From contig JAHQWL010000092.1 in NCBI GenBank assembly GCA_029856155.1, forward strand, positions 1 through 64,000: DNA of 64,000 nucleotides, in the 5' to 3' direction. Shown here piece after piece: positions 1 through 64,000 of the stretch; position 1 is the first letter of the stretch; every line of letters starts with the position of its first letter. Position numbers and translations under genes: made by a program. Below the pieces are notes generated by a model. The model was not told the DNA's origin, made no database searches, and saw only the letters and a list, made by a program, of their open reading frames with translations. The DNA is from Promethearchaeia archaeon. GTDB lineage: Archaea > Asgardarchaeota > Lokiarchaeia > Sigyniarchaeales > SOKP01.

Positions 1-377
1 GAATGGGGAGATTATCTTTAGACGATGCTAGGAAGCGAGTGTTTGCCATCATGACTACTGAGAAACCTAAAGGAAAGACGAGTTCTTGGGCGTCCCGCAC
101 TTCATTATTTTATCGACGACGATGGTTGATCGAAACAGGATTTTCCGACTTAAATCGGATCAATCGTCGATGGAAATCTAATCATGACAATGTGCGATAT
201 CTCGATATGTTGACAAGAATCTTGCTTTATAACTCATGGAAAATGAATAGAAAATTGATCAAAAATACTGGAACTCGAGAGGGAAAGACAAGAAAGTGGA
301 CGCTGAATCAAAATCAGGATTATTTGAAGCAATTATTTCTTGCATCGGAGAAAAAATCATGGGGGGTGATTGGCTAG
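1..377 (+). mobile_element. IS4-superfamily (IS4/ISH3-like) DDE transposase, C-terminal part, truncated by the window edge
   Basis: YRRRWLIETGFSDLN matches the Y-(2)-R-(3)-E signature carrying the catalytic Glu; the frame is open to the window start; the DNA is more GC-rich than the A-rich tract that begins at about 408. Confidence 0.75.
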
Positions 378-491
378 ACTTAAAATAATGTCGGCTCTCC
401 GAACATGGAAAATAATATAAAAAAAAATAAATACTTGAATACTAAAAGAAAAAAAGAAAAAATAAATAAAACCAATATCGTTAAATGTGTC

Positions 492-1004
492 TTATCTCTT
501 CTCAACTACTGATCGAGCAAATTCTTTTGCTTTCTTTAAATCTTCTTCATTGGGTCTTCCTTTAAGCCATTGTTGATGCTTTTCAGCCTCTTTTCGTTTT
601 TCAGGAGGTAATTTATCTAACATTGAATTACGAGTTTCTTCAGGGATACCTATATTATCTCCACAACAATCAAATTCCGCTATTATATTCGAGGTATGAC
701 CTAGTTTTCGTTTCACTAACTTGAATCCGTCTTGATAACCAACTAAACTTGCATGAGTAGAGAAAAATACGAAGTTTTGCGGTAATTCTGGAGCAGCATT
801 TACTAATTCTACAAGCGCTTTATTCACTCGACTTGCATATATTCCTGAACCTAAAAAAACTAAATCAAAATTAATTAAACTAGAAGGTTCTACTTCACTA
901 ATGGGTTTTAATTCAACATCTTTATCACTTAAAGCATCTTTAAAACTTTTTGCAATCTTTTCTGTGTTCCCTGTATTTGAGAAATATGTAATTAATACTT
1001 TCAA
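492..1004 (-). CDS. Flavodoxin family protein
   Basis: N-terminal YFSNTGNTEKIA FMN-binding loop, LGSGIY, C-terminal GRPNEEDL; TTG start behind GGTGA. Confidence 0.85.
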   Translation of the reverse strand: MKVLITYFSNTGNTEKIAKSFKDALSDKDVELKPISEVEPSSLINFDLVFLGSGIYASRVNKALVELVNAAPELPQNFVFFSTHASLVGYQDGFKLVKRKLGHTSNIIAEFDCCGDNIGIPEETRNSMLDKLPPEKRKEAEKHQQWLKGRPNEEDLKKAKEFARSVVEKR

Positions 1005-1058
1005 TCAATTCACCATTGTAAAAAATATTCAATTCTAATAAAATCTTATTAAGAGTTT

Positions 1059-1964
1059 CTATTCAATGTTTAAATTGAAAAAATTTTTCGCATTATTAAC
1101 TGTTTTTTCACTTACCAGTTTTTGAGGAACATTATGGGAATAAGCGATAGCAGCAATAGAATATCTCACATTTGAAGGTACATTTAACGGCCCTCTTTTA
1201 TAGGGATGTTGAAAATAAGAATCAGTCTCTGAAACTAACGATTCTAATGGTGTAAACTTTGTTGCTCTACGCCATCTATTGAACCCATATGCAGAGCTAG
1301 GTACAGAAAGTATATATCCTTGATTTGGTAAAGAAGTTCCATAATCTTCTGGTCCTGAAAAACAATGCCACATAACCCTTTTAGGACCTATATTAAAATC
1401 CTTTAAAATATTGAGAATCTCTTTATTTACTCCATCTTTTTTATTAAATCTATGTTTCGGATGTTCTTTATCGAACTCTTGTTCAGCAGCATTTCGAACA
1501 TGTAAAATATAAGGTTTGTTAAGATCTCTTGTTAATTCTATGATTTTTTTAAATACTTCAATTTGATTGTTTCTTTTCTCTAAAGTTTTGGCATGATGAA
1601 AATCTAAACCTATCTCGCCAATTCCTAGATACTCTTCTGAATTATTTTGAATAAAATCAATCCATTTTTTCCATTCTAAGTTATATTTGTCCTTAGGAGT
1701 ATATGTAACTGTCTGTGGTGCCCATCCACATGTAAAACCAAAATTTTTATCGAATTTTTTCATAAAGTCTAAAGTTAAATTCAATGTCTGCATATCGATT
1801 GTGCTTGTTATTAAATATTGACCCCCCATTTTGAAATAACTTAAATATTGTTCTTTATTTGTTGGTAATTGATCATTTTTGGGACGATAAAAAGGCATAT
1901 GGCAATGAACGTCAATAAATTTTAAACCGCTTTCTGGTTCTGGCACAACTATTTTTTTAGGCAT
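1059..1964 (-). CDS. TatD-family metal-dependent hydrolase/nuclease
   Basis: DVHCH, IGEIGLDF, LHVR, HCFSG and ETDS motifs of the TatD family. Confidence 0.9.
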   Translation of the reverse strand: MPKKIVVPEPESGLKFIDVHCHMPFYRPKNDQLPTNKEQYLSYFKMGGQYLITSTIDMQTLNLTLDFMKKFDKNFGFTCGWAPQTVTYTPKDKYNLEWKKWIDFIQNNSEEYLGIGEIGLDFHHAKTLEKRNNQIEVFKKIIELTRDLNKPYILHVRNAAEQEFDKEHPKHRFNKKDGVNKEILNILKDFNIGPKRVMWHCFSGPEDYGTSLPNQGYILSVPSSAYGFNRWRRATKFTPLESLVSETDSYFQHPYKRGPLNVPSNVRYSIAAIAYSHNVPQKLVSEKTVNNAKNFFNLNIE

Positions 1965-2108
1965 ATTAGATTTAAGTAAATATAATTATCCTATCATTTG
2001 ACAAGTTATATTTTTAAATGAATTGCTGTATTAAGATTTTATCAATTCAAAAAGGTGGTATATTTTTTCAACTAATTCTTTAAATAAGGTCTTTTATTAA
2101 ACACTATT

Positions 2109-2522
2109 ATGAGTGATCAGTTTAAATCTAAACTTAAAGAGTTAGAAACAAAGAAAAAGGAATTACAACCCAAAATTGATGAAATTAACGCTAAACGAGA
2201 AGAAGAGATTCAAAAAGTGAATAAAAAATATGATCATTTGATATATGATGTCGATTACACGGCTCGACAATTAGAAGAGGAATTTTATAACGATCTAATT
2301 AAATCTTTTGTACAGATTGTTATAAGAGAATTTGATTTAAAAAGAAGTTCAGACATGTACGAAATAACAGACGAATTTAAGGATTATCGACAATCTATTG
2401 CCCAATTTGATATATTCCCTGAAGAATTAATCAATAAATTACATAAAGTAATAAATGGTGAGCCAATTGAAAGTATCATTTATGATCTTGACAATATTCA
2501 AAAAAAATATTTAAAATCTTAG
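2109..2522 (+). CDS. Hypothetical protein with N-terminal coiled coil
   Basis: 137-aa ORF with K/E-rich heptads; no family motif recognised. Confidence 0.7.
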   Translation: MSDQFKSKLKELETKKKELQPKIDEINAKREEEIQKVNKKYDHLIYDVDYTARQLEEEFYNDLIKSFVQIVIREFDLKRSSDMYEITDEFKDYRQSIAQFDIFPEELINKLHKVINGEPIESIIYDLDNIQKKYLKS

Positions 2523-2674
2523 ATTTTATTATATTTAGAAATAGGTTATATTATTTCTACATAATTGCTTTTTTTTATCCGATTTCTTATGGTATTATTT
2601 AGATATTACTTAGATAAATATGTGTTATTAAATCTCTTGGTTTATAGTAAAACTATAATTTTGGTAATTCTAAA

Positions 2675-2818
2675 ATGGAATTATTTGAAGAAGAAGTAGA
2701 GATATATAATTCAAAAATGCGGAATCTTTCATGGCTCTACGATGAAATTCACATCCAACCTGTTATTATAAAAGACACTATAAATGAGAAAGGACAAAAA
2801 TTACCTTTAAACATGTAA
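2675..2818 (+). CDS. Possible small protein (47 aa, MELFEEEVEIYNSK...LPLNM)
   Basis: Read by hand: ATG at 2675 to TAA at 2816-2818; fills the gap and overlaps the convergent pcp stop by 12 nt; not in the ORF track. Confidence 0.4.
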   Translation: MELFEEEVEIYNSKMRNLSWLYDEIHIQPVIIKDTINEKGQKLPLNM

Positions 2819-3379
2819 ATCCTTTTTAAAATATATCTTGATAATTACTTTTAATATTGACCTAAATTTCGTAATATATTCAGATTTATTTCCTTTAGCA
2901 GGAATATGGATGAAGATAACAGGATATTCTTTTTTTGAAATGTAAAGTGCCCAATAGTAGATATAATTACATAAATATGATCCAGCATAATTAGATAGAG
3001 AAATGTTCGATATATCCTTAATATACGAATAAAGCTCATTTAAATTTAAAATACTCTTAATCCAAGGGGGAGAACAAATTTTTATAGGACCAACTTTAAA
3101 TTTTCTATCAATATCTTTACCAAATTTAAGATTCCATCCAATTCTTTCAAGATGGAAATTCTTACTTGAATGAATACCTAAAAGGACCACTAAATCAGGA
3201 TTAGATTTTAATTCTGATAATAAGTTTTTATAAGAAGCAATACTTCGCTTCCAACTTACTGGTAATATTTCTTTTTTTAATCGGAAGTGTTGATTTTTAA
3301 AAGAAAACTCATTCACAAGTTCTCCACTTAAATTCGATGTAAATTTATTATAAGCCCCAAAACCAGTTAAAATTATCAA
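2807..3379 (-). CDS. pcp: Pyroglutamyl-peptidase I (C15) family
   Basis: ILTGFG N-terminus; Glu (HLER), Cys (AGSYLCN) and His (FIHIP) catalytic triad motifs. Confidence 0.85.
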   Translation of the reverse strand: MIILTGFGAYNKFTSNLSGELVNEFSFKNQHFRLKKEILPVSWKRSIASYKNLLSELKSNPDLVVLLGIHSSKNFHLERIGWNLKFGKDIDRKFKVGPIKICSPPWIKSILNLNELYSYIKDISNISLSNYAGSYLCNYIYYWALYISKKEYPVIFIHIPAKGNKSEYITKFRSILKVIIKIYFKKDLHV

Positions 3380-3449
3380 ATTTAAGTCAAATGAATTGAT
3401 TTTTAAAAAAAAATTAGTGAAAAAGATTAAATCTTCATAATAATTACAC

Positions 3450-3881
3450 TTATTCTTCTGCTGCAGCTGCAGCTGCAGCTTTAGCTTTCTCTTTTTCTAT
3501 CGCAGCTATTTGTTTCTTTAAACCTTTTATTTCAACTTGAACTTCCTTAATCTTGCCTTTCTTGTCATTAGCGATTTCTTTCAAATTAATATTCAAAGCC
3601 TTTTCTTTTTCACTTTTTAATTGAGAAAGGGTTTTATTAGCAGTTTTAGCAGCTGCTATTTTTTCTTTCTTTTTATTATTCCACTCTTCTGATTTTTGAA
3701 TTGCTTCATCTCGTAAGACTTCTTCTTCATTTAATTTTGCTTCAGCAGCTTCAATTTTTGGATTATATTCTGTCTCAACCTTGCTTTCTGCTGAAGCTTC
3801 TTCCTTGCTGGCTTCCTCTTCTATACGAGTAATCTCATCTTCTTTGGCACTAATTTGGCCTCTAATATTTTCTTCAGTCAT
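3450..3881 (-). CDS. All-helical coiled-coil hypothetical protein with poly-Ala C-terminus
   Basis: E/K/A-rich heptads over the whole length; ends AKAAAAAAAEE. Confidence 0.75.
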   Translation of the reverse strand: MTEENIRGQISAKEDEITRIEEEASKEEASAESKVETEYNPKIEAAEAKLNEEEVLRDEAIQKSEEWNNKKKEKIAAAKTANKTLSQLKSEKEKALNINLKEIANDKKGKIKEVQVEIKGLKKQIAAIEKEKAKAAAAAAAEE

Positions 3882-4139
3882 AAAACATCATTTTTTTTAT
3901 TTTTCTTTTAAAATTAATTTTTGAATTAAAATAATATTTTCAGTTCTAATAATTCAATTACGTGTTATAATAGTGTTAGGATTTGTATCCTTTTAAACTT
4001 TCTATCATCATTTTTTTAGAGGTTTTTTAAATTTACTGCTTTTCAGTATCTTTACTATAGTTTTATAATGATCATCGTTTATGGATAGTTCCAACTTACT
4101 AATTGATGAATTTAATATACACCATTTCTTTTAGGAGCA

Positions 4140-4670
4140 TCATGCATTCTCTTTTAACGTGAATTCCCAAGCGCACCAATAATGTTCAGGGTGAGGTCCT
4201 GGAGGACACGCAATGCATTTTGTTTCTATTCGAGGATCTATTGTTTTAGCGAATAATCCATATTCTACAACACCAACTTGTTTACAAGGGAAATCTGGAA
4301 GTCCTCTCCCTTTTCTAGCAGATTGTACGCGGCAATCATTCATTCTAAAAACACATCGATTATCCGATACATCAAGAACTTCTTGTTTATTAATATTTGC
4401 ATATACTCTATATTTTAAAGCTTTTATAAGAGCTGGAATGCCCCCATTTTGTGGTATTTTAAATCTCTTCATGATTCTCTTCGCTTCAATAATAGTAAAT
4501 CTCTTCCATTGGTTAACATCTAACTCTATAGCTTTATCAAGTCCGTATTCGTGTTCAACTGTCTGGAACCATGTACCATCAATAGCGAGCCAATTTTTTG
4601 AAAGATCTTCGATATAATCCAATAATTCTTCTCTTGTGAGTGATTCTAAATCTTCTCTCATCTTAATCAA
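4140..4670 (-). CDS. DUF6125-type protein (V4R/ATC-hydrolase-like fold with Cys-rich C-terminus)
   Basis: WLAIDGTWF...MNDCRVQ...FPCK...CIACPP...WCAWEF pattern. Confidence 0.75.
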   Translation of the reverse strand: MIKMREDLESLTREELLDYIEDLSKNWLAIDGTWFQTVEHEYGLDKAIELDVNQWKRFTIIEAKRIMKRFKIPQNGGIPALIKALKYRVYANINKQEVLDVSDNRCVFRMNDCRVQSARKGRGLPDFPCKQVGVVEYGLFAKTIDPRIETKCIACPPGPHPEHYWCAWEFTLKENA

Positions 4671-4877
4671 TAATTAAAATTAACAAAATTTAATTTTGAA
4701 AATTATTGAAAATTTAAATAGTTGAACCCACTTGATTATAGAATTGTTAAAGTAACATAGAATAGGGGATAAAAATGGGTGAAACTGAAAAGAAAAATTT
4801 AATAATATTTTAATTTTAATTATTTTAGTATCTATTTTATCCAGAAATGCTGGAAATATTAAATCGTGTTGAAAAAA

Positions 4878-6803
4878 ATGGGAAAAACTTTAACTGAAAA
4901 AATCTTAGAACTACATTTAGTTGAGGGTAAATTAGAAAAGGGAACGGATATTGCCATTAAAATTGACCAAACTTTAACTCAGGATGCTACAGGTACAATG
5001 GCTTACTTACAATTTGAAGCAATGGGAGTTTCACGTGTTCAAACAGAACTATCCGTAAGTTACGTAGATCATAATACATTACAGACTGATTTTAAAAACC
5101 CTGATGATCATCGCTATCTTCAAAGTATTGCTGCGAAATATGGCTTATATTTTTCGCGTCCCGGAAATGGTATTTGCCATCAAGTCCATCTTGAACGATT
5201 TGCTCGCCCTGGTAGAACATTATTAGGTAGTGACAGTCATACTCCTACTGGTGGGGGTGTTGGATCAATAGCAATTGGAGCAGGAGGACTTGATGTAGCT
5301 GCTGCTATGGCTGGTGAATCATTCCGTTTAAAAATGCCTCAAGTTGTAAAAGTATATCTTAAGGGAAAGCTTCCTGATTTTGTATCCGCGAAGGATGTAA
5401 TATTAGAAATCTTGAGAAGAATTGGAGTGAAAGGAGCTGTTAATAAAGTTCTAGAATATACAGGTCCGGGTATAAAGACTCTAACTGTTCCAGAAAGAGG
5501 AACAATAACGAATATGGGAACTGAAACTGGAGCTACAACCTCAATCTTTCCATCTGATGAGATTACTAAAGAGTTTTTAGAAGCACAAGAAAGAGGAGAT
5601 CAATGGATTCAATTAGAACCAGATGAAGATGCTAAATATGATGAAACTATTGAAATTAATCTAAGTGAATTAGAGCCATTAATAGCTGAACCCCATAGTC
5701 CAGGAAATGTTAAAACTGTTAAAGATTTGGAAGGATTAAATGTAGATCAAGTGTGTATAGGTAGTTGTACGAATTCTTCTTTGCGGGATCTTAAAATTGT
5801 TGCAAATATGTTAAAAGGGAAAACAATTAATCTAAATACAGTTTTAACTGTATCGCCTGGTTCTCGACAAGTTGTTGATCATATGATTGATTCCGGAGAA
5901 ATGGGTTATTTAATAAAAGCAGGTGCAAGGATATTAGAAAACGCTTGTGGTCCTTGCATTGGAATGGGATTAGCTCCTAAAAGCGATGCCATTTCTCTTA
6001 GGACTTTCAATAGGAATTTTCTTGGAAGAACAGGTACAAAAAGTGCTAATGCTTACTTAGTAAGCCCTGAAACCGCTGCGATTGCTGCTATTAAAGGAAA
6101 AATTACAGATCCAAGAAAGTTTGGCAGTATACCTAAAATTGACATGCCAAAGAATTTTATGGTAAATGATAATATGATCATTCCACCACTACATCCCGAA
6201 GAAGCAAAAAATGTAGAAATTATTAGAGGTCCAAATATTAAACCCCTACCTGAATTTAATCTTTTACCGGCTAAATTAGAAGGGGAAGTTCTTTTAAAAG
6301 TAGAAGATGATATAACAACGGATCACATCATGCCCGCTGGAGCTAAAATTTTACCATTGAGAAGTAATATACCAGAAATTAGCAAATTTGTTTTTAACGT
6401 AGTTGATGAATCTTTTCACGATCGATCTCTCGCAAAAGGAGGGGGGTTTATAGTAGGCGGAGATAATTATGGACAAGGTTCAAGTCGTGAACATGCAGCA
6501 ATTGCTCCTAAATATCTTGGAATAAAAGCTGTCATAGTAAAGAGCTTTGCTCGTATACATTTAGCGAACTTAGTGAATTTTGGAATAGTACCTTTGATAT
6601 TCGTTAACAAAGATGATTATGACACAATTGAACCAGAAGATAAATTTGAGATTGATTTAACTACAATTAAATCTGGTAAAGTTAAACTAAAAAACTTAAC
6701 AAAAAATATTAATCTTGAATTAACTCATTCACTTAGCGAACAAGATTTAGAGGAATTAATGGCCGGGGGAAAATTAACACTGATAAAACAAAAACATATT
6801 TAA
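4878..6803 (+). CDS. Aconitate hydratase (monomeric aconitase/homoaconitase type)
   Basis: QDATG, DHN, GICHQVH, DSHT, IGSCTN, CGPCIG, NRNF, TTDHI and GSSREHA motifs; start set at MGKTLTEK. Confidence 0.93.
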   Translation: MGKTLTEKILELHLVEGKLEKGTDIAIKIDQTLTQDATGTMAYLQFEAMGVSRVQTELSVSYVDHNTLQTDFKNPDDHRYLQSIAAKYGLYFSRPGNGICHQVHLERFARPGRTLLGSDSHTPTGGGVGSIAIGAGGLDVAAAMAGESFRLKMPQVVKVYLKGKLPDFVSAKDVILEILRRIGVKGAVNKVLEYTGPGIKTLTVPERGTITNMGTETGATTSIFPSDEITKEFLEAQERGDQWIQLEPDEDAKYDETIEINLSELEPLIAEPHSPGNVKTVKDLEGLNVDQVCIGSCTNSSLRDLKIVANMLKGKTINLNTVLTVSPGSRQVVDHMIDSGEMGYLIKAGARILENACGPCIGMGLAPKSDAISLRTFNRNFLGRTGTKSANAYLVSPETAAIAAIKGKITDPRKFGSIPKIDMPKNFMVNDNMIIPPLHPEEAKNVEIIRGPNIKPLPEFNLLPAKLEGEVLLKVEDDITTDHIMPAGAKILPLRSNIPEISKFVFNVVDESFHDRSLAKGGGFIVGGDNYGQGSSREHAAIAPKYLGIKAVIVKSFARIHLANLVNFGIVPLIFVNKDDYDTIEPEDKFEIDLTTIKSGKVKLKNLTKNINLELTHSLSEQDLEELMAGGKLTLIKQKHI

Positions 6804-6902
6804 TTAGAGATTTAAATATATTTTTTTTGTACTTTTATTATTAAACAAGTATAAATGAAGGAGAATCTTTCTGACTCTAAGCAAAGGTTGATCTTTTACT
6901 CA

Positions 6903-7379
6903 TTATACTCTACCCGGGTAGTCTACCTTTCTAAAACGCCAATCTGTGCTGATCCAATCTCGTACGGTATTGAATAATACTTCATCCAATCCTTTTTCAT
7001 ATTCAGTTTGACGCACCCACATGACCACAATAGCATCTGGGCCAGTCACTTCGGATGGGGTGATATAAACACAACCAAGAACTTTTGATTCATCCAGGGA
7101 TACAACAGTATATGTAAATGCCTTACGGTCGAGAAATTCTTGTTGATGTCTTTCTAAGTCGGTCAAATTTTCCCCAATGGTGAAACCTGATTTCGGCCAT
7201 AGACCGCCAAACATAGTATGGAGAAGCTCACGGCTCTCGATAACTGCTTCGTAATCCTTTTCAACATCATCTATAGACAGCATTCGAAGGCGAAAAAGGT
7301 CTGTCTCGAGCAGAAGGGGAACTTCGAAATCATTGGGTACAAATTGATCTTTGAATTTTGAATTTTCCTTATTCATCAT
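6903..7379 (-). CDS. GNAT/RimJ-like N-acetyltransferase-fold protein
   Basis: FVPxDFEVP..LET..FRLR and F.YTV...LGCVYI patterns; DNA somewhat more GC-rich than its neighbours. Confidence 0.65.
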   Translation of the reverse strand: MMNKENSKFKDQFVPNDFEVPLLLETDLFRLRMLSIDDVEKDYEAVIESRELLHTMFGGLWPKSGFTIGENLTDLERHQQEFLDRKAFTYTVVSLDESKVLGCVYITPSEVTGPDAIVVMWVRQTEYEKGLDEVLFNTVRDWISTDWRFRKVDYPGRV

Positions 7380-7458
7380 CTTTAGAATGGATAGTGGATA
7401 TATTATATAGGTAGTATTGATTTATATTTATAAAATTGAATCAAATATTAATATTCTC

Positions 7459-8226
7459 ATGTATGACAAAAAGTTCAAACAAGATCCGAAAAAGCGATTT
7501 TCATCAAGAGTAGAGAATTATATCAAATATAGACCCAGTTATCCCCAGAAGGTAATTGAATTCTTAAAAGAAAGTAAAATTTTATCCAATAAATCAATAA
7601 TTGCGGATATTGGATCTGGAACGGGAATATTAAGTGAACTTTTTTTAAAGGAAGGTAATATAGTCTATGGAATCGAACCAAATAGAGATATGAGACGGGC
7701 AGGAGAAAATTCATTAAGAGATTACTCAAATTTTATAAGTATTGATGGTTCAGCAGAATTTACTACATTACAATCTGATAAGATTGATATAATAACAGCG
7801 GGTCAAGCATTTCATTGGTTTAATTTAGAAAAAACTAAATTAGAATTTATGCGTATTCTTAAACCTAATGGTTGGGTTATATTAATTTGGAATCGTCGAA
7901 AAAAGCACACAAATGAGTTTTTAAAAGAGTATGAAAAATTTCTCTTGAGATATGGAACAGATTATAAAGCTATTGAGAGTAGTAAACTTGATTTTAATAA
8001 ATTTTTTGGAGTGATTAATTATAACCTAAAAAAATTTGAGAATTGTCAAATATTTGATTACGATGGTTTAGAGGGTCGGCTCCTTTCTACTTCTTATATA
8101 CCTTTGGATGATCATCCTAAATTTAACGATATGTTACTTGATTTAAAGCAATTATTTAAAAAATATCAAAAAAATGAACATATTCAATTTGAATATGAGA
8201 CCGAGGTCATTTATGGTCAACTTTAA
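7459..8226 (+). CDS. Class I SAM-dependent methyltransferase
   Basis: Y.KYRPSYP, ADIGSGTG, AGQAFHWF, RILKPNG motifs; start moved to the first ATG. Confidence 0.9.
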   Translation: MYDKKFKQDPKKRFSSRVENYIKYRPSYPQKVIEFLKESKILSNKSIIADIGSGTGILSELFLKEGNIVYGIEPNRDMRRAGENSLRDYSNFISIDGSAEFTTLQSDKIDIITAGQAFHWFNLEKTKLEFMRILKPNGWVILIWNRRKKHTNEFLKEYEKFLLRYGTDYKAIESSKLDFNKFFGVINYNLKKFENCQIFDYDGLEGRLLSTSYIPLDDHPKFNDMLLDLKQLFKKYQKNEHIQFEYETEVIYGQL

Positions 8227-8365
8227 TTAGATTTTGAATTTCGATGCCTTTTTTTATGCCTTATTTTGAGAAAACTTAAATTTACTTTAAAGTAAATTAG
8301 GTTTATATTTGATTCTAAGACTTTTGAAACATTAGTAATAGAAAATATAAGGCTTATTCGGCATA

Positions 8366-10351
8366 TTATTCTAAAACTTTTTGTATCTCACCATTTTCTT
8401 CTAATAGTTTCGCAAAATCTAGAACTTTACTTGGATAAAAAATGTGCTGGAACTCTAATGTTAACATTGCACTGATTTCTTTAAGATTTAAAGACAAACC
8501 AACAAAGTTTAACATTTCTTGGGCATCACCACCCCATATATCTGGTGGTATAGGGACTTTGAACTCCTCATAAGCATTTGACATCAGAATTGGTAAATAA
8601 TATTTTAAATTTCTTCTCCCTAAAAAACTCAGTTTCCACTTTTGTTTATAATATTCAGGTTCTTCAATAAGGTTGACTTCAATAGATAAATGTTTGCATA
8701 AGTTAGACCATTGAGATGGTAAATTTTTCTTCAATTGATCTAATTCAGTATATCTTTCTAAAATTAGTTCTTTAGTTATTGCTGTTAATTCAAATTTATT
8801 AATTGAATCTAAAATTTTCTTTTCATATTTGAGAAAAGCATCTATTAAAGCTTTTCCTGTTAAAACTTTTTCTTCTTTTGTAATTTTAGAATTGATAGTT
8901 TCTTGATTCAGTGTACTAAATAGAGTAAGCAATGTTTTTTTGGTTTTACCCAATCGCTTGTAGAAACCTTCTTCTATGAGTGGCCAAATATTAATTAAGG
9001 ACTTATTATCTTGTATAGCAAAGATATAACTAGTACAGAGTGATATAGTAATAATTCGTTTTAATTCGGTAGAATCACATTTTTCTATAGTATCAAGCGA
9101 ACTATGCCAAAAAGGATCATTATGCCCAATCATTACCCCAGGTATATTTATAGGATTTCCAACAAATAAAGTATGGTCACTTCCGCCTGAATAGGGAGTA
9201 ATTCGATATCGCATACGATTGGTAGTACCATTTATTGCTACCCCTTTAGGATGATCTGCGATTACTCTCGCAAAATATTGAATAATATCATTTAAAATTG
9301 ATGGTCGTGAATATGGTGCTAAACAGATCTCACATGGTTCCCCAACTTTTAGAGGGTGTTCCCCAATCATGTCTAAATTTATATTAAAAAGTGCATTTTT
9401 AACGATTTCTTCGTGCTCTTTAATCCATGGGAATGTACCATGAAATTCAGCAACCCATAGAAGACGAATTGTTCTTTTAGGGGGTTCTAATCTTTTCTGC
9501 TTAATAAGTACTGCTAAAGCACGTGCTAATTCTATTAACCCACCTGATCCACTGGCATTGTCATTTACTCCAGCAGCAGGGTGACAGATATGTGCTGTTA
9601 AAATTATTTCTTCTTGAAATTTCTCTTTTCCTTGAATAACCGCGGAGATTACTTCTAATTCTCCATCATATACTTTAGCATCAATCTTTGCATGTAGTTT
9701 GACAGAACCATTTCTTAATAGCTCCTTTAAATATAGTGCTTGCTCAAAACTAATACTAAAACCAAAGGTAGTTTTTTCTAACTCTTCAGCTATGGCAGGA
9801 AATCTATTATAAATAGTCATACCCTTATAACCCGCTGCTCTATCGGCACTTGGATATACTATAACACCCAATGCCCCTTTTTCTGCATATAATGTAGGAA
9901 CTATAATTCTTGGAGCTTCCATTAAAACTATTTTCCCTTTTACGTCTCTTCCTTCGAATTCTTCTTCTGTAACACCCTTTCCAACATCAATCAATTCAGC
10001 ATCAACGTTACAAGCTTTTGATCTCCCAATAATACACATTGGAATATCTTGAAATCGACACAAGATCTCTTTTTTTGGTTCAATCAAACGTAATTCCCCC
10101 GATTTAATCTCCCAGCTTTGAGTCACAATCCATTCCCATGTTTTAGTTTTTCCATCTGCGGGATATTTATGGAGTTTAATCTCATCTAACCCAAACGATC
10201 CTAATTCTCTCATTACTTTTTCTACAATTTCATGATAATCTTGAGACCCTACTACTCGGTTATATTGTGAGATCTTCGATACCCAATCAAAGGCATATTT
10301 CCCGCTAACCTCGTTCAACACTTCATCGATAAATTTAGAGATATCTTTCAT
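8366..10351 (-). CDS. M28-family aminopeptidase-like protein with PA domain (DUF4910-like)
   Basis: AHICHP, NDNASG, AEFHG, LDMIG, GGSDH and WHSSLD Zn-site motifs; PA insert DVKGKIVL. Confidence 0.85.
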   Translation of the reverse strand: MKDISKFIDEVLNEVSGKYAFDWVSKISQYNRVVGSQDYHEIVEKVMRELGSFGLDEIKLHKYPADGKTKTWEWIVTQSWEIKSGELRLIEPKKEILCRFQDIPMCIIGRSKACNVDAELIDVGKGVTEEEFEGRDVKGKIVLMEAPRIIVPTLYAEKGALGVIVYPSADRAAGYKGMTIYNRFPAIAEELEKTTFGFSISFEQALYLKELLRNGSVKLHAKIDAKVYDGELEVISAVIQGKEKFQEEIILTAHICHPAAGVNDNASGSGGLIELARALAVLIKQKRLEPPKRTIRLLWVAEFHGTFPWIKEHEEIVKNALFNINLDMIGEHPLKVGEPCEICLAPYSRPSILNDIIQYFARVIADHPKGVAINGTTNRMRYRITPYSGGSDHTLFVGNPINIPGVMIGHNDPFWHSSLDTIEKCDSTELKRIITISLCTSYIFAIQDNKSLINIWPLIEEGFYKRLGKTKKTLLTLFSTLNQETINSKITKEEKVLTGKALIDAFLKYEKKILDSINKFELTAITKELILERYTELDQLKKNLPSQWSNLCKHLSIEVNLIEEPEYYKQKWKLSFLGRRNLKYYLPILMSNAYEEFKVPIPPDIWGGDAQEMLNFVGLSLNLKEISAMLTLEFQHIFYPSKVLDFAKLLEENGEIQKVLE

Positions 10352-10460
10352 ACATAATCAATCTTGCGAAGTAATATAGTAACTAATTACTTTGATATTA
10401 CGACCTACTAAAATATAAAATTTGCTATTCTAGCAAAATAATTCAAGAACTTAATCTGAA

Positions 10461-10479
10461 AATACCTTCCGAAGGTATT
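10461..10479. promoter_or_regulatory. Perfect 9-bp inverted repeat (AATACCTTC-C-GAAGGTATT), candidate operator
   Basis: Seen directly; intergenic, about 110 nt upstream of the M28 peptidase start. Confidence 0.4.
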
Positions 10480-10541
10480 GGGAAAAAATAATATTTATTT
10501 ATAAAAATGAAATTTTTTTTTCTTTATGTCTATTGAAGTTC

Positions 10542-11426
10542 CTAATTACGCCTCTTGTTGCTATTCTCTACTAATGCTTTTACGATACGTGGTATCACTT
10601 CACGAGGAAAACTATGTCCCATTCCATCTACAAGCAATAATTCAGCTCCAGGTATGGTTGAAGCAATCTCTTTACCAGCTTCAACAGAGTTAAATGGATC
10701 TTCTTTTCCATGAATGACTAAAGTTGGTGCTTTTATTGAAGAGATTAATGGCTGAATATTGCCAGGTACAGCCATTGCTGCCATTTGGCGAGCTATGCCT
10801 TCAGGATAATAACTTCTATCGTATTCCTTTGTTCGGTATTCCCTTCCTTGGACTTCATCATACTCGAATTTACCATAAATTAGACTATCGCGCTTGACCA
10901 TTTCTTCAATATATGCTTCGCGTTCGGCAGGAACAGGTGCAAAGAATTGAGCCATGACTTCTGGTTTCGCTTGTGGTAAAGCAGGATTCCCCGTCGTACT
11001 TATGATTACAGTTAAAGATAGCACTCGAGATGGATGTCTATATCCTATAATTTGTGCGATCAATCCCCCCATAGAAGCACCGCAAATGTGTGCTTTCTCT
11101 ATATTCAAAGCGTCTAAAACACCAATAGCATCATCCGCCATGGCCTCTAAAGTATATGGAAGCCTGGGTATTTCTCCACGTGTATAGGCAGCAGCAATCT
11201 CCATCATGTCTGGTATACCCGCTTCTTCAAATTTTGTTGACAAACCTACATCTCGATTGTCGAATCTGATGACAAAGAAGCCATTTTCGGCAAATTTATC
11301 ACAAAACTCATCCGACCAAGCAAGAAGTTGGCTTCCCAAGCCCGCTATTAATAACAACGGTTTTGAATTAGGATCCCCAATTGTCTCATATTCAATTTTG
11401 ATATTATTTACATACGCTTTTGGCAT
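10542..11426 (-). CDS. Alpha/beta hydrolase
   Basis: RFDNRDVGLS, GASMGG nucleophile elbow, HGKEDP, GMGH. Confidence 0.92.
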   Translation of the reverse strand: MPKAYVNNIKIEYETIGDPNSKPLLLIAGLGSQLLAWSDEFCDKFAENGFFVIRFDNRDVGLSTKFEEAGIPDMMEIAAAYTRGEIPRLPYTLEAMADDAIGVLDALNIEKAHICGASMGGLIAQIIGYRHPSRVLSLTVIISTTGNPALPQAKPEVMAQFFAPVPAEREAYIEEMVKRDSLIYGKFEYDEVQGREYRTKEYDRSYYPEGIARQMAAMAVPGNIQPLISSIKAPTLVIHGKEDPFNSVEAGKEIASTIPGAELLLVDGMGHSFPREVIPRIVKALVENSNKRRN

Positions 11427-11470
11427 GATATTTAACAGTATTAAATTATCTATTAATAATTAATTTTTAT

Positions 11471-12526
11471 TTACACTAAAATATCTGAGGTTATTTCTTG
11501 TAATGATTTACAGTTTGTCATTCTCATCGCTTTAGCTAAAGTTTTTTGCATATATTCCATATGAATTTGTACACCTTTAATTCCTGCCCCAACAGATGCT
11601 CGAATAATGTCTCGCCCAATTAGAACAGATTCAGCTCCCAGCGCTAGCATTTTCAACACATCGTATCCCGTACGGATACCTCCATCGACGATAATTTTAA
11701 TCTTTCCTTTAAGTTCTTCAACTATACTGGGTAAAATTTCAGCAGTTCCAGGAGTATGATCTAAAACTCTTCCTCCATGATTTGATATTACAATAGCAGC
11801 AGCTCCTGCGTCTTTAGCAGCAAAAGCATCTTCAACACTCATTATTCCTTTAATAACTACTGGAAGATTTGTAGAAGAAACTAATTCTTTAAGATCTTCA
11901 ATTGATTTCTTATAAACTGGTTTATTATGTGTTGCCATTGCATATGAACCACATCCATCTACATCTATACCAACAGCAACACATCTAACCTCTTCAGCTT
12001 TATTAAAAAATTTCATTATTGTACTCTGGTCTCTTGGTTTCACAATTTTAACACCCCATCCTCCCGCTTCAGCAATAGCATTAAGTCCATAAGAATTTTC
12101 AAGTGAATATGTATAAGTATCTCCTCTCCATCCTATTGTTCCAGCATTTCTACAGCCAAGAACTACAGAACGACAAAAATCTTCTTCTGATATGACATTT
12201 TCTCCACCAAAACTATTAACACCTGCGACACTTGCAGCCATTATTGGCATGGGCAATTCTTTTCCAAAAAAATTATATCTAGTGTCAGGTGAAAAATCTT
12301 CATTGATTAATTTCATTTTCAAATTGTATTTTCTTAAAGCCAAGAAATTATTATTAAAACTGGTACCACTTCCAATTCCACCGATACCAAGAGCCCTACC
12401 ATAACTTTGGCCTTGACAAAGTCTATTTGGATCCCCATCACATTCTTTATAGACCCCACATATTCCTTTTAATTTTTCTCTAGCAATATTGCGAACATCT
12501 TCTACAGTTTTAATATCCTTATTCAT
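11471..12526 (-). CDS. FMN-dependent alpha-hydroxy-acid dehydrogenase/oxidase family
   Basis: IKGI, SNHGGRVLD, DGGIRTG.DV.KMLALGA, IGR motifs. Confidence 0.9.
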   Translation of the reverse strand: MNKDIKTVEDVRNIAREKLKGICGVYKECDGDPNRLCQGQSYGRALGIGGIGSGTSFNNNFLALRKYNLKMKLINEDFSPDTRYNFFGKELPMPIMAASVAGVNSFGGENVISEEDFCRSVVLGCRNAGTIGWRGDTYTYSLENSYGLNAIAEAGGWGVKIVKPRDQSTIMKFFNKAEEVRCVAVGIDVDGCGSYAMATHNKPVYKKSIEDLKELVSSTNLPVVIKGIMSVEDAFAAKDAGAAAIVISNHGGRVLDHTPGTAEILPSIVEELKGKIKIIVDGGIRTGYDVLKMLALGAESVLIGRDIIRASVGAGIKGVQIHMEYMQKTLAKAMRMTNCKSLQEITSDILV

Positions 12527-12541
12527 ATTTTCACCTAGCGA

Positions 12542-13921
12542 TTAAACCATTTTTTTAGGATCTAATAGTTCATCGAGGTTATCTATTTTTAATCCCATCT
12601 CTTTTATAATAGTTTTAAGATTCTTTCCTTCGTTAAATGCTCGTTGTGCTATTTCAGAACATTTATCATAACCAATAATAGGAGTTAGATTTGTAACAAG
12701 CATAAGCATCTGTTCTAATTGTTTATTAATTTGTTGAGTATTAGCTTCCAAATTTAATAAACAGTTATCGATAAATGAATTAATACCTCCAATTAGTATA
12801 TCAATAGATTCAAGTAAGTTTATAATCATAACGGGTTTACACACATTCAAATCTAATATACTGCCATATGCCTCTCCAAATGAAACTACAGAATCATTTC
12901 CTATCACCTGTAAACATACCTGAATTAATGCTTCGGATTGAGTGGGATTTAATTTACCCGGCATTATTGATGATCCAGGTTCATTTTGAGGTAATTTTAA
13001 TTCAGATAATCCCGCGCGAGGCCCACTCCCCATCCAGCGAATGTCATTAGCCATCTTTAATAACGATAAAACTAATAAACGCAAATTACTACTAACTCTC
13101 ACAATTGTATTATGTGAAGCAATTCCTTCTGCTTTTACTGGATTAACTTTAAAAGGCAGATCAGTAATTTTTGAGAGATGAGAAACAGTAAGTTTAGCAA
13201 AATCCTTGTGTGCATTCAATCCTGTTCCTAATGCTGTACCACCTATTGGAATATAATACAATTCATTGCATGTTTTTTCTAATCTTTGTATATTAGTTTC
13301 GATTTGTTTCTTATAAACTTCAAATTCTAAAGATAAAGGGATTGGAACGGCATCTTGCAAATGTGTTCTTCCTACTTTAACAATATCTTTAAATTCTTCA
13401 ATTTTTTTATGTAGATGTTCTTTTAATTTATCTAATATAGGAAACAGTTTTTTTATCATAAGTAAAGAAGATAAATGCATCGTACTAGGGATCACATCAT
13501 TAGAAGATTGACTTTTATTTACGTGATCATTCGGGTGTACTGGATATTTTTTACCTATTGGATATCCTAAAATTTCATTTGCTCGATTTGCTAAAACTTC
13601 ATTCATATTCATATTAGTTTGAGTTCCTGACCCAGTTTGAAAAATATCAATAGGAAACTGATCAAGATGTTTATTCTCTTCTATAATTTCATTAATAGCT
13701 TTAAGAATAGCGTTTGCATTTTCTTTATCAATCAATTCCAATTCTAAATTTGCTAATAGACAAGCTTTTTTTAGTTGGGCTAATGATGTAATAAATATCT
13801 TAGGAAAAGTCTTACCACTTATTTGAAAATTTTTGATTGCTCTCTGAGTATTTATTCCCCAATATACATTATTAGGGACTTCCATTTCTCCTAAGACATC
13901 CTTTTCGATACGAAAACTCAA
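12542..13921 (-). CDS. fumC: Class II fumarate hydratase
   Basis: QTGSGTQTNMN, HPNDHVN, SSND, GRTHLQDA, GSSIMPGK.NPTQ. Confidence 0.93.
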   Translation of the reverse strand: MSFRIEKDVLGEMEVPNNVYWGINTQRAIKNFQISGKTFPKIFITSLAQLKKACLLANLELELIDKENANAILKAINEIIEENKHLDQFPIDIFQTGSGTQTNMNMNEVLANRANEILGYPIGKKYPVHPNDHVNKSQSSNDVIPSTMHLSSLLMIKKLFPILDKLKEHLHKKIEEFKDIVKVGRTHLQDAVPIPLSLEFEVYKKQIETNIQRLEKTCNELYYIPIGGTALGTGLNAHKDFAKLTVSHLSKITDLPFKVNPVKAEGIASHNTIVRVSSNLRLLVLSLLKMANDIRWMGSGPRAGLSELKLPQNEPGSSIMPGKLNPTQSEALIQVCLQVIGNDSVVSFGEAYGSILDLNVCKPVMIINLLESIDILIGGINSFIDNCLLNLEANTQQINKQLEQMLMLVTNLTPIIGYDKCSEIAQRAFNEGKNLKTIIKEMGLKIDNLDELLDPKKMV

Positions 13922-14114
13922 AATCTCTCACGTTATAAATTAATCTTTAATATCTTAATTAGAAAGAATATATAAAAAAAGTTTATACTAATTTAAAATA
14001 AATAGCACAAAAATCAATATAATACAAATAAAAACTAAAAATTTAATATTCAACCATTATTTCTACATTTATCCAGTTAGCAATAGTTAACAATCTTGAA
14101 CTTAAATATTCTGT

Positions 14115-14882
14115 GTGTTCCATATGGCTTATTCTGATAATGATTGGAAAGATATCATACCTTATATTCCTCCTGGATACGATAAAAAACAGTATAATGT
14201 TGTATTTGATCAACATTCACATACAATATTTAGTGATGGGGCACTTACAATTAAACAAAATGTTGAGTGGCATATAGCAATGGGTTATAATGCGTTAGCA
14301 ATAACAGATCATAATAATATGCGTCATTTAGAAAAGATTGATAAGGTAAGAGAGGAATATGCTAAGAAAGATATCATAATTTTAAGTGGAATTGAATGGA
14401 CTACTCGCAGAATTCATTTAAATTTTCTAGGTGTGTCAAATTGGGACACTAACATATCTAGAACTAAGGATGATAGAATTATTGAAGCGATTGAAACCGC
14501 TCATGATCAAGGAGGTATTGTTGTTTGTAATCATATTCCTTGGAGCCTTTATGAATTCAATATGAAAACCCATCCCTCTCGCGAGACTTTATTAGATTGG
14601 GGCATAGATTATATTGAAATTATTAATGATGATTGTCAACCTGAAAATGTTTATGATCAAGAGTCCTATGATTTTTGTTTACAACATACTGGTAAAATAG
14701 GCATGATTACTGGTACAGATATGCATAGTCCAGATGGTTTAGCAAGTGGAGGAGTACACGGATGGACTTATATGAATGTCAAAGAATTTACAGTAGAAGC
14801 ATTAATGGAGGAATTAAAAAAGAAAAATACCAAAATTATCTATTCTAATACCCCTTATTTAGATCTAGGGATTCATAAATAG
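14115..14882 (+). CDS. PHP-domain metallophosphoesterase
   Basis: DQHSHT.FSDG, ITDHN, GIEWT, H, NH and GTDMH metal ligands. Confidence 0.88.
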   Translation: MFHMAYSDNDWKDIIPYIPPGYDKKQYNVVFDQHSHTIFSDGALTIKQNVEWHIAMGYNALAITDHNNMRHLEKIDKVREEYAKKDIIILSGIEWTTRRIHLNFLGVSNWDTNISRTKDDRIIEAIETAHDQGGIVVCNHIPWSLYEFNMKTHPSRETLLDWGIDYIEIINDDCQPENVYDQESYDFCLQHTGKIGMITGTDMHSPDGLASGGVHGWTYMNVKEFTVEALMEELKKKNTKIIYSNTPYLDLGIHK

Positions 14883-14913
14883 AAAATTTTGAAAAATATT
14901 ATGAATAATAACC

Positions 14914-15957
14914 CTAATAATATCCCATTTTTTCTGTTATTGATTTAGCTATGCTTAAGTTTCGGATTGCTAATTCTAGTGGATCCCAGGGAGTTTCACA
15001 TCCCATCGAATACATATATAATCCCCCAGGCTTCCCAGCCTCAATTGTTTTTGTTATTTCTTTGATTACTCTTGAAACTGAATATTTCAGACTTCCTAAG
15101 ATTTGAGTATTTGTATTTCCTCGTATACAGTTATTTTTACCAATTTTTTCTTTAGCTAATTTCAGATCTACTTGATAATCCAAATCTAGAATGGCAGCTT
15201 TTGTACTTGAAACTAATTTTAACATATCTCTTCCTTCTTTATCGACTACGGAATTATCACCACATATGTGATATAATACTGGGACATCCTTTTGAATATA
15301 ATCAAAAAGCTTTTTAGTGGCACCTATGCAACACTTTTCATATCTCATAGGTCCAATTTGTGAAATAGCTGAATCACCTGCACCTATTATATCTGCACCT
15401 GCTTCAATCTGTAATTTAGCGAATTCTTTTTGAATTGGAAGTATTCTAGTTATTAACTTCTTTATTATATCAACCCAATCAAGATTTTTACATTGTAAAA
15501 GAACATTTATTAGACCGAATAAACAACAAATCTCAGCGAATGGAGCTTCAATCCAACCTATAATACATTGATTTCCACCAATTTTATCTGAAAATTTTTT
15601 AACCGCATTAACTCTATTCATAATTCTTGGATTTTTGAGTATAGAAGGTGTTTCTATTGATTCAAAATCCTCAATTGAAAGATATGTTTTCGCAACGGGG
15701 GTATGGCTCTCCCAATCAATCTCAACACCCCACGCGTTCGCTTCTCTATATGCATCAGTAGACACATTCACATGATCAATACCAAAAAATTCAGCACATT
15801 TGATTTGTGAATCAACTAAAACATCTGGCTTTTGACAATAATCATGAGTATAATCTACATTCGCTAATGATGCCGCCATATGCATAATAAAAGGATTAAA
15901 AGGTATTTTCTCAGGTATTCCTTTAATTGCTGAAAGAGTTAATTCCTTTGAATTCAT
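14914..15957 (-). CDS. UroD/MtaA-CmuA family protein (MT2-like methylcobalamin:thiol methyltransferase fold)
   Basis: EAPF, Q.EAGAD, HICG and C-terminal GCE Zn-ligand motifs. Confidence 0.8.
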   Translation of the reverse strand: MNSKELTLSAIKGIPEKIPFNPFIMHMAASLANVDYTHDYCQKPDVLVDSQIKCAEFFGIDHVNVSTDAYREANAWGVEIDWESHTPVAKTYLSIEDFESIETPSILKNPRIMNRVNAVKKFSDKIGGNQCIIGWIEAPFAEICCLFGLINVLLQCKNLDWVDIIKKLITRILPIQKEFAKLQIEAGADIIGAGDSAISQIGPMRYEKCCIGATKKLFDYIQKDVPVLYHICGDNSVVDKEGRDMLKLVSSTKAAILDLDYQVDLKLAKEKIGKNNCIRGNTNTQILGSLKYSVSRVIKEITKTIEAGKPGGLYMYSMGCETPWDPLELAIRNLSIAKSITEKMGYY

Positions 15958-16052
15958 TATAATTATATAATATTAAGTTGCATATTATGATTTAACTAAT
16001 ACTAAGCTGTATTGTTTAATTAAAATATGTGATCACAATCTATTTCTACTAG

Positions 16053-17477
16053 TTATAAACCCATTTCTTTTAGTTTTTGCATTATTTCTTGCTTTTTTTT
16101 ACCTTTCAAATCAAACCACTTATAAAAAATAATGGTTCCTACTAAACAAAATAGAAAGGGAAAAACACCTTGAATCAATCGCAGTCCCAATAATGCGTCG
16201 TAGGTATGTGTTGGATTATTTGGATTATAAAATGTAACTGCATGAATAATCGCTACTATGAAACTTTGAATTAATAAAGAAATGCGAATAAAGACGTTTC
16301 TAAAACCTACTAATGTAGCTTCATAATGTTTTTTAGTCTTTACGGTGACTTCATCATAACAATCAGCTAAAACGGGGGATAACATAATAGTAAACATAGC
16401 GGCAGACATACCAGTCAAAAAATTAACTATATAGAATCCTAAGATATTTGAAACAAAGGAATATAATAATAAACTAATTCCGAATGATAATAGACCAACT
16501 GTATATAAACGGGAATGTCCAATTTTTTTTGCAACGTAAATCCATATAGGCATTGTTATTATGGAAGCTGTTAACATAAAAACTGATCCAATTGTTCTAA
16601 TAAATTGTTCCTCTTGTAAAACATCATCTACAAAATTGATAGTATTCATACTCATTAATCCTAATGCTATCATAAAAATAATATAAGTAAAAATGGCTAG
16701 CATAAAGTTTTTTTGTTTAATTGCCATTTTCATTGTCCAAATGAACGATTTTTTCTCTTCAGTTTCATAACTAGTAATGAAACGTTCTTTTATCACATCT
16801 GTTTCTTTTGAACCAGGGATAAAAATCGCTAGAGATACTCCAAGCATTATAAAACTTAAAAAGGCAGCTATTGTAAAAGTGGAAGAATTCCCAGGAACAA
16901 TAATTTGTGACCATAAGGTGATTGTTATAAAATTTGCTATAAAAATAAAAATTTGAGTTATCATGCCTGCCTTCCTTCGGATATTATCTCCTCGGAAATG
17001 AGCTGGGAAAGCTCCAAAAGAATGCGTTTGAAAAAGTGAATTAGAAATGTCGTATAAAAAGACTATAATTAAATAATATAATAGAACTGGAAATACACTT
17101 TGTATCCCTATTATGTTTGGTGGTGTGAAGAGTAGGAAAAAGAAAACCATAGTTGGAATACCTCCAATAACAATCCAAGGGGTATGAAACCCTAATTTCT
17201 CTGTCCATTTATTTGGTTTATCAGTGAGATACCCTATAACAGGGCTACTTACTATACTGAAAATTGTAAAAATCACATTGGCTACTGCAAGATAAATTGG
17301 CCATAAAGTAGTAATATCTATTAAACCAAGTTCGCTCTCGTAATAATGCCAAACAAAGTTGTTAAAGGCAACAATTAGAAATCCATTAAAGAAATAACCC
17401 ATAGAAAACATTATCATTTTCAATGTATTTGGGTCTTCATTGTTTTTTGGATATGAAGGTTTTTTTAAATTATTCAA
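16053..17477 (-). CDS. MFS transporter, GPH/MelB-like family
   Basis: About 12 hydrophobic segments; P.IGYLTD and LADCYDE GPH motifs; TTG start. Confidence 0.88.
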   Translation of the reverse strand: MNNLKKPSYPKNNEDPNTLKMIMFSMGYFFNGFLIVAFNNFVWHYYESELGLIDITTLWPIYLAVANVIFTIFSIVSSPVIGYLTDKPNKWTEKLGFHTPWIVIGGIPTMVFFFLLFTPPNIIGIQSVFPVLLYYLIIVFLYDISNSLFQTHSFGAFPAHFRGDNIRRKAGMITQIFIFIANFITITLWSQIIVPGNSSTFTIAAFLSFIMLGVSLAIFIPGSKETDVIKERFITSYETEEKKSFIWTMKMAIKQKNFMLAIFTYIIFMIALGLMSMNTINFVDDVLQEEQFIRTIGSVFMLTASIITMPIWIYVAKKIGHSRLYTVGLLSFGISLLLYSFVSNILGFYIVNFLTGMSAAMFTIMLSPVLADCYDEVTVKTKKHYEATLVGFRNVFIRISLLIQSFIVAIIHAVTFYNPNNPTHTYDALLGLRLIQGVFPFLFCLVGTIIFYKWFDLKGKKKQEIMQKLKEMGL

Positions 17478-17686
17478 AATAACTCCAGTTTTGTGTTTTT
17501 TTGATATTAATTATTTCGTTTAAAGCTTTATTAACCTAATCTTATTAAAGGTGAGAAGTAAATATTCTAAACAAATTTTGCAAAATAATTTAGATTATTA
17601 GAAGAAATTATTAATTGTCAATAGACCTATGGAGGTTTCTCACATAATTAAAGAAATTTTATAAATTAAATTAAATTTCTTTAAAA

Positions 17687-18298
17687 ATGATTAAAAGGTT
17701 CTATCCATCCTCATTATACAATTTTCTTTGGTTTATACAAACTAATCCTGCGAAAAAAAAAATATTAGATTGTGGGGCTGGTGGAAGAGACCCTAAACTG
17801 GCCTTTTTTTATGAAAATGGTTTTGAAACATATGGAATTGATATTTCAGATGAAGAGATAAACGATGCACAAATTTTCTGTGAAAAGAATGGTATAAATT
17901 TAAGGATTGTTAAAGGAGACATGAGAAATATTCCTTTTGACTCCAATTTCTTCGGGTATGTTTTTTCCTATCTATCAATGGTTCATTTAAGTAAAAAAGA
18001 CACTGCAATTGCTATTAATGAAATGCATCGCGTTTTAATGATAGGAGGATTATGTTATTTGAATTTCCTCTCAAAAGATGATGCTAATTTCGATGAAAAA
18101 AAAGAATCAACTCACGGAGAAATTATAAGTATTCACGAAAACCAAGAATATATTCATAGTTATTATGATAATGACGAACCTGATGAATACTTCAAAAAGT
18201 TTGAGATACTTTATAAAGAAAAAAGACTCATTCTAAGTGGTAAATATTATAATACTGGTCGGACATGTATCCTCGATTATATTTTAAAAAAGCAATAA
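17687..18298 (+). CDS. Class I SAM-dependent methyltransferase
   Basis: ILDCGAGG, GIDIS, GDMR.IPF, E..RVL..GG. Confidence 0.9.
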   Translation: MIKRFYPSSLYNFLWFIQTNPAKKKILDCGAGGRDPKLAFFYENGFETYGIDISDEEINDAQIFCEKNGINLRIVKGDMRNIPFDSNFFGYVFSYLSMVHLSKKDTAIAINEMHRVLMIGGLCYLNFLSKDDANFDEKKESTHGEIISIHENQEYIHSYYDNDEPDEYFKKFEILYKEKRLILSGKYYNTGRTCILDYILKKQ

Positions 18299-18383
18299 TA
18301 AATCATAAATAAAAAACATAGATTATTTTTTTCTATAATACAAAAAGTTTTACAGTTAAATGTAATTTTAACTCTAAATAATT

Positions 18384-19493
18384 ATGATTAATACATTTTA
18401 TGAAAAGCTCGCCAAATTAGTAGTCAATTATTCTCTTAATGTTAAGAAAGGAGATCGCGTACTTATTGAAGGCCCAACTATAGCAAAAGAACTTTTCCAA
18501 GCTCTTTTTTTAGAAGTTCTAAAAATGGGTGGCCATCCCTTAGCAATGCCGCGAATTGAAGGTCTCAGTGAACTGTTGTTTAAAAATGCATCTGAAGAAC
18601 AATTATTATATTTTCACAATCTACTTAAATTAACTAATACAGAATTTGATTGTATAATAACTATTGATGGAGAATATAATACTCGAAACCTAGCATTAAT
18701 TGATCCAAAAGCAGTGGCAAAGTACCAAAGTTCTCCTGATCGAACAGAATATATTCGAGTTTTTGAGGAACGTACTTCTAAAAAGGAATTAAGATGGATT
18801 TATGTCCCTGTTCCATGTCATGCTTATGCTCAAGAAGCAAATATGGATTTATTTTCTTACTCAAATTTTGTAGAAAATGCGTTATTTTTAGATAAAGAGA
18901 ACCCGATTGAAGAATGGCAGAATATGGAAAAAGAACAAGACAAGATTGTAGAGAATTTAAATGATACTAAAAATATCAGGGTTATTGGTGAGGATACAGA
19001 ATTAACCTTTTCATTAGAGGGGAGAATATGGGATAATTGTTGTGGGAAAGAAAATTTACCGGATGGGGAGATTTATACATGTCCAGTTGAAGATTCTGTA
19101 AATGGACATATTAGGCTCAGTTATCCAGGAATCTATATGGGAAGAGAAATCGAAAATATTTTTTTAGAATTTAAAGATGGAGTGGTTATTAATGCTACAG
19201 CTGACAAGGGTCAGGAATTACTAGAAGAGATATTAAAAATAGAAAACGCTGACAAAATAGGTGAATTTGCTATTGGTACTAATTATGGAATTACACAATT
19301 TACAAAAAATATTGGATTTGACGAAAAAATTGGTGGGACTTTACATATTGCATTAGGACATGGTTTTAAAAATATTGGATCAAAAAATGAAAGTGCGATA
19401 CATTGGGATATTCTAAAAGATATGAAAATCCCTGGTTCAAAAATTATAGCAGACAATAAAATAATATATGAAGAAGGAAAATGGCAGATTTAG
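18384..19493 (+). CDS. Aminopeptidase, M29 (AmpS/AmpT) family
   Basis: NLPDGE, GEFAIG, FDEKIGGT.HIALG, SAIHWD. Confidence 0.93.
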   Translation: MINTFYEKLAKLVVNYSLNVKKGDRVLIEGPTIAKELFQALFLEVLKMGGHPLAMPRIEGLSELLFKNASEEQLLYFHNLLKLTNTEFDCIITIDGEYNTRNLALIDPKAVAKYQSSPDRTEYIRVFEERTSKKELRWIYVPVPCHAYAQEANMDLFSYSNFVENALFLDKENPIEEWQNMEKEQDKIVENLNDTKNIRVIGEDTELTFSLEGRIWDNCCGKENLPDGEIYTCPVEDSVNGHIRLSYPGIYMGREIENIFLEFKDGVVINATADKGQELLEEILKIENADKIGEFAIGTNYGITQFTKNIGFDEKIGGTLHIALGHGFKNIGSKNESAIHWDILKDMKIPGSKIIADNKIIYEEGKWQI

Positions 19494-19682
19494 AGATTCA
19501 TCTTTAGATTTGTTCTTGTAGATTCCTACATAATTCTGATAACGTTGGATGAGCATAAATTAAGTTTCTGAAAATTGATAATTCATTTGGAATGTAAATT
19601 AAAGCAACTATTCCAAGTATCAATTCCCTTTTTTCATGTTTTTAGTAAAAATATAATTTAACATGTAAGATTTTATAATATT

Positions 19683-20855
19683 ATGAGAAATGAAATCGAA
19701 ACTATAGAATTAACTCCTATTCATGTTCCTTTCAAGGATGCTGTCAGAGAAGCAATGAAACAATCTGAGGGAGGTTTGGGAATGGCTATTGCTGCAGAAG
19801 AGGCATGGCTAGGCGGTGATTTCGTAATTTGCAAGCTTATTACTAGAGGGGGCAACATTGGTATTGGTGAATCTTTTCTCTGGCTCCCAGAATCTGGTGT
19901 GTCTCCTTATCAAGTTATTGACTCTATTAAAAATTGCTTGGGTAAGTATTTATTGGGTGAGAGTCCTTTCAATATTGAAAAAATTAATTATAGGATGGAT
20001 ATCAATCTTGCTAATAATGAGATAGCTAAAGGCATATTAGACATGGCATGCTATGATCTTATGGGTCAAATTACCGATAGTTCCGTTTGTGAATTAATAG
20101 GTGGGAAAAACGTAGTAGAAATCCCACTAGCTGCCTTAATTCCCCTTGGAGAACCTATATTGATGAAAGGCATTACACGATCTTACTTTAAAAAAGGATT
20201 CAAAACTTTTAGACTCAAATTAGGAAAAGGAGTACAAGAAGATAAGGAGATAATTGAAACAATTAGAAACACTTTCGGTGTTAAAATTAGGTTAAGAGTA
20301 GATTATAATCAAGCTTATTCTCCGTCTATGGCTGTTAGAGCAATAAAAGAAATCGAACCTTTTGGTATTGATTATGCTGAACAACCAGTAAGAGCCGATG
20401 ATTATATAGGGATGGCTTATGTTCAAAAAAGAGTTGATACGCCATTAATGGCACATGAAGGTTTTTTCTCAATTAAAGATTTTATATCATTAGTGGAATT
20501 AGGCGCAGTTAGGGTTTTAGGGATTAACTCAGAACGCCCTGGTGGAGTAACAAAAGCATTAAAAGCATTCAATTACGCTAAAATGCGGGGTCTTGGTGTT
20601 GTTTTACATAATCAACCTTTAGGAATTGCTTCAGCTATGCATATTCATTTTCACATAGCAAAATTTCATTATATTGATTATGCAACTGAATTATTTGGTC
20701 AAGAAATGTTAATAGATGACCTTATTCTAAACCCGATTAATTATAGCAACGGTATGGCAAAATTACCGGAAGGTCCAGGCTGGGGTGTAAAATTAGATGA
20801 AATTGCTTTAGAAAGATATGCTACAGGAGAAACTATAATTCTTAAAAAAAAATAA
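19683..20855 (+). CDS. Enolase-superfamily (MR/MLE) enzyme with atypical active site
   Basis: GIGES, D.A.YDL.G, VDYNQ, EQP, P.GPGWGV. Confidence 0.88.
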   Translation: MRNEIETIELTPIHVPFKDAVREAMKQSEGGLGMAIAAEEAWLGGDFVICKLITRGGNIGIGESFLWLPESGVSPYQVIDSIKNCLGKYLLGESPFNIEKINYRMDINLANNEIAKGILDMACYDLMGQITDSSVCELIGGKNVVEIPLAALIPLGEPILMKGITRSYFKKGFKTFRLKLGKGVQEDKEIIETIRNTFGVKIRLRVDYNQAYSPSMAVRAIKEIEPFGIDYAEQPVRADDYIGMAYVQKRVDTPLMAHEGFFSIKDFISLVELGAVRVLGINSERPGGVTKALKAFNYAKMRGLGVVLHNQPLGIASAMHIHFHIAKFHYIDYATELFGQEMLIDDLILNPINYSNGMAKLPEGPGWGVKLDEIALERYATGETIILKKK

Positions 20856-20915
20856 CCATCCTATAAAAAATTAAATAAACTAATATCAAAATTAAATTAA
20901 TTAATTATATTTTAA

Positions 20916-22331
20916 TTGGTGATTTTTAAAGAGATGACAAAATCAAATGATAGTTCCAGCTTTCAATATCCTCTTAAAGTCCATATATCTTATTCTCTTG
21001 GAAGTCTTTTTGATGATTTTCTTGCGACAGCATTAAGCTTTATGGTATTTAAGTTTTATGAGACCGAAGTCTTTTTACAAGTTACTCTATTAACAACTGC
21101 AATTATTATATATGGAATATGGAATATGTTTAATGATCCTTTAGCTGGACATATATCTAACCACAATATAAAATATATGAGAAAATTTGGTAAGAGATTT
21201 ACTTGGTTTTTAATAACAGGAATCCCTTGTTCAATAATGTTTGTTTTAATTTTTTTTCCCCCTATAGGTAATGATCTTTCTATTTTTTTCTGGTTAATAA
21301 TTATTTTATGTATTTTGGATACATTGTTTTCGTTCATGATTATTTCATATCAAAGTATTTACCCGGATAAATTTCGTTCTCAAAAGGAAAGGACTAAAGT
21401 AGGTGGTGTTCAGATTTTACTTTCTCTTTTCGGTTTAACTCTTGGTACTATATTACCAACTTTTATAATAACAACTGGAACTCCTGGAACAAATATTGAG
21501 TCTTATGTAATGGTAGGGGCGATTGTAACTATTACCTGTATTATTATTTGTCTTTTAATGATATACGGTATGCGTGAGAATCGGCAAATGATTGATAGAA
21601 CATTTCTCATAGATGACATAAACATGCCTAAAGAGAACTATTTTATTAAACTCAAACATGCGTTAAAACAAAAGAATTATATATCATATCTATTTGCTTA
21701 TTTAGCTCAAACTACAGTAATGGTTCTCATGCTGGCATCGATTCCTTATTGGGTCCAATATGTTATGCGGATTGATCCATTTTATGAAATGGTAATTCTA
21801 ATGGCATTTCTTTTAGCAAGTGTAATTTCTGCTCCATTTTGGATCTATATAGCTAGGAAATTTGGCAACAGAATAGGTTATATGTGTGGAACAGGGGGTA
21901 CTGCTACATTTTTAATTCTTACATTTTTCATTTGGGAATTTCCTTTAGTTATATTTGGATTTTTATTGATTGGCTTTAGTATGGGAGCAACTTGGAGTTT
22001 GATTTATGCCACTTTTTCAGATGTTATTGATGAAATTGTTATAAAAACAGGTAAAAGAGAAGAAGGGATTTATTATGGATTTAGGACTTTCATTGGCCGT
22101 TTTTCTATTGTAGTTCAAGCTCTAACATTTGGAATAATACATACTCTTACAAATTTCGATCCAACTGCTTCAAGCCAATCTATACAAGCACAATGGGGAA
22201 TTAATATTGGAATGTTTACTGTTCCAGCACTTTTTTATCTTATCGGATTTCTCTTCATGTGGAGAATCTATGATTTGAAACCTAGCAAAGTCTTGTTAAA
22301 TAAACAAAAGCTTGTTGAATTAAATCTTTGA
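20916..22331 (+). CDS. MFS transporter, GPH/MelB-like family
   Basis: WN.FNDPL.G, FGKR, SDVIDE...TGKREEG.YYG. Confidence 0.9.
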   Translation: MVIFKEMTKSNDSSSFQYPLKVHISYSLGSLFDDFLATALSFMVFKFYETEVFLQVTLLTTAIIIYGIWNMFNDPLAGHISNHNIKYMRKFGKRFTWFLITGIPCSIMFVLIFFPPIGNDLSIFFWLIIILCILDTLFSFMIISYQSIYPDKFRSQKERTKVGGVQILLSLFGLTLGTILPTFIITTGTPGTNIESYVMVGAIVTITCIIICLLMIYGMRENRQMIDRTFLIDDINMPKENYFIKLKHALKQKNYISYLFAYLAQTTVMVLMLASIPYWVQYVMRIDPFYEMVILMAFLLASVISAPFWIYIARKFGNRIGYMCGTGGTATFLILTFFIWEFPLVIFGFLLIGFSMGATWSLIYATFSDVIDEIVIKTGKREEGIYYGFRTFIGRFSIVVQALTFGIIHTLTNFDPTASSQSIQAQWGINIGMFTVPALFYLIGFLFMWRIYDLKPSKVLLNKQKLVELNL

Positions 22332-22607
22332 TTTCGAACGATCTTTTTTATATCTTTTTCAATTTTTTTATTAGTTAATTATTTCAGAGATTTGAATGAA
22401 AAATTGAAAATAGATTACCATATTAGAAAAAAAGTGAATAGATATCTTAGAAAACATTTCTTTTTTTGAAAAATTTAGGGTATCATAATAAAAAAGGGAT
22501 CAATTTCCCATATTAATTATGTAAGAAAAATTTATTAGAAAAAGGAATCTAAATAAATTATCTTTTTTTATGAAATTGTTGTAGAAAATAAGAAGAGTTA
22601 GAGAATT

Positions 22608-23897
22608 TTGGCACAGAAAAATATCTTTGAATATGATGCTAAAAAACTTTTAGCAAAAGAATTACCAAAATATTATCCAAACTTTAATTATCATAATAAA
22701 CTGGCTGTTATTGAAAGTACCACAAATTTAGATAAGTTAGCAGATGAAAATCCTTGGATTAAATCTGAAAAAGTAGTAGTTAAACCTGATCAACTATTTG
22801 GAAAAAGAGGTAAAGCCAAACTTTTATTATTAGATGCTGATCTTAACCAAGTAAAAAAATTCTGTAAAGAGAATTTAAATAAAGAATTTCTAATCGGTAA
22901 TGTCAAAGGAGAATTAAATCGATTGTTAGTTGAACCTTTTATACCACATGAAAAAGAATATTATGTATCCATCACCTCAGAGAGAGATAATGATGTCATT
23001 CACTTTAGTTTTGAAGGAGGTATTTTTATCGAGGAAAATTGGGATAAGGTTACCCACATTAAAATTCCAATTAGCACAGATATAAATACTTTTGATTTAG
23101 AGAACAAATTACCTAATTTAGGCGATTTAAAGGCATTTTTAATACCATTTATAAAAGGATTATATCAAGTATATATAGACCAGGATTTTTCGTTTCTTGA
23201 AATAAATCCATTTGCGATTGATAAAGATAAAAAGATTGTTCCTTTAGATGTAAAAGCTCGATTAGATGATACTGCTGCGTTTTTGCATGTTGACACTTGG
23301 GGCAATCCGGAGCACCCTATTGAATTTCCAGCGGGTTTTGGTCAGAAAATGAGTGCTGAAGAAATTAAAATTAAAGAACTTGATGAAAAAACAGGAGCTT
23401 CACTTAAATTGACTATCTTAAATCGAGAAGGTCGTGTCTGGACGATGGTAGCTGGAGGTGGAGCAAGTGTTATTTATACTGATACTATAGCAGATCTTGG
23501 TTTTTCAGAAGAATTGGGTAATTATGGAGAATATTCAGGTAATCCTTCCCAAGAACATACTGAAATTTATGCTCAAACTGTCATTGATATCATTACAGAA
23601 AAACCAGATCCTAAAGGGAGAGAAAAATATTTAATAATTGGAGGAGGAATTGCAAATTTTACTGACGTGAAGGCTACTTTTGGAGGCATAGTTAGAGCGA
23701 TAAAGAATTCAGTTGATAAATTAAAGAAAGCAAATGTGAAAATCTTAGTTCGCAGAGGCGGTCCTAATGAAAAACAAGGTTTAGAGTTAATGAGAAAAGT
23801 TGGAGAAGAAACAGGGATTCCTATTGATATTTACGATCGATATAGTAGTATGACGCGTCCTGTATCTCGAATGATTGAAAAAATGAGAGGTGAATAA
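22608..23897 (+). CDS. aclB: ATP citrate lyase, ATP-grasp/citrate-binding subunit
   Basis: KPDQLFGKRGK, LEINP, WTMVAGGGASVIY.D, NYGEYSG.P, GGGIANFT.V, RRGGPN. Confidence 0.95.
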   Translation: MAQKNIFEYDAKKLLAKELPKYYPNFNYHNKLAVIESTTNLDKLADENPWIKSEKVVVKPDQLFGKRGKAKLLLLDADLNQVKKFCKENLNKEFLIGNVKGELNRLLVEPFIPHEKEYYVSITSERDNDVIHFSFEGGIFIEENWDKVTHIKIPISTDINTFDLENKLPNLGDLKAFLIPFIKGLYQVYIDQDFSFLEINPFAIDKDKKIVPLDVKARLDDTAAFLHVDTWGNPEHPIEFPAGFGQKMSAEEIKIKELDEKTGASLKLTILNREGRVWTMVAGGGASVIYTDTIADLGFSEELGNYGEYSGNPSQEHTEIYAQTVIDIITEKPDPKGREKYLIIGGGIANFTDVKATFGGIVRAIKNSVDKLKKANVKILVRRGGPNEKQGLELMRKVGEETGIPIDIYDRYSSMTRPVSRMIEKMRGE

Positions 23898-23900
23898 TAA

Positions 23901-25736
23901 ATGGAAAGTTATGAATTATTTAATGAAGATACACAAGCTATAATATACGGACTTCAAGCAGCTCCAGTGCAGAGAATGCTGGATTTTGATTATGTATGTA
24001 GACGAAAAAAACCTTCTGTTGCAGCTATGATTCAACCTACTCAAGATGGAGCAGTAGCTTATCATAAAGCTTTTTGGGGTAGTAAAGAAATTGTTATTCC
24101 TGTTTATAAAACACTTAATATGGCAATTAAAAAGCATCCTAATGCAGATGTAATAATCAATTTTGCATCGTTTCGATCCGCTTATGATACAAGTAAAGAA
24201 GCACTTGAATCAAACACAATTCGAGTTATTACAATAATTGCAGAAGGCATGCCAGAAAGGCAAAGTCAATTATTGAATAAAATTGCCAAAGAACGAAATA
24301 AAGTTATTATTGGTCCTGCTACCGTCGGTGGAATTAAAGCTGGAGCATTTAAAATTGGTAATACTGCAGGAACTTTAGAAAATATTATTTTATCAAAATT
24401 ATATCGTACTGGTTCTGTTGGGTTTGTATCCAAATCTGGTGGTTTAAGCAATGAAATGAACTTTATGATTGCTGAAAATACAGATGGTGTTTATGAATCT
24501 ATTGCGATTGGGGGAGATCGATACCCTGGTTCTCAATTAATAGATCATCTTTTGCGCTATGAAGAAAATCCTAAAATTAAAATGCTAGTTTGTTTAGGAG
24601 AAATTGGTGGAACAGAAGAATACGAAATTGTTAATGCCTTAAAAACGGGAAAGATTAAAAAGCCACTTGTTATATGGGTTACTGGTACCGCAGCTAGGAT
24701 TCTCCCGAAGGGATTGCAGTTCGGACACGCTGGTGCGATGGCTGGTACCTCTAAAGAAACCGCAGAAGCTAAAAACCAAGCTCTTAAGGAAGCAGGAGCA
24801 CTTGTTCCTGAATCTTATGAAGATTTTGATAAGCTAATTAAAAAAACTTATGAAAAGCTAGTACAAGAAGGAAAAATAACACCAGCTAAAGAAGAGGAGC
24901 CTCCTAAAATTCCTACTGATTTCAATGAAGCGGTAAGATTAGGATTAGTTAGAAGACCTTCTGATGTTGTCGTAACTATCAGTGATGATCGAGGGGATGT
25001 TCCTACGTTTGCAGGAGTTGGATTAGATGAAATAGTTAGGAATAATCGATCAATTGGGTATGTTATTGGGCTTCTATGGTTCAAACGAGAATTGCCTGAG
25101 TTTGCTCAACAGTTTATTGAAATGGTAATTAAGTTAACTGCAGATCATGGGCCAGCGGTTAGTGGTGCTCATAATGCCATAATAACTGCCCGAGCTGGGA
25201 AAGATCTTATGTCAGCTTTAGCTAGTGGGATTTTAACTATCGGTCCTAGGTTTGGAGGGGCAATATCCGATGCTGCGAAATATATTAGGGAAGCCTTACA
25301 AAAGAGAATAACGCCACCTGCATTCATTAAATATATGAAGGATGTTGTAAAAGTTAATATTCCGGGAATAGGTCATCGAATTAAATCAGTTCAAAATCCA
25401 GATGTGAGAGTTGAATTACTTAAGGAATTTGTATTTAAAAATTTTAAAGAGCATCCACACCTAGATTTTGCTTTAGAAGTAGAAAAATTAACCACGTCTA
25501 AAAGGAATAATCTGATATTAAATGTTGACGGGTGTATAGGGATTACATTTTTAGACTTGTTAGAAAACTTAGATTTTACACAAGAAGAAATTGAAGATGT
25601 TATATATAGTGAAGCATTGAATGGATTGTTTGTTCTTGGACGTTCAATAGGGATGATGGGTCATGTATTTGACCAAAAAAGACAAAGAGCTGGTTTGTAT
25701 AGACAACCTTGGGATGAAATTTTATTTAGCGAGTAA
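23901..25736 (+). CDS. aclA: ATP citrate lyase, CoA-binding/phospho-His plus citryl-CoA lyase subunit
   Basis: NFAS.RSA, GPATVGG, SKSGG.SNE, QFGHAGA (phospho-His), DHGPAVSGAHN, GIGHR, LNVDG; 3 nt after aclB. Confidence 0.95.
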   Translation: MESYELFNEDTQAIIYGLQAAPVQRMLDFDYVCRRKKPSVAAMIQPTQDGAVAYHKAFWGSKEIVIPVYKTLNMAIKKHPNADVIINFASFRSAYDTSKEALESNTIRVITIIAEGMPERQSQLLNKIAKERNKVIIGPATVGGIKAGAFKIGNTAGTLENIILSKLYRTGSVGFVSKSGGLSNEMNFMIAENTDGVYESIAIGGDRYPGSQLIDHLLRYEENPKIKMLVCLGEIGGTEEYEIVNALKTGKIKKPLVIWVTGTAARILPKGLQFGHAGAMAGTSKETAEAKNQALKEAGALVPESYEDFDKLIKKTYEKLVQEGKITPAKEEEPPKIPTDFNEAVRLGLVRRPSDVVVTISDDRGDVPTFAGVGLDEIVRNNRSIGYVIGLLWFKRELPEFAQQFIEMVIKLTADHGPAVSGAHNAIITARAGKDLMSALASGILTIGPRFGGAISDAAKYIREALQKRITPPAFIKYMKDVVKVNIPGIGHRIKSVQNPDVRVELLKEFVFKNFKEHPHLDFALEVEKLTTSKRNNLILNVDGCIGITFLDLLENLDFTQEEIEDVIYSEALNGLFVLGRSIGMMGHVFDQKRQRAGLYRQPWDEILFSE

Positions 25737-25869
25737 TAATAAATAAATTACTAAAAAATCAAGATTACACAAGAATTATAAATTTTTTATTAGGATTCCT
25801 TGAATATTTTTTATTTTTACTTTTATTTTTTCTTTTAAGAACTTATTGAATTTTGTAAACTGTATATAT

Positions 25870-25875
25870 CAAGCA
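25870..25875 (+). promoter_or_regulatory. CAAGCA half-site of the island palindrome, upstream of MttB-like copy 1
   Basis: Ends 86 nt before ATG 25961; the same spacing occurs at 34370-34375 before ATG 34461. Confidence 0.45.
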
Positions 25876-25960
25876 TAATAATTATTACTACAATATCTAT
25901 ATTAGATTCAAGAAATCTATCATAAAAAAATAAATAGTAAATTAAAAAAAGGTAATTTAA

Positions 25961-27475
25961 ATGAGAGAAGGCGAAAAAGTCAAATTTCCTGGTATGAAAA
26001 GGATGTGGAGAATATTCACAAAAGAAGAATTGGAAGTAGTAGATAATGCTGCTTATAATATTTTAAGCGAAATGGGTGTTCATATTGATGATAAAGAATG
26101 TATAGAGTATCTTAAAGAGACTCCAGTTGAGATCGATGAGAAAGAACTCATCGTGAAGTTTCCTGAGTATTGGGTTCGAGAAATGATCGGTCGTGCCCCA
26201 AGAACTTATTTACTTGCGGGAAGAGATCCAAAAAGAGATTTACATGTGACAAGCCCTCAAAGAGACTTTTATGCTTTAATTACAAGCGGATCTACAAAAT
26301 ATTATGAATGGGATGATACTGCTAATAAATGGATTTCTAAAATACCTGGGGAGGAAGAAGTGATAAAAGCATTTAAAATGGTCGATGGTTTAGACCAATA
26401 TGAAGGATTTTTTGGTACACTTCTGGAAGATGTTAAAAAAACACAACAAGGTCTTCCTGCGGAACTTCACACTTTATATAATAAAATGAAATATTCAACT
26501 AAATTTGGAGGGCCTACTGCTATTACGGAAGGAGGTCTTGCTGAATGGGATTATGTAGGAAAGCTAGCCGCTGAAGTTCAAGGTGGTTTCGATGAATTGA
26601 CAAAACGTCCCATAATCGCAGGATTACCAACATGCATCGGGCCTTTGACAAGCACTCGGCAGAATTTCTGGGCAGCTGTAGGAAGTGCAAAGTATCATTT
26701 ACCTACATTCCCATATTGGGGAGGGATTTCCCCATTTACTGCTCCAGCAACAGCACTTGGACAAGTTGTACTAGCTGTTGCTTGTTGTCACTATGCCATG
26801 GCAGTCTCTCAATATCTTGATCCTGGGACAGCCACTTGTCCATGGCCGATGTGTACATCAACTGATCCTAATACTGGTCAATTAGCAGGTATTCCTTCAG
26901 CTAGATACGTTCATGCAATGGGAATGCAACTTTATCAAGATCTATATAATCTTGTAGTTTCGCAGTGTTCTTATTGTTTAACAACTTCTCTAGATGAAGC
27001 TGCTACTGCATGGTTATCTTCAGTTTCAACTAATACTTTGCTAGGGGGAAATATAGTACAATTTGGAACAACACCCCAAGCATTTATGTTTGAAACAATA
27101 CCAATAGGAGCAACCCTTTTGGATTTGGTTAGAGGGTCACTTTTTGCACAGAATGAATTTATTTCCAGATTTGATGATGAACATCTCGCTTTGGATGTGA
27201 TCAAAGAAGTAGGGCCAAAGGGTATGTTTACCACCCATCCACATACATTAAAATGGATAGATCCTGCAAAAGGATTATATTGGCGCGCAAAAGATTGGAT
27301 TCATGAACATGCTGATCAATGGCTTGCTAAAGGTGCAAAAAGTTGGGTATATGACACCTGTCGACAGCGTTTAAAAGAGTTGGAAAAGCACGAACCAGAA
27401 CCAATAGCAAAAGATGTAGATGAGCGTTGTAATGCTTTATTAAAACAAGCAGATGAAGAACTGGCACTCTTTTAA
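25961..27475 (+). CDS. MttB (trimethylamine methyltransferase) superfamily protein, non-pyrrolysine, copy 1
   Basis: About 500 aa; IL.EMGV, V.FP..V.E.I..AP..Y.L.GR, APAT..G and LALDVIKEVGP.G.F..HPHT MttB motifs; no in-frame TAG. Confidence 0.85.
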   Translation: MREGEKVKFPGMKRMWRIFTKEELEVVDNAAYNILSEMGVHIDDKECIEYLKETPVEIDEKELIVKFPEYWVREMIGRAPRTYLLAGRDPKRDLHVTSPQRDFYALITSGSTKYYEWDDTANKWISKIPGEEEVIKAFKMVDGLDQYEGFFGTLLEDVKKTQQGLPAELHTLYNKMKYSTKFGGPTAITEGGLAEWDYVGKLAAEVQGGFDELTKRPIIAGLPTCIGPLTSTRQNFWAAVGSAKYHLPTFPYWGGISPFTAPATALGQVVLAVACCHYAMAVSQYLDPGTATCPWPMCTSTDPNTGQLAGIPSARYVHAMGMQLYQDLYNLVVSQCSYCLTTSLDEAATAWLSSVSTNTLLGGNIVQFGTTPQAFMFETIPIGATLLDLVRGSLFAQNEFISRFDDEHLALDVIKEVGPKGMFTTHPHTLKWIDPAKGLYWRAKDWIHEHADQWLAKGAKSWVYDTCRQRLKELEKHEPEPIAKDVDERCNALLKQADEELALF

Positions 27476-27596
27476 TGAGTGAATAATTTAATATAATTTC
27501 TATTTTTTTTATTGATTTTCCTTTTTTTTAAATAGATTTAACCTTTAAAACAAGTATAAATTTTATTTAATACACCATAAAAGAGAATATAAATAA

Positions 27597-27614
27597 TGCT
27601 TGAAATAGCAAGCA
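27597..27614. promoter_or_regulatory. Palindromic operator TGCTTG-aaatag-CAAGCA
   Basis: Perfect 6-bp arms with 6-nt spacer, upstream of the B12-domain gene; recurs in the island. Confidence 0.7.
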
Positions 27615-27711
27615 AATAATATTTATGGTATTTCTTCCAATCGTCCTCTAATGTCATAGGAAATTAGATATTTCTAAATTTAAAATACATACTTATTTTA
27701 ATTCTTTAAAT

Positions 27712-28092
27712 ATGGAAAAAATAGACATTATAATAGGAAATGTAAAAGACGAGATCCATAACATTGCAAAGACTATACTTGTGAAAGAGATTGAAAAAAT
27801 TGGTCTTAACGCATTGGATTTAGGAATTTCAGTTCCAGTCGAAAAGTTTGTCGAGAAAATTAAGGAAACAGATGTAAAAATATTGGTACTTACTGGATTA
27901 CTCAACTCTGCCCCAGAGTACATGAGGCAAATTAGTAAAAAGCTTCGAGAGGAAGGGATAAGAGATGATGTGAAAATTCTTATCGGTGGACCTAATGTTA
28001 ACGAAGATTGGTTGAAAAGATCAGAAGCAGATGCTTTTGCGAATAATATTTCAGAGGGAATCAAAATATTATGTTCTTGGAAAGATAGGTAG
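27712..28092 (+). CDS. Stand-alone cobalamin-binding (Rossmann) domain protein
   Basis: G.V.DEIHNIAK (degenerate DxHxxG), DLG..VP.EKFV, LTGLL, ILIGG; no cap domain. Confidence 0.85.
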   Translation: MEKIDIIIGNVKDEIHNIAKTILVKEIEKIGLNALDLGISVPVEKFVEKIKETDVKILVLTGLLNSAPEYMRQISKKLREEGIRDDVKILIGGPNVNEDWLKRSEADAFANNISEGIKILCSWKDR

Positions 28093-28151
28093 TTTTTCCT
28101 AAAAACTAAATTAAAATTTTGTTTTATTATTTTTCAATAAAGATGAGATTA

Positions 28152-28796
28152 TCATTTAAATATTGAATTAAATATTGTTTTTTCTATTTTTCTAATATGC
28201 TCGGTGATTGCACTTTGAGAAATGCCGAAATGTTCTGCTAAATCTGAGGAATTAATCTTACGGGGTATTTCAAAATATCCATTCTCTACTGCGTAATATA
28301 TTATTTCTTTTTGACGCTCAGTTAATAACAGAGAAAGATGTTTCGCATCTGGAACAATTGTAGAGATGTTAAGTATTTTAAAATCATTTCCATATCTATT
28401 TACTTGATCTTCTATGAGTTGATCAATGGTATCAACATCAGCTATCATAGACGTGATTAATTGATTGCCTTCCTTAATTAAAGGCGGTTCTATCAAGATA
28501 TTAAGGTTTGAGAATAGTTGTTTCATCTCATCGACCCACTGATGTTTAATAATACAAACATACTCTTTTTTATTTTTATCTTCTGCTATAACTTCTATAT
28601 AATCAATTCCAAATTGGCCCTCTAGCTCTTTAGGATGAAAATTAGGGTCTTTAAATTTAAGCTTATTAGTACCATACATCATATTTTCGCTTAATCGATG
28701 AACTTGAACTAATTCATAACCATCAAGTAAATCGAATAATTCTTTATATTCATCCGGAAGAGGAGCTTTATATACAAGCTTTTTTAGTCGTTTCAT
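28152..28796 (-). CDS. HTH-10 (Bat-type) transcriptional regulator, copy 1
   Basis: C-terminal LTERQKEI...A...GYFEIPRK....LA..FGIS....EH.RKIE. Confidence 0.9.
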   Translation of the reverse strand: MKRLKKLVYKAPLPDEYKELFDLLDGYELVQVHRLSENMMYGTNKLKFKDPNFHPKELEGQFGIDYIEVIAEDKNKKEYVCIIKHQWVDEMKQLFSNLNILIEPPLIKEGNQLITSMIADVDTIDQLIEDQVNRYGNDFKILNISTIVPDAKHLSLLLTERQKEIIYYAVENGYFEIPRKINSSDLAEHFGISQSAITEHIRKIEKTIFNSIFK

Positions 28797-28834
28797 AGTT
28801 TAGAATTTATCTAAAAAATAAAGATATTTATAAT

Positions 28835-28852
28835 TGCTTGTGTTCGCAAGCA
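28835..28852. promoter_or_regulatory. Palindromic operator TGCTTG-tgttcg-CAAGCA
   Basis: Lies in the divergent promoter between HTH-10 copy 1 and MttB-like copy 2. Confidence 0.75.
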
Positions 28853-28924
28853 TAATAAATTTTTGTCAAACAAATTTTATAACTTTGCTTCTATACTTAA
28901 TAGAAAAAAAATCATAAAATTGAG

Positions 28925-30448
28925 ATGATTATTATTAGAGAAGGAGAAAAAGTAAAATTTCCAAGTTATGATAAATTACTACGGCTAGCAACAGAAGAAC
29001 AATTAAAACTTTTTGATTCGGCAGCTTATAGAATTCTGAGTGAAATGGGTGTGCATATTGATGATAAGGAAGCTATCGAGTATTTTAAAGATACTCCCGT
29101 CGAAATTGATGAGAAAGAGCTCATTTTTAGATTTCCTGAGTACTGGGTTCGGGAAATGATCGCAAAGGCGCCATCTTCATACGTTCTTGCGGGTCGTAAT
29201 CCCAAAAATGATTTACCAATTACAGGTCCCAAAAGAGATTATTATATCTTACCTGCAGCAGGAGCAACGAAACAATACAAATGGAATGAATCGTTAGATC
29301 AATGGGAATCTAGTATAACTGATTTCAACGATGTATATGAAAGTACTAAGATGATGGATGCAATTGATACGTATGAAGGACTATCTAATAGTATAGTTGA
29401 AGATGTCAAATCTTCTCATGCAGGACTTCCAGCAGAACTACATGCTGCGTACGCAAAGTGGAAAGGAACATCTAAATTCATAGGACCAATTGCTATAACA
29501 GAAGGGGGTACTGCTGAATGGGATTATCTTGCACAGATGGCAGCGGAAGTTCAAGGTGGTTATGATGAGTTTCGAAAACGCCCCATAATAGGCTGTTTAC
29601 CTACAGCTATTGGACCATTGACTTCTACACGACAGAATTTTTGGGCAATGGTGGGAGGAGCAAAACATCATATACCTAGCTTTCCATATTGGGGGGGCAC
29701 AGCTCCATTCACTGCACCTGCAACTCCAGCGTCACAAATAGCTTTATCACTGGCATGTACTCATTATGGAATTGCCGTGTCGCAATATTTGTCTCCTGGA
29801 ACAGCTGCACTGCCCTGGGTAATATGTACAGCAGTTGATCCGAATTCCGGACAACTAGCTCAAGCTCCAATGTTTTTACTAACTCATGGAATTGGAAATC
29901 AAGTGTACCAAGATTTATATGGTATTGCTACATTTGGATGTGCCCATGCCTTAAATGGTTCCTTAGAAGAAGTTGCTACTGGCTGGATGACAAATCTACT
30001 TACATTGACTCTTATGGGTTTGAATGTTCTTCAATTTGGAGGCCCTCCAAATGCATTTATGTGGGAAGCCTTACCGATGGGTGAATCAATCGTTAATTAT
30101 GTAAAACAATTTTTATTCAATATGAATAATAGCTTATTTCCTGAGGATGAGGATGCCTTGTCACTTAAAACAATTCTGGAAGTGGGACCAAAAGGAAGAT
30201 TTGCTACTCATCCACATACCTTAAAATATATTGATCCCAAGAAGGGATTATATTGGTATTCTAAAGATTGGATTCATGAACATTCGGATCAGTGGTTAGC
30301 AAAAGGAGGAAAACGTTGGGCATATGACACTTGTAGAGAACGATTGAAAGAGTTGGCAAAGCACGAACCTGAACCTTTAGGAAAGGATGTTGAGGAACGA
30401 CTTCAGTCAATATTGAAAGAAGCAGATGAGGAATTAGCATTATTCTAA
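28925..30448 (+). CDS. MttB superfamily methyltransferase, non-pyrrolysine, copy 2
   Basis: Clear paralogue of 25961 (shares EMGVHIDD, ITEGG.AEWDY, TSTRQNFWA, DWIHEH, ADEELALF). Confidence 0.85.
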   Translation: MIIIREGEKVKFPSYDKLLRLATEEQLKLFDSAAYRILSEMGVHIDDKEAIEYFKDTPVEIDEKELIFRFPEYWVREMIAKAPSSYVLAGRNPKNDLPITGPKRDYYILPAAGATKQYKWNESLDQWESSITDFNDVYESTKMMDAIDTYEGLSNSIVEDVKSSHAGLPAELHAAYAKWKGTSKFIGPIAITEGGTAEWDYLAQMAAEVQGGYDEFRKRPIIGCLPTAIGPLTSTRQNFWAMVGGAKHHIPSFPYWGGTAPFTAPATPASQIALSLACTHYGIAVSQYLSPGTAALPWVICTAVDPNSGQLAQAPMFLLTHGIGNQVYQDLYGIATFGCAHALNGSLEEVATGWMTNLLTLTLMGLNVLQFGGPPNAFMWEALPMGESIVNYVKQFLFNMNNSLFPEDEDALSLKTILEVGPKGRFATHPHTLKYIDPKKGLYWYSKDWIHEHSDQWLAKGGKRWAYDTCRERLKELAKHEPEPLGKDVEERLQSILKEADEELALF

Positions 30449-30465
30449 AGCGAGGTGAATAAAAA

Positions 30466-31134
30466 ATGGCAAGTAAAGAAGAAATCATTAATGGAATGAA
30501 AGACGCTATTATAACCTACAATAAAGCACAATGTTTAGAGCTCGCCAAGCAAGGGATTGCAGAAAAAGTAAAATCTTTAGAATTAATACAAGAAGGACTA
30601 ACTCCTGCAATACAGGAACTCGGAGAGAAATTCGGAAGAGGTGAGATTGCTCTTCCATATCTCATGGTGGGCGCAGAAGCTATGCAAGAAGCTCTTAATT
30701 ACATCTTGGAAACCATGCCTAAAGGAGAATATAAACCGAAAGCAAAAATGGTACTCGGGACCGTAAAAGGAGATATTCATGATTTAGGAATTAGTATCGT
30801 AGAAGCTGTGTTTCAAGCTAATGGAATCCAAGTGTATAATCTCGGTCGCGATAATCCCAAAGAAAAGTTTGTGGAAAAGGCAGAAGCTGAAGAGGCAGAC
30901 ATTATCGGTACGTCAGCCTTGCTCACAGGTACTATGTTCGAGCAGAAAGTTGTTATCGAATATTTAAAGAAGCAAGGACTCCGAGACAAATATATCTATC
31001 TGATTGGAGGAGGTGCTTGTCCTTCCAGCGAATGGTGTGATGAGATCGGTGCAGATGGATGGGCTACTGATGTTATGCTCGGGCTCGATGCTGCTAAAAA
31101 AGCTTTAGCAGAAAAGAAGGGAATAGAAATTTAA
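30466..31134 (+). CDS. Methyltransferase cognate corrinoid protein (MttC/MtbC-like), copy 1
   Basis: Cap domain plus GTVKGDIHDLG, SALLT and IGGG; GAGGTGA SD. Confidence 0.93.
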   Translation: MASKEEIINGMKDAIITYNKAQCLELAKQGIAEKVKSLELIQEGLTPAIQELGEKFGRGEIALPYLMVGAEAMQEALNYILETMPKGEYKPKAKMVLGTVKGDIHDLGISIVEAVFQANGIQVYNLGRDNPKEKFVEKAEAEEADIIGTSALLTGTMFEQKVVIEYLKKQGLRDKYIYLIGGGACPSSEWCDEIGADGWATDVMLGLDAAKKALAEKKGIEI

Positions 31135-31187
31135 ATTTTATTTTTTTATAAATAAATAATAAAAATGATAAAAAAGTAATGTAAAAG

Positions 31188-31520
31188 ATGGTTGATGTAC
31201 AAGAAGGATTTGAATTAATGAAGAAATATTTTAAACCAGAAGTTGCTAAAGAATTTAAGAAGAAAGTGGCTGTTCAATATAATATTAAAGGTCCAGGTGG
31301 AGGTACATGGCAAGTAATCTTTGACAGTGGTAATATGGATATTGTTGAAGGAGAGAAGGAAAATGCTATTCTTAAATTTAACTATGACGCTGTAGAGAGC
31401 TTTATAGGCATTCAAAAAGGAGAGATTGATGGTATACAAGCATATACTATGGGAAAACTCCAAATCGAGGGCCCTATACCTCTAGCTCAAAAACTTGCAG
31501 ACATTTTTAAACGTGAATAG
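31188..31520 (+). CDS. SCP2 sterol/lipid-binding domain protein, copy 1
   Basis: VQYNI.GPGGGTW, G..DG.QAY..GKL.IEG...LA.KL SCP2 pattern. Confidence 0.88.
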   Translation: MVDVQEGFELMKKYFKPEVAKEFKKKVAVQYNIKGPGGGTWQVIFDSGNMDIVEGEKENAILKFNYDAVESFIGIQKGEIDGIQAYTMGKLQIEGPIPLAQKLADIFKRE

Positions 31521-31685
31521 TAAAATATTTATCAATTTTTTTTATTTTTTTGATTTTAAAACCCTAATTTTTAAGGCAAGACGTTTACATTTTTCGAGAT
31601 TAGTTTTTGAATAATTAATGAGAAATTTAAACAAAAAAAGTGAAATTTCAAGAATTTAATAGTAAAAATATTTAAGTTACCTATT

Positions 31686-32591
31686 TTAGTTGATTTTAAA
31701 TACAGGATGAGTTGGAGGAGGCATCTTACCTTCATCGAACAATAATTGAGAATGAGCAGCTTTAATGAATGCAACGTTAGGATATACTAAATTTGCTAAT
31801 TGAATAGGACCATAGAATATGAAGTCTGCTCCCGCTGCTAAAGTAATCGTTGAGGCAACTACTTTTATATATTTTTTGATATGCCCAAATTTAGTAACCA
31901 AATTTATCCAGGAATCTGCTAAATTTTGTCCTGCAGTTCCAGCAGGATATCCATACTTATTTTTTACTTCGTCAATCGTATTAAGAGCAATCCCTAAGGA
32001 TGTAAAGTCAATAATACATGTATCAATTAGAAAGTTATTTTTTTTAAAATTGTAAGACAAAGCTTTTTTTATGAGTTTATCAGTAATTTCCATTCGAGCT
32101 TCAGTTGTCCAGCATTGTGATTCAATAGGAAGAAGAAAAAATGTTTCAATGTCCGTTTGACTTAATAGTTCAAATTCTTCATCATAAGAAGAGGAGGTAA
32201 TTGTATTATATACAACCTCTTTATCTAATCCATGTTCAATAAGATAATTTAGCATTGGTTGCTTAACTTCCCAATAAGGGGCGTCCACAAGAACGGGAGT
32301 ATCGGTAACTGAAAAAACAAAATCTAAAATAGGTTGAATTGATTCCTTAAAAGAAAGAATAACATCGAGTAAGGGTATCAAGCCTGTTTTATCTGCTAAC
32401 TCCTCTTGCTCTTTAATTAATTTTTCAGCATATTCTTTGTTTATTTGACCTTTTCTCTCATCCCTAAAGATTTTTTTCTGCTTTAAGTAAAATATAGTAC
32501 CCGCTAAAGCAGTGGGCACGCTTCTCGGATCTCCACCCACTATATATTTTCCTATCTTGTATGACTTTTGTTCTACGTTATATTTAAACAT
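31686..32591 (-). CDS. MtrH/MtgA-like pterin methyltransferase, divergent copy B
   Basis: PT.L.GTIFY, YNT, LID, K.KYGYP.G, GADF.FYGP; true start MFKYN at 32591 by alignment with the paralogue. Confidence 0.87.
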   Translation of the reverse strand: MFKYNVEQKSYKIGKYIVGGDPRSVPTALAGTIFYLKQKKIFRDERKGQINKEYAEKLIKEQEELADKTGLIPLLDVILSFKESIQPILDFVFSVTDTPVLVDAPYWEVKQPMLNYLIEHGLDKEVVYNTITSSSYDEEFELLSQTDIETFFLLPIESQCWTTEARMEITDKLIKKALSYNFKKNNFLIDTCIIDFTSLGIALNTIDEVKNKYGYPAGTAGQNLADSWINLVTKFGHIKKYIKVVASTITLAAGADFIFYGPIQLANLVYPNVAFIKAAHSQLLFDEGKMPPPTHPVFKIN

Positions 32592-32619
32592 CGGTTTAAA
32601 ACAATTGATATCTTGAATT

Positions 32620-33525
32620 TTATCCAATTTTAAACACTGGATGATTTGTCGGAGCCATTTTTCCTTCATCGAACAATAGTTGTGAATGCGCAGCTTTGAT
32701 GAATGCAACATTAGGGTATATGATGTTCGCATGCTGCACAGGACCATATAGTAAAAAGTCAGCTCCCGCTCCTAAAGTAATACTTGAAGCAACCACTGTC
32801 GCGTATTTTTTAATATCGCCAAATTTCGCTTTTAAATTTCTCCACGTATCCACAGCGTTGTGCGCACCAGATCCTACAGGATATCCATATTTATTCTTTA
32901 CTTCATACATCGCGCTCATTGCTAAACCTAATGATGTAACATCCACAACAGCAGTATCAATTAAGAAGTTATGGTCTGCAAAATTAGCTTCTGTTGCTTT
33001 TTTAACGAGATTACCGATTACGTCCATTCTTGCTTGAGTAGTCCAATTCTTTGATTCCATTCCTAAAAGAATGAAATTTCTGATATTACTTTCAGTTAAT
33101 AAATTATATTCCTCCTCATTGGATTCTGGTGTGAGTGAATTATAAATGATTCTGTCTTGAATCCCCATTTCTTTAACATAGTTTAGTGCATTTATTTTTA
33201 CATCTTGCGTTGGTGCATCTAATATAATAGGAACGTCGGTGACATCTACTACAAAATCAAGAATGGGTTTAATAGATGCTTCATAGGATAAAATTACATC
33301 TAATCCGGGAGTTAAGCCTGTTTTATCTGCCATATCTTCCTGATCTTTAACTAATTTTTCTGCGAAATCCTTGATTATTTCTCCTTTAGACTCATCCCTA
33401 AAAATTCCTTTTTGGCGTAAGTAGAAAATCGTTCCGATTACCGCTGTCGGGACTTCTCTTGTATCTCCACCTATTGTATATTTTCCTATATTATAAGATT
33501 TTTGCTCGACGTTATATTTGAACAT
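32620..33525 (-). CDS. mtrH: MtrH/MtgA-like methylcorrinoid:tetrahydropterin methyltransferase, copy A
   Basis: GTIFY, IYNS, LIDTAV, YGYPVGSGAHNA..TW, GADFLLYGP; AAGGAG SD before MFKYN at 33525. Confidence 0.88.
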   Translation of the reverse strand: MFKYNVEQKSYNIGKYTIGGDTREVPTAVIGTIFYLRQKGIFRDESKGEIIKDFAEKLVKDQEDMADKTGLTPGLDVILSYEASIKPILDFVVDVTDVPIILDAPTQDVKINALNYVKEMGIQDRIIYNSLTPESNEEEYNLLTESNIRNFILLGMESKNWTTQARMDVIGNLVKKATEANFADHNFLIDTAVVDVTSLGLAMSAMYEVKNKYGYPVGSGAHNAVDTWRNLKAKFGDIKKYATVVASSITLGAGADFLLYGPVQHANIIYPNVAFIKAAHSQLLFDEGKMAPTNHPVFKIG

Positions 33526-33593
33526 TATATTTACTCCTTGCAATTAACAAATAATATTATTTTGCGAAAATGAATCACCTTATTTTTAATTTC

Positions 33594-33611
33594 AGCTTGT
33601 TATTTCAAGCA
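33594..33611. promoter_or_regulatory. Palindromic operator AGCTTG-ttattt-CAAGCA
   Basis: 69 nt upstream of the mtrH-like pair; the reverse complement has the same aaataa spacer as the sites at 37953 and 46804. Confidence 0.75.
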
Positions 33612-33638
33612 TCATTAAATTCTACTCTTTTCAAAATT

Positions 33639-34283
33639 TTACTTGAATATAGAAAAAAAAATAGTCCTCTCAATTTTTCGCAAGTGTTCACAAAATGCAC
33701 TTTTAGAAATACCAAAATGATTAGCTATAGTTTCAGAATTAGTTTTACGAGGGATATCATAGTATCCGTGTTCCACTGAATAATAAATAATCTCTTTTTG
33801 TCTTTCTGTTAAGAGTAAATTTAAATTACTCCTATTAGGCTGCACAGAATTGATACTTAAAATTTTGTAGTTATCGCCGTAAATATTTTTCTGTAAATCA
33901 ATAATTGTATCGATATTTGCACCAGGTGTAATATAAGTTATGATTAAAGAATCATCTTCCATAATAATCGGAGGTTCAATTAGGATTTCAGAAACCTTAA
34001 AAAAATTGCGAAGTTCCTCATACCAGCGATGCTTAACAAGACAAATAAATTCATTTTTCTGGGTATCTTTTGCTAAAATTTCGATAAATTCAATTCCAAA
34101 TTTATTTTGAAGATTCTTGGGGTTAAAATCTTTATTTTTAAATTTAAATCGCTGAGTCGCATAGATATGAATATCATCAAACCGGTGAATTTGAAGTAAT
34201 TCATATTTTGTTAATAAATCAAAAAAGTCTTGATAACTAGGGTTAATTGGGATTTTGAGGACAATTTTTTTCAATTTTTTCAT
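33639..34283 (-). CDS. HTH-10 (Bat-type) transcriptional regulator, copy 2
   Basis: LTERQKEI...GYYDIPRK...IA.HFGISKS...EHLRKIE; full-length paralogue of 28152. Confidence 0.9.
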   Translation of the reverse strand: MKKLKKIVLKIPINPSYQDFFDLLTKYELLQIHRFDDIHIYATQRFKFKNKDFNPKNLQNKFGIEFIEILAKDTQKNEFICLVKHRWYEELRNFFKVSEILIEPPIIMEDDSLIITYITPGANIDTIIDLQKNIYGDNYKILSINSVQPNRSNLNLLLTERQKEIIYYSVEHGYYDIPRKTNSETIANHFGISKSAFCEHLRKIERTIFFSIFK

Positions 34284-34369
34284 ATTATTCAGATATATTT
34301 TAGTTCGGATATGTGATTTCTATTCATAAGCATTAATTAACTGATCTGATAACCTAAGACCCAACGAGT

Positions 34370-34375
34370 CAAGCA
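34370..34375 (+). promoter_or_regulatory. CAAGCA half-site upstream of MttB-like copy 3
   Basis: Ends 86 nt before ATG 34461, the same spacing as at copy 1. Confidence 0.45.
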
Positions 34376-34460
34376 CAATTAATATAAATTTATGAATTTT
34401 AAATAAATTGCTATTTTTCAAATCTATTTTAAAGAAATATAATTAAAAAGGGAATAATAA

Positions 34461-35975
34461 ATGAGAGAAGGAGAAAGAGTAAAATATCCTAAAATGAATC
34501 GAATGTGGCGTATCGCATCTAAAGAAGATTTAGAGAGAATCGATAATGCTGCATATCACATTTTAAGTGAAATGGGAGTTTTTATCGATGATAAAGATTG
34601 TATCGAATACTTAAAAGATACTCCATTAGAAATTGATGAAAAGGAACTCATTGTGAAATTTCCAGAATTTTGGGTACGCGAGATGATCGCAAAAGCTCCA
34701 AAATCATATATACTTGCTGCTAGGGATCCTAATAATGATTTATTACTATCAAGTTACCACGACGATTTTTATAACTTATTTACGAGTGGTTCGACGAAAA
34801 TGTATCTTTGGAATGAGCAAACAAATCAATGGGACTCTAGAATTCCCGGTGAAGAAGATGTAATTAGAGGATTTAGGATGATTGATGCTGTGGATGCTTA
34901 TGATGGATTTTTTGGTACACCCGTGGAAGATGTGAAACGAACAAATCAAGGGCTTCCCGCTGAGCTTCATACTACCTATAATAAAATGAAATGGTCTACA
35001 AAACATGGTGGAGTATGTGCGATCACCGAAGGAGGATTAAACGAATGGGACTATGTCGGTAAACTTGCCGCTGAAGTTCAAGGTGGATTTGATGAGTTAA
35101 AAAGACGACCCATAATCGCAGGTTTACCAACCTGCATTGGGCCCATGACTAGTACCCGTCAGAATTTCTGGGCTGCTGTGGGAAGTGCTAAATATCATTT
35201 ACCTACAGTACCTTATTGGGGGGGAACGGCACCATTTACAGCACCCGCAACTGCTCCAGCAATGAATGCAATGGCTTTGGCATGTACGCATTATTGTATA
35301 GCTGTTTCACAATATCTCGATCCTGGAACGGCGGCAGTTCCTTGGCCTAATACTTCACCTGTTGATCCACAATCTGGTCAATTAGCGATAAATCCAATTG
35401 CTACAATGGTACTTGGAATGGGAGGTCAAGTTTATCAAGATTTATATGGTCTTCCTATTGCGGGATGCGCATATTGCTTATCATCATCTTTAGATGAAGC
35501 TGGTGCTACATGGGCATTAAACTTATTAACAGAGTTATTATGGGGAGTGAATGTGCAACAAGTCGGATCCACACCCGGAGCGTTTATGTGGGAAACGATT
35601 CCAATGGGAGAAACATTAGTAAATTATACTAAGCAGTTCTTATTCGAAATGACTGAAGATCTTTTAAATATTGATGAAGAACACTTAGCTTTAGATGTAA
35701 TAAAAGAAACTGGTCCTAAAAAAATGTTCACGACTCATCCTCACACTCTAAAATGGATTGATCCCAAGAGGGGGTTATTCTGGCATGCTAACGACTGGAT
35801 CCATGAACATTCGGATCAATGGCTTGCGAAGGGAGCTAAAACATGGGTTGAAATTTGTCGTGAACGTTTGAAAGAATTAGATAAACATCAACCAGATCCA
35901 CCAATCCCAAAAGATGTAGATGAACGATGTAATGCACTTTTAAAAGAAGCAGATGAGGAACTCGCATTGTTTTAA
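34461..35975 (+). CDS. MttB superfamily methyltransferase, non-pyrrolysine, copy 3
   Basis: Paralogue of 25961 and 28925; shares RPIIAGLPTCIGP and NFWAAVGSAKYHLPT with copy 1. Confidence 0.85.
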   Translation: MREGERVKYPKMNRMWRIASKEDLERIDNAAYHILSEMGVFIDDKDCIEYLKDTPLEIDEKELIVKFPEFWVREMIAKAPKSYILAARDPNNDLLLSSYHDDFYNLFTSGSTKMYLWNEQTNQWDSRIPGEEDVIRGFRMIDAVDAYDGFFGTPVEDVKRTNQGLPAELHTTYNKMKWSTKHGGVCAITEGGLNEWDYVGKLAAEVQGGFDELKRRPIIAGLPTCIGPMTSTRQNFWAAVGSAKYHLPTVPYWGGTAPFTAPATAPAMNAMALACTHYCIAVSQYLDPGTAAVPWPNTSPVDPQSGQLAINPIATMVLGMGGQVYQDLYGLPIAGCAYCLSSSLDEAGATWALNLLTELLWGVNVQQVGSTPGAFMWETIPMGETLVNYTKQFLFEMTEDLLNIDEEHLALDVIKETGPKKMFTTHPHTLKWIDPKRGLFWHANDWIHEHSDQWLAKGAKTWVEICRERLKELDKHQPDPPIPKDVDERCNALLKEADEELALF

Positions 35976-35992
35976 AGAGAGGTGAATTATAA

Positions 35993-36661
35993 ATGACAAG
36001 TAAAGAAGAAATAATTAATGGAATGAAAGATGCTATTATAACCTATAACAAGGCAAAATGCTTGGAACTCGCTAAGCAAGGAATAACCGAAAAAGTAAAC
36101 TCTTTAGAATTAATACAAGAAGGATTAACTCCCGCGATACAGGAACTCGGAGAGAAATTCGGGAGAGGCGAAATTGCTCTTCCATACCTCATGGTGGGCG
36201 CGGAAGCGATGCAGGATGCATTAAACTACATCTTAGAAACCATGCCAAAAGGAGAATATAAACCGAAAGCAAAAATGGTACTCGGGACCGTAAAAGGAGA
36301 TATTCATGATTTAGGAATTAGTATCGTAGAAGCTGTGTTTCAAGCGAATGGAATTCAAGTGTATAATCTCGGTCGCGATAATCCCAAAGAAAAGTTTGTG
36401 GAAAAGGCAGAATTAGAAGAAGCAGATATTATTGGCACATCCGCTTTGCTCACAGGCACCATGTTCGAACAGAAAGTTGTTATTGAATACTTGAAAAAGC
36501 AAGGCCTTCGAGACAAGTATATCTACTTGATCGGAGGAGGAGCATGTCCTTCTAGTGAATGGTGCGATGAGATTGGTGCTGATGGATGGGCTACCGATGT
36601 GATGCTCGGACTTGATGCTGCTAAGAAATCATTGGCAGAAAAGAAAGGAATCGAACTTTAA
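35993..36661 (+). CDS. Cognate corrinoid protein, copy 2
   Basis: 8 aa differences out of 222 versus 30466 (hand count); GDIHDLG motif; GAGGTGA SD. Confidence 0.93.
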   Translation: MTSKEEIINGMKDAIITYNKAKCLELAKQGITEKVNSLELIQEGLTPAIQELGEKFGRGEIALPYLMVGAEAMQDALNYILETMPKGEYKPKAKMVLGTVKGDIHDLGISIVEAVFQANGIQVYNLGRDNPKEKFVEKAELEEADIIGTSALLTGTMFEQKVVIEYLKKQGLRDKYIYLIGGGACPSSEWCDEIGADGWATDVMLGLDAAKKSLAEKKGIEL

Positions 36662-36725
36662 TTTAATTTTTTTTTTAAATTTAGAATAAATTAATAATAA
36701 AAATAAAAGAGGAATGATATAAAAG

Positions 36726-37058
36726 ATGGTTAATGCACAAGAAGGATTTGAAATAATGAAGAAGAACTTCAAACCAGAAGTTGCCAAGGAGTTTAAGAAA
36801 CGAGTGGTTGTTCAATATAATATAGAAGGTCCTGGTGGTGGGACATGGCAAGTTAGTTTTGATAATGGCAAAATAGAAATTGTAGAAGGAGAGAAAGAAA
36901 AAGCCGTTCTAAAATTTAATTATGATTGCATAGAGAGTTTTGTTGGGATCCAAACAGGAGAAGTGGATGGCATTCAAGCATACACAACGGCCAAATTACG
37001 AATTGAAGGACCCATTGCCCTTGCTCAACAAATCGGAAAGATTTTTGGCGCTGTTTAA
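36726..37058 (+). CDS. SCP2 sterol/lipid-binding domain protein, copy 2
   Basis: Paralogue of 31188 with the same length and motifs. Confidence 0.88.
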   Translation: MVNAQEGFEIMKKNFKPEVAKEFKKRVVVQYNIEGPGGGTWQVSFDNGKIEIVEGEKEKAVLKFNYDCIESFVGIQTGEVDGIQAYTTAKLRIEGPIALAQQIGKIFGAV

Positions 37059-37091
37059 ATCGATTATTAAACGAAGGAGTTGTGATACAAC

Positions 37092-37865
37092 GTGTTAAAA
37101 GATAAAGTTGCTGTAATAACTGGTGGAGCACAAGGGATTGGACATGCTATCGCAACAAAATTTGCTGAAGCTGGTGCTAACATCGCTATAATTGATATAA
37201 AAGATTCATCAAAAATAGTTGATAAAGTAAAAAACTATGGAGTAGATGTGATTGCTTTCAATGCTGATGTGTCTGATGAGGATGCAATGAAAAGTGCATT
37301 CGATAAAATCATAGAAAAATGGGATAAAATAGACATTCTAGTGAATAATGCAGGAATTTATCCATTAGAGCGCTTTACTGATATTCCAATAGCTTTAGTT
37401 AAAAAAGTTTTTGATACCAATGTTATCGGAACCTACATCTGCAGTCAGATTGCCGCAAATATATTCATTTCTAACTCAATTGAAGGTATAATTCTTAATA
37501 TGGCTTCGGCAGCAGGAATTACTCCCGATAAATATCATTTACATTATGCTGCATCCAAAGCTGCTATAATTTCATTAACAAAAGGAATGGCAATGGAATT
37601 GATAAACGACAAAATACGAGTTAATGCAATCGCACCTGGAGCAGTTGCTACAGAAGGAGCAAGAAACCCTGGACTTTTTGAAAAGTCTGGTAAAATTCCA
37701 GATAAATTTATGGAAATGCAAATGAAAAAATTTTCTCCTTTAGCCAAATCTGGGATGGGAGAACCAATGGATATTGCTAATATGGCATTATATCTCGTTT
37801 CGGAACAAGCTAAATATATCACGGGAACAATTATTTCGGTAGATGGAGGACGACTTTTATTATAA
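37092..37865 (+). CDS. Classical SDR oxidoreductase (FabG/hydroxysteroid dehydrogenase-like)
   Basis: TGGAQGIG, NNAG, catalytic S, YAASK, VNAIAPG, VDGG; acidic residue after beta2 (IDIK) suggests NAD(H). Confidence 0.92.
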   Translation: MLKDKVAVITGGAQGIGHAIATKFAEAGANIAIIDIKDSSKIVDKVKNYGVDVIAFNADVSDEDAMKSAFDKIIEKWDKIDILVNNAGIYPLERFTDIPIALVKKVFDTNVIGTYICSQIAANIFISNSIEGIILNMASAAGITPDKYHLHYAASKAAIISLTKGMAMELINDKIRVNAIAPGAVATEGARNPGLFEKSGKIPDKFMEMQMKKFSPLAKSGMGEPMDIANMALYLVSEQAKYITGTIISVDGGRLLL

Positions 37866-37952
37866 TTGAGAATCCCAAATTATCTTTTTTTTTTAATATC
37901 TGATTAGGATTAAAAAAAGTTTATAACATTTTATTATGAATAACTTTTCAAT

Positions 37953-37970
37953 TGCTTGAAATAACAAGCA
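37953..37970. promoter_or_regulatory. Palindromic operator TGCTTG-aaataa-CAAGCA
   Basis: 89 nt upstream of the RACo-like gene. Confidence 0.75.
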
Positions 37971-38058
37971 AAATTGATATAAAAATTATAACATTTTTCT
38001 TCACAAGATTTTATTATTTAATATCCAATCATTATTAATATAAATTCTAGACAAAAAA

Positions 38059-39963
38059 ATGAGTAAAATTAACATTATTTTTCAGCCCGAAGGAAAACGA
38101 GTTGAAGTTGAGAAAGAAGATTCGATTTTATCTGCTGCTTTAAAAGTTGGAATTGATTTAACGTCAATATGTGCTGGGAAAGGAATTTGTGGTAAATGTA
38201 AGGTAATAATAGACGATACAAAAGCAGTAAATGATCTCACTTACAAGGAACTCGAACTTCTCACACTAGAAGAAAGGGAAAATGGTGTTCGATTAGCTTG
38301 TTTTACGAAGATCAAAGATGAGGTTGTAGTAAAAGTCCCGGAATATAGTAGGACGGGAAAACAACGCCTTCAAATTGAAGGTATCGAAACGCCTATTAAA
38401 CTAAATCCAGTTGTTAAAAAGTATTATATTGAATTGGAAGTTCCCACTTTGGAGGATCCACGAGCAGATTCAGATCGAATCATTGATTATCTACATAATA
38501 TGTTTAATCTTTCTAATTTAAGTTTAGATTATAATCTAATAAAAAATTTAGCTACATATGTGCGTGGAGCGGATTGGAAATTCACAGCAGTTATATGGCA
38601 AGATATTATTATTAGCATTGAACCGGATGATACAACTGATCGTATTTTTGGTTATGCTGTGGACATAGGAACTACAAAACTAGCGGGATATATTGTAAAT
38701 CTAAATACGAGTGAAGTTGTTGCTGCGGGTTCATTAATGAATCCACAAATACCCTTTGGAGAAGATGTTATCTCAAGATTAAATCATCCAGAACAAGAGA
38801 AATTGCAAAAGGTTGTTGTTGAAGGGATAAATCAAATATTAGAGTCCTTAAAAGAGAAGGTAGGAGTGAGATCCAAAGAGATTTATGAAATGACTGTTGT
38901 AGGAAATACAATTATGCATCATCTTTTTCTGGGTATTTTTCCTTTATACGTTGGACGTTCCCCTTATCCCCCTGTTTTAAGAAGCTCAATTATAATTAAT
39001 GCGAAAGAGATTGGAATAAATTTGCATCCTAATGCTAAAATTATGGTCTTACCAACAATTGCAGGTTTTGTTGGAGCAGACACTGTTGGTGTAATTTTAT
39101 CAACAGAATTATATAAAAAAAGTGAGATTTGTCTTGCTATTGACATTGGTACAAATACTGAAGTTGTCTTAGGTAATCAAGACAACATGATGGCCGCATC
39201 TTGCGCCTCTGGACCTGCATTTGAGGGGGCTCATATTAAATTTGGGATGCGAGCTGCTAGTGGCGCGATAGAGAAAATAAAAATTAATTCAAAAACATTA
39301 GATGTTGATTATGAAACTATTGATAATGAACCTCCTATAGGTATTTGTGGTTCAGGAATGATAGATTTAGTTGCTGAGATGATAAGAACTGGTATCATAG
39401 ATGTGGGGGGTATATTTAATCGACAATTAAACAATCCACGAGTGAGGATGAATGAAGACAAAGTTATGGAATATATTGTTGTACCCTCTGATCAAACAGC
39501 AAATAAACGGGATATAACATTCTCTCAAAAGGATGTTTCACAAATTATTTTAGCCAAAGCTGCGATGCATACAGGGGTCAAACTCTTATTAAAAAACTCC
39601 AATATTAAAAAAGAGGACATCCAAAGTGTGTTTTTAGCAGGAGCTTTCGGGTCTCACATTAATAAAGAGAGTGCTCGAATGATTGGTGTTTTTCCTGAAA
39701 TTGATTTGGATAAAATCATAGCTGTAGGAAATGCTGCTGGAACAGGCGCAAGGATGTGTTTAGTTTCAAAAGAAGCTAAGGAGATTTCCGACAAGATTTC
39801 TGAAAAAGTAAATTATCTCGAGCTTGGGATCGATCCAGACTTTCAAAAAATATTTTTAAATTCACACATTATTCCCTACGCAGATTTAGACGAATTTCCC
39901 CAAACTTCTAAAATTTTAAAAGAATATAATAATTATCCAACAACACCACCTCCAAGGTTTTAA
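38059..39963 (+). CDS. RACo/DUF4445-type ATP-dependent reductive activator of corrinoid proteins
   Basis: N-terminal 2Fe-2S C.G.G.CGKC...RLAC; DIGTT, GEDVISR, GFVGAD, DIGTN.E, GPAFEG, GICGSG, LAGAFG, GNAAG.GA. Confidence 0.93.
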   Translation: MSKINIIFQPEGKRVEVEKEDSILSAALKVGIDLTSICAGKGICGKCKVIIDDTKAVNDLTYKELELLTLEERENGVRLACFTKIKDEVVVKVPEYSRTGKQRLQIEGIETPIKLNPVVKKYYIELEVPTLEDPRADSDRIIDYLHNMFNLSNLSLDYNLIKNLATYVRGADWKFTAVIWQDIIISIEPDDTTDRIFGYAVDIGTTKLAGYIVNLNTSEVVAAGSLMNPQIPFGEDVISRLNHPEQEKLQKVVVEGINQILESLKEKVGVRSKEIYEMTVVGNTIMHHLFLGIFPLYVGRSPYPPVLRSSIIINAKEIGINLHPNAKIMVLPTIAGFVGADTVGVILSTELYKKSEICLAIDIGTNTEVVLGNQDNMMAASCASGPAFEGAHIKFGMRAASGAIEKIKINSKTLDVDYETIDNEPPIGICGSGMIDLVAEMIRTGIIDVGGIFNRQLNNPRVRMNEDKVMEYIVVPSDQTANKRDITFSQKDVSQIILAKAAMHTGVKLLLKNSNIKKEDIQSVFLAGAFGSHINKESARMIGVFPEIDLDKIIAVGNAAGTGARMCLVSKEAKEISDKISEKVNYLELGIDPDFQKIFLNSHIIPYADLDEFPQTSKILKEYNNYPTTPPPRF

Positions 39964-40013
39964 TAATCAAGCGGATTGAATATTTAACGAGAAAAGGATA
40001 AAGTGGTATTAAG

Positions 40014-41753
40014 ATGAAAACTATTGAAAAAACAAGAAAAGGAACACTTAAAAGTTTTGATCCTCAAATTTATAATGAAGCAATTAAGGCTCTAAAAGAT
40101 GAAGATGTCAGAATTATAAACTTTGAAGTAACTCGAATAATTGCTAAAGTGATTAGAACGATGTATGGTCCTAAAGGGTTGGATAAAATGATCGTTCCTG
40201 TATCAAATGAGGCTGAAATAACTCAAAAGGGATATAAAGTTGTAAAAAGCTTTAAAAATAGATTCCCCATTTCTTTAATGCTAATTGAATTGGTTACAAC
40301 ACAAGAAGATAATTGTGGAGATGGTACAAAGACAACATTACTTTTTACAGCATTATTGTTAGAGAAGGCTAAGGAAATGATGAGCTTGGGTGTTTCACCT
40401 CAAACTATTAATAAGGGTTTTTCTTTAGCTTTAGAAAAATCGTTAGAAATATTGGAAGATAATGTTATACCCTATATATCTCAAGATAATGAAGTACTAA
40501 TGAGTATTATTGCATCCGTTATGCATGGTAAATTTTCATCTCAAATAAAGGAACATTATATGAATCTGGTTCTAACAACCCTTGAAAAAAATGAAAATCT
40601 TTTTTTAGAAACCTCCGAATTTGATTTTACGGATATTTTATATAGAAAGGAGCAAGGAAGAAGTACTTATGATTCAGAATTAGTTAATGGGATGATCATT
40701 TATAAGGATAAACCTAATTTATCGCTTCCTAATAAAATAATTAACTCTAAAATATTACTAGTTCAGAAAAGCCTTGATTTTTTTGTTCCTGGAAATCAGG
40801 AGCCGTATAGTAGACAAGTTGAAATTAAGAGCGTGGAGAAATATCAGTCATTTTCCCGATTTCATAATGATTATTATCAGAATCTAGCAAAATTTTTTAA
40901 ACAAAAAGGAATTAATGTAATCCTTTCTCAAAAAAAGATTAATTCACTTCTAATTGACTACTGTGCAAGTATAAATATCATTGCATTGGAATTGGTAGGA
41001 GAGAAAGAGATGAAAAAATTATCTAAATTATTAGATGTTCCAGTAATCTCAAGTATTAATGACTTTTCTGAAGATCAATTAGGATTCGCAAACTTAGTAG
41101 AATTTAGGAAAGTAAGTGGCGATGAGATGTTTTTTATCCATTTAGAGAATTCAAAAATTTTAACCTTTTTATTACGTGGAGGAATATCATATGCTGCCGA
41201 TCAATTAGAAGAAAATCTACAAGGATCTTTAAGAGTAGCGACCCAAACACTTAAAGACAAAAAACTTTTACCAGGAGGTGGGGCATTAGACTGTGAGCTT
41301 TCTCGAATACTCAAAATCTATGCAGGGGAATTTCCTAATAAATATCAAATGGTAATTAGCGAATATGCTAAAGCATTAGAAAGTTTACCTGGTTACTTAA
41401 TTTTAAATTCAGCGGGAGATCCACTCGAAATTATACCTAAATTACGCGAAACTCATTTAAATGGTAAAAAATTAGAAGGATTTAATTGTAATACAAAGAA
41501 AATAGTTGATGTGTTAAAAGAGGGAATTTTTGACGGATATATGGTTAAGAAACACGCATTAAAAATAGCTACTGAGATGGCTCGCCAGATTGTCCGGGTT
41601 GATGCTTTAGTTATGGTATATGATCGAAAATTATATGAAAAGATCGAAAAAGAAGGGAAAGAAGTTAAAAGTCAGAAACATCAAGAAAAGGTGCGAAAAT
41701 ATCTCAACAAAAAAGATGAGGATTTATTCTCTGATCTTTATAATTCTAAATAA
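40014..41753 (+). CDS. Divergent group II chaperonin (thermosome/TCP-1)-like protein
   Basis: YGPKGLDKMIV, GDGTKTT, G.SP..I..G, LLRGG, PGGGA, A.ALE.LP, G..D...VK..A...ATE.A..I.RVD. Confidence 0.85.
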   Translation: MKTIEKTRKGTLKSFDPQIYNEAIKALKDEDVRIINFEVTRIIAKVIRTMYGPKGLDKMIVPVSNEAEITQKGYKVVKSFKNRFPISLMLIELVTTQEDNCGDGTKTTLLFTALLLEKAKEMMSLGVSPQTINKGFSLALEKSLEILEDNVIPYISQDNEVLMSIIASVMHGKFSSQIKEHYMNLVLTTLEKNENLFLETSEFDFTDILYRKEQGRSTYDSELVNGMIIYKDKPNLSLPNKIINSKILLVQKSLDFFVPGNQEPYSRQVEIKSVEKYQSFSRFHNDYYQNLAKFFKQKGINVILSQKKINSLLIDYCASINIIALELVGEKEMKKLSKLLDVPVISSINDFSEDQLGFANLVEFRKVSGDEMFFIHLENSKILTFLLRGGISYAADQLEENLQGSLRVATQTLKDKKLLPGGGALDCELSRILKIYAGEFPNKYQMVISEYAKALESLPGYLILNSAGDPLEIIPKLRETHLNGKKLEGFNCNTKKIVDVLKEGIFDGYMVKKHALKIATEMARQIVRVDALVMVYDRKLYEKIEKEGKEVKSQKHQEKVRKYLNKKDEDLFSDLYNSK

Positions 41754-41886
41754 TATTATTTCTTTCAAGGTGAATGGGAAAGCTCAATTAAAAGAATTAC
41801 TCGTAATTTATCTCGAAATAAAAAAACCAATTCAAATTTATGTTATATTACCGAATTTAGAACAAATTTCTTAAAAAATCCTTAAT

Positions 41887-44409
41887 ATGAAGATTTTTCC
41901 ATACAGTCCCTCGGAATTTAGTGCTGACTTCGTATCAAGAATGAGAAAGCATCCCGATATAATACAGATGCCTTCACCTAGACAAGTTCTTACTATCCCT
42001 CCCTTATTATTAGCAAGGTTTTTACGCAATGGAAATAAACTTTCTGTAAATGATTATATTGAAATTGGAGTCGCAACGTCATTTCCTAATAATCAAGATC
42101 TGGCTAAAAAAGTTGCTTTCCAAATTTTATTTCCCAATTATTCTATAAAAGATATTGACTCATTTTTAGAAAAGAATAAGGGTAATGGTAATGATGCCTT
42201 CGAAAATATTATTGGAATGAATGAAGAGTATGAAAATCAGCAAATCGCTCAATTATGTGAGGAAATAGAATGTGCGAAATTCTCAAATCGTATGCAAGTA
42301 AGTAAAATTGAAGAATTTGTAGAAATAATCCTTCAGAATCGTTCTCATGAACCTTTTAAATCATCTTTAGTTTTCTATGATGATACTTCTGATTTCTATT
42401 TGAATGAAGTAAGTTCAATGGAGCAATTATTAGAGCTAACGAAACAAAAAGTAAGGGAGAAGATAAATTCCCTGAAACCTCATGAGTTAACCGCAATTAA
42501 AGAATTAGGTTTAAGTCAATTAGTTGAAACAAATTCGAGAAAAAAATGGGAAAGAATTACTAATAAAGCACTTAATAATAAGAAGATATATGAAGATTTA
42601 TTTATTTTGAAAACGCGGGGAACATTTGAAGATCTCATTAAAACCGTGAAATTTCTCAGAGATACTGATGCTTTGAAAGAAAATAAGCTTCAAAAAGTAG
42701 AGAATATCTTATCAGGAAAGATTCTAACCATGGAACATGTATTTCATGCAGCATATAAATTAAATGAACTCCCTAAATTTGACTTAAATCAAATTTTAAT
42801 GGAGTCGATTTATACAATCTCACTTGATCGCAACCTTAAATTAGCTCAAAACCTGGATCATTATTTTGGAGCAAATTACCGAAAGTCGTTATTTGAGTTA
42901 CTTAATAGGGAATTTTATAAATCTGAATCATTTAAAGAGCGATTTTATCAAAATGCCGATTTGGTTGATTCAATTTGTAAATATAGTTATTCTTCTTCAT
43001 CATGGGTTTCTCTTCTTGAAAAAATTTTATTATGGGAAATAAGTAATGCCAAGAGTGCATTTCATCCTTATGAAAACTTTAAAATTCTTATTAATAAATT
43101 CGTACAATGTGCTTATTCTTGTGAAAACTTACAATGTTCTCACATAATTTCGCAATTTCTGCCTCGACTTGTAGATCTTTCAATTCTATCATGTAAAGTA
43201 CCGACAGAGCTTAAAGATGTAGTAGATTTTTTAAAAATACAAGAATTGAGACCAAACATAGAATTAGTAAGAAAAATTGGACATAAGATCGAGATGCCTG
43301 AAGAAGAAGTTGCTGAGTTAATTGAACCTGCATTTGAAGTCTTAAAAAAATATATGATAAAAGCAAATGCAGATCTCAAGATAATGCAGCATTTAATGGA
43401 TAAAATTAAATCGGAATTAAATTACGATAAAATTTTAGAATTAATGCAAATTGCATTAGGATCTAATAATAGGGAAGCTCTCGCTGTTCTCGCACATTAC
43501 AATTTAGAACAATCTCTTGAAGCTGCACAATCACTTGAAGGACGAAAAGGAGTCGATAAAATTATTTCTTGTTTAACAGCAGGAAATGGTGAAAATTTAA
43601 TAAAGCAATGGTTTCTGCACCGAGACAAGATACCTCAATTTTTAAAGGACAAGATTAAAGATATTGCCAGACAAATTTTAGTAGAGCTAGGTATTAACTA
43701 TTCAAAATCATATCTCGGGAGTTTAGCAACGGGAGCAATTCAAACGAATCTTATAAGACCATATGAAATAGGAGATTCATTTGAAGATATTGATCTAGAA
43801 TCAACAATGTTTAATCTTCTTGAAAAAGGAAAGCCTATTGATCACATTACTTATGATGATTTTTTAGTGTTTATATCTTCGAGTGGCTTGAGAAGTATTT
43901 GCATAGAAATGGACATTTCTGAAAGCATGACTGGGGAAAAGTTAGCATATATGGCTATATGCGTTACCATGTTGGTGTATGGGATGCGAAAGGATGAATT
44001 AGGAATAACATTATTTGAGAAGGGTACTCATGTATTAAAGGAAATAAACCAAAATGTCGATCTAGAAGATTTAGCTGACGAATTATTAAGTATGAAAGCC
44101 CGAGGTACTACTTTTGTGGAAAAAGCTTTGCATTGGGCACGGGATCAATTTAAAAGAGCTTTTCGGTCAAAAAATAAAATTAATATAATGTTTACAGATG
44201 CTGAAATATATGATATTCCTAACGCAGCTGAAACATTAAGAGCATTTAAATCTTTAGGCGTGGATTTTATTCTTGTTTGTCCAGAGCAACAATTCAATAT
44301 GAAGGAATCAGAAAAAATAGTAAAAATGGCGGGGGGGCAATTACTAACAGTAAAAAATTGGGAAAATTTCCCTGAATTAATCACTAACATAATTAATACA
44401 AGGTTTTAA
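41887..44409 (+). CDS. Large VWA (CoxE-like) domain protein
   Basis: C-terminal MIDAS DISES...GTT...FTDAE preceded by RPY..GD...IDLEST. Confidence 0.85.
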   Translation: MKIFPYSPSEFSADFVSRMRKHPDIIQMPSPRQVLTIPPLLLARFLRNGNKLSVNDYIEIGVATSFPNNQDLAKKVAFQILFPNYSIKDIDSFLEKNKGNGNDAFENIIGMNEEYENQQIAQLCEEIECAKFSNRMQVSKIEEFVEIILQNRSHEPFKSSLVFYDDTSDFYLNEVSSMEQLLELTKQKVREKINSLKPHELTAIKELGLSQLVETNSRKKWERITNKALNNKKIYEDLFILKTRGTFEDLIKTVKFLRDTDALKENKLQKVENILSGKILTMEHVFHAAYKLNELPKFDLNQILMESIYTISLDRNLKLAQNLDHYFGANYRKSLFELLNREFYKSESFKERFYQNADLVDSICKYSYSSSSWVSLLEKILLWEISNAKSAFHPYENFKILINKFVQCAYSCENLQCSHIISQFLPRLVDLSILSCKVPTELKDVVDFLKIQELRPNIELVRKIGHKIEMPEEEVAELIEPAFEVLKKYMIKANADLKIMQHLMDKIKSELNYDKILELMQIALGSNNREALAVLAHYNLEQSLEAAQSLEGRKGVDKIISCLTAGNGENLIKQWFLHRDKIPQFLKDKIKDIARQILVELGINYSKSYLGSLATGAIQTNLIRPYEIGDSFEDIDLESTMFNLLEKGKPIDHITYDDFLVFISSSGLRSICIEMDISESMTGEKLAYMAICVTMLVYGMRKDELGITLFEKGTHVLKEINQNVDLEDLADELLSMKARGTTFVEKALHWARDQFKRAFRSKNKINIMFTDAEIYDIPNAAETLRAFKSLGVDFILVCPEQQFNMKESEKIVKMAGGQLLTVKNWENFPELITNIINTRF

Positions 44410-44410
44410 T

Positions 44411-46774
44411 TTGATAAAAAGTAGAATATCTGAATATATTAGTACATATTTTGGGAGCGTAATTTGTGAAAAAGCTAATAAAATTCAAAATGATCTTTTG
44501 AATATCCTTTCAATAAAAGAAAATCCTACAAAAATACGAGCTATTATATTTGAAAAAGGTAATTCAATACATATTGTCATTGATGAAAAGAACAAAGTAA
44601 TATTCCATGATTGTCTTTCTTTTTTTAATCCAGAAGAAAATTATCCTTGTGCTCATTTAACTAAACTCTTGCTAGCTATAAATCCTAACACAGCTATGCA
44701 GATATTTCAGGATTGGCATCTTTATAAATTTATAAATCAATCTGATAGAGATATATCAAAAAATTTTTATTTATTATCAGAACTCTTTTTTCATTCCAAT
44801 TTATTTATCGATTCATTGCATTTTCTTAACGAAGCTATATTTTATGCGGAGGCTAATGTTGATTTAATCAAATTATATATAGGGCGTATAATAAATAAGA
44901 ACCTATTTAGTAGATTATTTTTTTTTCTTGACGATCTTTTTGAAAATTATCCAGATAATAACTTTTTAGAGCTATGTGGGAAAAATCTTAGAAAGGGGAT
45001 AATAAAGCTCTTTAAATCTATTCCATCTCTTTCATTATCTGATTTATTAAAAATTATAAAATCCCTTTACAACATTGGAAATAACATTGATTTAATAATA
45101 GGTACTGAAGAATTTATTAATGAGATACAAAAATTATTCAACTCTAAAAATTTTAATTCACAATTCTTTGCACATATATGTTTACAATTATTATATAACA
45201 AGAATAAAATCGATCAAGTTCATTTTGAAAGAATTACCAACACTAATAACGATTTAATTGTTTTTAAAAAGAAGCTTGCTAAAAAACTTGATGTTTTTTT
45301 AGAAGATGTTCACACTTTAAGCGAATACGAACAAATTGAGTTCATTTTGAAACTCTATCATATCCCTCAAGAAAAATTTCAAGAAAAATATTATCATTTT
45401 ATAACTGAAAGGCAACAAATAGAGGAAACGTTTCATGCTAGAAAGCTTGCTTTTTTAAAGCTCTTGATTAAGCGAAGCAAAGTCCTCCTGAATTCTAAAG
45501 TTGATATTGAAAAAGAGAGAGACAAATATCGTATAATTCATGAACCAGATATTATAAAAAATCAATTTTATACGGATTATCTTCTACCAAGACTAGGCTT
45601 TTTTGGCAATAATTTTGAGATGATTAAACCTCGGGATATTGCAATAAACTTTTATCTCTTTTACCGTTTGTATCGAATTAATTGGAATGAACTTCCAGAT
45701 GTTTATTATTTTAGAAATAAGTTTTGGGATGAATTAGCTATCCAAAATATAAAATCGAAACATGGGTTGCCCCTAATGAGATATGGAGTCGATTATACAT
45801 TGGACGCCGGTCTCGAATTTTTGGATAATAATGAGATCCTTATAATTGAATGGGATCTTGCGGATAAGTCATATTATGGAGGTGTTGTAATGGCGTTTGG
45901 AACCGCTAAGATGATACCGGATTATGAAAATCCTTTATTATATGACATTAAACCTTTTGACTTAACTTTCTGTTTTAAAAATCCTAGAGAGATTGATAGC
46001 GAAAATCTTAAAATTATGAAAATTATATCCAAATGTTCCTTTAAAGATACGATATATAAGGTTTCGAGAGGAATGTCCTTTATAGAAGGGTCTTATCCCC
46101 TTTCCCTAATATTAGATGTACTAAAGCATGAGATTTCTCCTCTTGATGCTATCAATTTATTAGATGAAAGCCCTAAAAAAAACTACGTACCGCATTTTTA
46201 TCAATTTATTCATGAGTTTAAAGAGTTTATCTTTAATGAGGTTTTGAAAGCCAAGTTAGAAAATATAGGTGAGTTAAAGAAAATTTCTGATACTAATGTA
46301 GAAACCATTATTAAATTAATAGGATTGACCACTAGTTTGGCCGGAATTCAATTTCCATATTCCGAGACGATTAAACTTTTATTAAAACCGGGTATCACGA
46401 GAGATTCATTACGTTTTAAACTAATCAATATTGTTCATGAATATATACAAGCCATTTTAAACAGTGATAAAATTGGGAATACAATCATCTTTGATCTAAA
46501 TAAAATGAAAAATACTCTATTTTCGCAATATTCTGAGCAGATCTTAAAAATCAGAAAAGAAGAATTTGAATCCGCAATAATATATCAGACTAAGGAAAGA
46601 GGTTCTTTCTATTTTGATCTCTCAAATATTGCCCTCACTTATTATGGAATCCAAATTATGAAGATACTAAAAATACTGGGAGAATTAAATATAAAAAGTA
46701 CTATTTTTGATCGATTTGCTGAAATAGCTCAAAAATTAGGTTTGAATCTGAATATTATTATCAATAGTAATTAA
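44411..46774 (+). CDS. Large helical protein with N-terminal SWIM-like Zn finger
   Basis: FHDC-x11-CAHL resembles the SWIM CxC...CxH motif with His as first ligand; TTG start 1 nt after the VWA stop. Confidence 0.65.
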   Translation: MIKSRISEYISTYFGSVICEKANKIQNDLLNILSIKENPTKIRAIIFEKGNSIHIVIDEKNKVIFHDCLSFFNPEENYPCAHLTKLLLAINPNTAMQIFQDWHLYKFINQSDRDISKNFYLLSELFFHSNLFIDSLHFLNEAIFYAEANVDLIKLYIGRIINKNLFSRLFFFLDDLFENYPDNNFLELCGKNLRKGIIKLFKSIPSLSLSDLLKIIKSLYNIGNNIDLIIGTEEFINEIQKLFNSKNFNSQFFAHICLQLLYNKNKIDQVHFERITNTNNDLIVFKKKLAKKLDVFLEDVHTLSEYEQIEFILKLYHIPQEKFQEKYYHFITERQQIEETFHARKLAFLKLLIKRSKVLLNSKVDIEKERDKYRIIHEPDIIKNQFYTDYLLPRLGFFGNNFEMIKPRDIAINFYLFYRLYRINWNELPDVYYFRNKFWDELAIQNIKSKHGLPLMRYGVDYTLDAGLEFLDNNEILIIEWDLADKSYYGGVVMAFGTAKMIPDYENPLLYDIKPFDLTFCFKNPREIDSENLKIMKIISKCSFKDTIYKVSRGMSFIEGSYPLSLILDVLKHEISPLDAINLLDESPKKNYVPHFYQFIHEFKEFIFNEVLKAKLENIGELKKISDTNVETIIKLIGLTTSLAGIQFPYSETIKLLLKPGITRDSLRFKLINIVHEYIQAILNSDKIGNTIIFDLNKMKNTLFSQYSEQILKIRKEEFESAIIYQTKERGSFYFDLSNIALTYYGIQIMKILKILGELNIKSTIFDRFAEIAQKLGLNLNIIINSN

Positions 46775-46803
46775 AAAAAGCATTATATGGACTCTTAACT
46801 ATT

Positions 46804-46821
46804 AGCTTGAAATAACAAGCT
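46804..46821. promoter_or_regulatory. Palindromic operator AGCTTG-aaataa-CAAGCT
   Basis: 72 nt upstream of the SCP2-like gene at 46893. Confidence 0.75.
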
Positions 46822-46892
46822 AAAAATATTTAAAATTGACATCTTGATAGTTATTAATGAAAATTATCTGAAAATTCATAAGAGGATTTGAA

Positions 46893-47318
46893 ATGAGTGA
46901 AGAAAAGAGTAGGAATTTAGAAGGATTTGCTCACATGATTTATAATCAATTTGAAAGACCCTTAAAGGACAATCAAAAATTTAAAGAGAAATATAAGGAT
47001 GCCAAATTGAAAATATTTTTAAATATAACCGATGCAACTCATGCAGCTTTATTAACGATAGATAAAGGAGCCATAACTGTAAATGGAATTCTGCAAACAG
47101 ATAAAGAGGGATTAATTAAAGCTGCTGAAGATGTTGACGCTCTAATTAAAACCGATATGAATACTTTTGTTTCGATGGAGAATATGTCCACCCTAAAAAC
47201 AATAGGGAAGATTTTTGGGGGAAAACTTAAAATTAAGGGTGGGAAGAATTTAAGAATACTTCAGGATTTAAGAAAGTTAGCTACAGAAGCAGATGCGGAT
47301 GTTAGTGAGTTTTTTTAA
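46893..47318 (+). CDS. SCP2-like domain protein, copy 3 (divergent)
   Basis: L.I.KG.I.V, DA.I..D..TF and GGKLKIKG..NL..LQ SCP2 features. Confidence 0.7.
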   Translation: MSEEKSRNLEGFAHMIYNQFERPLKDNQKFKEKYKDAKLKIFLNITDATHAALLTIDKGAITVNGILQTDKEGLIKAAEDVDALIKTDMNTFVSMENMSTLKTIGKIFGGKLKIKGGKNLRILQDLRKLATEADADVSEFF

Positions 47319-47427
47319 ATCATGTAAACCATGGAATATTAATATTAACGAATAATTCTTTATTATTTTTTTTAATTTATTTTACGTTAATTAATATTAG
47401 TAATTTTGAGTAAAATGTGTTTATTGG

Positions 47428-48741
47428 TTGTTTTCAAATATAGAGAGGTATAGATGCTTGGAGGATCTTAACATACAACAGCTTGAAAAGCAGTACTTTA
47501 GTGGTAAGGTAAGCAAGAAATCCATTGTTGATAAACTCATTTTAAAAATAGAATATAATAATGAAGTCTCTATTAGAATTAAAAGTTTAGAAACATTAAG
47601 TAAATTAAATCTATTATCTGATATGCATTTTGATTATTTAGAAAATCTAGCTATAGCTGATTTGAATGATCAAATTAGATCTATAGCAATAAAAACTATT
47701 ATAGACCAGTTCTATGATAAAGCGGACTTTTTAATAAATTGGATTGTTTATTTTGAGAATTCACCTTTTCTATTAAATGTGGCTATTAATTCATTGATTA
47801 AGATTGACGAGCAATACTTAAAATATCTTTTATCAGAATCCATAACAAAAAAAATATCTGAAAAATCAAACAAGACAGATGAACTATTCAAGAAAGAATT
47901 AAAAAACTTATTTAACGAAAAACCACCAAATATGCTCCCAATTGATCAACTTACACAAATATTCCTTAATTTCTGTTTTATTTTAAACAATGAAAAAAAA
48001 TATCTTTTTTCTGAAAATCTAAACACTTCATCACTTATGTATAAACTTGAAGAGGGATGTATTACTGAATTAAGAGTGTGGGGTCTAAAAATTATTAAAG
48101 TCAGTGATCTTGAAGGTATCAATTTATTAACAGAATTGCAGATCCTTGATCTATCTGGGAATAATTTAAAGGAAATTGATGGGTTGATAAATCTTTCCAA
48201 ATTAAAATTGCTAAAATTTGGTGATTTAAGTTATGATACTGGTAATCAAATAAGTGAGATTAAAGGTCTTAATTCCTTGCCTAATCTTAAGATTCTCAAC
48301 CTATCAAATAATTTTATTAAGCAAATCAAAGGTATTGATAATTTAAAAAATTTGGAATATTTGTATTTAGTTAATAATTCTATTTCAGAGATACAAGATA
48401 TTGAAAATCTTGAAAAACTGAGATATTTGAATCTTGAGAAAAATAATATCTCTAAAATTGAAAATATTGAAATCTTATCTAATTTAGAAACAATTGTATT
48501 AAACGACAATAATATAAAAGTATTAGAAAACGTCGGAACCCTGAATAAGCTCAGAGAAATAAGGATTAGTAGGAATCCACTTTCCGAGATAGAAGTTAAG
48601 CCTAGTTTAAATAATATCTGTTTAAAGCTTCATACATCAGAAATAGAACGATTATCCAAGTTAAATGGAATTGACTCATTTACAATCAAAGCTATTGGAG
48701 ATGAAAAACCTAACGAATATACTACTCGTTATCAACAATAA
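47428..48741 (+). CDS. HEAT-like N-terminus plus leucine-rich repeat (SDS22-like) protein
   Basis: Repeated LxxLxxLxLxxNxIxxIxxL units; LENLAIAD.NDQIR helical repeat. Confidence 0.88.
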   Translation: MFSNIERYRCLEDLNIQQLEKQYFSGKVSKKSIVDKLILKIEYNNEVSIRIKSLETLSKLNLLSDMHFDYLENLAIADLNDQIRSIAIKTIIDQFYDKADFLINWIVYFENSPFLLNVAINSLIKIDEQYLKYLLSESITKKISEKSNKTDELFKKELKNLFNEKPPNMLPIDQLTQIFLNFCFILNNEKKYLFSENLNTSSLMYKLEEGCITELRVWGLKIIKVSDLEGINLLTELQILDLSGNNLKEIDGLINLSKLKLLKFGDLSYDTGNQISEIKGLNSLPNLKILNLSNNFIKQIKGIDNLKNLEYLYLVNNSISEIQDIENLEKLRYLNLEKNNISKIENIEILSNLETIVLNDNNIKVLENVGTLNKLREIRISRNPLSEIEVKPSLNNICLKLHTSEIERLSKLNGIDSFTIKAIGDEKPNEYTTRYQQ

Positions 48742-49136
48742 ATAAGATATTGCCTTATTTAGGCATTCCTTTTTACCTTATCATATATTAATATGCTGAT
48801 AGTCTCATTAAGATGCATTAACAAGGTCATGGAAACTGTTAAAATCAAAAAAGAAAGTTAAAAAGAATAATAAACAAAATGAATTTATTTTCAAGTTTTC
48901 AGACATTTGAATTATATCTTATGTGATTATTTTTATTAAATTATGTTGGAATAGAATTTATCAATTATATGTTTTGAGCTTGCTATTTACAGTGTTTTAA
49001 TTTTTATGGTATTAATAGCATGATATGGTTTAGTTAACATAAGATTTATTTAACTTTTTCTTAGCAATTTTTATATAGTAGTTTGATATTATTTTTATAT
49101 TAACTTTTAATTGTTAGATTATTAATTTAAGAGGGT

Positions 49137-50866
49137 GTGATTATTTTGGTTGAATTAAAGGAAGTTCACAAAAATATAATATTCACAGTTGTTATCTCAT
49201 TTGTTATCTTTATCCTTGGGGTGTTCATAAACTTTATAATCGTTCGATTCATACCAGGTGACCCCGCAAGGCAATATCTCGCTTCTATGGGAATTTTATC
49301 TCCTACTCAAGAACAATATCTATAGATGCTTTACGTACGTTAGGATTTGATCAACCAATTATCATCCAATTTTTTAGATATTTAGGGAATCTCTTTACAG
49401 CTAATTGGGGAATCTCAATTGCTATAAATGCAGGTATGCCAGTTACTGAAATACTTCGAATTGCTGTTCCTAGAACTATTGAAATTATTTATATTCCTTT
49501 AATCATAGGACTAGTAGTAGGTATTATTCTTGGCAGACTTTCGAGAAAATATGAAGACCACAAGATTGGAAAATATATTAATGTATATGTAGCTGTTGCT
49601 ATTGCAGTTCCTACATTTGTATTTGCAATGATCTTTCAATTAGTGTTTGGTTATCTTTTGAATGTTTTGCCAGCATTTGGTTATAAGACAATATCATACG
49701 CAGATCCATCGTTAATAACTGGATTTCTCATAGTAGATTCTTTAATTGATGGAAATATAGCTTTGGCGGGAGATATCCTTTTACATTTTATACTACCCGA
49801 ATTGTGTTTAACTCTTATCGTTACTGCACTTGTAACAAGACAATATCGCTCTACTATAGAAAGCAATGCAATCACTACTACTAGATCTTTAATTTCAAAT
49901 ACAGCAACTATTGGTTATCATTTTGGTTTTATTTTTACTTCAATTATTTTAGTAGAAACTACTTTCAATGTAGGTGGTTTTGGCAGCTATTTTTTAAACG
50001 CAATAATGGTTGGAGATTTTTTCGTTATAGTGGCATTTGTGAATATGATAATTATTTTTTTCGCTATTACTTCAATCATTTCAAATATCATTTTTAGTGT
50101 ACGTGAATCCGAGCAGTTTATATCTCCTGGATCTTTTGATGAAACTTATCCGCATCTAAAATGGAAGTCTCCTTTTACAATCATTGGATTAATCATAATT
50201 AGCTTTTTTATTATAGTTGCATTATACCCTGAAATAATAAGTCAATATTCTCTCACAGAACTTAAGGGTTCTTTCCCAGGGCAATGGGAACTCCCTTCTT
50301 CAGATCATCTTTTGGGACAAGGAACATCTGGGCGAGATATGCTTGGACAAATTGTTTGGGGTGTATCGTTTTGTATTTTAGTTGGGATGGGAGCTGTCGT
50401 TATAGGGATATTAGGAGGATTATTGTTTAGACTAACTGCTACGAAATTAAGCGAAAGGGGTAAAAATTTAGTTACCGGATTTACATTAGTTATATATATA
50501 ATTCCAAGTGCAATCCTTGTTTTTCTTATAGCATTAATTTTTGGAAGTAATTTTATAATGACAATGATATTTATAGGGATAGTACTTATTCCGAGTTTTA
50601 CAAGGATAACTGCTAATGCTTCTACTTTAGAAATTAATGTATTTAAGTCAATCTTAAAGTATCTACCATTAATGGTTGGTATCGCAATGATACTTTTTGA
50701 ATCCATTAATTTTTTAGGATTCTCAAATACAAGGATCATTACTTTAGGGCAACTTATTAATGAAGGGAGGCTTCAACTGTATTATTATTTTAGATTCGCA
50801 ATTTTTCCGGCAATAGCAATAATACTCATGGTTACAGGGCTTATTCTTTTATATGAAGGATTATAA
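49137..50866 (+). pseudogene. Fused DppB-DppC peptide/nickel ABC permease, frameshifted at 49321-49325
   Basis: The ORF with IPGDPA stops at TAG 49323; the DppB motif continues in the -1 frame (DALRTLGFDQPIIIQFFRYL...WGIS) into ORF 49436, whose second half has the DppC motif PS.DHLLG....GRD. Confidence 0.75.
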
Positions 50867-51067
50867 CAGTATTTATACTTTAAAATTAAAGGATTTAAAA
50901 ATGCTTATTAAATCTTTTAAATTATATTGTTAGAAGAACTAATGTAATTAACCAATGGGAAGTATATAGGTAACATCCCGTTGAAATTATGTAAAAAAGA
51001 ATTAGTAAAAATATTAAAAAATTCAAAATTCAGATAATTAAAACAATTAGTTTGGAGTTTTTATGAA

Positions 51068-52261
51068 ATGAATGATTTAATTGAAAAAGCAAAAGAACAC
51101 TTTGAGAAACTTGTAAGAGAGCAACTTGAACGTGTAGAACGGATGAAACAAGCAGAAGATTGGACTGATTATTCTTCGATTAAACCAATTATAATTGGTG
51201 TCGCTGGAGGTGATGGTATTGGCCCTGAAATTACAAAACATGCTCGTGCAATTATGGAATTCATTCTAAAAGAGGAAATTGAAAATGGAAGCGTTGAAAT
51301 AAGAGATATTGAAGGCTTAACGATTGAAAATAGAGCCAAACATATGAAAGCAATACCGGATGATGTTCTTGAACAATTAAAGAAATGTCATGTGATTCTA
51401 AAAGGTCCTACGCTTACTCCTCGTAAGGGTGACCAATGGCCAAATATTGAAAGTGCTAATGTTACCATGAGACGTGAGTTAGATCTTTTCGCCAATGTTC
51501 GTCCAGTTAAAGTTCCAGAATTAGGAATAGATTGGATGTTTTTCAGAGAAAATACAGAGGGCGCATATGTATTAGGTTCGAAAGGAATTAATATTTCAGA
51601 GGATTTATCAATAGATTTTAAAGTAATAACTAAGCAAGGTTCGGATAGGATTATACGTTTAGCTTTTGATTACGCAGCAAAAAATAATATTAATCGGGTG
51701 TCTGTAGTAACTAAAGCTAATGTCATAAAAGCCACTGATGGTAGATTCCTTGCTATGGCAGAAGAAATCGCTAAAGAATATCCACAGGTGAAATGGGATG
51801 ATTGGTATATTGATATTGCAACAGCTAAGTTAGTAGATCCCGCTCGTCAAAGTGATTTCAAGGTTTTTGTTGCTCCAAATCTTTATGGTGATATTATAAC
51901 AGATGAAGCTGCTCAAATTCAAGGTGGTGTTGGGACTGCTGGAAGTGCTAATATCGGTAAACGTTATTCTATGTTTGAAGCTATCCATGGTACTGCCCCT
52001 AGAATGGTTGAAACAGGACGCACTAAATATGCTGATCCTTCAAGTATTATAAAAGCTGCTGCGTTATTAATTAATCATATTGGTTTTGTTGAAAGAGCAA
52101 AGAAACTTGAGATGGCTCTTGATATTTGTGCTACATTTGAAAGAAAGTTGAAAATGACGGGGAGAGATACCGGTGCTACTGGAGAAGAATATGCAAAATA
52201 TATTATGGATACTATTCAAGATCCTAATCTTGAGGAAAAATGGAACAGGTATCAAAAATAA
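51068..52261 (+). CDS. Isocitrate/isopropylmalate dehydrogenase family (probably isocitrate or homoisocitrate dehydrogenase)
   Basis: GDGIGPEI, LKGP..TP, S.NV..RR.LDLFANVRP, RENTEG.Y, KANV.K, NLYGDI.TD, FEAIHGTAP. Confidence 0.9.
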   Translation: MNDLIEKAKEHFEKLVREQLERVERMKQAEDWTDYSSIKPIIIGVAGGDGIGPEITKHARAIMEFILKEEIENGSVEIRDIEGLTIENRAKHMKAIPDDVLEQLKKCHVILKGPTLTPRKGDQWPNIESANVTMRRELDLFANVRPVKVPELGIDWMFFRENTEGAYVLGSKGINISEDLSIDFKVITKQGSDRIIRLAFDYAAKNNINRVSVVTKANVIKATDGRFLAMAEEIAKEYPQVKWDDWYIDIATAKLVDPARQSDFKVFVAPNLYGDIITDEAAQIQGGVGTAGSANIGKRYSMFEAIHGTAPRMVETGRTKYADPSSIIKAAALLINHIGFVERAKKLEMALDICATFERKLKMTGRDTGATGEEYAKYIMDTIQDPNLEEKWNRYQK

Positions 52262-52455
52262 AAGAGTGAATTCAATTTTTTATTTAACTTAAAAAGATTT
52301 TTTTTATTTTTGGTAATTATATATGTCTAATGCAACAGGCATGAATATGCAAATACCCAAAATTGTTGGATTGTTAAAATTATTATAAAAATAAAAGAAA
52401 TGTTATAATCTAAACATAAATTATTTATCTTTTTTTTAATTTTCTGATATGAATT

Positions 52456-52761
52456 ATGGAAGAAGTTCCAGAAGAGAAAAAAATTGTAAGAATTGATCAA
52501 GTATATGTGGTCGGAGGAAGTTTTGATGAACCTTCAGATTTTACAAACAAGGTTAATCGAAATCTTTTACTATTACATGAAAGCAAAAAATACTATAAAA
52601 TTAAAGATATAAAGTTCAATATTTTTAATGACCAACGCTTTCCTCAGTCAACTCCTATATACCTAGCCTTTATTGTTGCTGAAGTAGATGTAGATGTTAC
52701 CCCAGAACCAGAAAAAAAAAGAAAGAAGAAAAAGAAGCAAAAGAAAAAGAAGAGAATTTGA
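52456..52761 (+). CDS. Small hypothetical protein with polybasic C-terminal tail
   Basis: 101 aa; alpha/beta-looking core (F..KVN..L...IKDIKF) and tail KKRKKKKKQKKKKRI. Confidence 0.7.
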   Translation: MEEVPEEKKIVRIDQVYVVGGSFDEPSDFTNKVNRNLLLLHESKKYYKIKDIKFNIFNDQRFPQSTPIYLAFIVAEVDVDVTPEPEKKRKKKKKQKKKKRI

Positions 52762-52961
52762 TAATATTATTATACTTTTAACTCCTGAAGTTATACCACA
52801 GATAATAGAGGCTTTAGTTGAGAATAGCAACAAAAGTTCATTACCTTTAAATCAATTTTATAATTACGATTGATACATTTACCTTATTTTTTAAACTAAA
52901 ATTCAATGATGGGTTCCCATTCCCTTAGTAGAATCATTCAATTGTTATTATATGATAATTT

Positions 52962-53609
52962 TTAACTGAATATTGTGTGATAAATTATTTTTTCTATTTT
53001 CCGCAAATGTTCATATAATGCACTCCGAGAAATTTTAAAATGATTCGCGATTTTCTTTGAATTGATTCTACGAGGTATTTCAAAATATCCATGCTGAATA
53101 GCGTAATACACAATTTCTTTCTGACGGTCTGTTAATTTTAAAAAAAGATTTTCATAGTTAACTTTTATGTTAGATATGCTTAGAATCTCCAATTTTCCTT
53201 CATAAAAGTGATTTAAGGAATTAACGAATTCATCAATATTTTTACTTTCTGTTATAATACTTACTAAAAGACGATCTTTATCTAGAATAATAGGAGGATC
53301 GATAATCAGATCTAGTTTATCGAGGAATTCTTTCGTTTCCTTAACCCAGTTATGCTTAGAAAAGAAAATGTATTCTTTATTCCCCCTATCCTCATTTATC
53401 ACTTCTATATATGACATCCCATAATGTTCGCCTTCCAACATTTTCGGATGCATTTTAGGATCCTTGAATTTTACCTTCTGTGTTGCAAAGATTTGATCCT
53501 CGTCTTGACGGTGTATTTGGAGTAATTCATATTTTTCCAATAGGTCAAAGAATTCCTTAGACTTTGGATCTAAAGGTATTTTCAGAACAATCTTTTTTAA
53601 TTGCTTCAT
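52962..53609 (-). CDS. HTH-10 (Bat-type) transcriptional regulator, copy 3
   Basis: LTDRQKEI...GYFEIPRR...IA.HF.IS....EHLRKIE; paralogue of 28152 and 33639. Confidence 0.9.
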   Translation of the reverse strand: MKQLKKIVLKIPLDPKSKEFFDLLEKYELLQIHRQDEDQIFATQKVKFKDPKMHPKMLEGEHYGMSYIEVINEDRGNKEYIFFSKHNWVKETKEFLDKLDLIIDPPIILDKDRLLVSIITESKNIDEFVNSLNHFYEGKLEILSISNIKVNYENLFLKLTDRQKEIVYYAIQHGYFEIPRRINSKKIANHFKISRSALYEHLRKIEKIIYHTIFS

Positions 53610-53639
53610 TTGTTAGTATAAATATTAACAGATTTAGAT

Positions 53640-53657
53640 AACTTGAATTTTCAAGCT
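53640..53657. promoter_or_regulatory. Palindromic operator variant AACTTG-aatttt-CAAGCT
   Basis: Divergent promoter of HTH-10 copy 3 and the hydrolase; extra half-site CAAGCA at 53748-53753. Confidence 0.6.
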
Positions 53658-53697
53658 TAAGATTATTATATAAATAAAAATTCTCTTTTAATTAGCT

Positions 53698-53716
53698 TTA
53701 TGGTATATTACCATAA
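53698..53716. promoter_or_regulatory. Second inverted repeat TTATGGTA-tat-TACCATAA
   Basis: Perfect 8-bp arms in the same divergent promoter. Confidence 0.4.
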
Positions 53717-53806
53717 GTTAGATTAAAATGGATTTAAAAATTAATATCAAGCACTTTTCATAATTAAAAAAAAAATAACTAAATAAAAAAAAATAGGTGT
53801 ATTATT

Positions 53807-56212
53807 ATAAACGCAAAAGAGTCTTCTGAATTAAGCGATCCTCTTTTCACCGAGCCATATATAGATATTGATGAGTGGCGGGACGATCCCGCACGCCATC
53901 GATACGTTCATGGTGGTTTTAAAGGCACCGATGCCAGATTTTCGTTCTATTTCCCACCGAAGGAGCAATATGAAGGCCGGTTCTTCCAATATATTATGCC
54001 GATGTCTGGGGATGAGAATCAAGCACAGCACCCATCTTACCCAGATCCCCCCTACGCATTAAGCTTTATCTTCGAGAGTGGCGGCTATTTAGTGGAATCT
54101 AACCTAGGGCGGCTGGATATGTTCCCAGGGGATGATCCCACCATCGCCGGATATCGGACCAGTGTGGCAGTAGCGAAATATTCGCGCGTTTTGGCTTCTG
54201 AAATGTATGGTCCCCACCGCTCCTATGGTTATGCTTGGGGCGGTAGCGGTGGAGGATATAAGACAATAAGTTGTATAGAAACCACAGTTGGTGTCTGGGA
54301 CGGCGTGGTGCCATTTATTCACGCAACACCGATGGCTATGATCAATGTATTCTCGGTACAGGCTCATGCAATGCGCGTGTTAAAAGATAAAATGCCAGCC
54401 ATCATCGATGCAGTAGAACCTGGTGGTAGCGGAGATATGTATACTGATCTAAATGAAGAGGAACGAGAGGCGCTTACCGAAGTGACTAAGATGGGATTTC
54501 CGCCACGAGCTTGGTTCAATTACAGGAGAATAGCGTTCGGCTACACCGGAGTCTTAACTACACTCCTTGATCCAATGATTAAATGGGATCCCACGTACTT
54601 TGAGGATTTTTGGAAGGAACCGGGCTACCTTGGTGCGAATCCGCCCCAATCGCTCTTAGACGCCCGGATTAAACACGATACAACCATAAGCAAGCTTATT
54701 ATGCCCGAAGATATCAAGAAAATGGGAGGGGCATTGTCTATATCTGCCGGGCAAGCTGGTAACGTAGTCCCAGCAGGGTTTGTATTAGAAAGCGTGCCTG
54801 AAGGGGACATACAGGGAGCTTCAATATTCTTGAAAAGTGGTGAAGCAGAGGGTTGCGTAGTTTACGCTGTTGCAGCATTCGATAACATGGTAATGCTAGC
54901 CTATGGCGAAGAAAACTACCAGTTTTTGGCAGCTGTCAAGGTGGGTGATGAAGTGCAGATCGACAACTCTAATTATCTCGCTACTCAAACCTATCATCGC
55001 CATCAGGTTCCGTCACCTGATTATTATGTCTGGAACCAGTTCCGGGGCATTGATGGTAAACCGTTGTATCCGCAACGACCCGAGATACTGGGGCCGCGTC
55101 ATGCGTATCAAGGCGCTGGTTCGGTCCAGACGGGCAAGTTTGAGGGCAAGATGATCGTAGTAGAAATGTTAATGGACGAGGCTGCCTATCCTTGGCAAGC
55201 CGACTGGTATCGCTCGAAGGTGAAAGTCGCATTGGGAGGAAAATTCGATGATAACTATCGGCTCTGGTTCATTGACAATGCAATGCATACACCACCGGTG
55301 ATCACACCGTTAGACTCCCATCCAGCAATAACCACCCGAGTTATTAACTATAGTGGTGTATTACAACAGGCACTGCGCGATGTGAGTGCATGGGTTGAAA
55401 AAGGCGTAGCACCCCCTGCAAGTACTACATATAAAGTGGTAGATGGCCAAGTGGAAGTGCCACCGACTGCTACGGAGCGTAAGGGAGTTCAACCAGTGGT
55501 CACTGTTACAGTAAACGGAGGTGAGCGTGCAGATGTCAAGGTCGGGAAGAAACTTAAGTTTTCCGCGGTTATCGAAACACCACCGGATGCCGGTTCGGTA
55601 GTTGGTGTGGAATGGGATTTCGAGGGCGCTGGTGACTATCCAATCACCGAGCATCTAAAAAACACCAAAAGCAATCATGTAGAGGTGAAAACCACTTATA
55701 CTTTCTCCGAGAGTAGCACTTACTTTCCGGCGATTCGTGTAACCTCGCAAAGACAGGGCGACCCTCAAACTCGTCATGCACGAATCCAGAACATCGGTCG
55801 CGTGAGGGTCGTGGTAAGTGGTAAAGAAAAACAAAAACAAGAACCTGAAGGTAAAGAATTAATATTAGACTTAAAAGAGAAACCCGCCGATTTTCAAAAA
55901 ATAGTAAACAAGTTCTTTGATGCAATCGGACAACATACTACTGTAGTTCAGGGAAGAGAGATTTCAACCAATGAGATTGGACCAAGAACTGAACGTTCCA
56001 CAAAATTCGAAGTTGTTCCTTCAGCTGGTGAAACTTTTTATACCATAAGTTTTGAAGATACAGAGTCTGGTATTGGCGTTTTTGTTGAAATAGATATTAC
56101 AGTCTCGGGAGCCTATAAAATGATGGCAAAAATGATAAAAAAAATGACATCAAAATCGATTAAAGAAAATGCGATAGAAACTCTCAATAAAATTTTAAAA
56201 GAAAATGAATGA
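53807..56212 (+). CDS. Tannase-like alpha/beta hydrolase with PKD-like domain and C-terminal START/SRPBCC-like extension; probable ATA start
   Basis: GGSGG nucleophile elbow and WDFEG.G PKD-like motif; the frame is open upstream of 53996 (DPLFTEPYIDIDEWR...RYVHGGF.GT..RFSFYFP) back to TAA 53780 with no ATG/GTG/TTG; AGGTG SD at 53795. Confidence 0.72.
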   Translation: MNAKESSELSDPLFTEPYIDIDEWRDDPARHRYVHGGFKGTDARFSFYFPPKEQYEGRFFQYIMPMSGDENQAQHPSYPDPPYALSFIFESGGYLVESNLGRLDMFPGDDPTIAGYRTSVAVAKYSRVLASEMYGPHRSYGYAWGGSGGGYKTISCIETTVGVWDGVVPFIHATPMAMINVFSVQAHAMRVLKDKMPAIIDAVEPGGSGDMYTDLNEEEREALTEVTKMGFPPRAWFNYRRIAFGYTGVLTTLLDPMIKWDPTYFEDFWKEPGYLGANPPQSLLDARIKHDTTISKLIMPEDIKKMGGALSISAGQAGNVVPAGFVLESVPEGDIQGASIFLKSGEAEGCVVYAVAAFDNMVMLAYGEENYQFLAAVKVGDEVQIDNSNYLATQTYHRHQVPSPDYYVWNQFRGIDGKPLYPQRPEILGPRHAYQGAGSVQTGKFEGKMIVVEMLMDEAAYPWQADWYRSKVKVALGGKFDDNYRLWFIDNAMHTPPVITPLDSHPAITTRVINYSGVLQQALRDVSAWVEKGVAPPASTTYKVVDGQVEVPPTATERKGVQPVVTVTVNGGERADVKVGKKLKFSAVIETPPDAGSVVGVEWDFEGAGDYPITEHLKNTKSNHVEVKTTYTFSESSTYFPAIRVTSQRQGDPQTRHARIQNIGRVRVVVSGKEKQKQEPEGKELILDLKEKPADFQKIVNKFFDAIGQHTTVVQGREISTNEIGPRTERSTKFEVVPSAGETFYTISFEDTESGIGVFVEIDITVSGAYKMMAKMIKKMTSKSIKENAIETLNKILKENE

Positions 56213-56405
56213 TCTCTTGGATTTAGCATTTCCTGATCATTCCCTTTTTTTTTTCTTCTTGTGGACTAATAATTATCAATTTCCTCCAAAAAGTCGAATA
56301 TAAAGGGTGGGTTATCGTTCCCTTCATAGAATTAATAATCTTAATAATTAACCCCAAATTAATTGTGATGAACAATTAAAGATTGTTATTTAAAGGTCTC
56401 TTTGT

Positions 56406-57740
56406 ATGAGAAAAAAAGTTATTATCATTGGCGCTCTAGGGATGGACTTTCACGTCTTTAACACAGTCTTTAGAGACAATGAAGAATATGATGTTATAGC
56501 ATTTACTATTGCAGGAGAACAAAACGTTGGTACCACGGACGAAACGGAAAGGAAATTTCCTGCTGTATTGGCTGGTAAATTATATCCTAATGGAATTCCG
56601 ATGGTCTCAGAAGATTTACTTGAAGATTATATAAGAAAATATGAAGTAGATGAAGTAGTATTTGCCTATTCTGACGTATCTCATGAAGAAGTAATGCATA
56701 AAGCCTCAAGAGCTCTTGCTGCAGGTGCTAATTACCGATTAATTTCTGGAAGATTCACCCAACTCAAAGCTAATAAACCTATGGTTGCTATATGTGCTGT
56801 AAGAACTGGATGTGGAAAAAGTCAAGTTTCTCGAGCTACATATCGATATTTACAGAGTAAGGGATATAAAGTTGTAGCAATTCGTGAACCAATGCCTTAT
56901 GGTGATCTGGTGCAACAAAATGTCATGAGATTTGAAAAATATGAAGATCTAGATAAATATGATTGCACTATTGAAGAACGTGAAGAATATGAACCTTATA
57001 TTAGGCAGGGATTAGTAATTTATTCAGGAGTTGACTACGAGAAGATAATTAGAGAAGCTGAAAAAGAAGCAGATGTAATTATTTTTGATGGGGGAAATAA
57101 TGAAATTTCTTTCTATATTACTGATTTGCTTTTTATTGTTGTTGATCCATTAAGGCCCGGACATGAAAATAAATATCATCCCGGTGAAGTTAATGCAAAA
57201 TACGCTGATGTCTTCGTAATAAACAAGATGAACAGTGCTAAACCAGAAGATGTTAAAATCGTGGAAAAAAATCTTAATGAGTTAAATCCAAAAGCAGTAA
57301 AAGTTTATACAAATTCAGTAGTTAAAGCAGAAGATCCATTAAAACTGAAGGGAAAGAAGGTTGTAGTCGTAGAAGATGGTCCTACCTTAACTCATGGAGG
57401 TATGGCAATTGGTGCAGCATATGTCGCTGCTAAAAACGCAGAAGCGAAAATAGTAGATCCTAGAAAATTCTTAGTGGGGTCTATGAAAGAAGTATACGAG
57501 GATTTTCCTCAAATCACGCAAATAGTGCCTGCCATGGGATACACAGACCAACAAATAGAAGATTTAGAAAAAACTCTTAACAATGTAAAAGCAGATATTA
57601 TTTTAAATGGAAGTCCCATAGATCTAACGAAATTAATTAAAACTAACAAACCAATTGTAAAAGTTTCATATGATATCGAGTCAATTGGAAGTCCAACAAT
57701 AGAAGAAGTGCTTGATAGTTTTATTAAGAAAAATCTCTAA
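56406..57740 (+). CDS. COG2403 P-loop protein (cyclic 2,3-diphosphoglycerate synthetase family), arginine synthetase ArcE-like
   Basis: DFH.FN, AVRTGCGKSQ, PMPYG, CTIEEREEYE, DGGNN, VEDGPTLTHGGM, PAMGY. Confidence 0.78.
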   Translation: MRKKVIIIGALGMDFHVFNTVFRDNEEYDVIAFTIAGEQNVGTTDETERKFPAVLAGKLYPNGIPMVSEDLLEDYIRKYEVDEVVFAYSDVSHEEVMHKASRALAAGANYRLISGRFTQLKANKPMVAICAVRTGCGKSQVSRATYRYLQSKGYKVVAIREPMPYGDLVQQNVMRFEKYEDLDKYDCTIEEREEYEPYIRQGLVIYSGVDYEKIIREAEKEADVIIFDGGNNEISFYITDLLFIVVDPLRPGHENKYHPGEVNAKYADVFVINKMNSAKPEDVKIVEKNLNELNPKAVKVYTNSVVKAEDPLKLKGKKVVVVEDGPTLTHGGMAIGAAYVAAKNAEAKIVDPRKFLVGSMKEVYEDFPQITQIVPAMGYTDQQIEDLEKTLNNVKADIILNGSPIDLTKLIKTNKPIVKVSYDIESIGSPTIEEVLDSFIKKNL

Positions 57741-57775
57741 ATTTCTTTTTATCTTTCTAATTTTTATATTCTATC

Positions 57776-58528
57776 ATGGCCAAAAAAAGAAAAAAGCATG
57801 TAAAACGTGGTCATCAAATAGCCATACTTATTGGTTTCCATGATAATGATGCTGTTTTTTGGAAAATATATAGTGAAAATATTAAGTTTCACAGCAGGAT
57901 AAAACGTGGAAGGAAGAGAAAAAGTCAAAATAAAAAGCACTTGTATCATTTTCATGAGGAAATCATTAACACATTAAGACCTATAATTAAAGAAGGTATC
58001 AGAAGTGTAATACTACTCTCCCCACCGAAAGATGAATATTCAAATGAGTTTCTTAATCACGTTAATAAACATCATTCATGGCTATTAAAAAAAGGAGATA
58101 GACAGGTTGTTTTTTCTAAAATCATAGCTAATCAAGCGAAGACTCAAAAGGATGTCTATTACCTAAAAACTCAAGAATATTTTAGAGATATCGTTGATGA
58201 AACTTCAAATCAAGAAGGATTGTTAATTTTAGAAGAATTGAAAGAAATTATTAACAAAAATGAAAAATTCTCTAAAATCCTTTATACTTGGAGAGAAATC
58301 GAAAATGAACTGAGATTGATTAAAAAAAATCCTAATTTACCTAAACCAAATTATATTATTCTAACTGAAGAATATCAAAAGAATCCAAAAAATAGAAATA
58401 AAATGCAACGGATACTACAAATCGCAAGAAATCTTGAGATTAAAACTAAAATTGTTAAGCTAGAATCCGAGGCAGGTACTATCGTCGACCAATTTGGAGG
58501 ATTAATCTGTTATATTAGAAAAAAGTGA
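57776..58528 (+). CDS. Pelota/aRF1-like protein (middle and C-terminal domains only)
   Basis: FHEEII..L......VILLSP....EF resembles domain 2; ESEAG..VDQFGGLIC resembles the eRF1_3 C-terminal motif. Confidence 0.55.
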   Translation: MAKKRKKHVKRGHQIAILIGFHDNDAVFWKIYSENIKFHSRIKRGRKRKSQNKKHLYHFHEEIINTLRPIIKEGIRSVILLSPPKDEYSNEFLNHVNKHHSWLLKKGDRQVVFSKIIANQAKTQKDVYYLKTQEYFRDIVDETSNQEGLLILEELKEIINKNEKFSKILYTWREIENELRLIKKNPNLPKPNYIILTEEYQKNPKNRNKMQRILQIARNLEIKTKIVKLESEAGTIVDQFGGLICYIRKK

Positions 58529-58582
58529 TGAATTTATTTTTTTTATCCTACAATTAAGAAGTTTCATCATTTATTTTTATTT

Positions 58583-59083
58583 TTAGCCCTTTTTCATATA
58601 ATGGATATAAATCCCGAGCCCTATGAAAAAAACTCCTAAATCCATTGATAAGGCTCCAATCCAAGTACGATATACTCCAAGTCCTATTTTTACTGCATCA
58701 TCAAAAAGAAGTGGTACTCCAGTCGCATTAGGATTTATTACACTCATTGGCCATCCAATCAGATCTAAAACCCAATGGCTAAAAACTACTATTCCTATAA
58801 TCAATGTGGTATTTAAGTCAATCATACTCCAACTTATTGATTTGTTTGTTTTATCTTGTTCCTTCTTTGAATTTATATATGCTGTAATGAATGCTGTTAT
58901 TATCATAGCTATAATTGTCCAAACAACCGACATAAAGAGACCATGCGAAATCCATATTGCAGATAAGAAAACAAAGGATAATATATCAATAAACATGGAA
59001 CTTATTAATAGAATCCAAAGAGGTATTCGAGGAGCAAATCGCTTGGTAGCAAATCCTATTCCAAGATGAGCTAAAGCAGGCAT
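58583..59083 (-). CDS. Membrane protein, YdjM/metal-dependent hydrolase-like
   Basis: AHLG, D, SHG and SHWVLD motifs within 4-5 hydrophobic segments. Confidence 0.7.
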   Translation of the reverse strand: MPALAHLGIGFATKRFAPRIPLWILLISSMFIDILSFVFLSAIWISHGLFMSVVWTIIAMIITAFITAYINSKKEQDKTNKSISWSMIDLNTTLIIGIVVFSHWVLDLIGWPMSVINPNATGVPLLFDDAVKIGLGVYRTWIGALSMDLGVFFIGLGIYIHYMKKG

Positions 59084-59219
59084 AATAATTGAATAAAGAA
59101 ATTTTAATATTAAAATTATTTAGTCCGATTTTTAATAAAAAAGTTGTAATCTCAATATATTCCCAATTTTATAACATTAAGAAATTTTGGTACTTAAATC
59201 CATTTTCACAAACCAAAGA

Positions 59220-59285
59220 TTTATATATAAAAACTTACTCATAGTAATTATATTACCATTAGTAAGTATTCTACTATGGGTAAGT
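59220..59285 (+). promoter_or_regulatory. Archaeal promoter (TTTATATA) followed by three TTAC-N5-GTAA boxes with 18-bp period
   Basis: Boxes at 59235-59247, 59253-59265 and 59271-59283 (third is CTAC); upstream of the operon that contains TetR. Confidence 0.75.
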
Positions 59286-59312
59286 GATTAAAAAACTAAG
59301 AAAAGAAAGGTT

Positions 59313-60260
59313 ATGAGTATGGTTTTCGAAATTTATTATTTTTCAGGTACTGGCAATTCACTTTACGTTGCCGAAGAATTGCGACAACACATTCTGGATT
59401 TAAAACTCATTCCAATTGCAGCGTTATTAAATAAAAAATCATATGAGAAAAAAATAGATATTAAAACTAATGCAAAATCTATTGGTTTTGTTTTTCCTTG
59501 TCATGGAGTAACAATTCCGGTTCCAGTGAAAAGATTCTTAAAATCCCTCGATCTGAAATCTTCTGAGTATCTTTTTGCAATTGTGACCCGTGGGGGATCT
59601 GTTTTTCGCGGTTTTGCCGCTATTGACAAAATCCTACGTAAAAAGGGAAAGCAATTAGACGCAAGCTTTGTCATCAATATGGGTATGAATGATCCAAAAT
59701 TAAAATCCTTTAACATCCCTACCAATGAGGAGTTAAAAGCGATTGAAATGAAAGTGCAGGAAAAACTCGAAATAATTCAAAAGATTATAACTAATCATGA
59801 AATATTTCACGACATAACTAGCGGGATTTCATTTTCACGTTTTAAATCATTTAATTATATTTTAGAAAGACTTGTGCCATTTACATTGCACCATATAGCC
59901 ACAAAAGTTAAAAAGTATTTTTATGTAAATACTAATTGCATAGGATGTGGAATTTGTGAGAAAGTGTGCCTTTCGCAGAAGATTACTATAGTTAACGACA
60001 GACCTATTTGGCAGAGAAATATTGAGTGTTATTACTGTTATGCATGCCTGAATTTTTGTCCTACACAAGCAATTCAAATTTACTCAAAGTTTTACATGAA
60101 ATCCTTCACTGAAGAGAAAGGAAGATATCCGCATCCATATGCTCAAGTAAAAGATATGGTTAATCAAAAGTCAAATCTCTCTCCAGCTTTGGATAACCAA
60201 AGTAGACACCTTACTATTGGTAACAAAAAAAAACTTGTAATAACGCAACCAGAAAGATAA
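59313..60260 (+). CDS. EFR1-family flavodoxin-ferredoxin fusion
   Basis: YYFSGTGNS; CIGCGICEKVC and CYYCYACLNFCP 4Fe-4S motifs; RY.HP. Confidence 0.92.
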   Translation: MSMVFEIYYFSGTGNSLYVAEELRQHILDLKLIPIAALLNKKSYEKKIDIKTNAKSIGFVFPCHGVTIPVPVKRFLKSLDLKSSEYLFAIVTRGGSVFRGFAAIDKILRKKGKQLDASFVINMGMNDPKLKSFNIPTNEELKAIEMKVQEKLEIIQKIITNHEIFHDITSGISFSRFKSFNYILERLVPFTLHHIATKVKKYFYVNTNCIGCGICEKVCLSQKITIVNDRPIWQRNIECYYCYACLNFCPTQAIQIYSKFYMKSFTEEKGRYPHPYAQVKDMVNQKSNLSPALDNQSRHLTIGNKKKLVITQPER

Positions 60261-60279
60261 AAATAAGTGGTGAACTAAA

Positions 60280-60957
60280 ATTTCAAAATTATCTAGAAGA
60301 GAGCGCGAAACTTTACAACGTCGCAATGAAATTTTGAAAGCTGCTGAAAATAGATTTTTCGAAAAAAGTTATGATGAAGTTTCCATGGATGATATTGCTA
60401 GTGATTTAGAGCTTTCTAAGACGGCACTTTATTATCATTTTAAAAATAAAGCTTCATTATATTTTGCTGTAGTAATTAAAGGCGAGGTTATCCTTAGAGA
60501 TAAATTTAAAAATGCTGTACAAAAAGAGGCAACCGGATTGGGAAAAATAATAAGCATAATTCATAATTTCTCTGAATATATACAAAAATATTCAGATTAT
60601 TATCGCCTTAATCTTTCAGTCAGAGTACCACGATTTATGAATATGCTTCAAAAATGTGAAGACGGAATCCCAGAAATTGAAAATGCAGAAGAATATGCTG
60701 GATTAAAAAAAGAATTACTTGATATAATAACTGAAACTATCAAGTTAGGAATCCAGGATGGTACAATGAGAAAAGACTTAGATCCAATACAGACTGTAAT
60801 GTTTTTAGGGTCTGCCATTGAGGATATGGTATACTTATCTCCTGTAAATCAATTACTCTTAGAGATGAGTGGTGCCACTGCAGAGGGATATCTTAAACAC
60901 TCAATTGACTTGTTATTGCAAGGGATAGCTAATAAAAAAAATAAAGAAAAATGGTGA
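60280..60957 (+). CDS. TetR/AcrR family regulator; probable ATT start
   Basis: HTH SMDDIA..LELSK.ALYYHF.NK; in-frame upstream SKLSRRERETLQRRNEIL (TetR helix 1) starts at ATT 60280, 6 nt after GGTGA. Confidence 0.88.
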   Translation: MSKLSRRERETLQRRNEILKAAENRFFEKSYDEVSMDDIASDLELSKTALYYHFKNKASLYFAVVIKGEVILRDKFKNAVQKEATGLGKIISIIHNFSEYIQKYSDYYRLNLSVRVPRFMNMLQKCEDGIPEIENAEEYAGLKKELLDIITETIKLGIQDGTMRKDLDPIQTVMFLGSAIEDMVYLSPVNQLLLEMSGATAEGYLKHSIDLLLQGIANKKNKEKW

Positions 60958-60963
60958 TAAAAA

Positions 60964-61530
60964 TTGGAAAAAAGCAAAATATTAATTGTTTATGGTACTC
61001 GTTACGGAGCGACAACTGGTACCGCAGAAGAGATTGGTAAAGTTCTTCGGGATGATGAAGGATTTGAGGTAAAAGTTGTAAATCTCAAAGAAGAGAAGGT
61101 CAAAGATGTCAAGGAATATGATCTTGTTATTATTGGAAGTGGAATGAAAATGGACATGTGGACGAGTAAAGCTAAAGCCTTTTTAAACAAGTTTAGCAGT
61201 GAACTTAAGAAAAAGAAAGTGGCAATCTTCGTGTCTTCAGGAGGGCGAGCACTCATGGAATATAAAGGAGAATATGATGAAATAAGTAGAATTACTAAAA
61301 AATATCTTGAAGAAAAAGCTTCTAAATATGATTTGAATCCAATCTCGATGACCATGTTTGGAGGTATCTGGAATTATAACCAGATGGGTAAAATTTACAG
61401 AAAATTCTTAGATCCAGAAAAAGAGAATTTCGCTCCGGCAGGGTTTAAAGAAACAGAGCCAGGAGTTTACGATTCAAGAAATTGGGATGAGATTCGTAAA
61501 TGGGCTAAAGATTTAGCCAGTAAGATATAA
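60964..61530 (+). CDS. Flavodoxin-domain protein (HemG-like)
   Basis: YGTRYGAT..TAEEI, YD.VIIGSG, FGG, D.RNWDEI..WA. Confidence 0.88.
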   Translation: MEKSKILIVYGTRYGATTGTAEEIGKVLRDDEGFEVKVVNLKEEKVKDVKEYDLVIIGSGMKMDMWTSKAKAFLNKFSSELKKKKVAIFVSSGGRALMEYKGEYDEISRITKKYLEEKASKYDLNPISMTMFGGIWNYNQMGKIYRKFLDPEKENFAPAGFKETEPGVYDSRNWDEIRKWAKDLASKI

Positions 61531-61687
61531 AACAACCTTAATTGGAGTAAATTGTCTTAAAACACTTTTTTATATTTCTTTTTTAAATTCATTTAAATAA
61601 TATTTAATTCAAAAGTCTCATTAAATCATCCATAGTTTAAAATAGTGTTTTTGATTTAATAATTAGAACTTAATGGATTGAAAATCT

Positions 61688-63868
61688 ATGATTTTAGCAG
61701 AAAAGAAATATGAAATCCAGGATGTCCAAAAAGGCTATGCAAATCGGACCTTATATATCAATCTTTCTAAAAATGAGATTGCTATTAAACCAGTTTCTGA
61801 TGAAATGAAAGAAAAATTTATTGGGGGGAAAGGTTTTGATTTATGGCTTATGTGGAATTCACTTCCGAAAGATAAAGTAATTAAGTGGGACGATCCTGAA
61901 AATGAAATATGTATTTCCTCTGGACCATTAGGAGGGAGTATCTTCTATCCAGGATCAGGTAAATCATTGGTGACTTCAATTTCTCCTTTAACAGGTATAA
62001 TTGTGGATAGCAATGTAGGTGGTTACTTTGGACCATATCTTAAATTTTCTGGATTTGATGCTATTGAGATTCAAGGAAAAGCTGAACACCATGTGATAAT
62101 AATTATTGATGGAGTAGAAGGTTCAATCCATATAAAAAAAGTAGAATATTCGGATGAATTTTCAGAATATTCCCATGAACTCACTCAACAATTAACAGAA
62201 AAATATGCTAAAGATGATGCTGAAAAAAGACAAATCTCAGTTGTTAGCAGTGGTCCAGCAGCTAGACATTCAAAATGGGGGATGTTAAATTTTTCTTGGT
62301 ATACAACAACACGTAAACATGCTTCTGTCAAGCAAGCTGGGAGGGGGGGAATAGGAACTGTATTTGCTAATAAAAATATAAAGGCACTAGTTTGTCGTTC
62401 TCCTAGAGTGACAATAAAATCAAATAATCCAGCAGATTTAGAGGCAGCTCGAGAATTAGGCAGAATCCATAGTAAAGAAATTGTAGAAATTGATTCTTCA
62501 CAGAATGAAATGAGGCGAGTTGGGACTGGTTATTTACCGGAGATTATGAATGTGGTTGATCTTCTTCCAACGGAAAATTTCAGGTATGGTTCTCATAAAG
62601 AGATCAAGGATAAAAACATACCTTATAATCGTGAAGAGATGCGTAAGGTTTATCATGTTAAAGAAGGAACAGACGGCTGTTGGATTGGCTGTACAATGTC
62701 TTGCTCACACTATACTCTTGGACATAAAGTCATGACTGGTCCATTTAAAGGTCAAGAGGTAATAGTTGATGGCCCTGAATATGAAACTATCGCAGGATGT
62801 GGTTCCAATTGGGGTGTTTGGGATGTAAATTGGGTACTTGAAGTAAACTTCTACTGTGATACATATGGATTAGACACAATTTCAGTAGGAACGGGAATTG
62901 GTTTTGTAATGGAATGTTATGAGAAAGGGATATTAAATAAAGAAATAACGGGAGGACTTGAGCTTAATTTTGGAAATGCAAAGGCTGCAGTAGAATTATT
63001 ACACCAAATGGCTTTAGGAGAAGGATTTGGAGTTATTATTGGTAAGGGAATAAGAGAAATGAAAAAATATTTTGCCGAAAACTATGGTGGTGATCCTCAA
63101 TTTCTACACGATATTGGAATGGAACATAAAGGATTAGAATTTTCAGAATATATAACAAAGGAATCTCTCGCTCAACAAGGAGGATATGGCTTAGCACTCA
63201 AAGGACCACAACATGACGAAGCTTGGTTAATTTTTGAAGATATGGTAAGAAATACAATTCCAACTTTTGAGGATAAAGCCAAGGCACTTCGATGGTTCCC
63301 TTATTGGCGTACTTGGTTTGGTTTAAATGGTCTTTGCAAACTTCCTTGGAACGATGCGATAGGACCTCAAAATAAGGAGCTTACAGTGAAAGATCCTAAA
63401 ACAGGAGAACTCCTACAAGCAAGGATACCTTATCATGTTGAATGGTATGCTAAATATTTTTCAGCTGTTACTGGGAGAAATTCAACACCAGATGATCTCA
63501 TAACAATGTCTGAAAGAGTATACAATTTCCAAAGAATTTTTAATATACGGCTAGGTCAAGGGTTACGAGAAGGGGATTCAAATTTCCCATATAGAGCAAT
63601 GGGACCAGTAACGCCATTAGAATATGAGAGTCGTCAGGAAAGATATGATACTCAACTTAAAGAGTTAGGATTTGAAATATCTGGCAAAAATACAGATGAT
63701 AAGATAAAAATTCTAAGAAAACATCGCGAGGAGCAATATTCAAAACTTCAAGATGCAGTTTATAAAGAACGCGGATGGAATCAAAATGGTTGTCCTACAA
63801 TCGAAAAAGTTAAAGAGTTAGGAATTGATTATGAAGATGTCATAAAATTCATAAAACCTCATCAATGA
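61688..63868 (+). CDS. aor: Tungsten aldehyde:ferredoxin oxidoreductase family
   Basis: IGGKG, SPLTG..DSN.GG, AGRGG.G.V, C..C...C, GPEYET, D.YGLDTIS, RGW...G.PT. Confidence 0.92.
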   Translation: MILAEKKYEIQDVQKGYANRTLYINLSKNEIAIKPVSDEMKEKFIGGKGFDLWLMWNSLPKDKVIKWDDPENEICISSGPLGGSIFYPGSGKSLVTSISPLTGIIVDSNVGGYFGPYLKFSGFDAIEIQGKAEHHVIIIIDGVEGSIHIKKVEYSDEFSEYSHELTQQLTEKYAKDDAEKRQISVVSSGPAARHSKWGMLNFSWYTTTRKHASVKQAGRGGIGTVFANKNIKALVCRSPRVTIKSNNPADLEAARELGRIHSKEIVEIDSSQNEMRRVGTGYLPEIMNVVDLLPTENFRYGSHKEIKDKNIPYNREEMRKVYHVKEGTDGCWIGCTMSCSHYTLGHKVMTGPFKGQEVIVDGPEYETIAGCGSNWGVWDVNWVLEVNFYCDTYGLDTISVGTGIGFVMECYEKGILNKEITGGLELNFGNAKAAVELLHQMALGEGFGVIIGKGIREMKKYFAENYGGDPQFLHDIGMEHKGLEFSEYITKESLAQQGGYGLALKGPQHDEAWLIFEDMVRNTIPTFEDKAKALRWFPYWRTWFGLNGLCKLPWNDAIGPQNKELTVKDPKTGELLQARIPYHVEWYAKYFSAVTGRNSTPDDLITMSERVYNFQRIFNIRLGQGLREGDSNFPYRAMGPVTPLEYESRQERYDTQLKELGFEISGKNTDDKIKILRKHREEQYSKLQDAVYKERGWNQNGCPTIEKVKELGIDYEDVIKFIKPHQ

Positions 63869-63905
63869 ATATTCTTATTCTTAATAATTTATAATTAGAT
63901 TCCAT

Positions 63906-64000
63906 ATGGAAGATATAACTAAACACCCTATTTTAGATATACCAGATAGAAAAAAGATTGCTTTTAGTTTTGATGAGAAAAAGTTAATTGGTTTTGAAGG
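63906..64000 (+). CDS. Start of a sarcosine-oxidase-alpha-like (2Fe-2S/FAD) oxidoreductase, truncated by the window edge
   Basis: Read by hand: MEDITKHPILDIPDRKKIAFSFDEKKLIGFE, the HPIL...F.F.....G.EG N-terminus typical of such proteins next to AOR genes. Confidence 0.6.
   Translation, partial: MEDITKHPILDIPDRKKIAFSFDEKKLIGFE

Follow-up and report, generated by a model that had tools for sequence, protein, structure and literature searches.

A candidate corrinoid-dependent demethylation island with SCP2 proteins and a probably lipophilic methyl donor in an Asgard archaeon

A window of 64,000 nucleotides of archaeal DNA (JAHQWL010000092.1:1-64000) carries an island that we read, with slightly better than even confidence, as a co-regulated catabolic demethylation system, in which methyl groups of a non-betaine, probably lipophilic donor would be passed to H4MPT with SCP2 as a shuttle. 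MT1, corrinoid protein, MtrH-type MT2 and the activator RACo are identified by sequence and fold and lie clustered, so that a complete four-component corrinoid methyltransferase system is present (Table 1), as the preliminary description had held. Members of this MT1 clade usually adjoin an SCP2 gene, which suggests a greasy methylated compound as food. Pfam analysis confirmed the gene inventory given earlier (three MT1 genes, two corrinoid proteins, a B12 domain, two MtrH-family proteins, RACo and an SDR), which had left out two HTH_10 regulators and a thermosome paralog and had overlooked a palindromic operator with five sites and a further SCP2-like gene.

Table 1. Features of the island and its surroundings (window coordinates)
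Feature	Position	Strand	Evidence
MT1a, non-Pyl MttB-superfamily methyltransferase I, deep clade, 504 aa	25961..27475	+	PF06253 94.6 bits, tree
Palindromic operator-like site WGCTTG-N6-CAAGCW, 5' of B12-only gene	27597..27614	.	motif scan
Stand-alone B12-binding domain, 126 aa, without cap domain	27712..28092	+	PF02310
HTH_10 regulator a, divergent from MT1b	28152..28796	-	PF04967
Operator-like palindrome between HTH_10a and MT1b	28835..28852	.	
MT1b, 507 aa	28925..30448	+	PF06253 110.7 bits
Corrinoid protein b, 222 aa	30466..31134	+	PF02607+PF02310
SCP2 b, 110 aa	31188..31520	+	PF02036 43.5 bits
MtrH-family methyltransferase II copy b, 301 aa from likely start 32591	31686..32591	-	PF02007
MtrH-family methyltransferase II copy a, 301 aa, likely start 33525	32620..33525	-	PF02007
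Operator-like palindrome 5' of MtrH pair	33594..33611	.	
HTH_10 regulator b, divergent from MT1c	33639..34283	-	PF04967
MT1c, 504 aa, modelled MttB TIM-barrel fold	34461..35975	+	PF06253, AF2
Corrinoid protein c, 222 aa	35993..36661	+	Pfam; 96% identical to copy b
SCP2 c, 110 aa	36726..37058	+	PF02036, fold
Classical SDR	37092..37865	+	profile + PDB matches
Operator-like palindrome 5' of RACo	37953..37970	.	
RACo ATP-dependent corrinoid activator, 634 aa	38059..39963	+	PF00111/17650/17651/14574
Island-linked thermosome (group II chaperonin) paralog	40014..41753	+	PF00118
Fifth operator-like site	46804..46821	.	PWM score 24.1
Probable divergent SCP2-like gene, 141 aa	46893..47318	+	weak Pfam SCP2, hhalign
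LRR gene, after 141-aa SCP2-like gene	47428-48741		
Third HTH_10 paralog	52962..53609	-	47-50% to regulators a and b
Possible satellite: tannase/feruloyl-esterase-like serine hydrolase	53783..56212	+	

Homologue searches returned island homologues named Lokiarchaeota/Promethearchaeota and Helarchaeota, bearing out the Asgard origin proposed before; the host is a Lokiarchaeia-type Asgard archaeon living in sediment. Contigs from independent sediment runs span the whole window with few differences, and the three MT1 paralogs are therefore not an assembly artefact. Its genome is 97% complete. The island is patchy and apparently inducible: MT1c found no match at E<=1e-40 in any of 53 congeneric genomes. 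The sole RNA run yielded just three contigs of 151 nt, which fall on SDR and RACo.

All three MT1 genes are free of in-frame stop codons and match PF06253 (MTTB), the profile of the MttB superfamily (COG5598), with 95-111 bits (cut-off 25). The paralogs are 60-69% identical (MT1a and MT1c 69%) and probably cover related substrates. An AF2 model of MT1c (pLDDT 92) revealed the MttB-type TIM barrel with C-terminal extension, with TM scores of 0.81-0.86 to 7xcl, 9yce, 2qne and 4yyc. In a tree with 197 other MttBs, and by PDB alignments, the MT1s fall into a deep non-pyrrolysine clade with good support and 18-20% identity to solved members. The pyrrolysine MttB/MttC of Methanosarcina (7xcl/7xcn) shares the TIM-barrel fold (TM 0.86). 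However, island MT1 has no amber codon or other internal stop, carries Cys/Tyr at the Pyl region and scores about 150 against TIGR02369, far under the cut-off of 525, and an identity as pyrrolysine trimethylamine methyltransferase was rejected. Two further leads were dropped, namely the Bathyarchaeia "MtgB" as an MttB-type O-demethylase, an unrelated protein of ~300 aa, and the chloromethane methyltransferase CdmB, which has a URO-D fold and lies outside the MttB family. Jordarchaeia and a Ca. Methanomethylicus-like locus likewise harbor members of the island MT1 clade, and the SRVP19 Freyarchaeia genome a sister-clade MT1 (locus L049). In the Methanomethylicus-like locus the MT1 has an MtaA-type CoM methyltransferase as its partner, in keeping with demethylation as the direction of transfer.

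The two corrinoid proteins are complete with an intact DxHxxG motif, while this motif is degenerate, with the His retained, in the B12-binding-only gene, which has a counterpart in locus L034. MtrH copy a matched 8z9u best in the PDB (E 2e-66; MtgA 4e-41); the likely true starts of both MtrH copies were set from homologues. By the established chemistry of such systems, MT1 would transfer the substrate methyl group to Co(I), MT2 would move it to a pterin, and RACo would re-reduce Co(II) at the expense of ATP. Since the host genome encodes Mch and CdhC and a search of it for Fhs found none, H4MPT is a likelier acceptor than H4F, which narrows the earlier proposal of either pterin, and methyl groups would then feed the archaeal Wood-Ljungdahl pathway.

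Regulators a and b are 52% identical, and the operator palindrome occurs at four sites in the window against 0.12 expected; a weaker operator-like site lies at 53640, by the third HTH_10 paralog. All units may thus be under HTH_10 control via one palindrome. Scanning the remaining genome for the operator revealed no convincing further regulon members, the top outside match lying within an HdrA-like gene. The thermosome paralog is the third of three in the genome, separates from the housekeeping subunits in the tree and lacks both catalytic aspartates (TQKG and EENLQG where the canonical motifs are TNDG and ERxxxD). It is linked to MT1 in 8 of the 15 Loki/Helarchaeota (core) loci and in 12 deeper loci, a count from which the canonical subunit beside L115 was left out, and it might act as a private folding or assembly helper.

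Both SCP2 genes match PF02036 with 43 bits (cut-off 21.3), their fold is supported by AlphaFold2 modelling and Foldseek, and they start 53 and 64 nt downstream of the corrinoid genes, as had been noted before. One MT1-corrinoid-SCP2 module duplicates the other, with identities of 96% for the corrinoid proteins, 75% for SCP2 and 60-69% for MT1, so the linkage within the island counts as one event and not as the two cases assumed earlier. In all 15 core loci an SCP2 gene sits no farther than about 0.8 kb from MT1, and 11 of 17 deeper loci have one near it, counts that come from related genomes rather than independent samples, compared to none in 40 loci of ordinary Asgard MttBs (512 kb) and a background of about nine SCP2 ORFs in the 4.1 Mb host genome. 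The linkage, which the survey thus found conserved, exceeds chance. Proximity is kept across several gene orders, at least two different SCP2 subfamilies fill the slot beside MT1, and the core SCP2 tree roughly tracks the MT1 tree. Extra SCP2 copies pile up in islands, one of them under the common operator. For the 141-aa gene, Pfam SCP2 matched under the cut-off (E 0.0075; homologues 0.006-0.03) and hhalign gave E 0.0015; PDB searches did not confirm it as SCP2. BLAST revealed this gene and the LRR gene next to the island in three further loci (L019, L038 and L055). Complex prediction for MT1c and SCP2c scored 0.01 (mark 0.32) and was counted neither for nor against contact. The best structural matches of island SCP2 include alkylsulfatase SCP2 domains, and the fold likewise serves enzymes of hydrophobic substrates in UbiJ/UbiT, accessory factors for making ubiquinone (10.1101/587956; 6h6p), and in the alkylsulfatases SdsA1/Pisa1/YjcS. 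Their chemistry is unrelated, however, and the carrier role in the island is our inference.

Alternatively, a class of archaeal corrinoid methyltransferase systems might use SCP2 as a general accessory subunit for assembly, membrane tethering, or the handling of cofactor or pterin, much as with the private chaperonin, while the donor is small or mildly hydrophobic (a methoxylated aromatic, a methyl sulfide or an amine without acid group). We regard this as a serious contender, though clearly short of probable. SCP2 also follows an unrelated URO-D-fold methyltransferase in Freyarchaeia G117, where degenerate chaperonins occur as well, and in the Jordarchaeia branch MT1 and chaperonin persist while SCP2 is lacking. 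Eight Jordarchaeia/Freyarchaeia loci and at least three others show MT1 without nearby SCP2. Judged by these loci and the URO-D-fold case, MttB neither requires SCP2 nor has it exclusively. Behind the third HTH_10 gene, the tannase/feruloyl-esterase-like hydrolase (GxSxG intact, open frame, 48% GC) could supply methoxylated aromatics; its homologues adjoin island-type SCP2 genes in L198, L199 and L201, and PDB searches did not classify it. On the contrary, ordinary MttB-corrinoid loci manage without SCP2, and elsewhere in Asgard archaea members of this SCP2 subfamily occur as fusions with non-corrinoid enzymes (aldehyde:ferredoxin oxidoreductases, a glycyl-radical activase, an FAD oxidoreductase) and as neighbors of AMP-forming acyl-CoA ligases, MaoC dehydratases, a thiolase and a tannase-like hydrolase. 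These enzymes handle chain-bearing organics and not corrinoid assembly.

The closest described system is MtgB/MtgC/MtgA with its RamA-like activator from Desulfitobacterium hafniense (PMC13080624), whose single cluster likewise encodes a non-Pyl MT1 of MttB fold, the corrinoid protein that goes with it, an MT2 of the MtrH family and an activator that uses ATP; MtpB, MtcB, MtyB and MthB of Eubacterium limosum complete the comparison group (PMC13080624). All characterized non-Pyl MttBs use quaternary amines (PMC13080624), as assumed in published Asgard annotation (PMC11291895), and the island could encode such a betaine, carnitine or choline demethylase with SCP2 as hitch-hiking neighbor. However, MtgB binds its substrate through Y97, R312, H348 and F356, and R312L abolishes activity (PMC13080624). 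In alignments at about 20% identity, rather than in 3D coordinates, island-clade MT1s carry S/A for Y97, A/S/T/C for R312 and V/F for H348, and F356 falls in a four-residue deletion. R312, the arginine that binds the acid group, usually along with H348, is present in all quaternary-amine enzymes of known function and in none of 40 core sequences, although it is also missing from 72% of outside MttBs; the Y97/F356 cation-pi pair, absent here, is not conserved across known enzymes either. Charged residues in the barrel segments number 0.6 in the island clade and 3.8 in other MttBs, whereas mean hydropathy is not raised (0.58 against 0.55 in ordinary MttBs), which agrees with the SCP2-as-accessory explanation. 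By alignment the pocket is thus unlike that of the betaine enzymes, with barrel segments that are nearly uncharged but not more hydropathic. Conserved aromatics (Y252, W253, F259 and W295) could still cage a cation, but the SCP2 link outlasts rearrangement and a swap to another subfamily, and we consider a quaternary-amine substrate improbable. Island proteins also fall below the MtgA/MtgC equivalog cut-offs, and the island adds SCP2, the HTH_10 regulon, the degenerate thermosome and probably an H4MPT acceptor.

The donor is probably not an acidic quaternary amine of the betaine type, and probably lipophilic. It may be a neutral or cationic, poorly soluble molecule with an alkyl, acyl, isoprenyl or aryl-alkyl body and an O-methyl ether/ester or N-methyl lipid headgroup, and SCP2 would ferry it or its demethylated product. 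More specifically, and tentatively, at somewhat less than even confidence, an archaeal MttB lineage might have taken on a new role as a B12-dependent demethylase acting on lipids or on long-chain methyl ethers, esters or amines, assisted by an SCP2 shuttle of its own and a private chaperonin.

Steroids, either C-demethylated as by AbeABC of Phosphitispora TUW77 (PMC11912376), which feeds the Wood-Ljungdahl pathway, or methylated as by EmtAB of the EmtABCD system of Denitratisoma (10.1101/714501; PMC7448270), offer a precedent for cobalamin-dependent methyl transfer on lipophilic molecules. Eukaryotic SCP2 family members bind sterols, and a 7-alpha-HSDH is among the PDB matches of the SDR, not top-ranked. 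However, these bacterial systems use an MtmB-like catalytic subunit, as stated in the preliminary description, and are hence only analogues of island MT1, which has a TM score of 0.86 to MttB (7xcl) and ~0.5 to MtmB. They require a 1-dehydro steroid, and Abe a 3-oxosteroid 1-dehydrogenase; an indirect search of the host genome for a KstD-type flavoprotein found no full-length FAD_binding_2 (PF00890) protein, the best match being partial and NadB/SdhA-like (E 2e-14). The clade's presence in Jordarchaeia and the Methanomethylicus-like locus also argues against steroids, and the papers on Emt and Abe mention neither SCP2 nor a carrier. The steroid option raised earlier is therefore weakened, and steroid C19 demethylation is unlikely. 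The SDR, suggested earlier as a possible primer of the substrate, is a generic classical SDR found in only 8 of 15 core loci and more likely processes the product. A biosynthetic direction, in which methyl-H4MPT would methylate an SCP2-presented lipid, is very improbable: the reversibility of methyl transfer on corrinoids and the methylation of a steroid by Emt speak for it, but the patchy, apparently inducible island, the MT1 paralog expansion and the CoM methyltransferase pairing argue against it.

Non-Pyl MttB, corrinoid and MtrH clusters of Freyarchaeia/Atabeyarchaeia, termed "previously uncharacterized", were proposed to use quaternary amines, in a paper silent on sterol carriers and chaperonins (PMC11291895). 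Our literature search on SCP2 with corrinoid methyltransferases, Asgard SCP2 and Lokiarchaeia methoxy or lipid metabolism, covering few subscription journals, found no described archaeal MttB-SCP2 module, in line with the earlier claim. Characterized MttB-superfamily enzymes all use small amines, and thousands of members are annotated accordingly. If the favored lipophilic-donor reading holds, a clade with uncharged pocket and lipid carrier would bring a new class of substrates within reach of corrinoid demethylation. Since the proteins involved are small and soluble and a standard spectroscopic assay exists for them, the question is directly testable. Methylated lipids and lipophilic plant or algal compounds would have an unrecognized entry into anaerobic C1 metabolism in coastal sediments, and possibly into methanogenesis as well. 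Asgard archaea, and a methanogen lineage, would harvest methyl groups straight from sedimentary lipids, and an Asgard SCP2, a lipid-transfer fold common to eukaryotes (PMC12139934), would gain a concrete function.

Every gene listed in the preliminary description was recovered at its place. The island holds three MttB-family genes, two complete corrinoid proteins, one B12-only domain, two MtrH-family genes, one SDR and the corrinoid activator RACo, and two SCP2 genes lie 3' of the corrinoid genes after gaps of 53 and 64 nt. Although SCP2 indeed follows the corrinoid gene in both full modules, these modules are duplicates (corrinoid proteins 96%, SCP2 75% identical) and the window alone therefore shows the link once. 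Independent runs on coastal sediment and salt marsh yielded contigs covering this DNA, and completeness of the host genome is 97%. Close homologues of the methyltransferases I (MT1) carry the names Lokiarchaeota and Helarchaeota, while host-family genomes are labelled Promethearchaeota (Lokiarchaeia).

Coordinates of features in the window, elsewhere in the own genome (G000) and in loci of other Asgard genomes
Sequence	Coordinates	Feature	Setting
Window	14914-15957	MtaA/URO-D-family protein	Beside MFS transporters, 10 kb upstream of island
Window	22608-25736	ATP-citrate lyase, two subunits (aclB-aclA)	Immediately upstream of island
Window	25961-27475	MT1a	
Window	28925-30448	MT1b	
Window	34461-35975	MT1c	
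Window	40014	Degenerate thermosome paralog	After RACo
Window	41887-46774	VWA-domain protein (840 aa); protein of 787 aa, no family match	Insertion separating chaperonin paralog from SCP2-like/LRR pair, which adjoins the chaperonin directly in L019
Window	46804	Fifth palindrome site	Upstream of divergent SCP2 candidate and LRR gene
Window	51068-52261	Isocitrate/isopropylmalate dehydrogenase-family gene	
Window	53640	Weaker palindrome site	Between third HTH_10 paralog and tannase/feruloyl-esterase-like hydrolase gene
Window	53783-56212	Tannase-like hydrolase gene	48% GC (window ~31%)
G000 C92	72047-82555	ORFs like a lysine fermentation cluster (lysine aminomutases, accessory genes)	Beyond the window; likeness from N-terminal sequences by eye and a B12-binding match
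G000 C98 (L033)	43272-45980	Fourth MttB, ordinary, with corrinoid protein	Without SCP2
L023 (Promethearchaeota CR_4)	7660-9525	SCP2-fused FAD-dependent oxidoreductase, amine oxidase/desaturase-like	Immediately upstream of MT1
L179 (G117)	1-12300	RACo, chaperonin, DsrEFH-like trio, MtrH, fused double chaperonin, corrinoid protein, 458-aa URO-D-like methyltransferase, SCP2, GcvH-like protein	One cluster
L193	1508-7399	Acyl-CoA ligase-like gene, SCP2-fused glycyl-radical activase, PFL-like glycyl-radical enzyme	One locus
L196		As L193	One locus
L194	2205-4865	Aldehyde:ferredoxin oxidoreductase, two N-terminal SCP2 domains	Divergent HTH_10 gene
L195	2308-4974	As L194	Divergent HTH_10 gene

The following figures are counts and not a test, because the genomes are related and hence not independent. 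Of the Loki/Helarchaeota (core) loci with enough flanking DNA, all 15 have an SCP2 gene no more than about 0.8 kb from MT1. Among the 17 deeper loci, 11 have one near MT1, and the most basal branch is represented in these 11. The link survives rearranged orders, for example MT1-SCP2-SDR-corrinoid-RACo in a Helarchaeote. It is absent from Jordarchaeia and Freyarchaeia (0/8 loci). Around 40 ordinary Asgard MttB loci used as a control (512 kb), neither SCP2 nor the chaperonin paralog was found. In a short SCP2 tree with weak deep nodes, at least two distinct subfamilies occupy the slot. Nor is the link exclusive to MttB: a Freyarchaeia genome (G117) pairs SCP2 with a URO-D-like MT1, and there both adjoin degenerate chaperonins together with a corrinoid protein.

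The preliminary description had listed neither the chaperonin nor the regulators of the island. The gene after RACo encodes a third thermosome subunit that lacks both catalytic aspartates. Of the core loci, 8/15 have such a paralog linked to MT1, as do 12 deeper loci; these paralogs group apart from the housekeeping subunits, with a split that mirrors the MT1 tree. HTH_10 regulators are divergent from MT1b and MT1c, and the palindrome WGCTTG-N6-CAAGCW occurs upstream of the B12-only gene, MT1b, the MtrH pair and RACo (four sites observed, 0.12 expected). Perfect copies number three in the 4.1-Mb genome, all inside the island, and five further loci (L019, L020, L038, L055, L056) have the motif at corresponding positions. 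The gene behind the fifth site is probably a divergent SCP2; this candidate and the LRR gene both flank the island in other genomes. Elsewhere in Asgard genomes, homologues of the tannase-like hydrolase adjoin SCP2 genes of the island type, which is only suggestive of its membership. Some 70 codons of open frame precede the first ATG of its gene, and the start may therefore be non-canonical or mutated.

Structure prediction for MT1c was confident (pLDDT 92) and gave an MttB TIM barrel (TM 0.81-0.86 to 7xcl, 9yce and 2qne, with identities of 18-20%; TM to MtmB about 0.5). In a FastTree phylogeny of 265 MttB sequences, MT1a, MT1b and MT1c belong to a Loki/Helarchaeota core of 40 tips on a long stem (support 1.0), nested in a 68-tip clade (support 1.0) that takes in Jordarchaeia, Freyarchaeia and one Ca. 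Methanomethylicus-like locus. The clade is rare: at E<=1e-40, MT1c was matched in 16/400 Asgard genomes and in 0/53 congeneric ones, while some MttB is present in 283/400. No amber codon was found in the MT1 genes.

Away from MT1 loci, members of the island SCP2 subfamily form fusions with aldehyde:ferredoxin oxidoreductases encoded behind HTH_10 genes (candidate long-chain aldehyde oxidoreductases in L194 and L195, from two Asgard genomes) and with a glycyl-radical activase, and they adjoin AMP-forming acyl-CoA ligases, MaoC dehydratases, a thiolase and a tannase-like hydrolase. An FAD oxidoreductase is the fusion partner in L023. The own genome encodes at least seven PFL-like glycyl-radical enzymes of the L193/L196 kind. 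From the fusions and neighbours of the subfamily we infer that SCP2 is more likely a shuttle for chain-bearing organic compounds than an assembly factor specific to corrinoid systems. A general accessory role for SCP2, with a small neutral donor, is rather unlikely.

Pocket hydrophobicity, which the preliminary description had proposed to examine, was assessed by an alignment proxy. Across six barrel segments, charged residues number 0.6 in the core clade versus 3.8 in other MttBs, but mean hydropathy is equal, and the pocket therefore appears uncharged rather than demonstrably greasier. In the glycine betaine enzyme MtgB, the substrate is bound by Y97, R312, H348 and F356; every functionally characterised quaternary-amine enzyme retains R312, and an R312L mutant is inactive (PMC13080624). 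The corresponding core MT1 columns are Ser/Ala (Y97), Ala/Ser/Thr/Cys (R312) and Val/Phe (H348), while F356 falls in a deleted loop. Ordinary quaternary amines as donors are thus improbable, although the Arg is also missing from 72% of MttBs outside the clade. Steroids, a donor suggested earlier, are about as improbable, because the catalytic subunits EmtA and AbeA are MtmB-like, in line with the preliminary description, and no KstD-like gene was found in the host genome.

In these enzyme families, MT1 passes a methyl group to Co(I) and from there to a methyltransferase II (MT2), with RACo reactivating the corrinoid. Given the components found, the island would run the same relay. The acceptor would be H4MPT, since Mch and CdhC are present in the host genome and Fhs was not found there. 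Redox priming of the substrate by the SDR gained no support, this generic enzyme being found in only 8/15 core loci. Patchy distribution, apparent regulation and a Methanomethylicus-like locus with an MtaA-type CoM methyltransferase in place of the usual MT2 point to a catabolic direction; a biosynthetic one is hardly credible.

The module is real and conserved. Its architecture is like that of MtgABC, a known kind of system, and the literature searched held no description of the MT1 clade, its apparently uncharged pocket, the SCP2 partner, the regulon or the private chaperonin, so that the variant is so far undescribed there. We lean slightly toward a donor that is lipophilic, not a betaine, and handled by SCP2; candidates would be an alkyl ferulate, an alkyl methyl ether, methoxy-archaeol or a choline lipid.

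Follow-up and report, generated by a model that had tools for sequence, protein, structure and literature searches.

The palindrome RCTTG-N6-CAAGY is best explained as the operator of a small, apparently Asgard-restricted subfamily of HTH_10 regulators of about 214 aa, which would exert dual regulation depending on the position of the site in the promoter; to this reading, in which binding, geometry, sign and ligand are all inferred, we attach a probability of roughly three in four. The three related local HTH_10 regulators encoded in the window (the whole stretch of 64,000 nucleotides that was analysed) very probably dock at this palindrome, which has six full sites there.

28152..28796, minus strand: HTH10-1, 214 aa, C-terminal HTH_10 domain at 70.3 bits
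33639..34283, minus strand: HTH10-2, 214 aa
52962..53609, minus strand: HTH10-3, 215 aa, member of a widely conserved clade
27597..27614: site 1, TGCTTG-AAATAG-CAAGCA, 97 nt before the gene of a short B12-binding protein (27712-28092)
28835..28852: site 2, TGCTTG-TGTTCG-CAAGCA, in the divergent promoter region of HTH10-1 and MttB2
33594..33611: site 3, after the stop codon of HTH10-2 and facing MtrH-b on the other side, reading in gene orientation TGCTTG-AAATAA-CAAGCT and then TAAAAATAAG, a TATA-like tract
37953..37970: site 4, TGCTTG-AAATAA-CAAGCA, 88 nt before RACo (corrinoid reductive activator)
46804..46821: site 5, AGCTTG-AAATAA-CAAGCT, 71 nt before the 141-aa SCP2-like gene
53640..53657: site 6, AACTTG-AATTTT-CAAGCT, 30 nt ahead of HTH10-3, at the promoter side of the 738-aa gene
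25870..25875, plus strand: promoter-proximal half-site CAAGCA before MttB1, with a TATA-like tract directly after it
34370..34375, plus strand: promoter-proximal half-site CAAGCA before MttB3, in the HTH10-2/MttB3 divergent region

In the window, WGCTTG-N6-CAAGCW occurs five times exactly (27597, 28835, 33594, 37953 and 46804) and once with one mismatch (53640), just as the sequence-only reading had reported; the expected numbers are 0.03 exact copies and 0.28 with at most one mismatch, and none of the shuffles matched the observed palindrome counts. That reading had also placed all six sites between genes and close before starts, and, measured from the end of the 18-mer, the nearest starts are 30-97 nt away. 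Its further observation that the full motif has no other intergenic copies holds for the whole genome. GCTTG-N6-CAAGC has five matches in 4.10 Mb, all of them at the present locus; with one mismatch there are 30, and 29 of these fall within ORFs (100 aa or longer), which leaves site 6 as the sole intergenic one. The relaxed form RCTTG-N6-CAAGY gives ten matches in the whole 4.1 Mb, four of them inside ORFs and the other six being the reported sites, which are the only intergenic ones. Within this genome the motif is peculiar to the one locus, and it shows the promoter enrichment over genome background that is expected of an operator. The high motif counts in some relatives of higher GC content (G027, G029, G033) are accompanied by raised control counts and were taken as background, and a PWM scan, being trained partly on the sites themselves and hence circular, was used for ranking only. 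That the palindrome is a locus-specific cis element is supported.

The form of the motif is also that of an operator, namely an inverted repeat whose half-site centres are 11 bp apart, or about one helical turn. The CTTG/CAAG arms stay the same in about 40 sites; the spacers vary. From promoter to promoter the similarity ends about 27 nt inside the BRE/TATA-like tract, and the sites are not within long repeats. Palindromes of this kind could in principle act as RNA hairpins (terminators, processing sites or 5' UTR structures), with possible stems of 5-6 bp and predicted energies of -3.5 to -8.7 kcal/mol. This is highly improbable, however, given that the arms are invariant rather than covarying, that there is no T-run and no match to an Rfam family, and that the sites are probably not transcribed, because they lie upstream of TATA-like tracts.

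The assignment of the motif to the HTH_10 proteins, first made from the sequence alone, is borne out by co-occurrence and by conservation at orthologous promoters. Elsewhere, in other genomes and in metagenomes, 21 genes of the subfamily have sufficient upstream sequence; all of them carry the motif within 300 nt (21/21), and in 19 it stands 40-49 nt before the ATG; distant HTH_10 genes, which served as the control for this co-occurrence, have it in none of 35 cases. Homologous islands in four other organisms show the motif before the same genes, that is, the MttB/HTH_10 divergent pairs, MtrH-b, RACo and the 141-aa SCP2-like gene. At orthologous promoters the site is kept in as many as five organisms (G000, L081, L082, G182, G280), with differing spacers. 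The position of site 2 is also occupied in L081, L082, L186 and L187, and site 3 is kept before MtrH-b in L082, L186 and L187; site 5 is kept in the same orientation in L081 and L187, and it is conserved in G280 as well. RACo in G280 is preceded by a version with two mismatches, ACTTG-AAATAA-CAAGT. More distant islands (G034 and G026), whose regulators are 46% identical, contain no full palindromes, only CAAGCA half-sites before MttB.

The half-sites that had been noted before MttB1 and MttB3 are present, 85 nt from each ATG, and are conserved in orthologous MttB promoters; a 91%-identical MttB in L081, for instance, is preceded by the same CAAGCA half-site as MttB3. A third half-site, at 53748, does exist as described, and its proposed relevance did not survive the comparison: it is probably there by chance, since relatives do not keep it in the orthologous spacer.

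It could be argued that some other factor binds the motif and that the HTH_10 paralogues merely travel with these loci, and the promoter of HTH10-2 itself, which has no full site, is in keeping with that idea. Such a factor is very unlikely, given that the motif keeps its distance to the HTH10-3 gene constant even in loci with other neighbours (L063, L065, L066, L068 and L075) and that the genes seen in the island include no further DNA-binding one. Many of the HTH10-3 loci belong to one genus and are not independent, and more divergent members of the HTH10-3 type (60% identity, other gene contexts) retain the site. The core of site 6, GCTTGAA-ww-TTCAAGT, is invariant across an alignment of 17 species; conservation does not extend to the sequence that separates the site from the ATG. 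Taken together, these comparisons support the HTH_10 paralogues as by far the best candidate binders.

All three proteins belong to HTH_10 (PF04967), with scores of 70.3, 64.4 and 61.9 bits against a Pfam cut-off of 23.1, and Pfam finds none of the GAF, PAS or BAT sensor domains that would mark them as Bat-type. The first 148 residues are similar to the C-terminal region of Ta1207 (5m86; Z 10.1, rmsd 4.1, 139 aligned), and in comparisons of the structure model the HTH domain matches sigma-70 region 4 and LuxR-type domains (Z 8.1-8.5). The whole predicted model has no clear match in the PDB by Foldseek, and a sequence search of solved structures gave nothing relevant. The recognition helix, S-x-S-A-x-x-E-H-x-R-K, is kept across clades. 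The homodimer model of HTH10-1 scores 0.53 against 0.00 for the best control. Of the proteins solved as same-chain pairs, 20 of 30 attain this mark, as against 1 of 23 among those solved as single chains. The runs share at least 95% of their contacts, pLDDT is at least 84, and the interface includes the HTH helices 166-177 and 202-214. The regulators have an alpha/beta domain at the N-terminus, which is probably a sensor, and the HTH_10 domain at the C-terminus, and a homodimer would most likely set its two recognition helices in successive major grooves, given the 11 bp between half-site centres. The subfamily comprises 46 clusters among 5.8 billion proteins, is found in 19 of 400 genomes of the phylum, and appears to be restricted to Asgard archaea.

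Sites 1-5 are carried by an accessory island, listed here with its target units.

25728..49038: accessory island, with about 100 nt in its place in the relative G005
28925..31520, plus strand: MttB2, corrinoid protein and SCP2, target operon
31686..33525, minus strand: MtrH-b and MtrH-a, target operon
38059..46774, plus strand: RACo, thermosome-like gene, VWA protein and 787-aa protein, probable target operon (single operon inferred from gene spacing)
46893..48741, plus strand: 141-aa SCP2-like gene and LRR protein, target

HTH10-1 and HTH10-2 presumably arrived with this 23 kb island for corrinoid-dependent methyl transfer, and five full sites plus the two promoter-proximal half-sites would place every transcription unit of the island under their control. 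Site 2 is 72 nt from the start of MttB2 and 38 nt from that of HTH10-1; site 3 is 50 nt from a TTG at 33543 or 68 nt from an ATG at 33525, the ATG being better supported as the start of MtrH-b. The proposal that the motif ties the 141-aa gene to the island gains support from the conservation of its site in relatives; its assignment to SCP2 stays below the Pfam threshold (E 0.0075, 17 bits for a cut-off of 21.3). Modules of HTH10, MttB, corrinoid protein and SCP2 are duplicated in this accessory island, and 6-bp arms around a 6-bp spacer resemble the core sites of recombinases, so the sites might be regarded as recombination or mobile-element ends, relics of the shuffling of MttB cassettes. This is highly improbable, since no recombinase or tRNA is present, the sites lie neither at the island borders (about 25728 and 49038) nor at module borders, the repeats around them are at most 45 nt, and their spacing to promoters is fixed, as it is to the ATG of HTH10-3 in loci that lack the island.

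The sign of the regulation is suggested by the layout of the promoters. At the target promoters the site stands directly against an A-rich BRE/TATA-like tract, its centre being near -48 of the inferred start, and this contact with the tract is what makes activation of the target operons by the predicted regulator plausible. In the HTH10-3 promoter the site comes after a conserved TATA-like tract and before the ATG, and this downstream position suggests autorepression.

53663..53680: conserved TATA-like tract adjoining site 6, upstream of the site relative to HTH10-3 and downstream of it relative to the 738-aa gene

In DNA of 70-85% A+T the assignment of TATA elements is uncertain, and a genome-wide positional TATA profile, intended to calibrate 5' UTR length, yielded too few usable promoters. 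On the operator reading, the presence of ligand would lead to activation of the catabolic operons and to repression of the regulator's own gene. The BRE-abutting geometry could equally mean repression by blocking of TFB, and the same regulator and operator may then work as a plain repressor everywhere, with the dimer against BRE/TATA keeping out TFB/TBP until the substrate releases it. Substrate-induced derepression is common in accessory catabolic islands, and the promoter-proximal half-site may overlap the BRE, since it lies 0-6 nt from the TATA-like tract. Most target promoters, however, have an A-rich BRE-like spacer between the site and the TATA-like tract, as in activation by TrmBL1 (PMC4706686), and by this analogy plain repression seems rather unlikely.

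HTH10-3 belongs to an older clade and has the same core motif in its own promoter, beside the 738-aa esterase-like gene. HTH10-3, site and 738-aa gene are kept together in many genomes without the MttB island, and on this comparative evidence the HTH10-3/hydrolase pair is an older, separate module. The claim of a functional tie, through the motif, between the hydrolase locus and the island is not supported, as the module occurs separately in many island-less genomes, and neither is the claim that the motif speaks for a lipid-type substrate. A wider proposal, which we advance tentatively and consider doubtful, is that one operator code serves all clades of the subfamily, so that the horizontally acquired methyltransferase island plugs into a resident circuit, that of HTH10-3 (in relatives this circuit fronts a glycyl-radical enzyme as well as the esterase-like gene), with paralogues that cross-regulate and each sense a different methylated substrate.

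The known HTH_10 (PF04967) regulators of haloarchaea include Bat and DmsR. They have the C-terminal HTH_10 domain in common with the present three (62-70 bits); unlike Bat-type regulators, the present proteins have a Ta1207-like N-terminal domain in place of GAF, PAS and BAT domains, and they form an apparently Asgard-restricted subfamily with a definable operator. A literature search on operators of HTH_10 regulators found nothing relevant, and we know of no specific Asgard transcription factor with a defined operator. In bacteria, local regulators of the LuxR/NarL and LysR types act at divergent promoters and, as here, one operator lies between the regulator gene and a divergent catabolic operon; the present system differs from them in its archaeal basal machinery (TBP/TFB) and in having no receiver or LysR substrate domain, and the likeness does not extend to membership at the sequence level. 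A close parallel for the promoter logic is TrmBL1 of Pyrococcus furiosus, whose operator activates when upstream of BRE/TATA and represses when downstream (PMC4706686). Its TGM motif (TATCAC-N5-GTGATA) is palindromic like the present one, and both placements relative to BRE/TATA are seen here; TrmBL1, however, is of an unrelated family (TrmB) and governs a global sugar regulon of about 28 sites, whereas the present system is a local regulon of six sites whose sign is inferred. Clusters of non-pyrrolysine MttB, corrinoid protein and MtrH have been described in Asgard archaea (PMC11291895), and in the searched passages of that paper they share the gene set, with an MttB-like gene and a corrinoid protein beside MtrH. 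The word 'regulator' has 0 occurrences in those passages, and relative to the clusters as described there the present one comes with dedicated predicted regulators and an operator.

The regulator and its site make a compact and testable pair, that is, a 214-aa protein expected to be easy to express and a site of 16-18 bp with about 40 natural variants. The sites delimit the gene membership of the poorly understood non-pyrrolysine MttB/corrinoid/MtrH system, the genes they mark including the RACo activator, the thermosome-like gene, SCP2-type proteins and the LRR protein, and the ligand of the regulators would indicate the methyl donor of the system. If the shared code were true, it would be the first defined regulator/operator code, and the first dual-sign promoter logic, in Asgard archaea.

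The palindrome WGCTTG-N6-CAAGCW occurs in five exact copies in the window (27597, 28835, 33594, 37953 and 46804; sites 1–5), and one further copy, with one mismatch, lies at 53640 (site 6); dinucleotide shuffles give chance expectations of 0.03 for exact copies and 0.28 when one mismatch is allowed. When the entire assembly was scanned (4.10 Mb, 104 contigs, 30% G+C), the core GCTTG-N6-CAAGC was found five times, always at sites 1–5, and the same arms spaced by 4, 5, 7 or 8 nt gave one or two matches each, all elsewhere. Allowing one mismatch yields 30 matches genome-wide, 29 of them within ORFs 100 aa or longer, with site 6 as the sole intergenic one, and the relaxed form RCTTG-N6-CAAGY is matched ten times, at the six sites and at four places within ORFs. 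Same-genus relatives contain 0–2 core matches per genome. The sequence-only reading, which treated the motif as the mark of a local regulon, withstands the genome scan and the same-genus counts: the motif is special to this locus and not equally common elsewhere. The sites have no longer-repeat context, and similarity between promoters ends ~27 nt into the neighbouring A/T tract. Judged from sequence, the palindrome is a real, well-conserved operator that defines a local regulon of six promoters, and the HTH_10 paralogues encoded among the following genes very probably bind it.

Genes around the six sites (assignments from Pfam)
25961–27475, plus strand, MttB1
27712–28092, plus strand, short B12-binding protein
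28152–28796, minus strand, HTH10-1
28925–31520, plus strand, MttB2, corrinoid protein, SCP2
31686–33525, minus strand, two MtrH genes
33639–34283, minus strand, HTH10-2
34461–37865, plus strand, MttB3, corrinoid protein, SCP2, SDR
38059–46774, plus strand, RACo (corrinoid reductive activator), thermosome-like protein, VWA, 787-aa protein
46893–48741, plus strand, 141-aa protein (sub-threshold SCP2 match, E 0.0075), then LRR protein
52962–53609, minus strand, HTH10-3
annotated ATG at 53996, plus strand, 738-aa protein (weak tannase/feruloyl-esterase match, E 0.0028)

The three HTH10 proteins share ~50% mutual identity, and the genome encodes no further member of their subfamily. As listed, the MtrH ORFs (31686–33543) overlap by 128 nt; MtrH orthologues are 301 aa long and an AAGGAG motif lies upstream of the ATG at 33525, and therefore both true starts lie further downstream than in the ORF list. 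The thermosome-like gene (40014–41753) directly follows RACo, as it does in G280 (L187:6150–7883, 60% identity), so that the pairing is conserved. The labels on related contigs (Promethearchaeota, Thorarchaeota, Hodarchaeota or Lokiarchaeota) mark the source as an Asgard archaeon.

Over all loci compared, the motif (no more than one mismatch, no more than 300 nt ahead of the gene) precedes each of the 21 subfamily members (43% identity or more) whose upstream sequence spans 100 nt or longer, and none of the 35 HTH_10 genes that are more distant (identity 35% or lower). Small in extent, the subfamily amounts to 46 clusters among 5.8 billion proteins and occurs in 19 of 400 phylum genomes, and its tree sets the HTH10-3 clade apart from the island-type proteins (support 100/99). 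Orthologues of HTH10-3 (60–88% identity) occur in 16 species genomes and several metagenome contigs, and each one with enough upstream sequence is preceded by GCTTGAA-ww-TTCAAGT, its first G 40–49 nt from the ATG. Anchored on the site, an alignment of 17 species shows a 16-nt core without variation save for one terminal base, a conserved TATA-like tract (TTTATATAATAA-like) on its far side, and no conservation over the ~31 nt from the site to the HTH10-3 ATG. The site keeps to the HTH10-3 gene where the divergent neighbour differs from the 738-aa gene (L063, L065, L066, L068, L075).

The AlphaFold model of HTH10-1 (mean pLDDT 83.8) resembles the Ta1207 C-terminal region over residues 1–148 (Z 10.1, rmsd 4.1, 139 residues aligned) and sigma-70 region 4 and LuxR-type HTH domains over residues 148–214 (Z 8.1–8.5). 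A homodimer was predicted with a score of 0.53, vs 0.00 for the best control, with at least 95% of contacts agreeing between runs and pLDDT of at least 84; 20 of 30 proteins solved as same-chain pairs and 1 of 23 solved as single chains attained this mark, counts that are only rough, the alignment being our own. The prediction supports, without proving, an HTH10-1 dimer, and its interface, which draws together the HTH domains of both chains, is compatible with the 11-bp distance between half-sites.

Four other organisms have islands with the same genes, and there the motif recurs at the corresponding promoters.

Promoters carrying the site in this genome (G000), metagenome contigs L081 and L082, L186 (from G182) and L187 (from G280)
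HTH10/MttB divergent region: G000, L081 (twice), L082, L186, L187
before MtrH-b, the first gene of the MtrH pair: G000, L082, L186, L187
before RACo: G000, L187
before the 141-aa gene: G000, L081, L187
before SCP2-like, SDR or 3-beta-HSD-like genes: L081, L082

Among orthologous sites the spacers vary and the CTTG/CAAG arms are unchanged throughout; four of the five island sites of G000 share the spacer AAATAR, oriented towards the target gene. Every MttB promoter examined, including those of MttB1, MttB3, G034 and G026, has at minimum the proximal half-site CAAGCA, followed after 0–8 nt by a TATA-like tract, mostly ~70–110 nt from the ATG. The distant G034 and G026 islands yielded no full palindrome, only this MttB half-site. 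Three intergenic regions beside MtrH-like genes in G026 (L057:2620–4877) share a different repeated motif, GGTTGTTATAYGAGGT, which may be another operator of that island.

Target promoters run from the 18-mer through a 3–6 nt A-rich BRE-like stretch to a TATA-like tract, as in TAAAAATAAG before MtrH-b in G000 and L082 alike, and TATTTAAAA or TATATATT before the 141-aa gene, although TATA calls are uncertain in DNA this A+T-rich. With the TATA set near -27, the site centre would fall near -48. TrmBL1 of Pyrococcus furiosus acts as an activator where it sits upstream of BRE/TATA and as a repressor where it sits downstream (PMC4706686). The position of the site ahead of BRE/TATA at target promoters suggests activation. 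At HTH10-3 a conserved TATA-like tract precedes the site, which would therefore place the start in or just after it and suggests autorepression. A regulator acting through this operator purely as a repressor is a serious rival; under the dual activator and autorepressor arrangement, a single operator could serve both roles at the divergent pairs (sites 2 and 6).

The island (25728–49038) is, by alignment, an accessory insertion relative to G005, which sets its borders at ~25728 and ~49038; in same-genus relatives the ACL genes run straight into the permease and IDH genes. Neither the island nor a close MttB3 homologue was found in any of the 24 same-genus genomes searched; such a homologue is present only in G034 and G026, both of other families. 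No G+C shift between island and flanks, and no tRNA or recombinase within it, was found. The permease ORF (49039–50866) has 476 aa vs 525 aa in G005, with homologous DNA starting near 49039, which may reflect a disrupted 5' end or a mis-call.

The motif had also been taken to tie the hydrolase locus to the methyltransferase island, and thereby to support a lipid-type substrate. It is no evidence that the hydrolase acts on the island's substrate, nor does it support a lipid one, since the HTH10-3/738-aa pair is present in many genomes that have no MttB island and, in relatives, the motif is also found ahead of a PFL-like glycyl-radical enzyme (L062:551); on this comparison, the motif common to both loci is a reflection of regulator paralogy. 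In that relative (G015, L062:551–3062) a second motif copy lies 51 nt before the 819-aa enzyme, and ORFs of 755–863 aa adjoin several other HTH10-3 loci. In five genomes the segment 53807–53995 shows coding-like conservation, and it lacks any in-frame ATG, GTG or TTG; the 738-aa gene probably starts ~190 nt upstream of its first ATG, where a conserved in-frame ATT/ATA follows AGGTG. The spacer between HTH10-3 and the 738-aa gene holds a second palindrome, TATGGTA-N-TACCATA (53697–53717), with compensatory G>A and C>T changes in G021 and G008 (ATGATA...TATCAT), and it may therefore form a hairpin in the 5' UTR or serve as a second site for a protein.

To our knowledge, no regulator/site pair has been characterised in Asgard archaea, and the practical value of the pair proposed here from sequence would be to provide a defined one.
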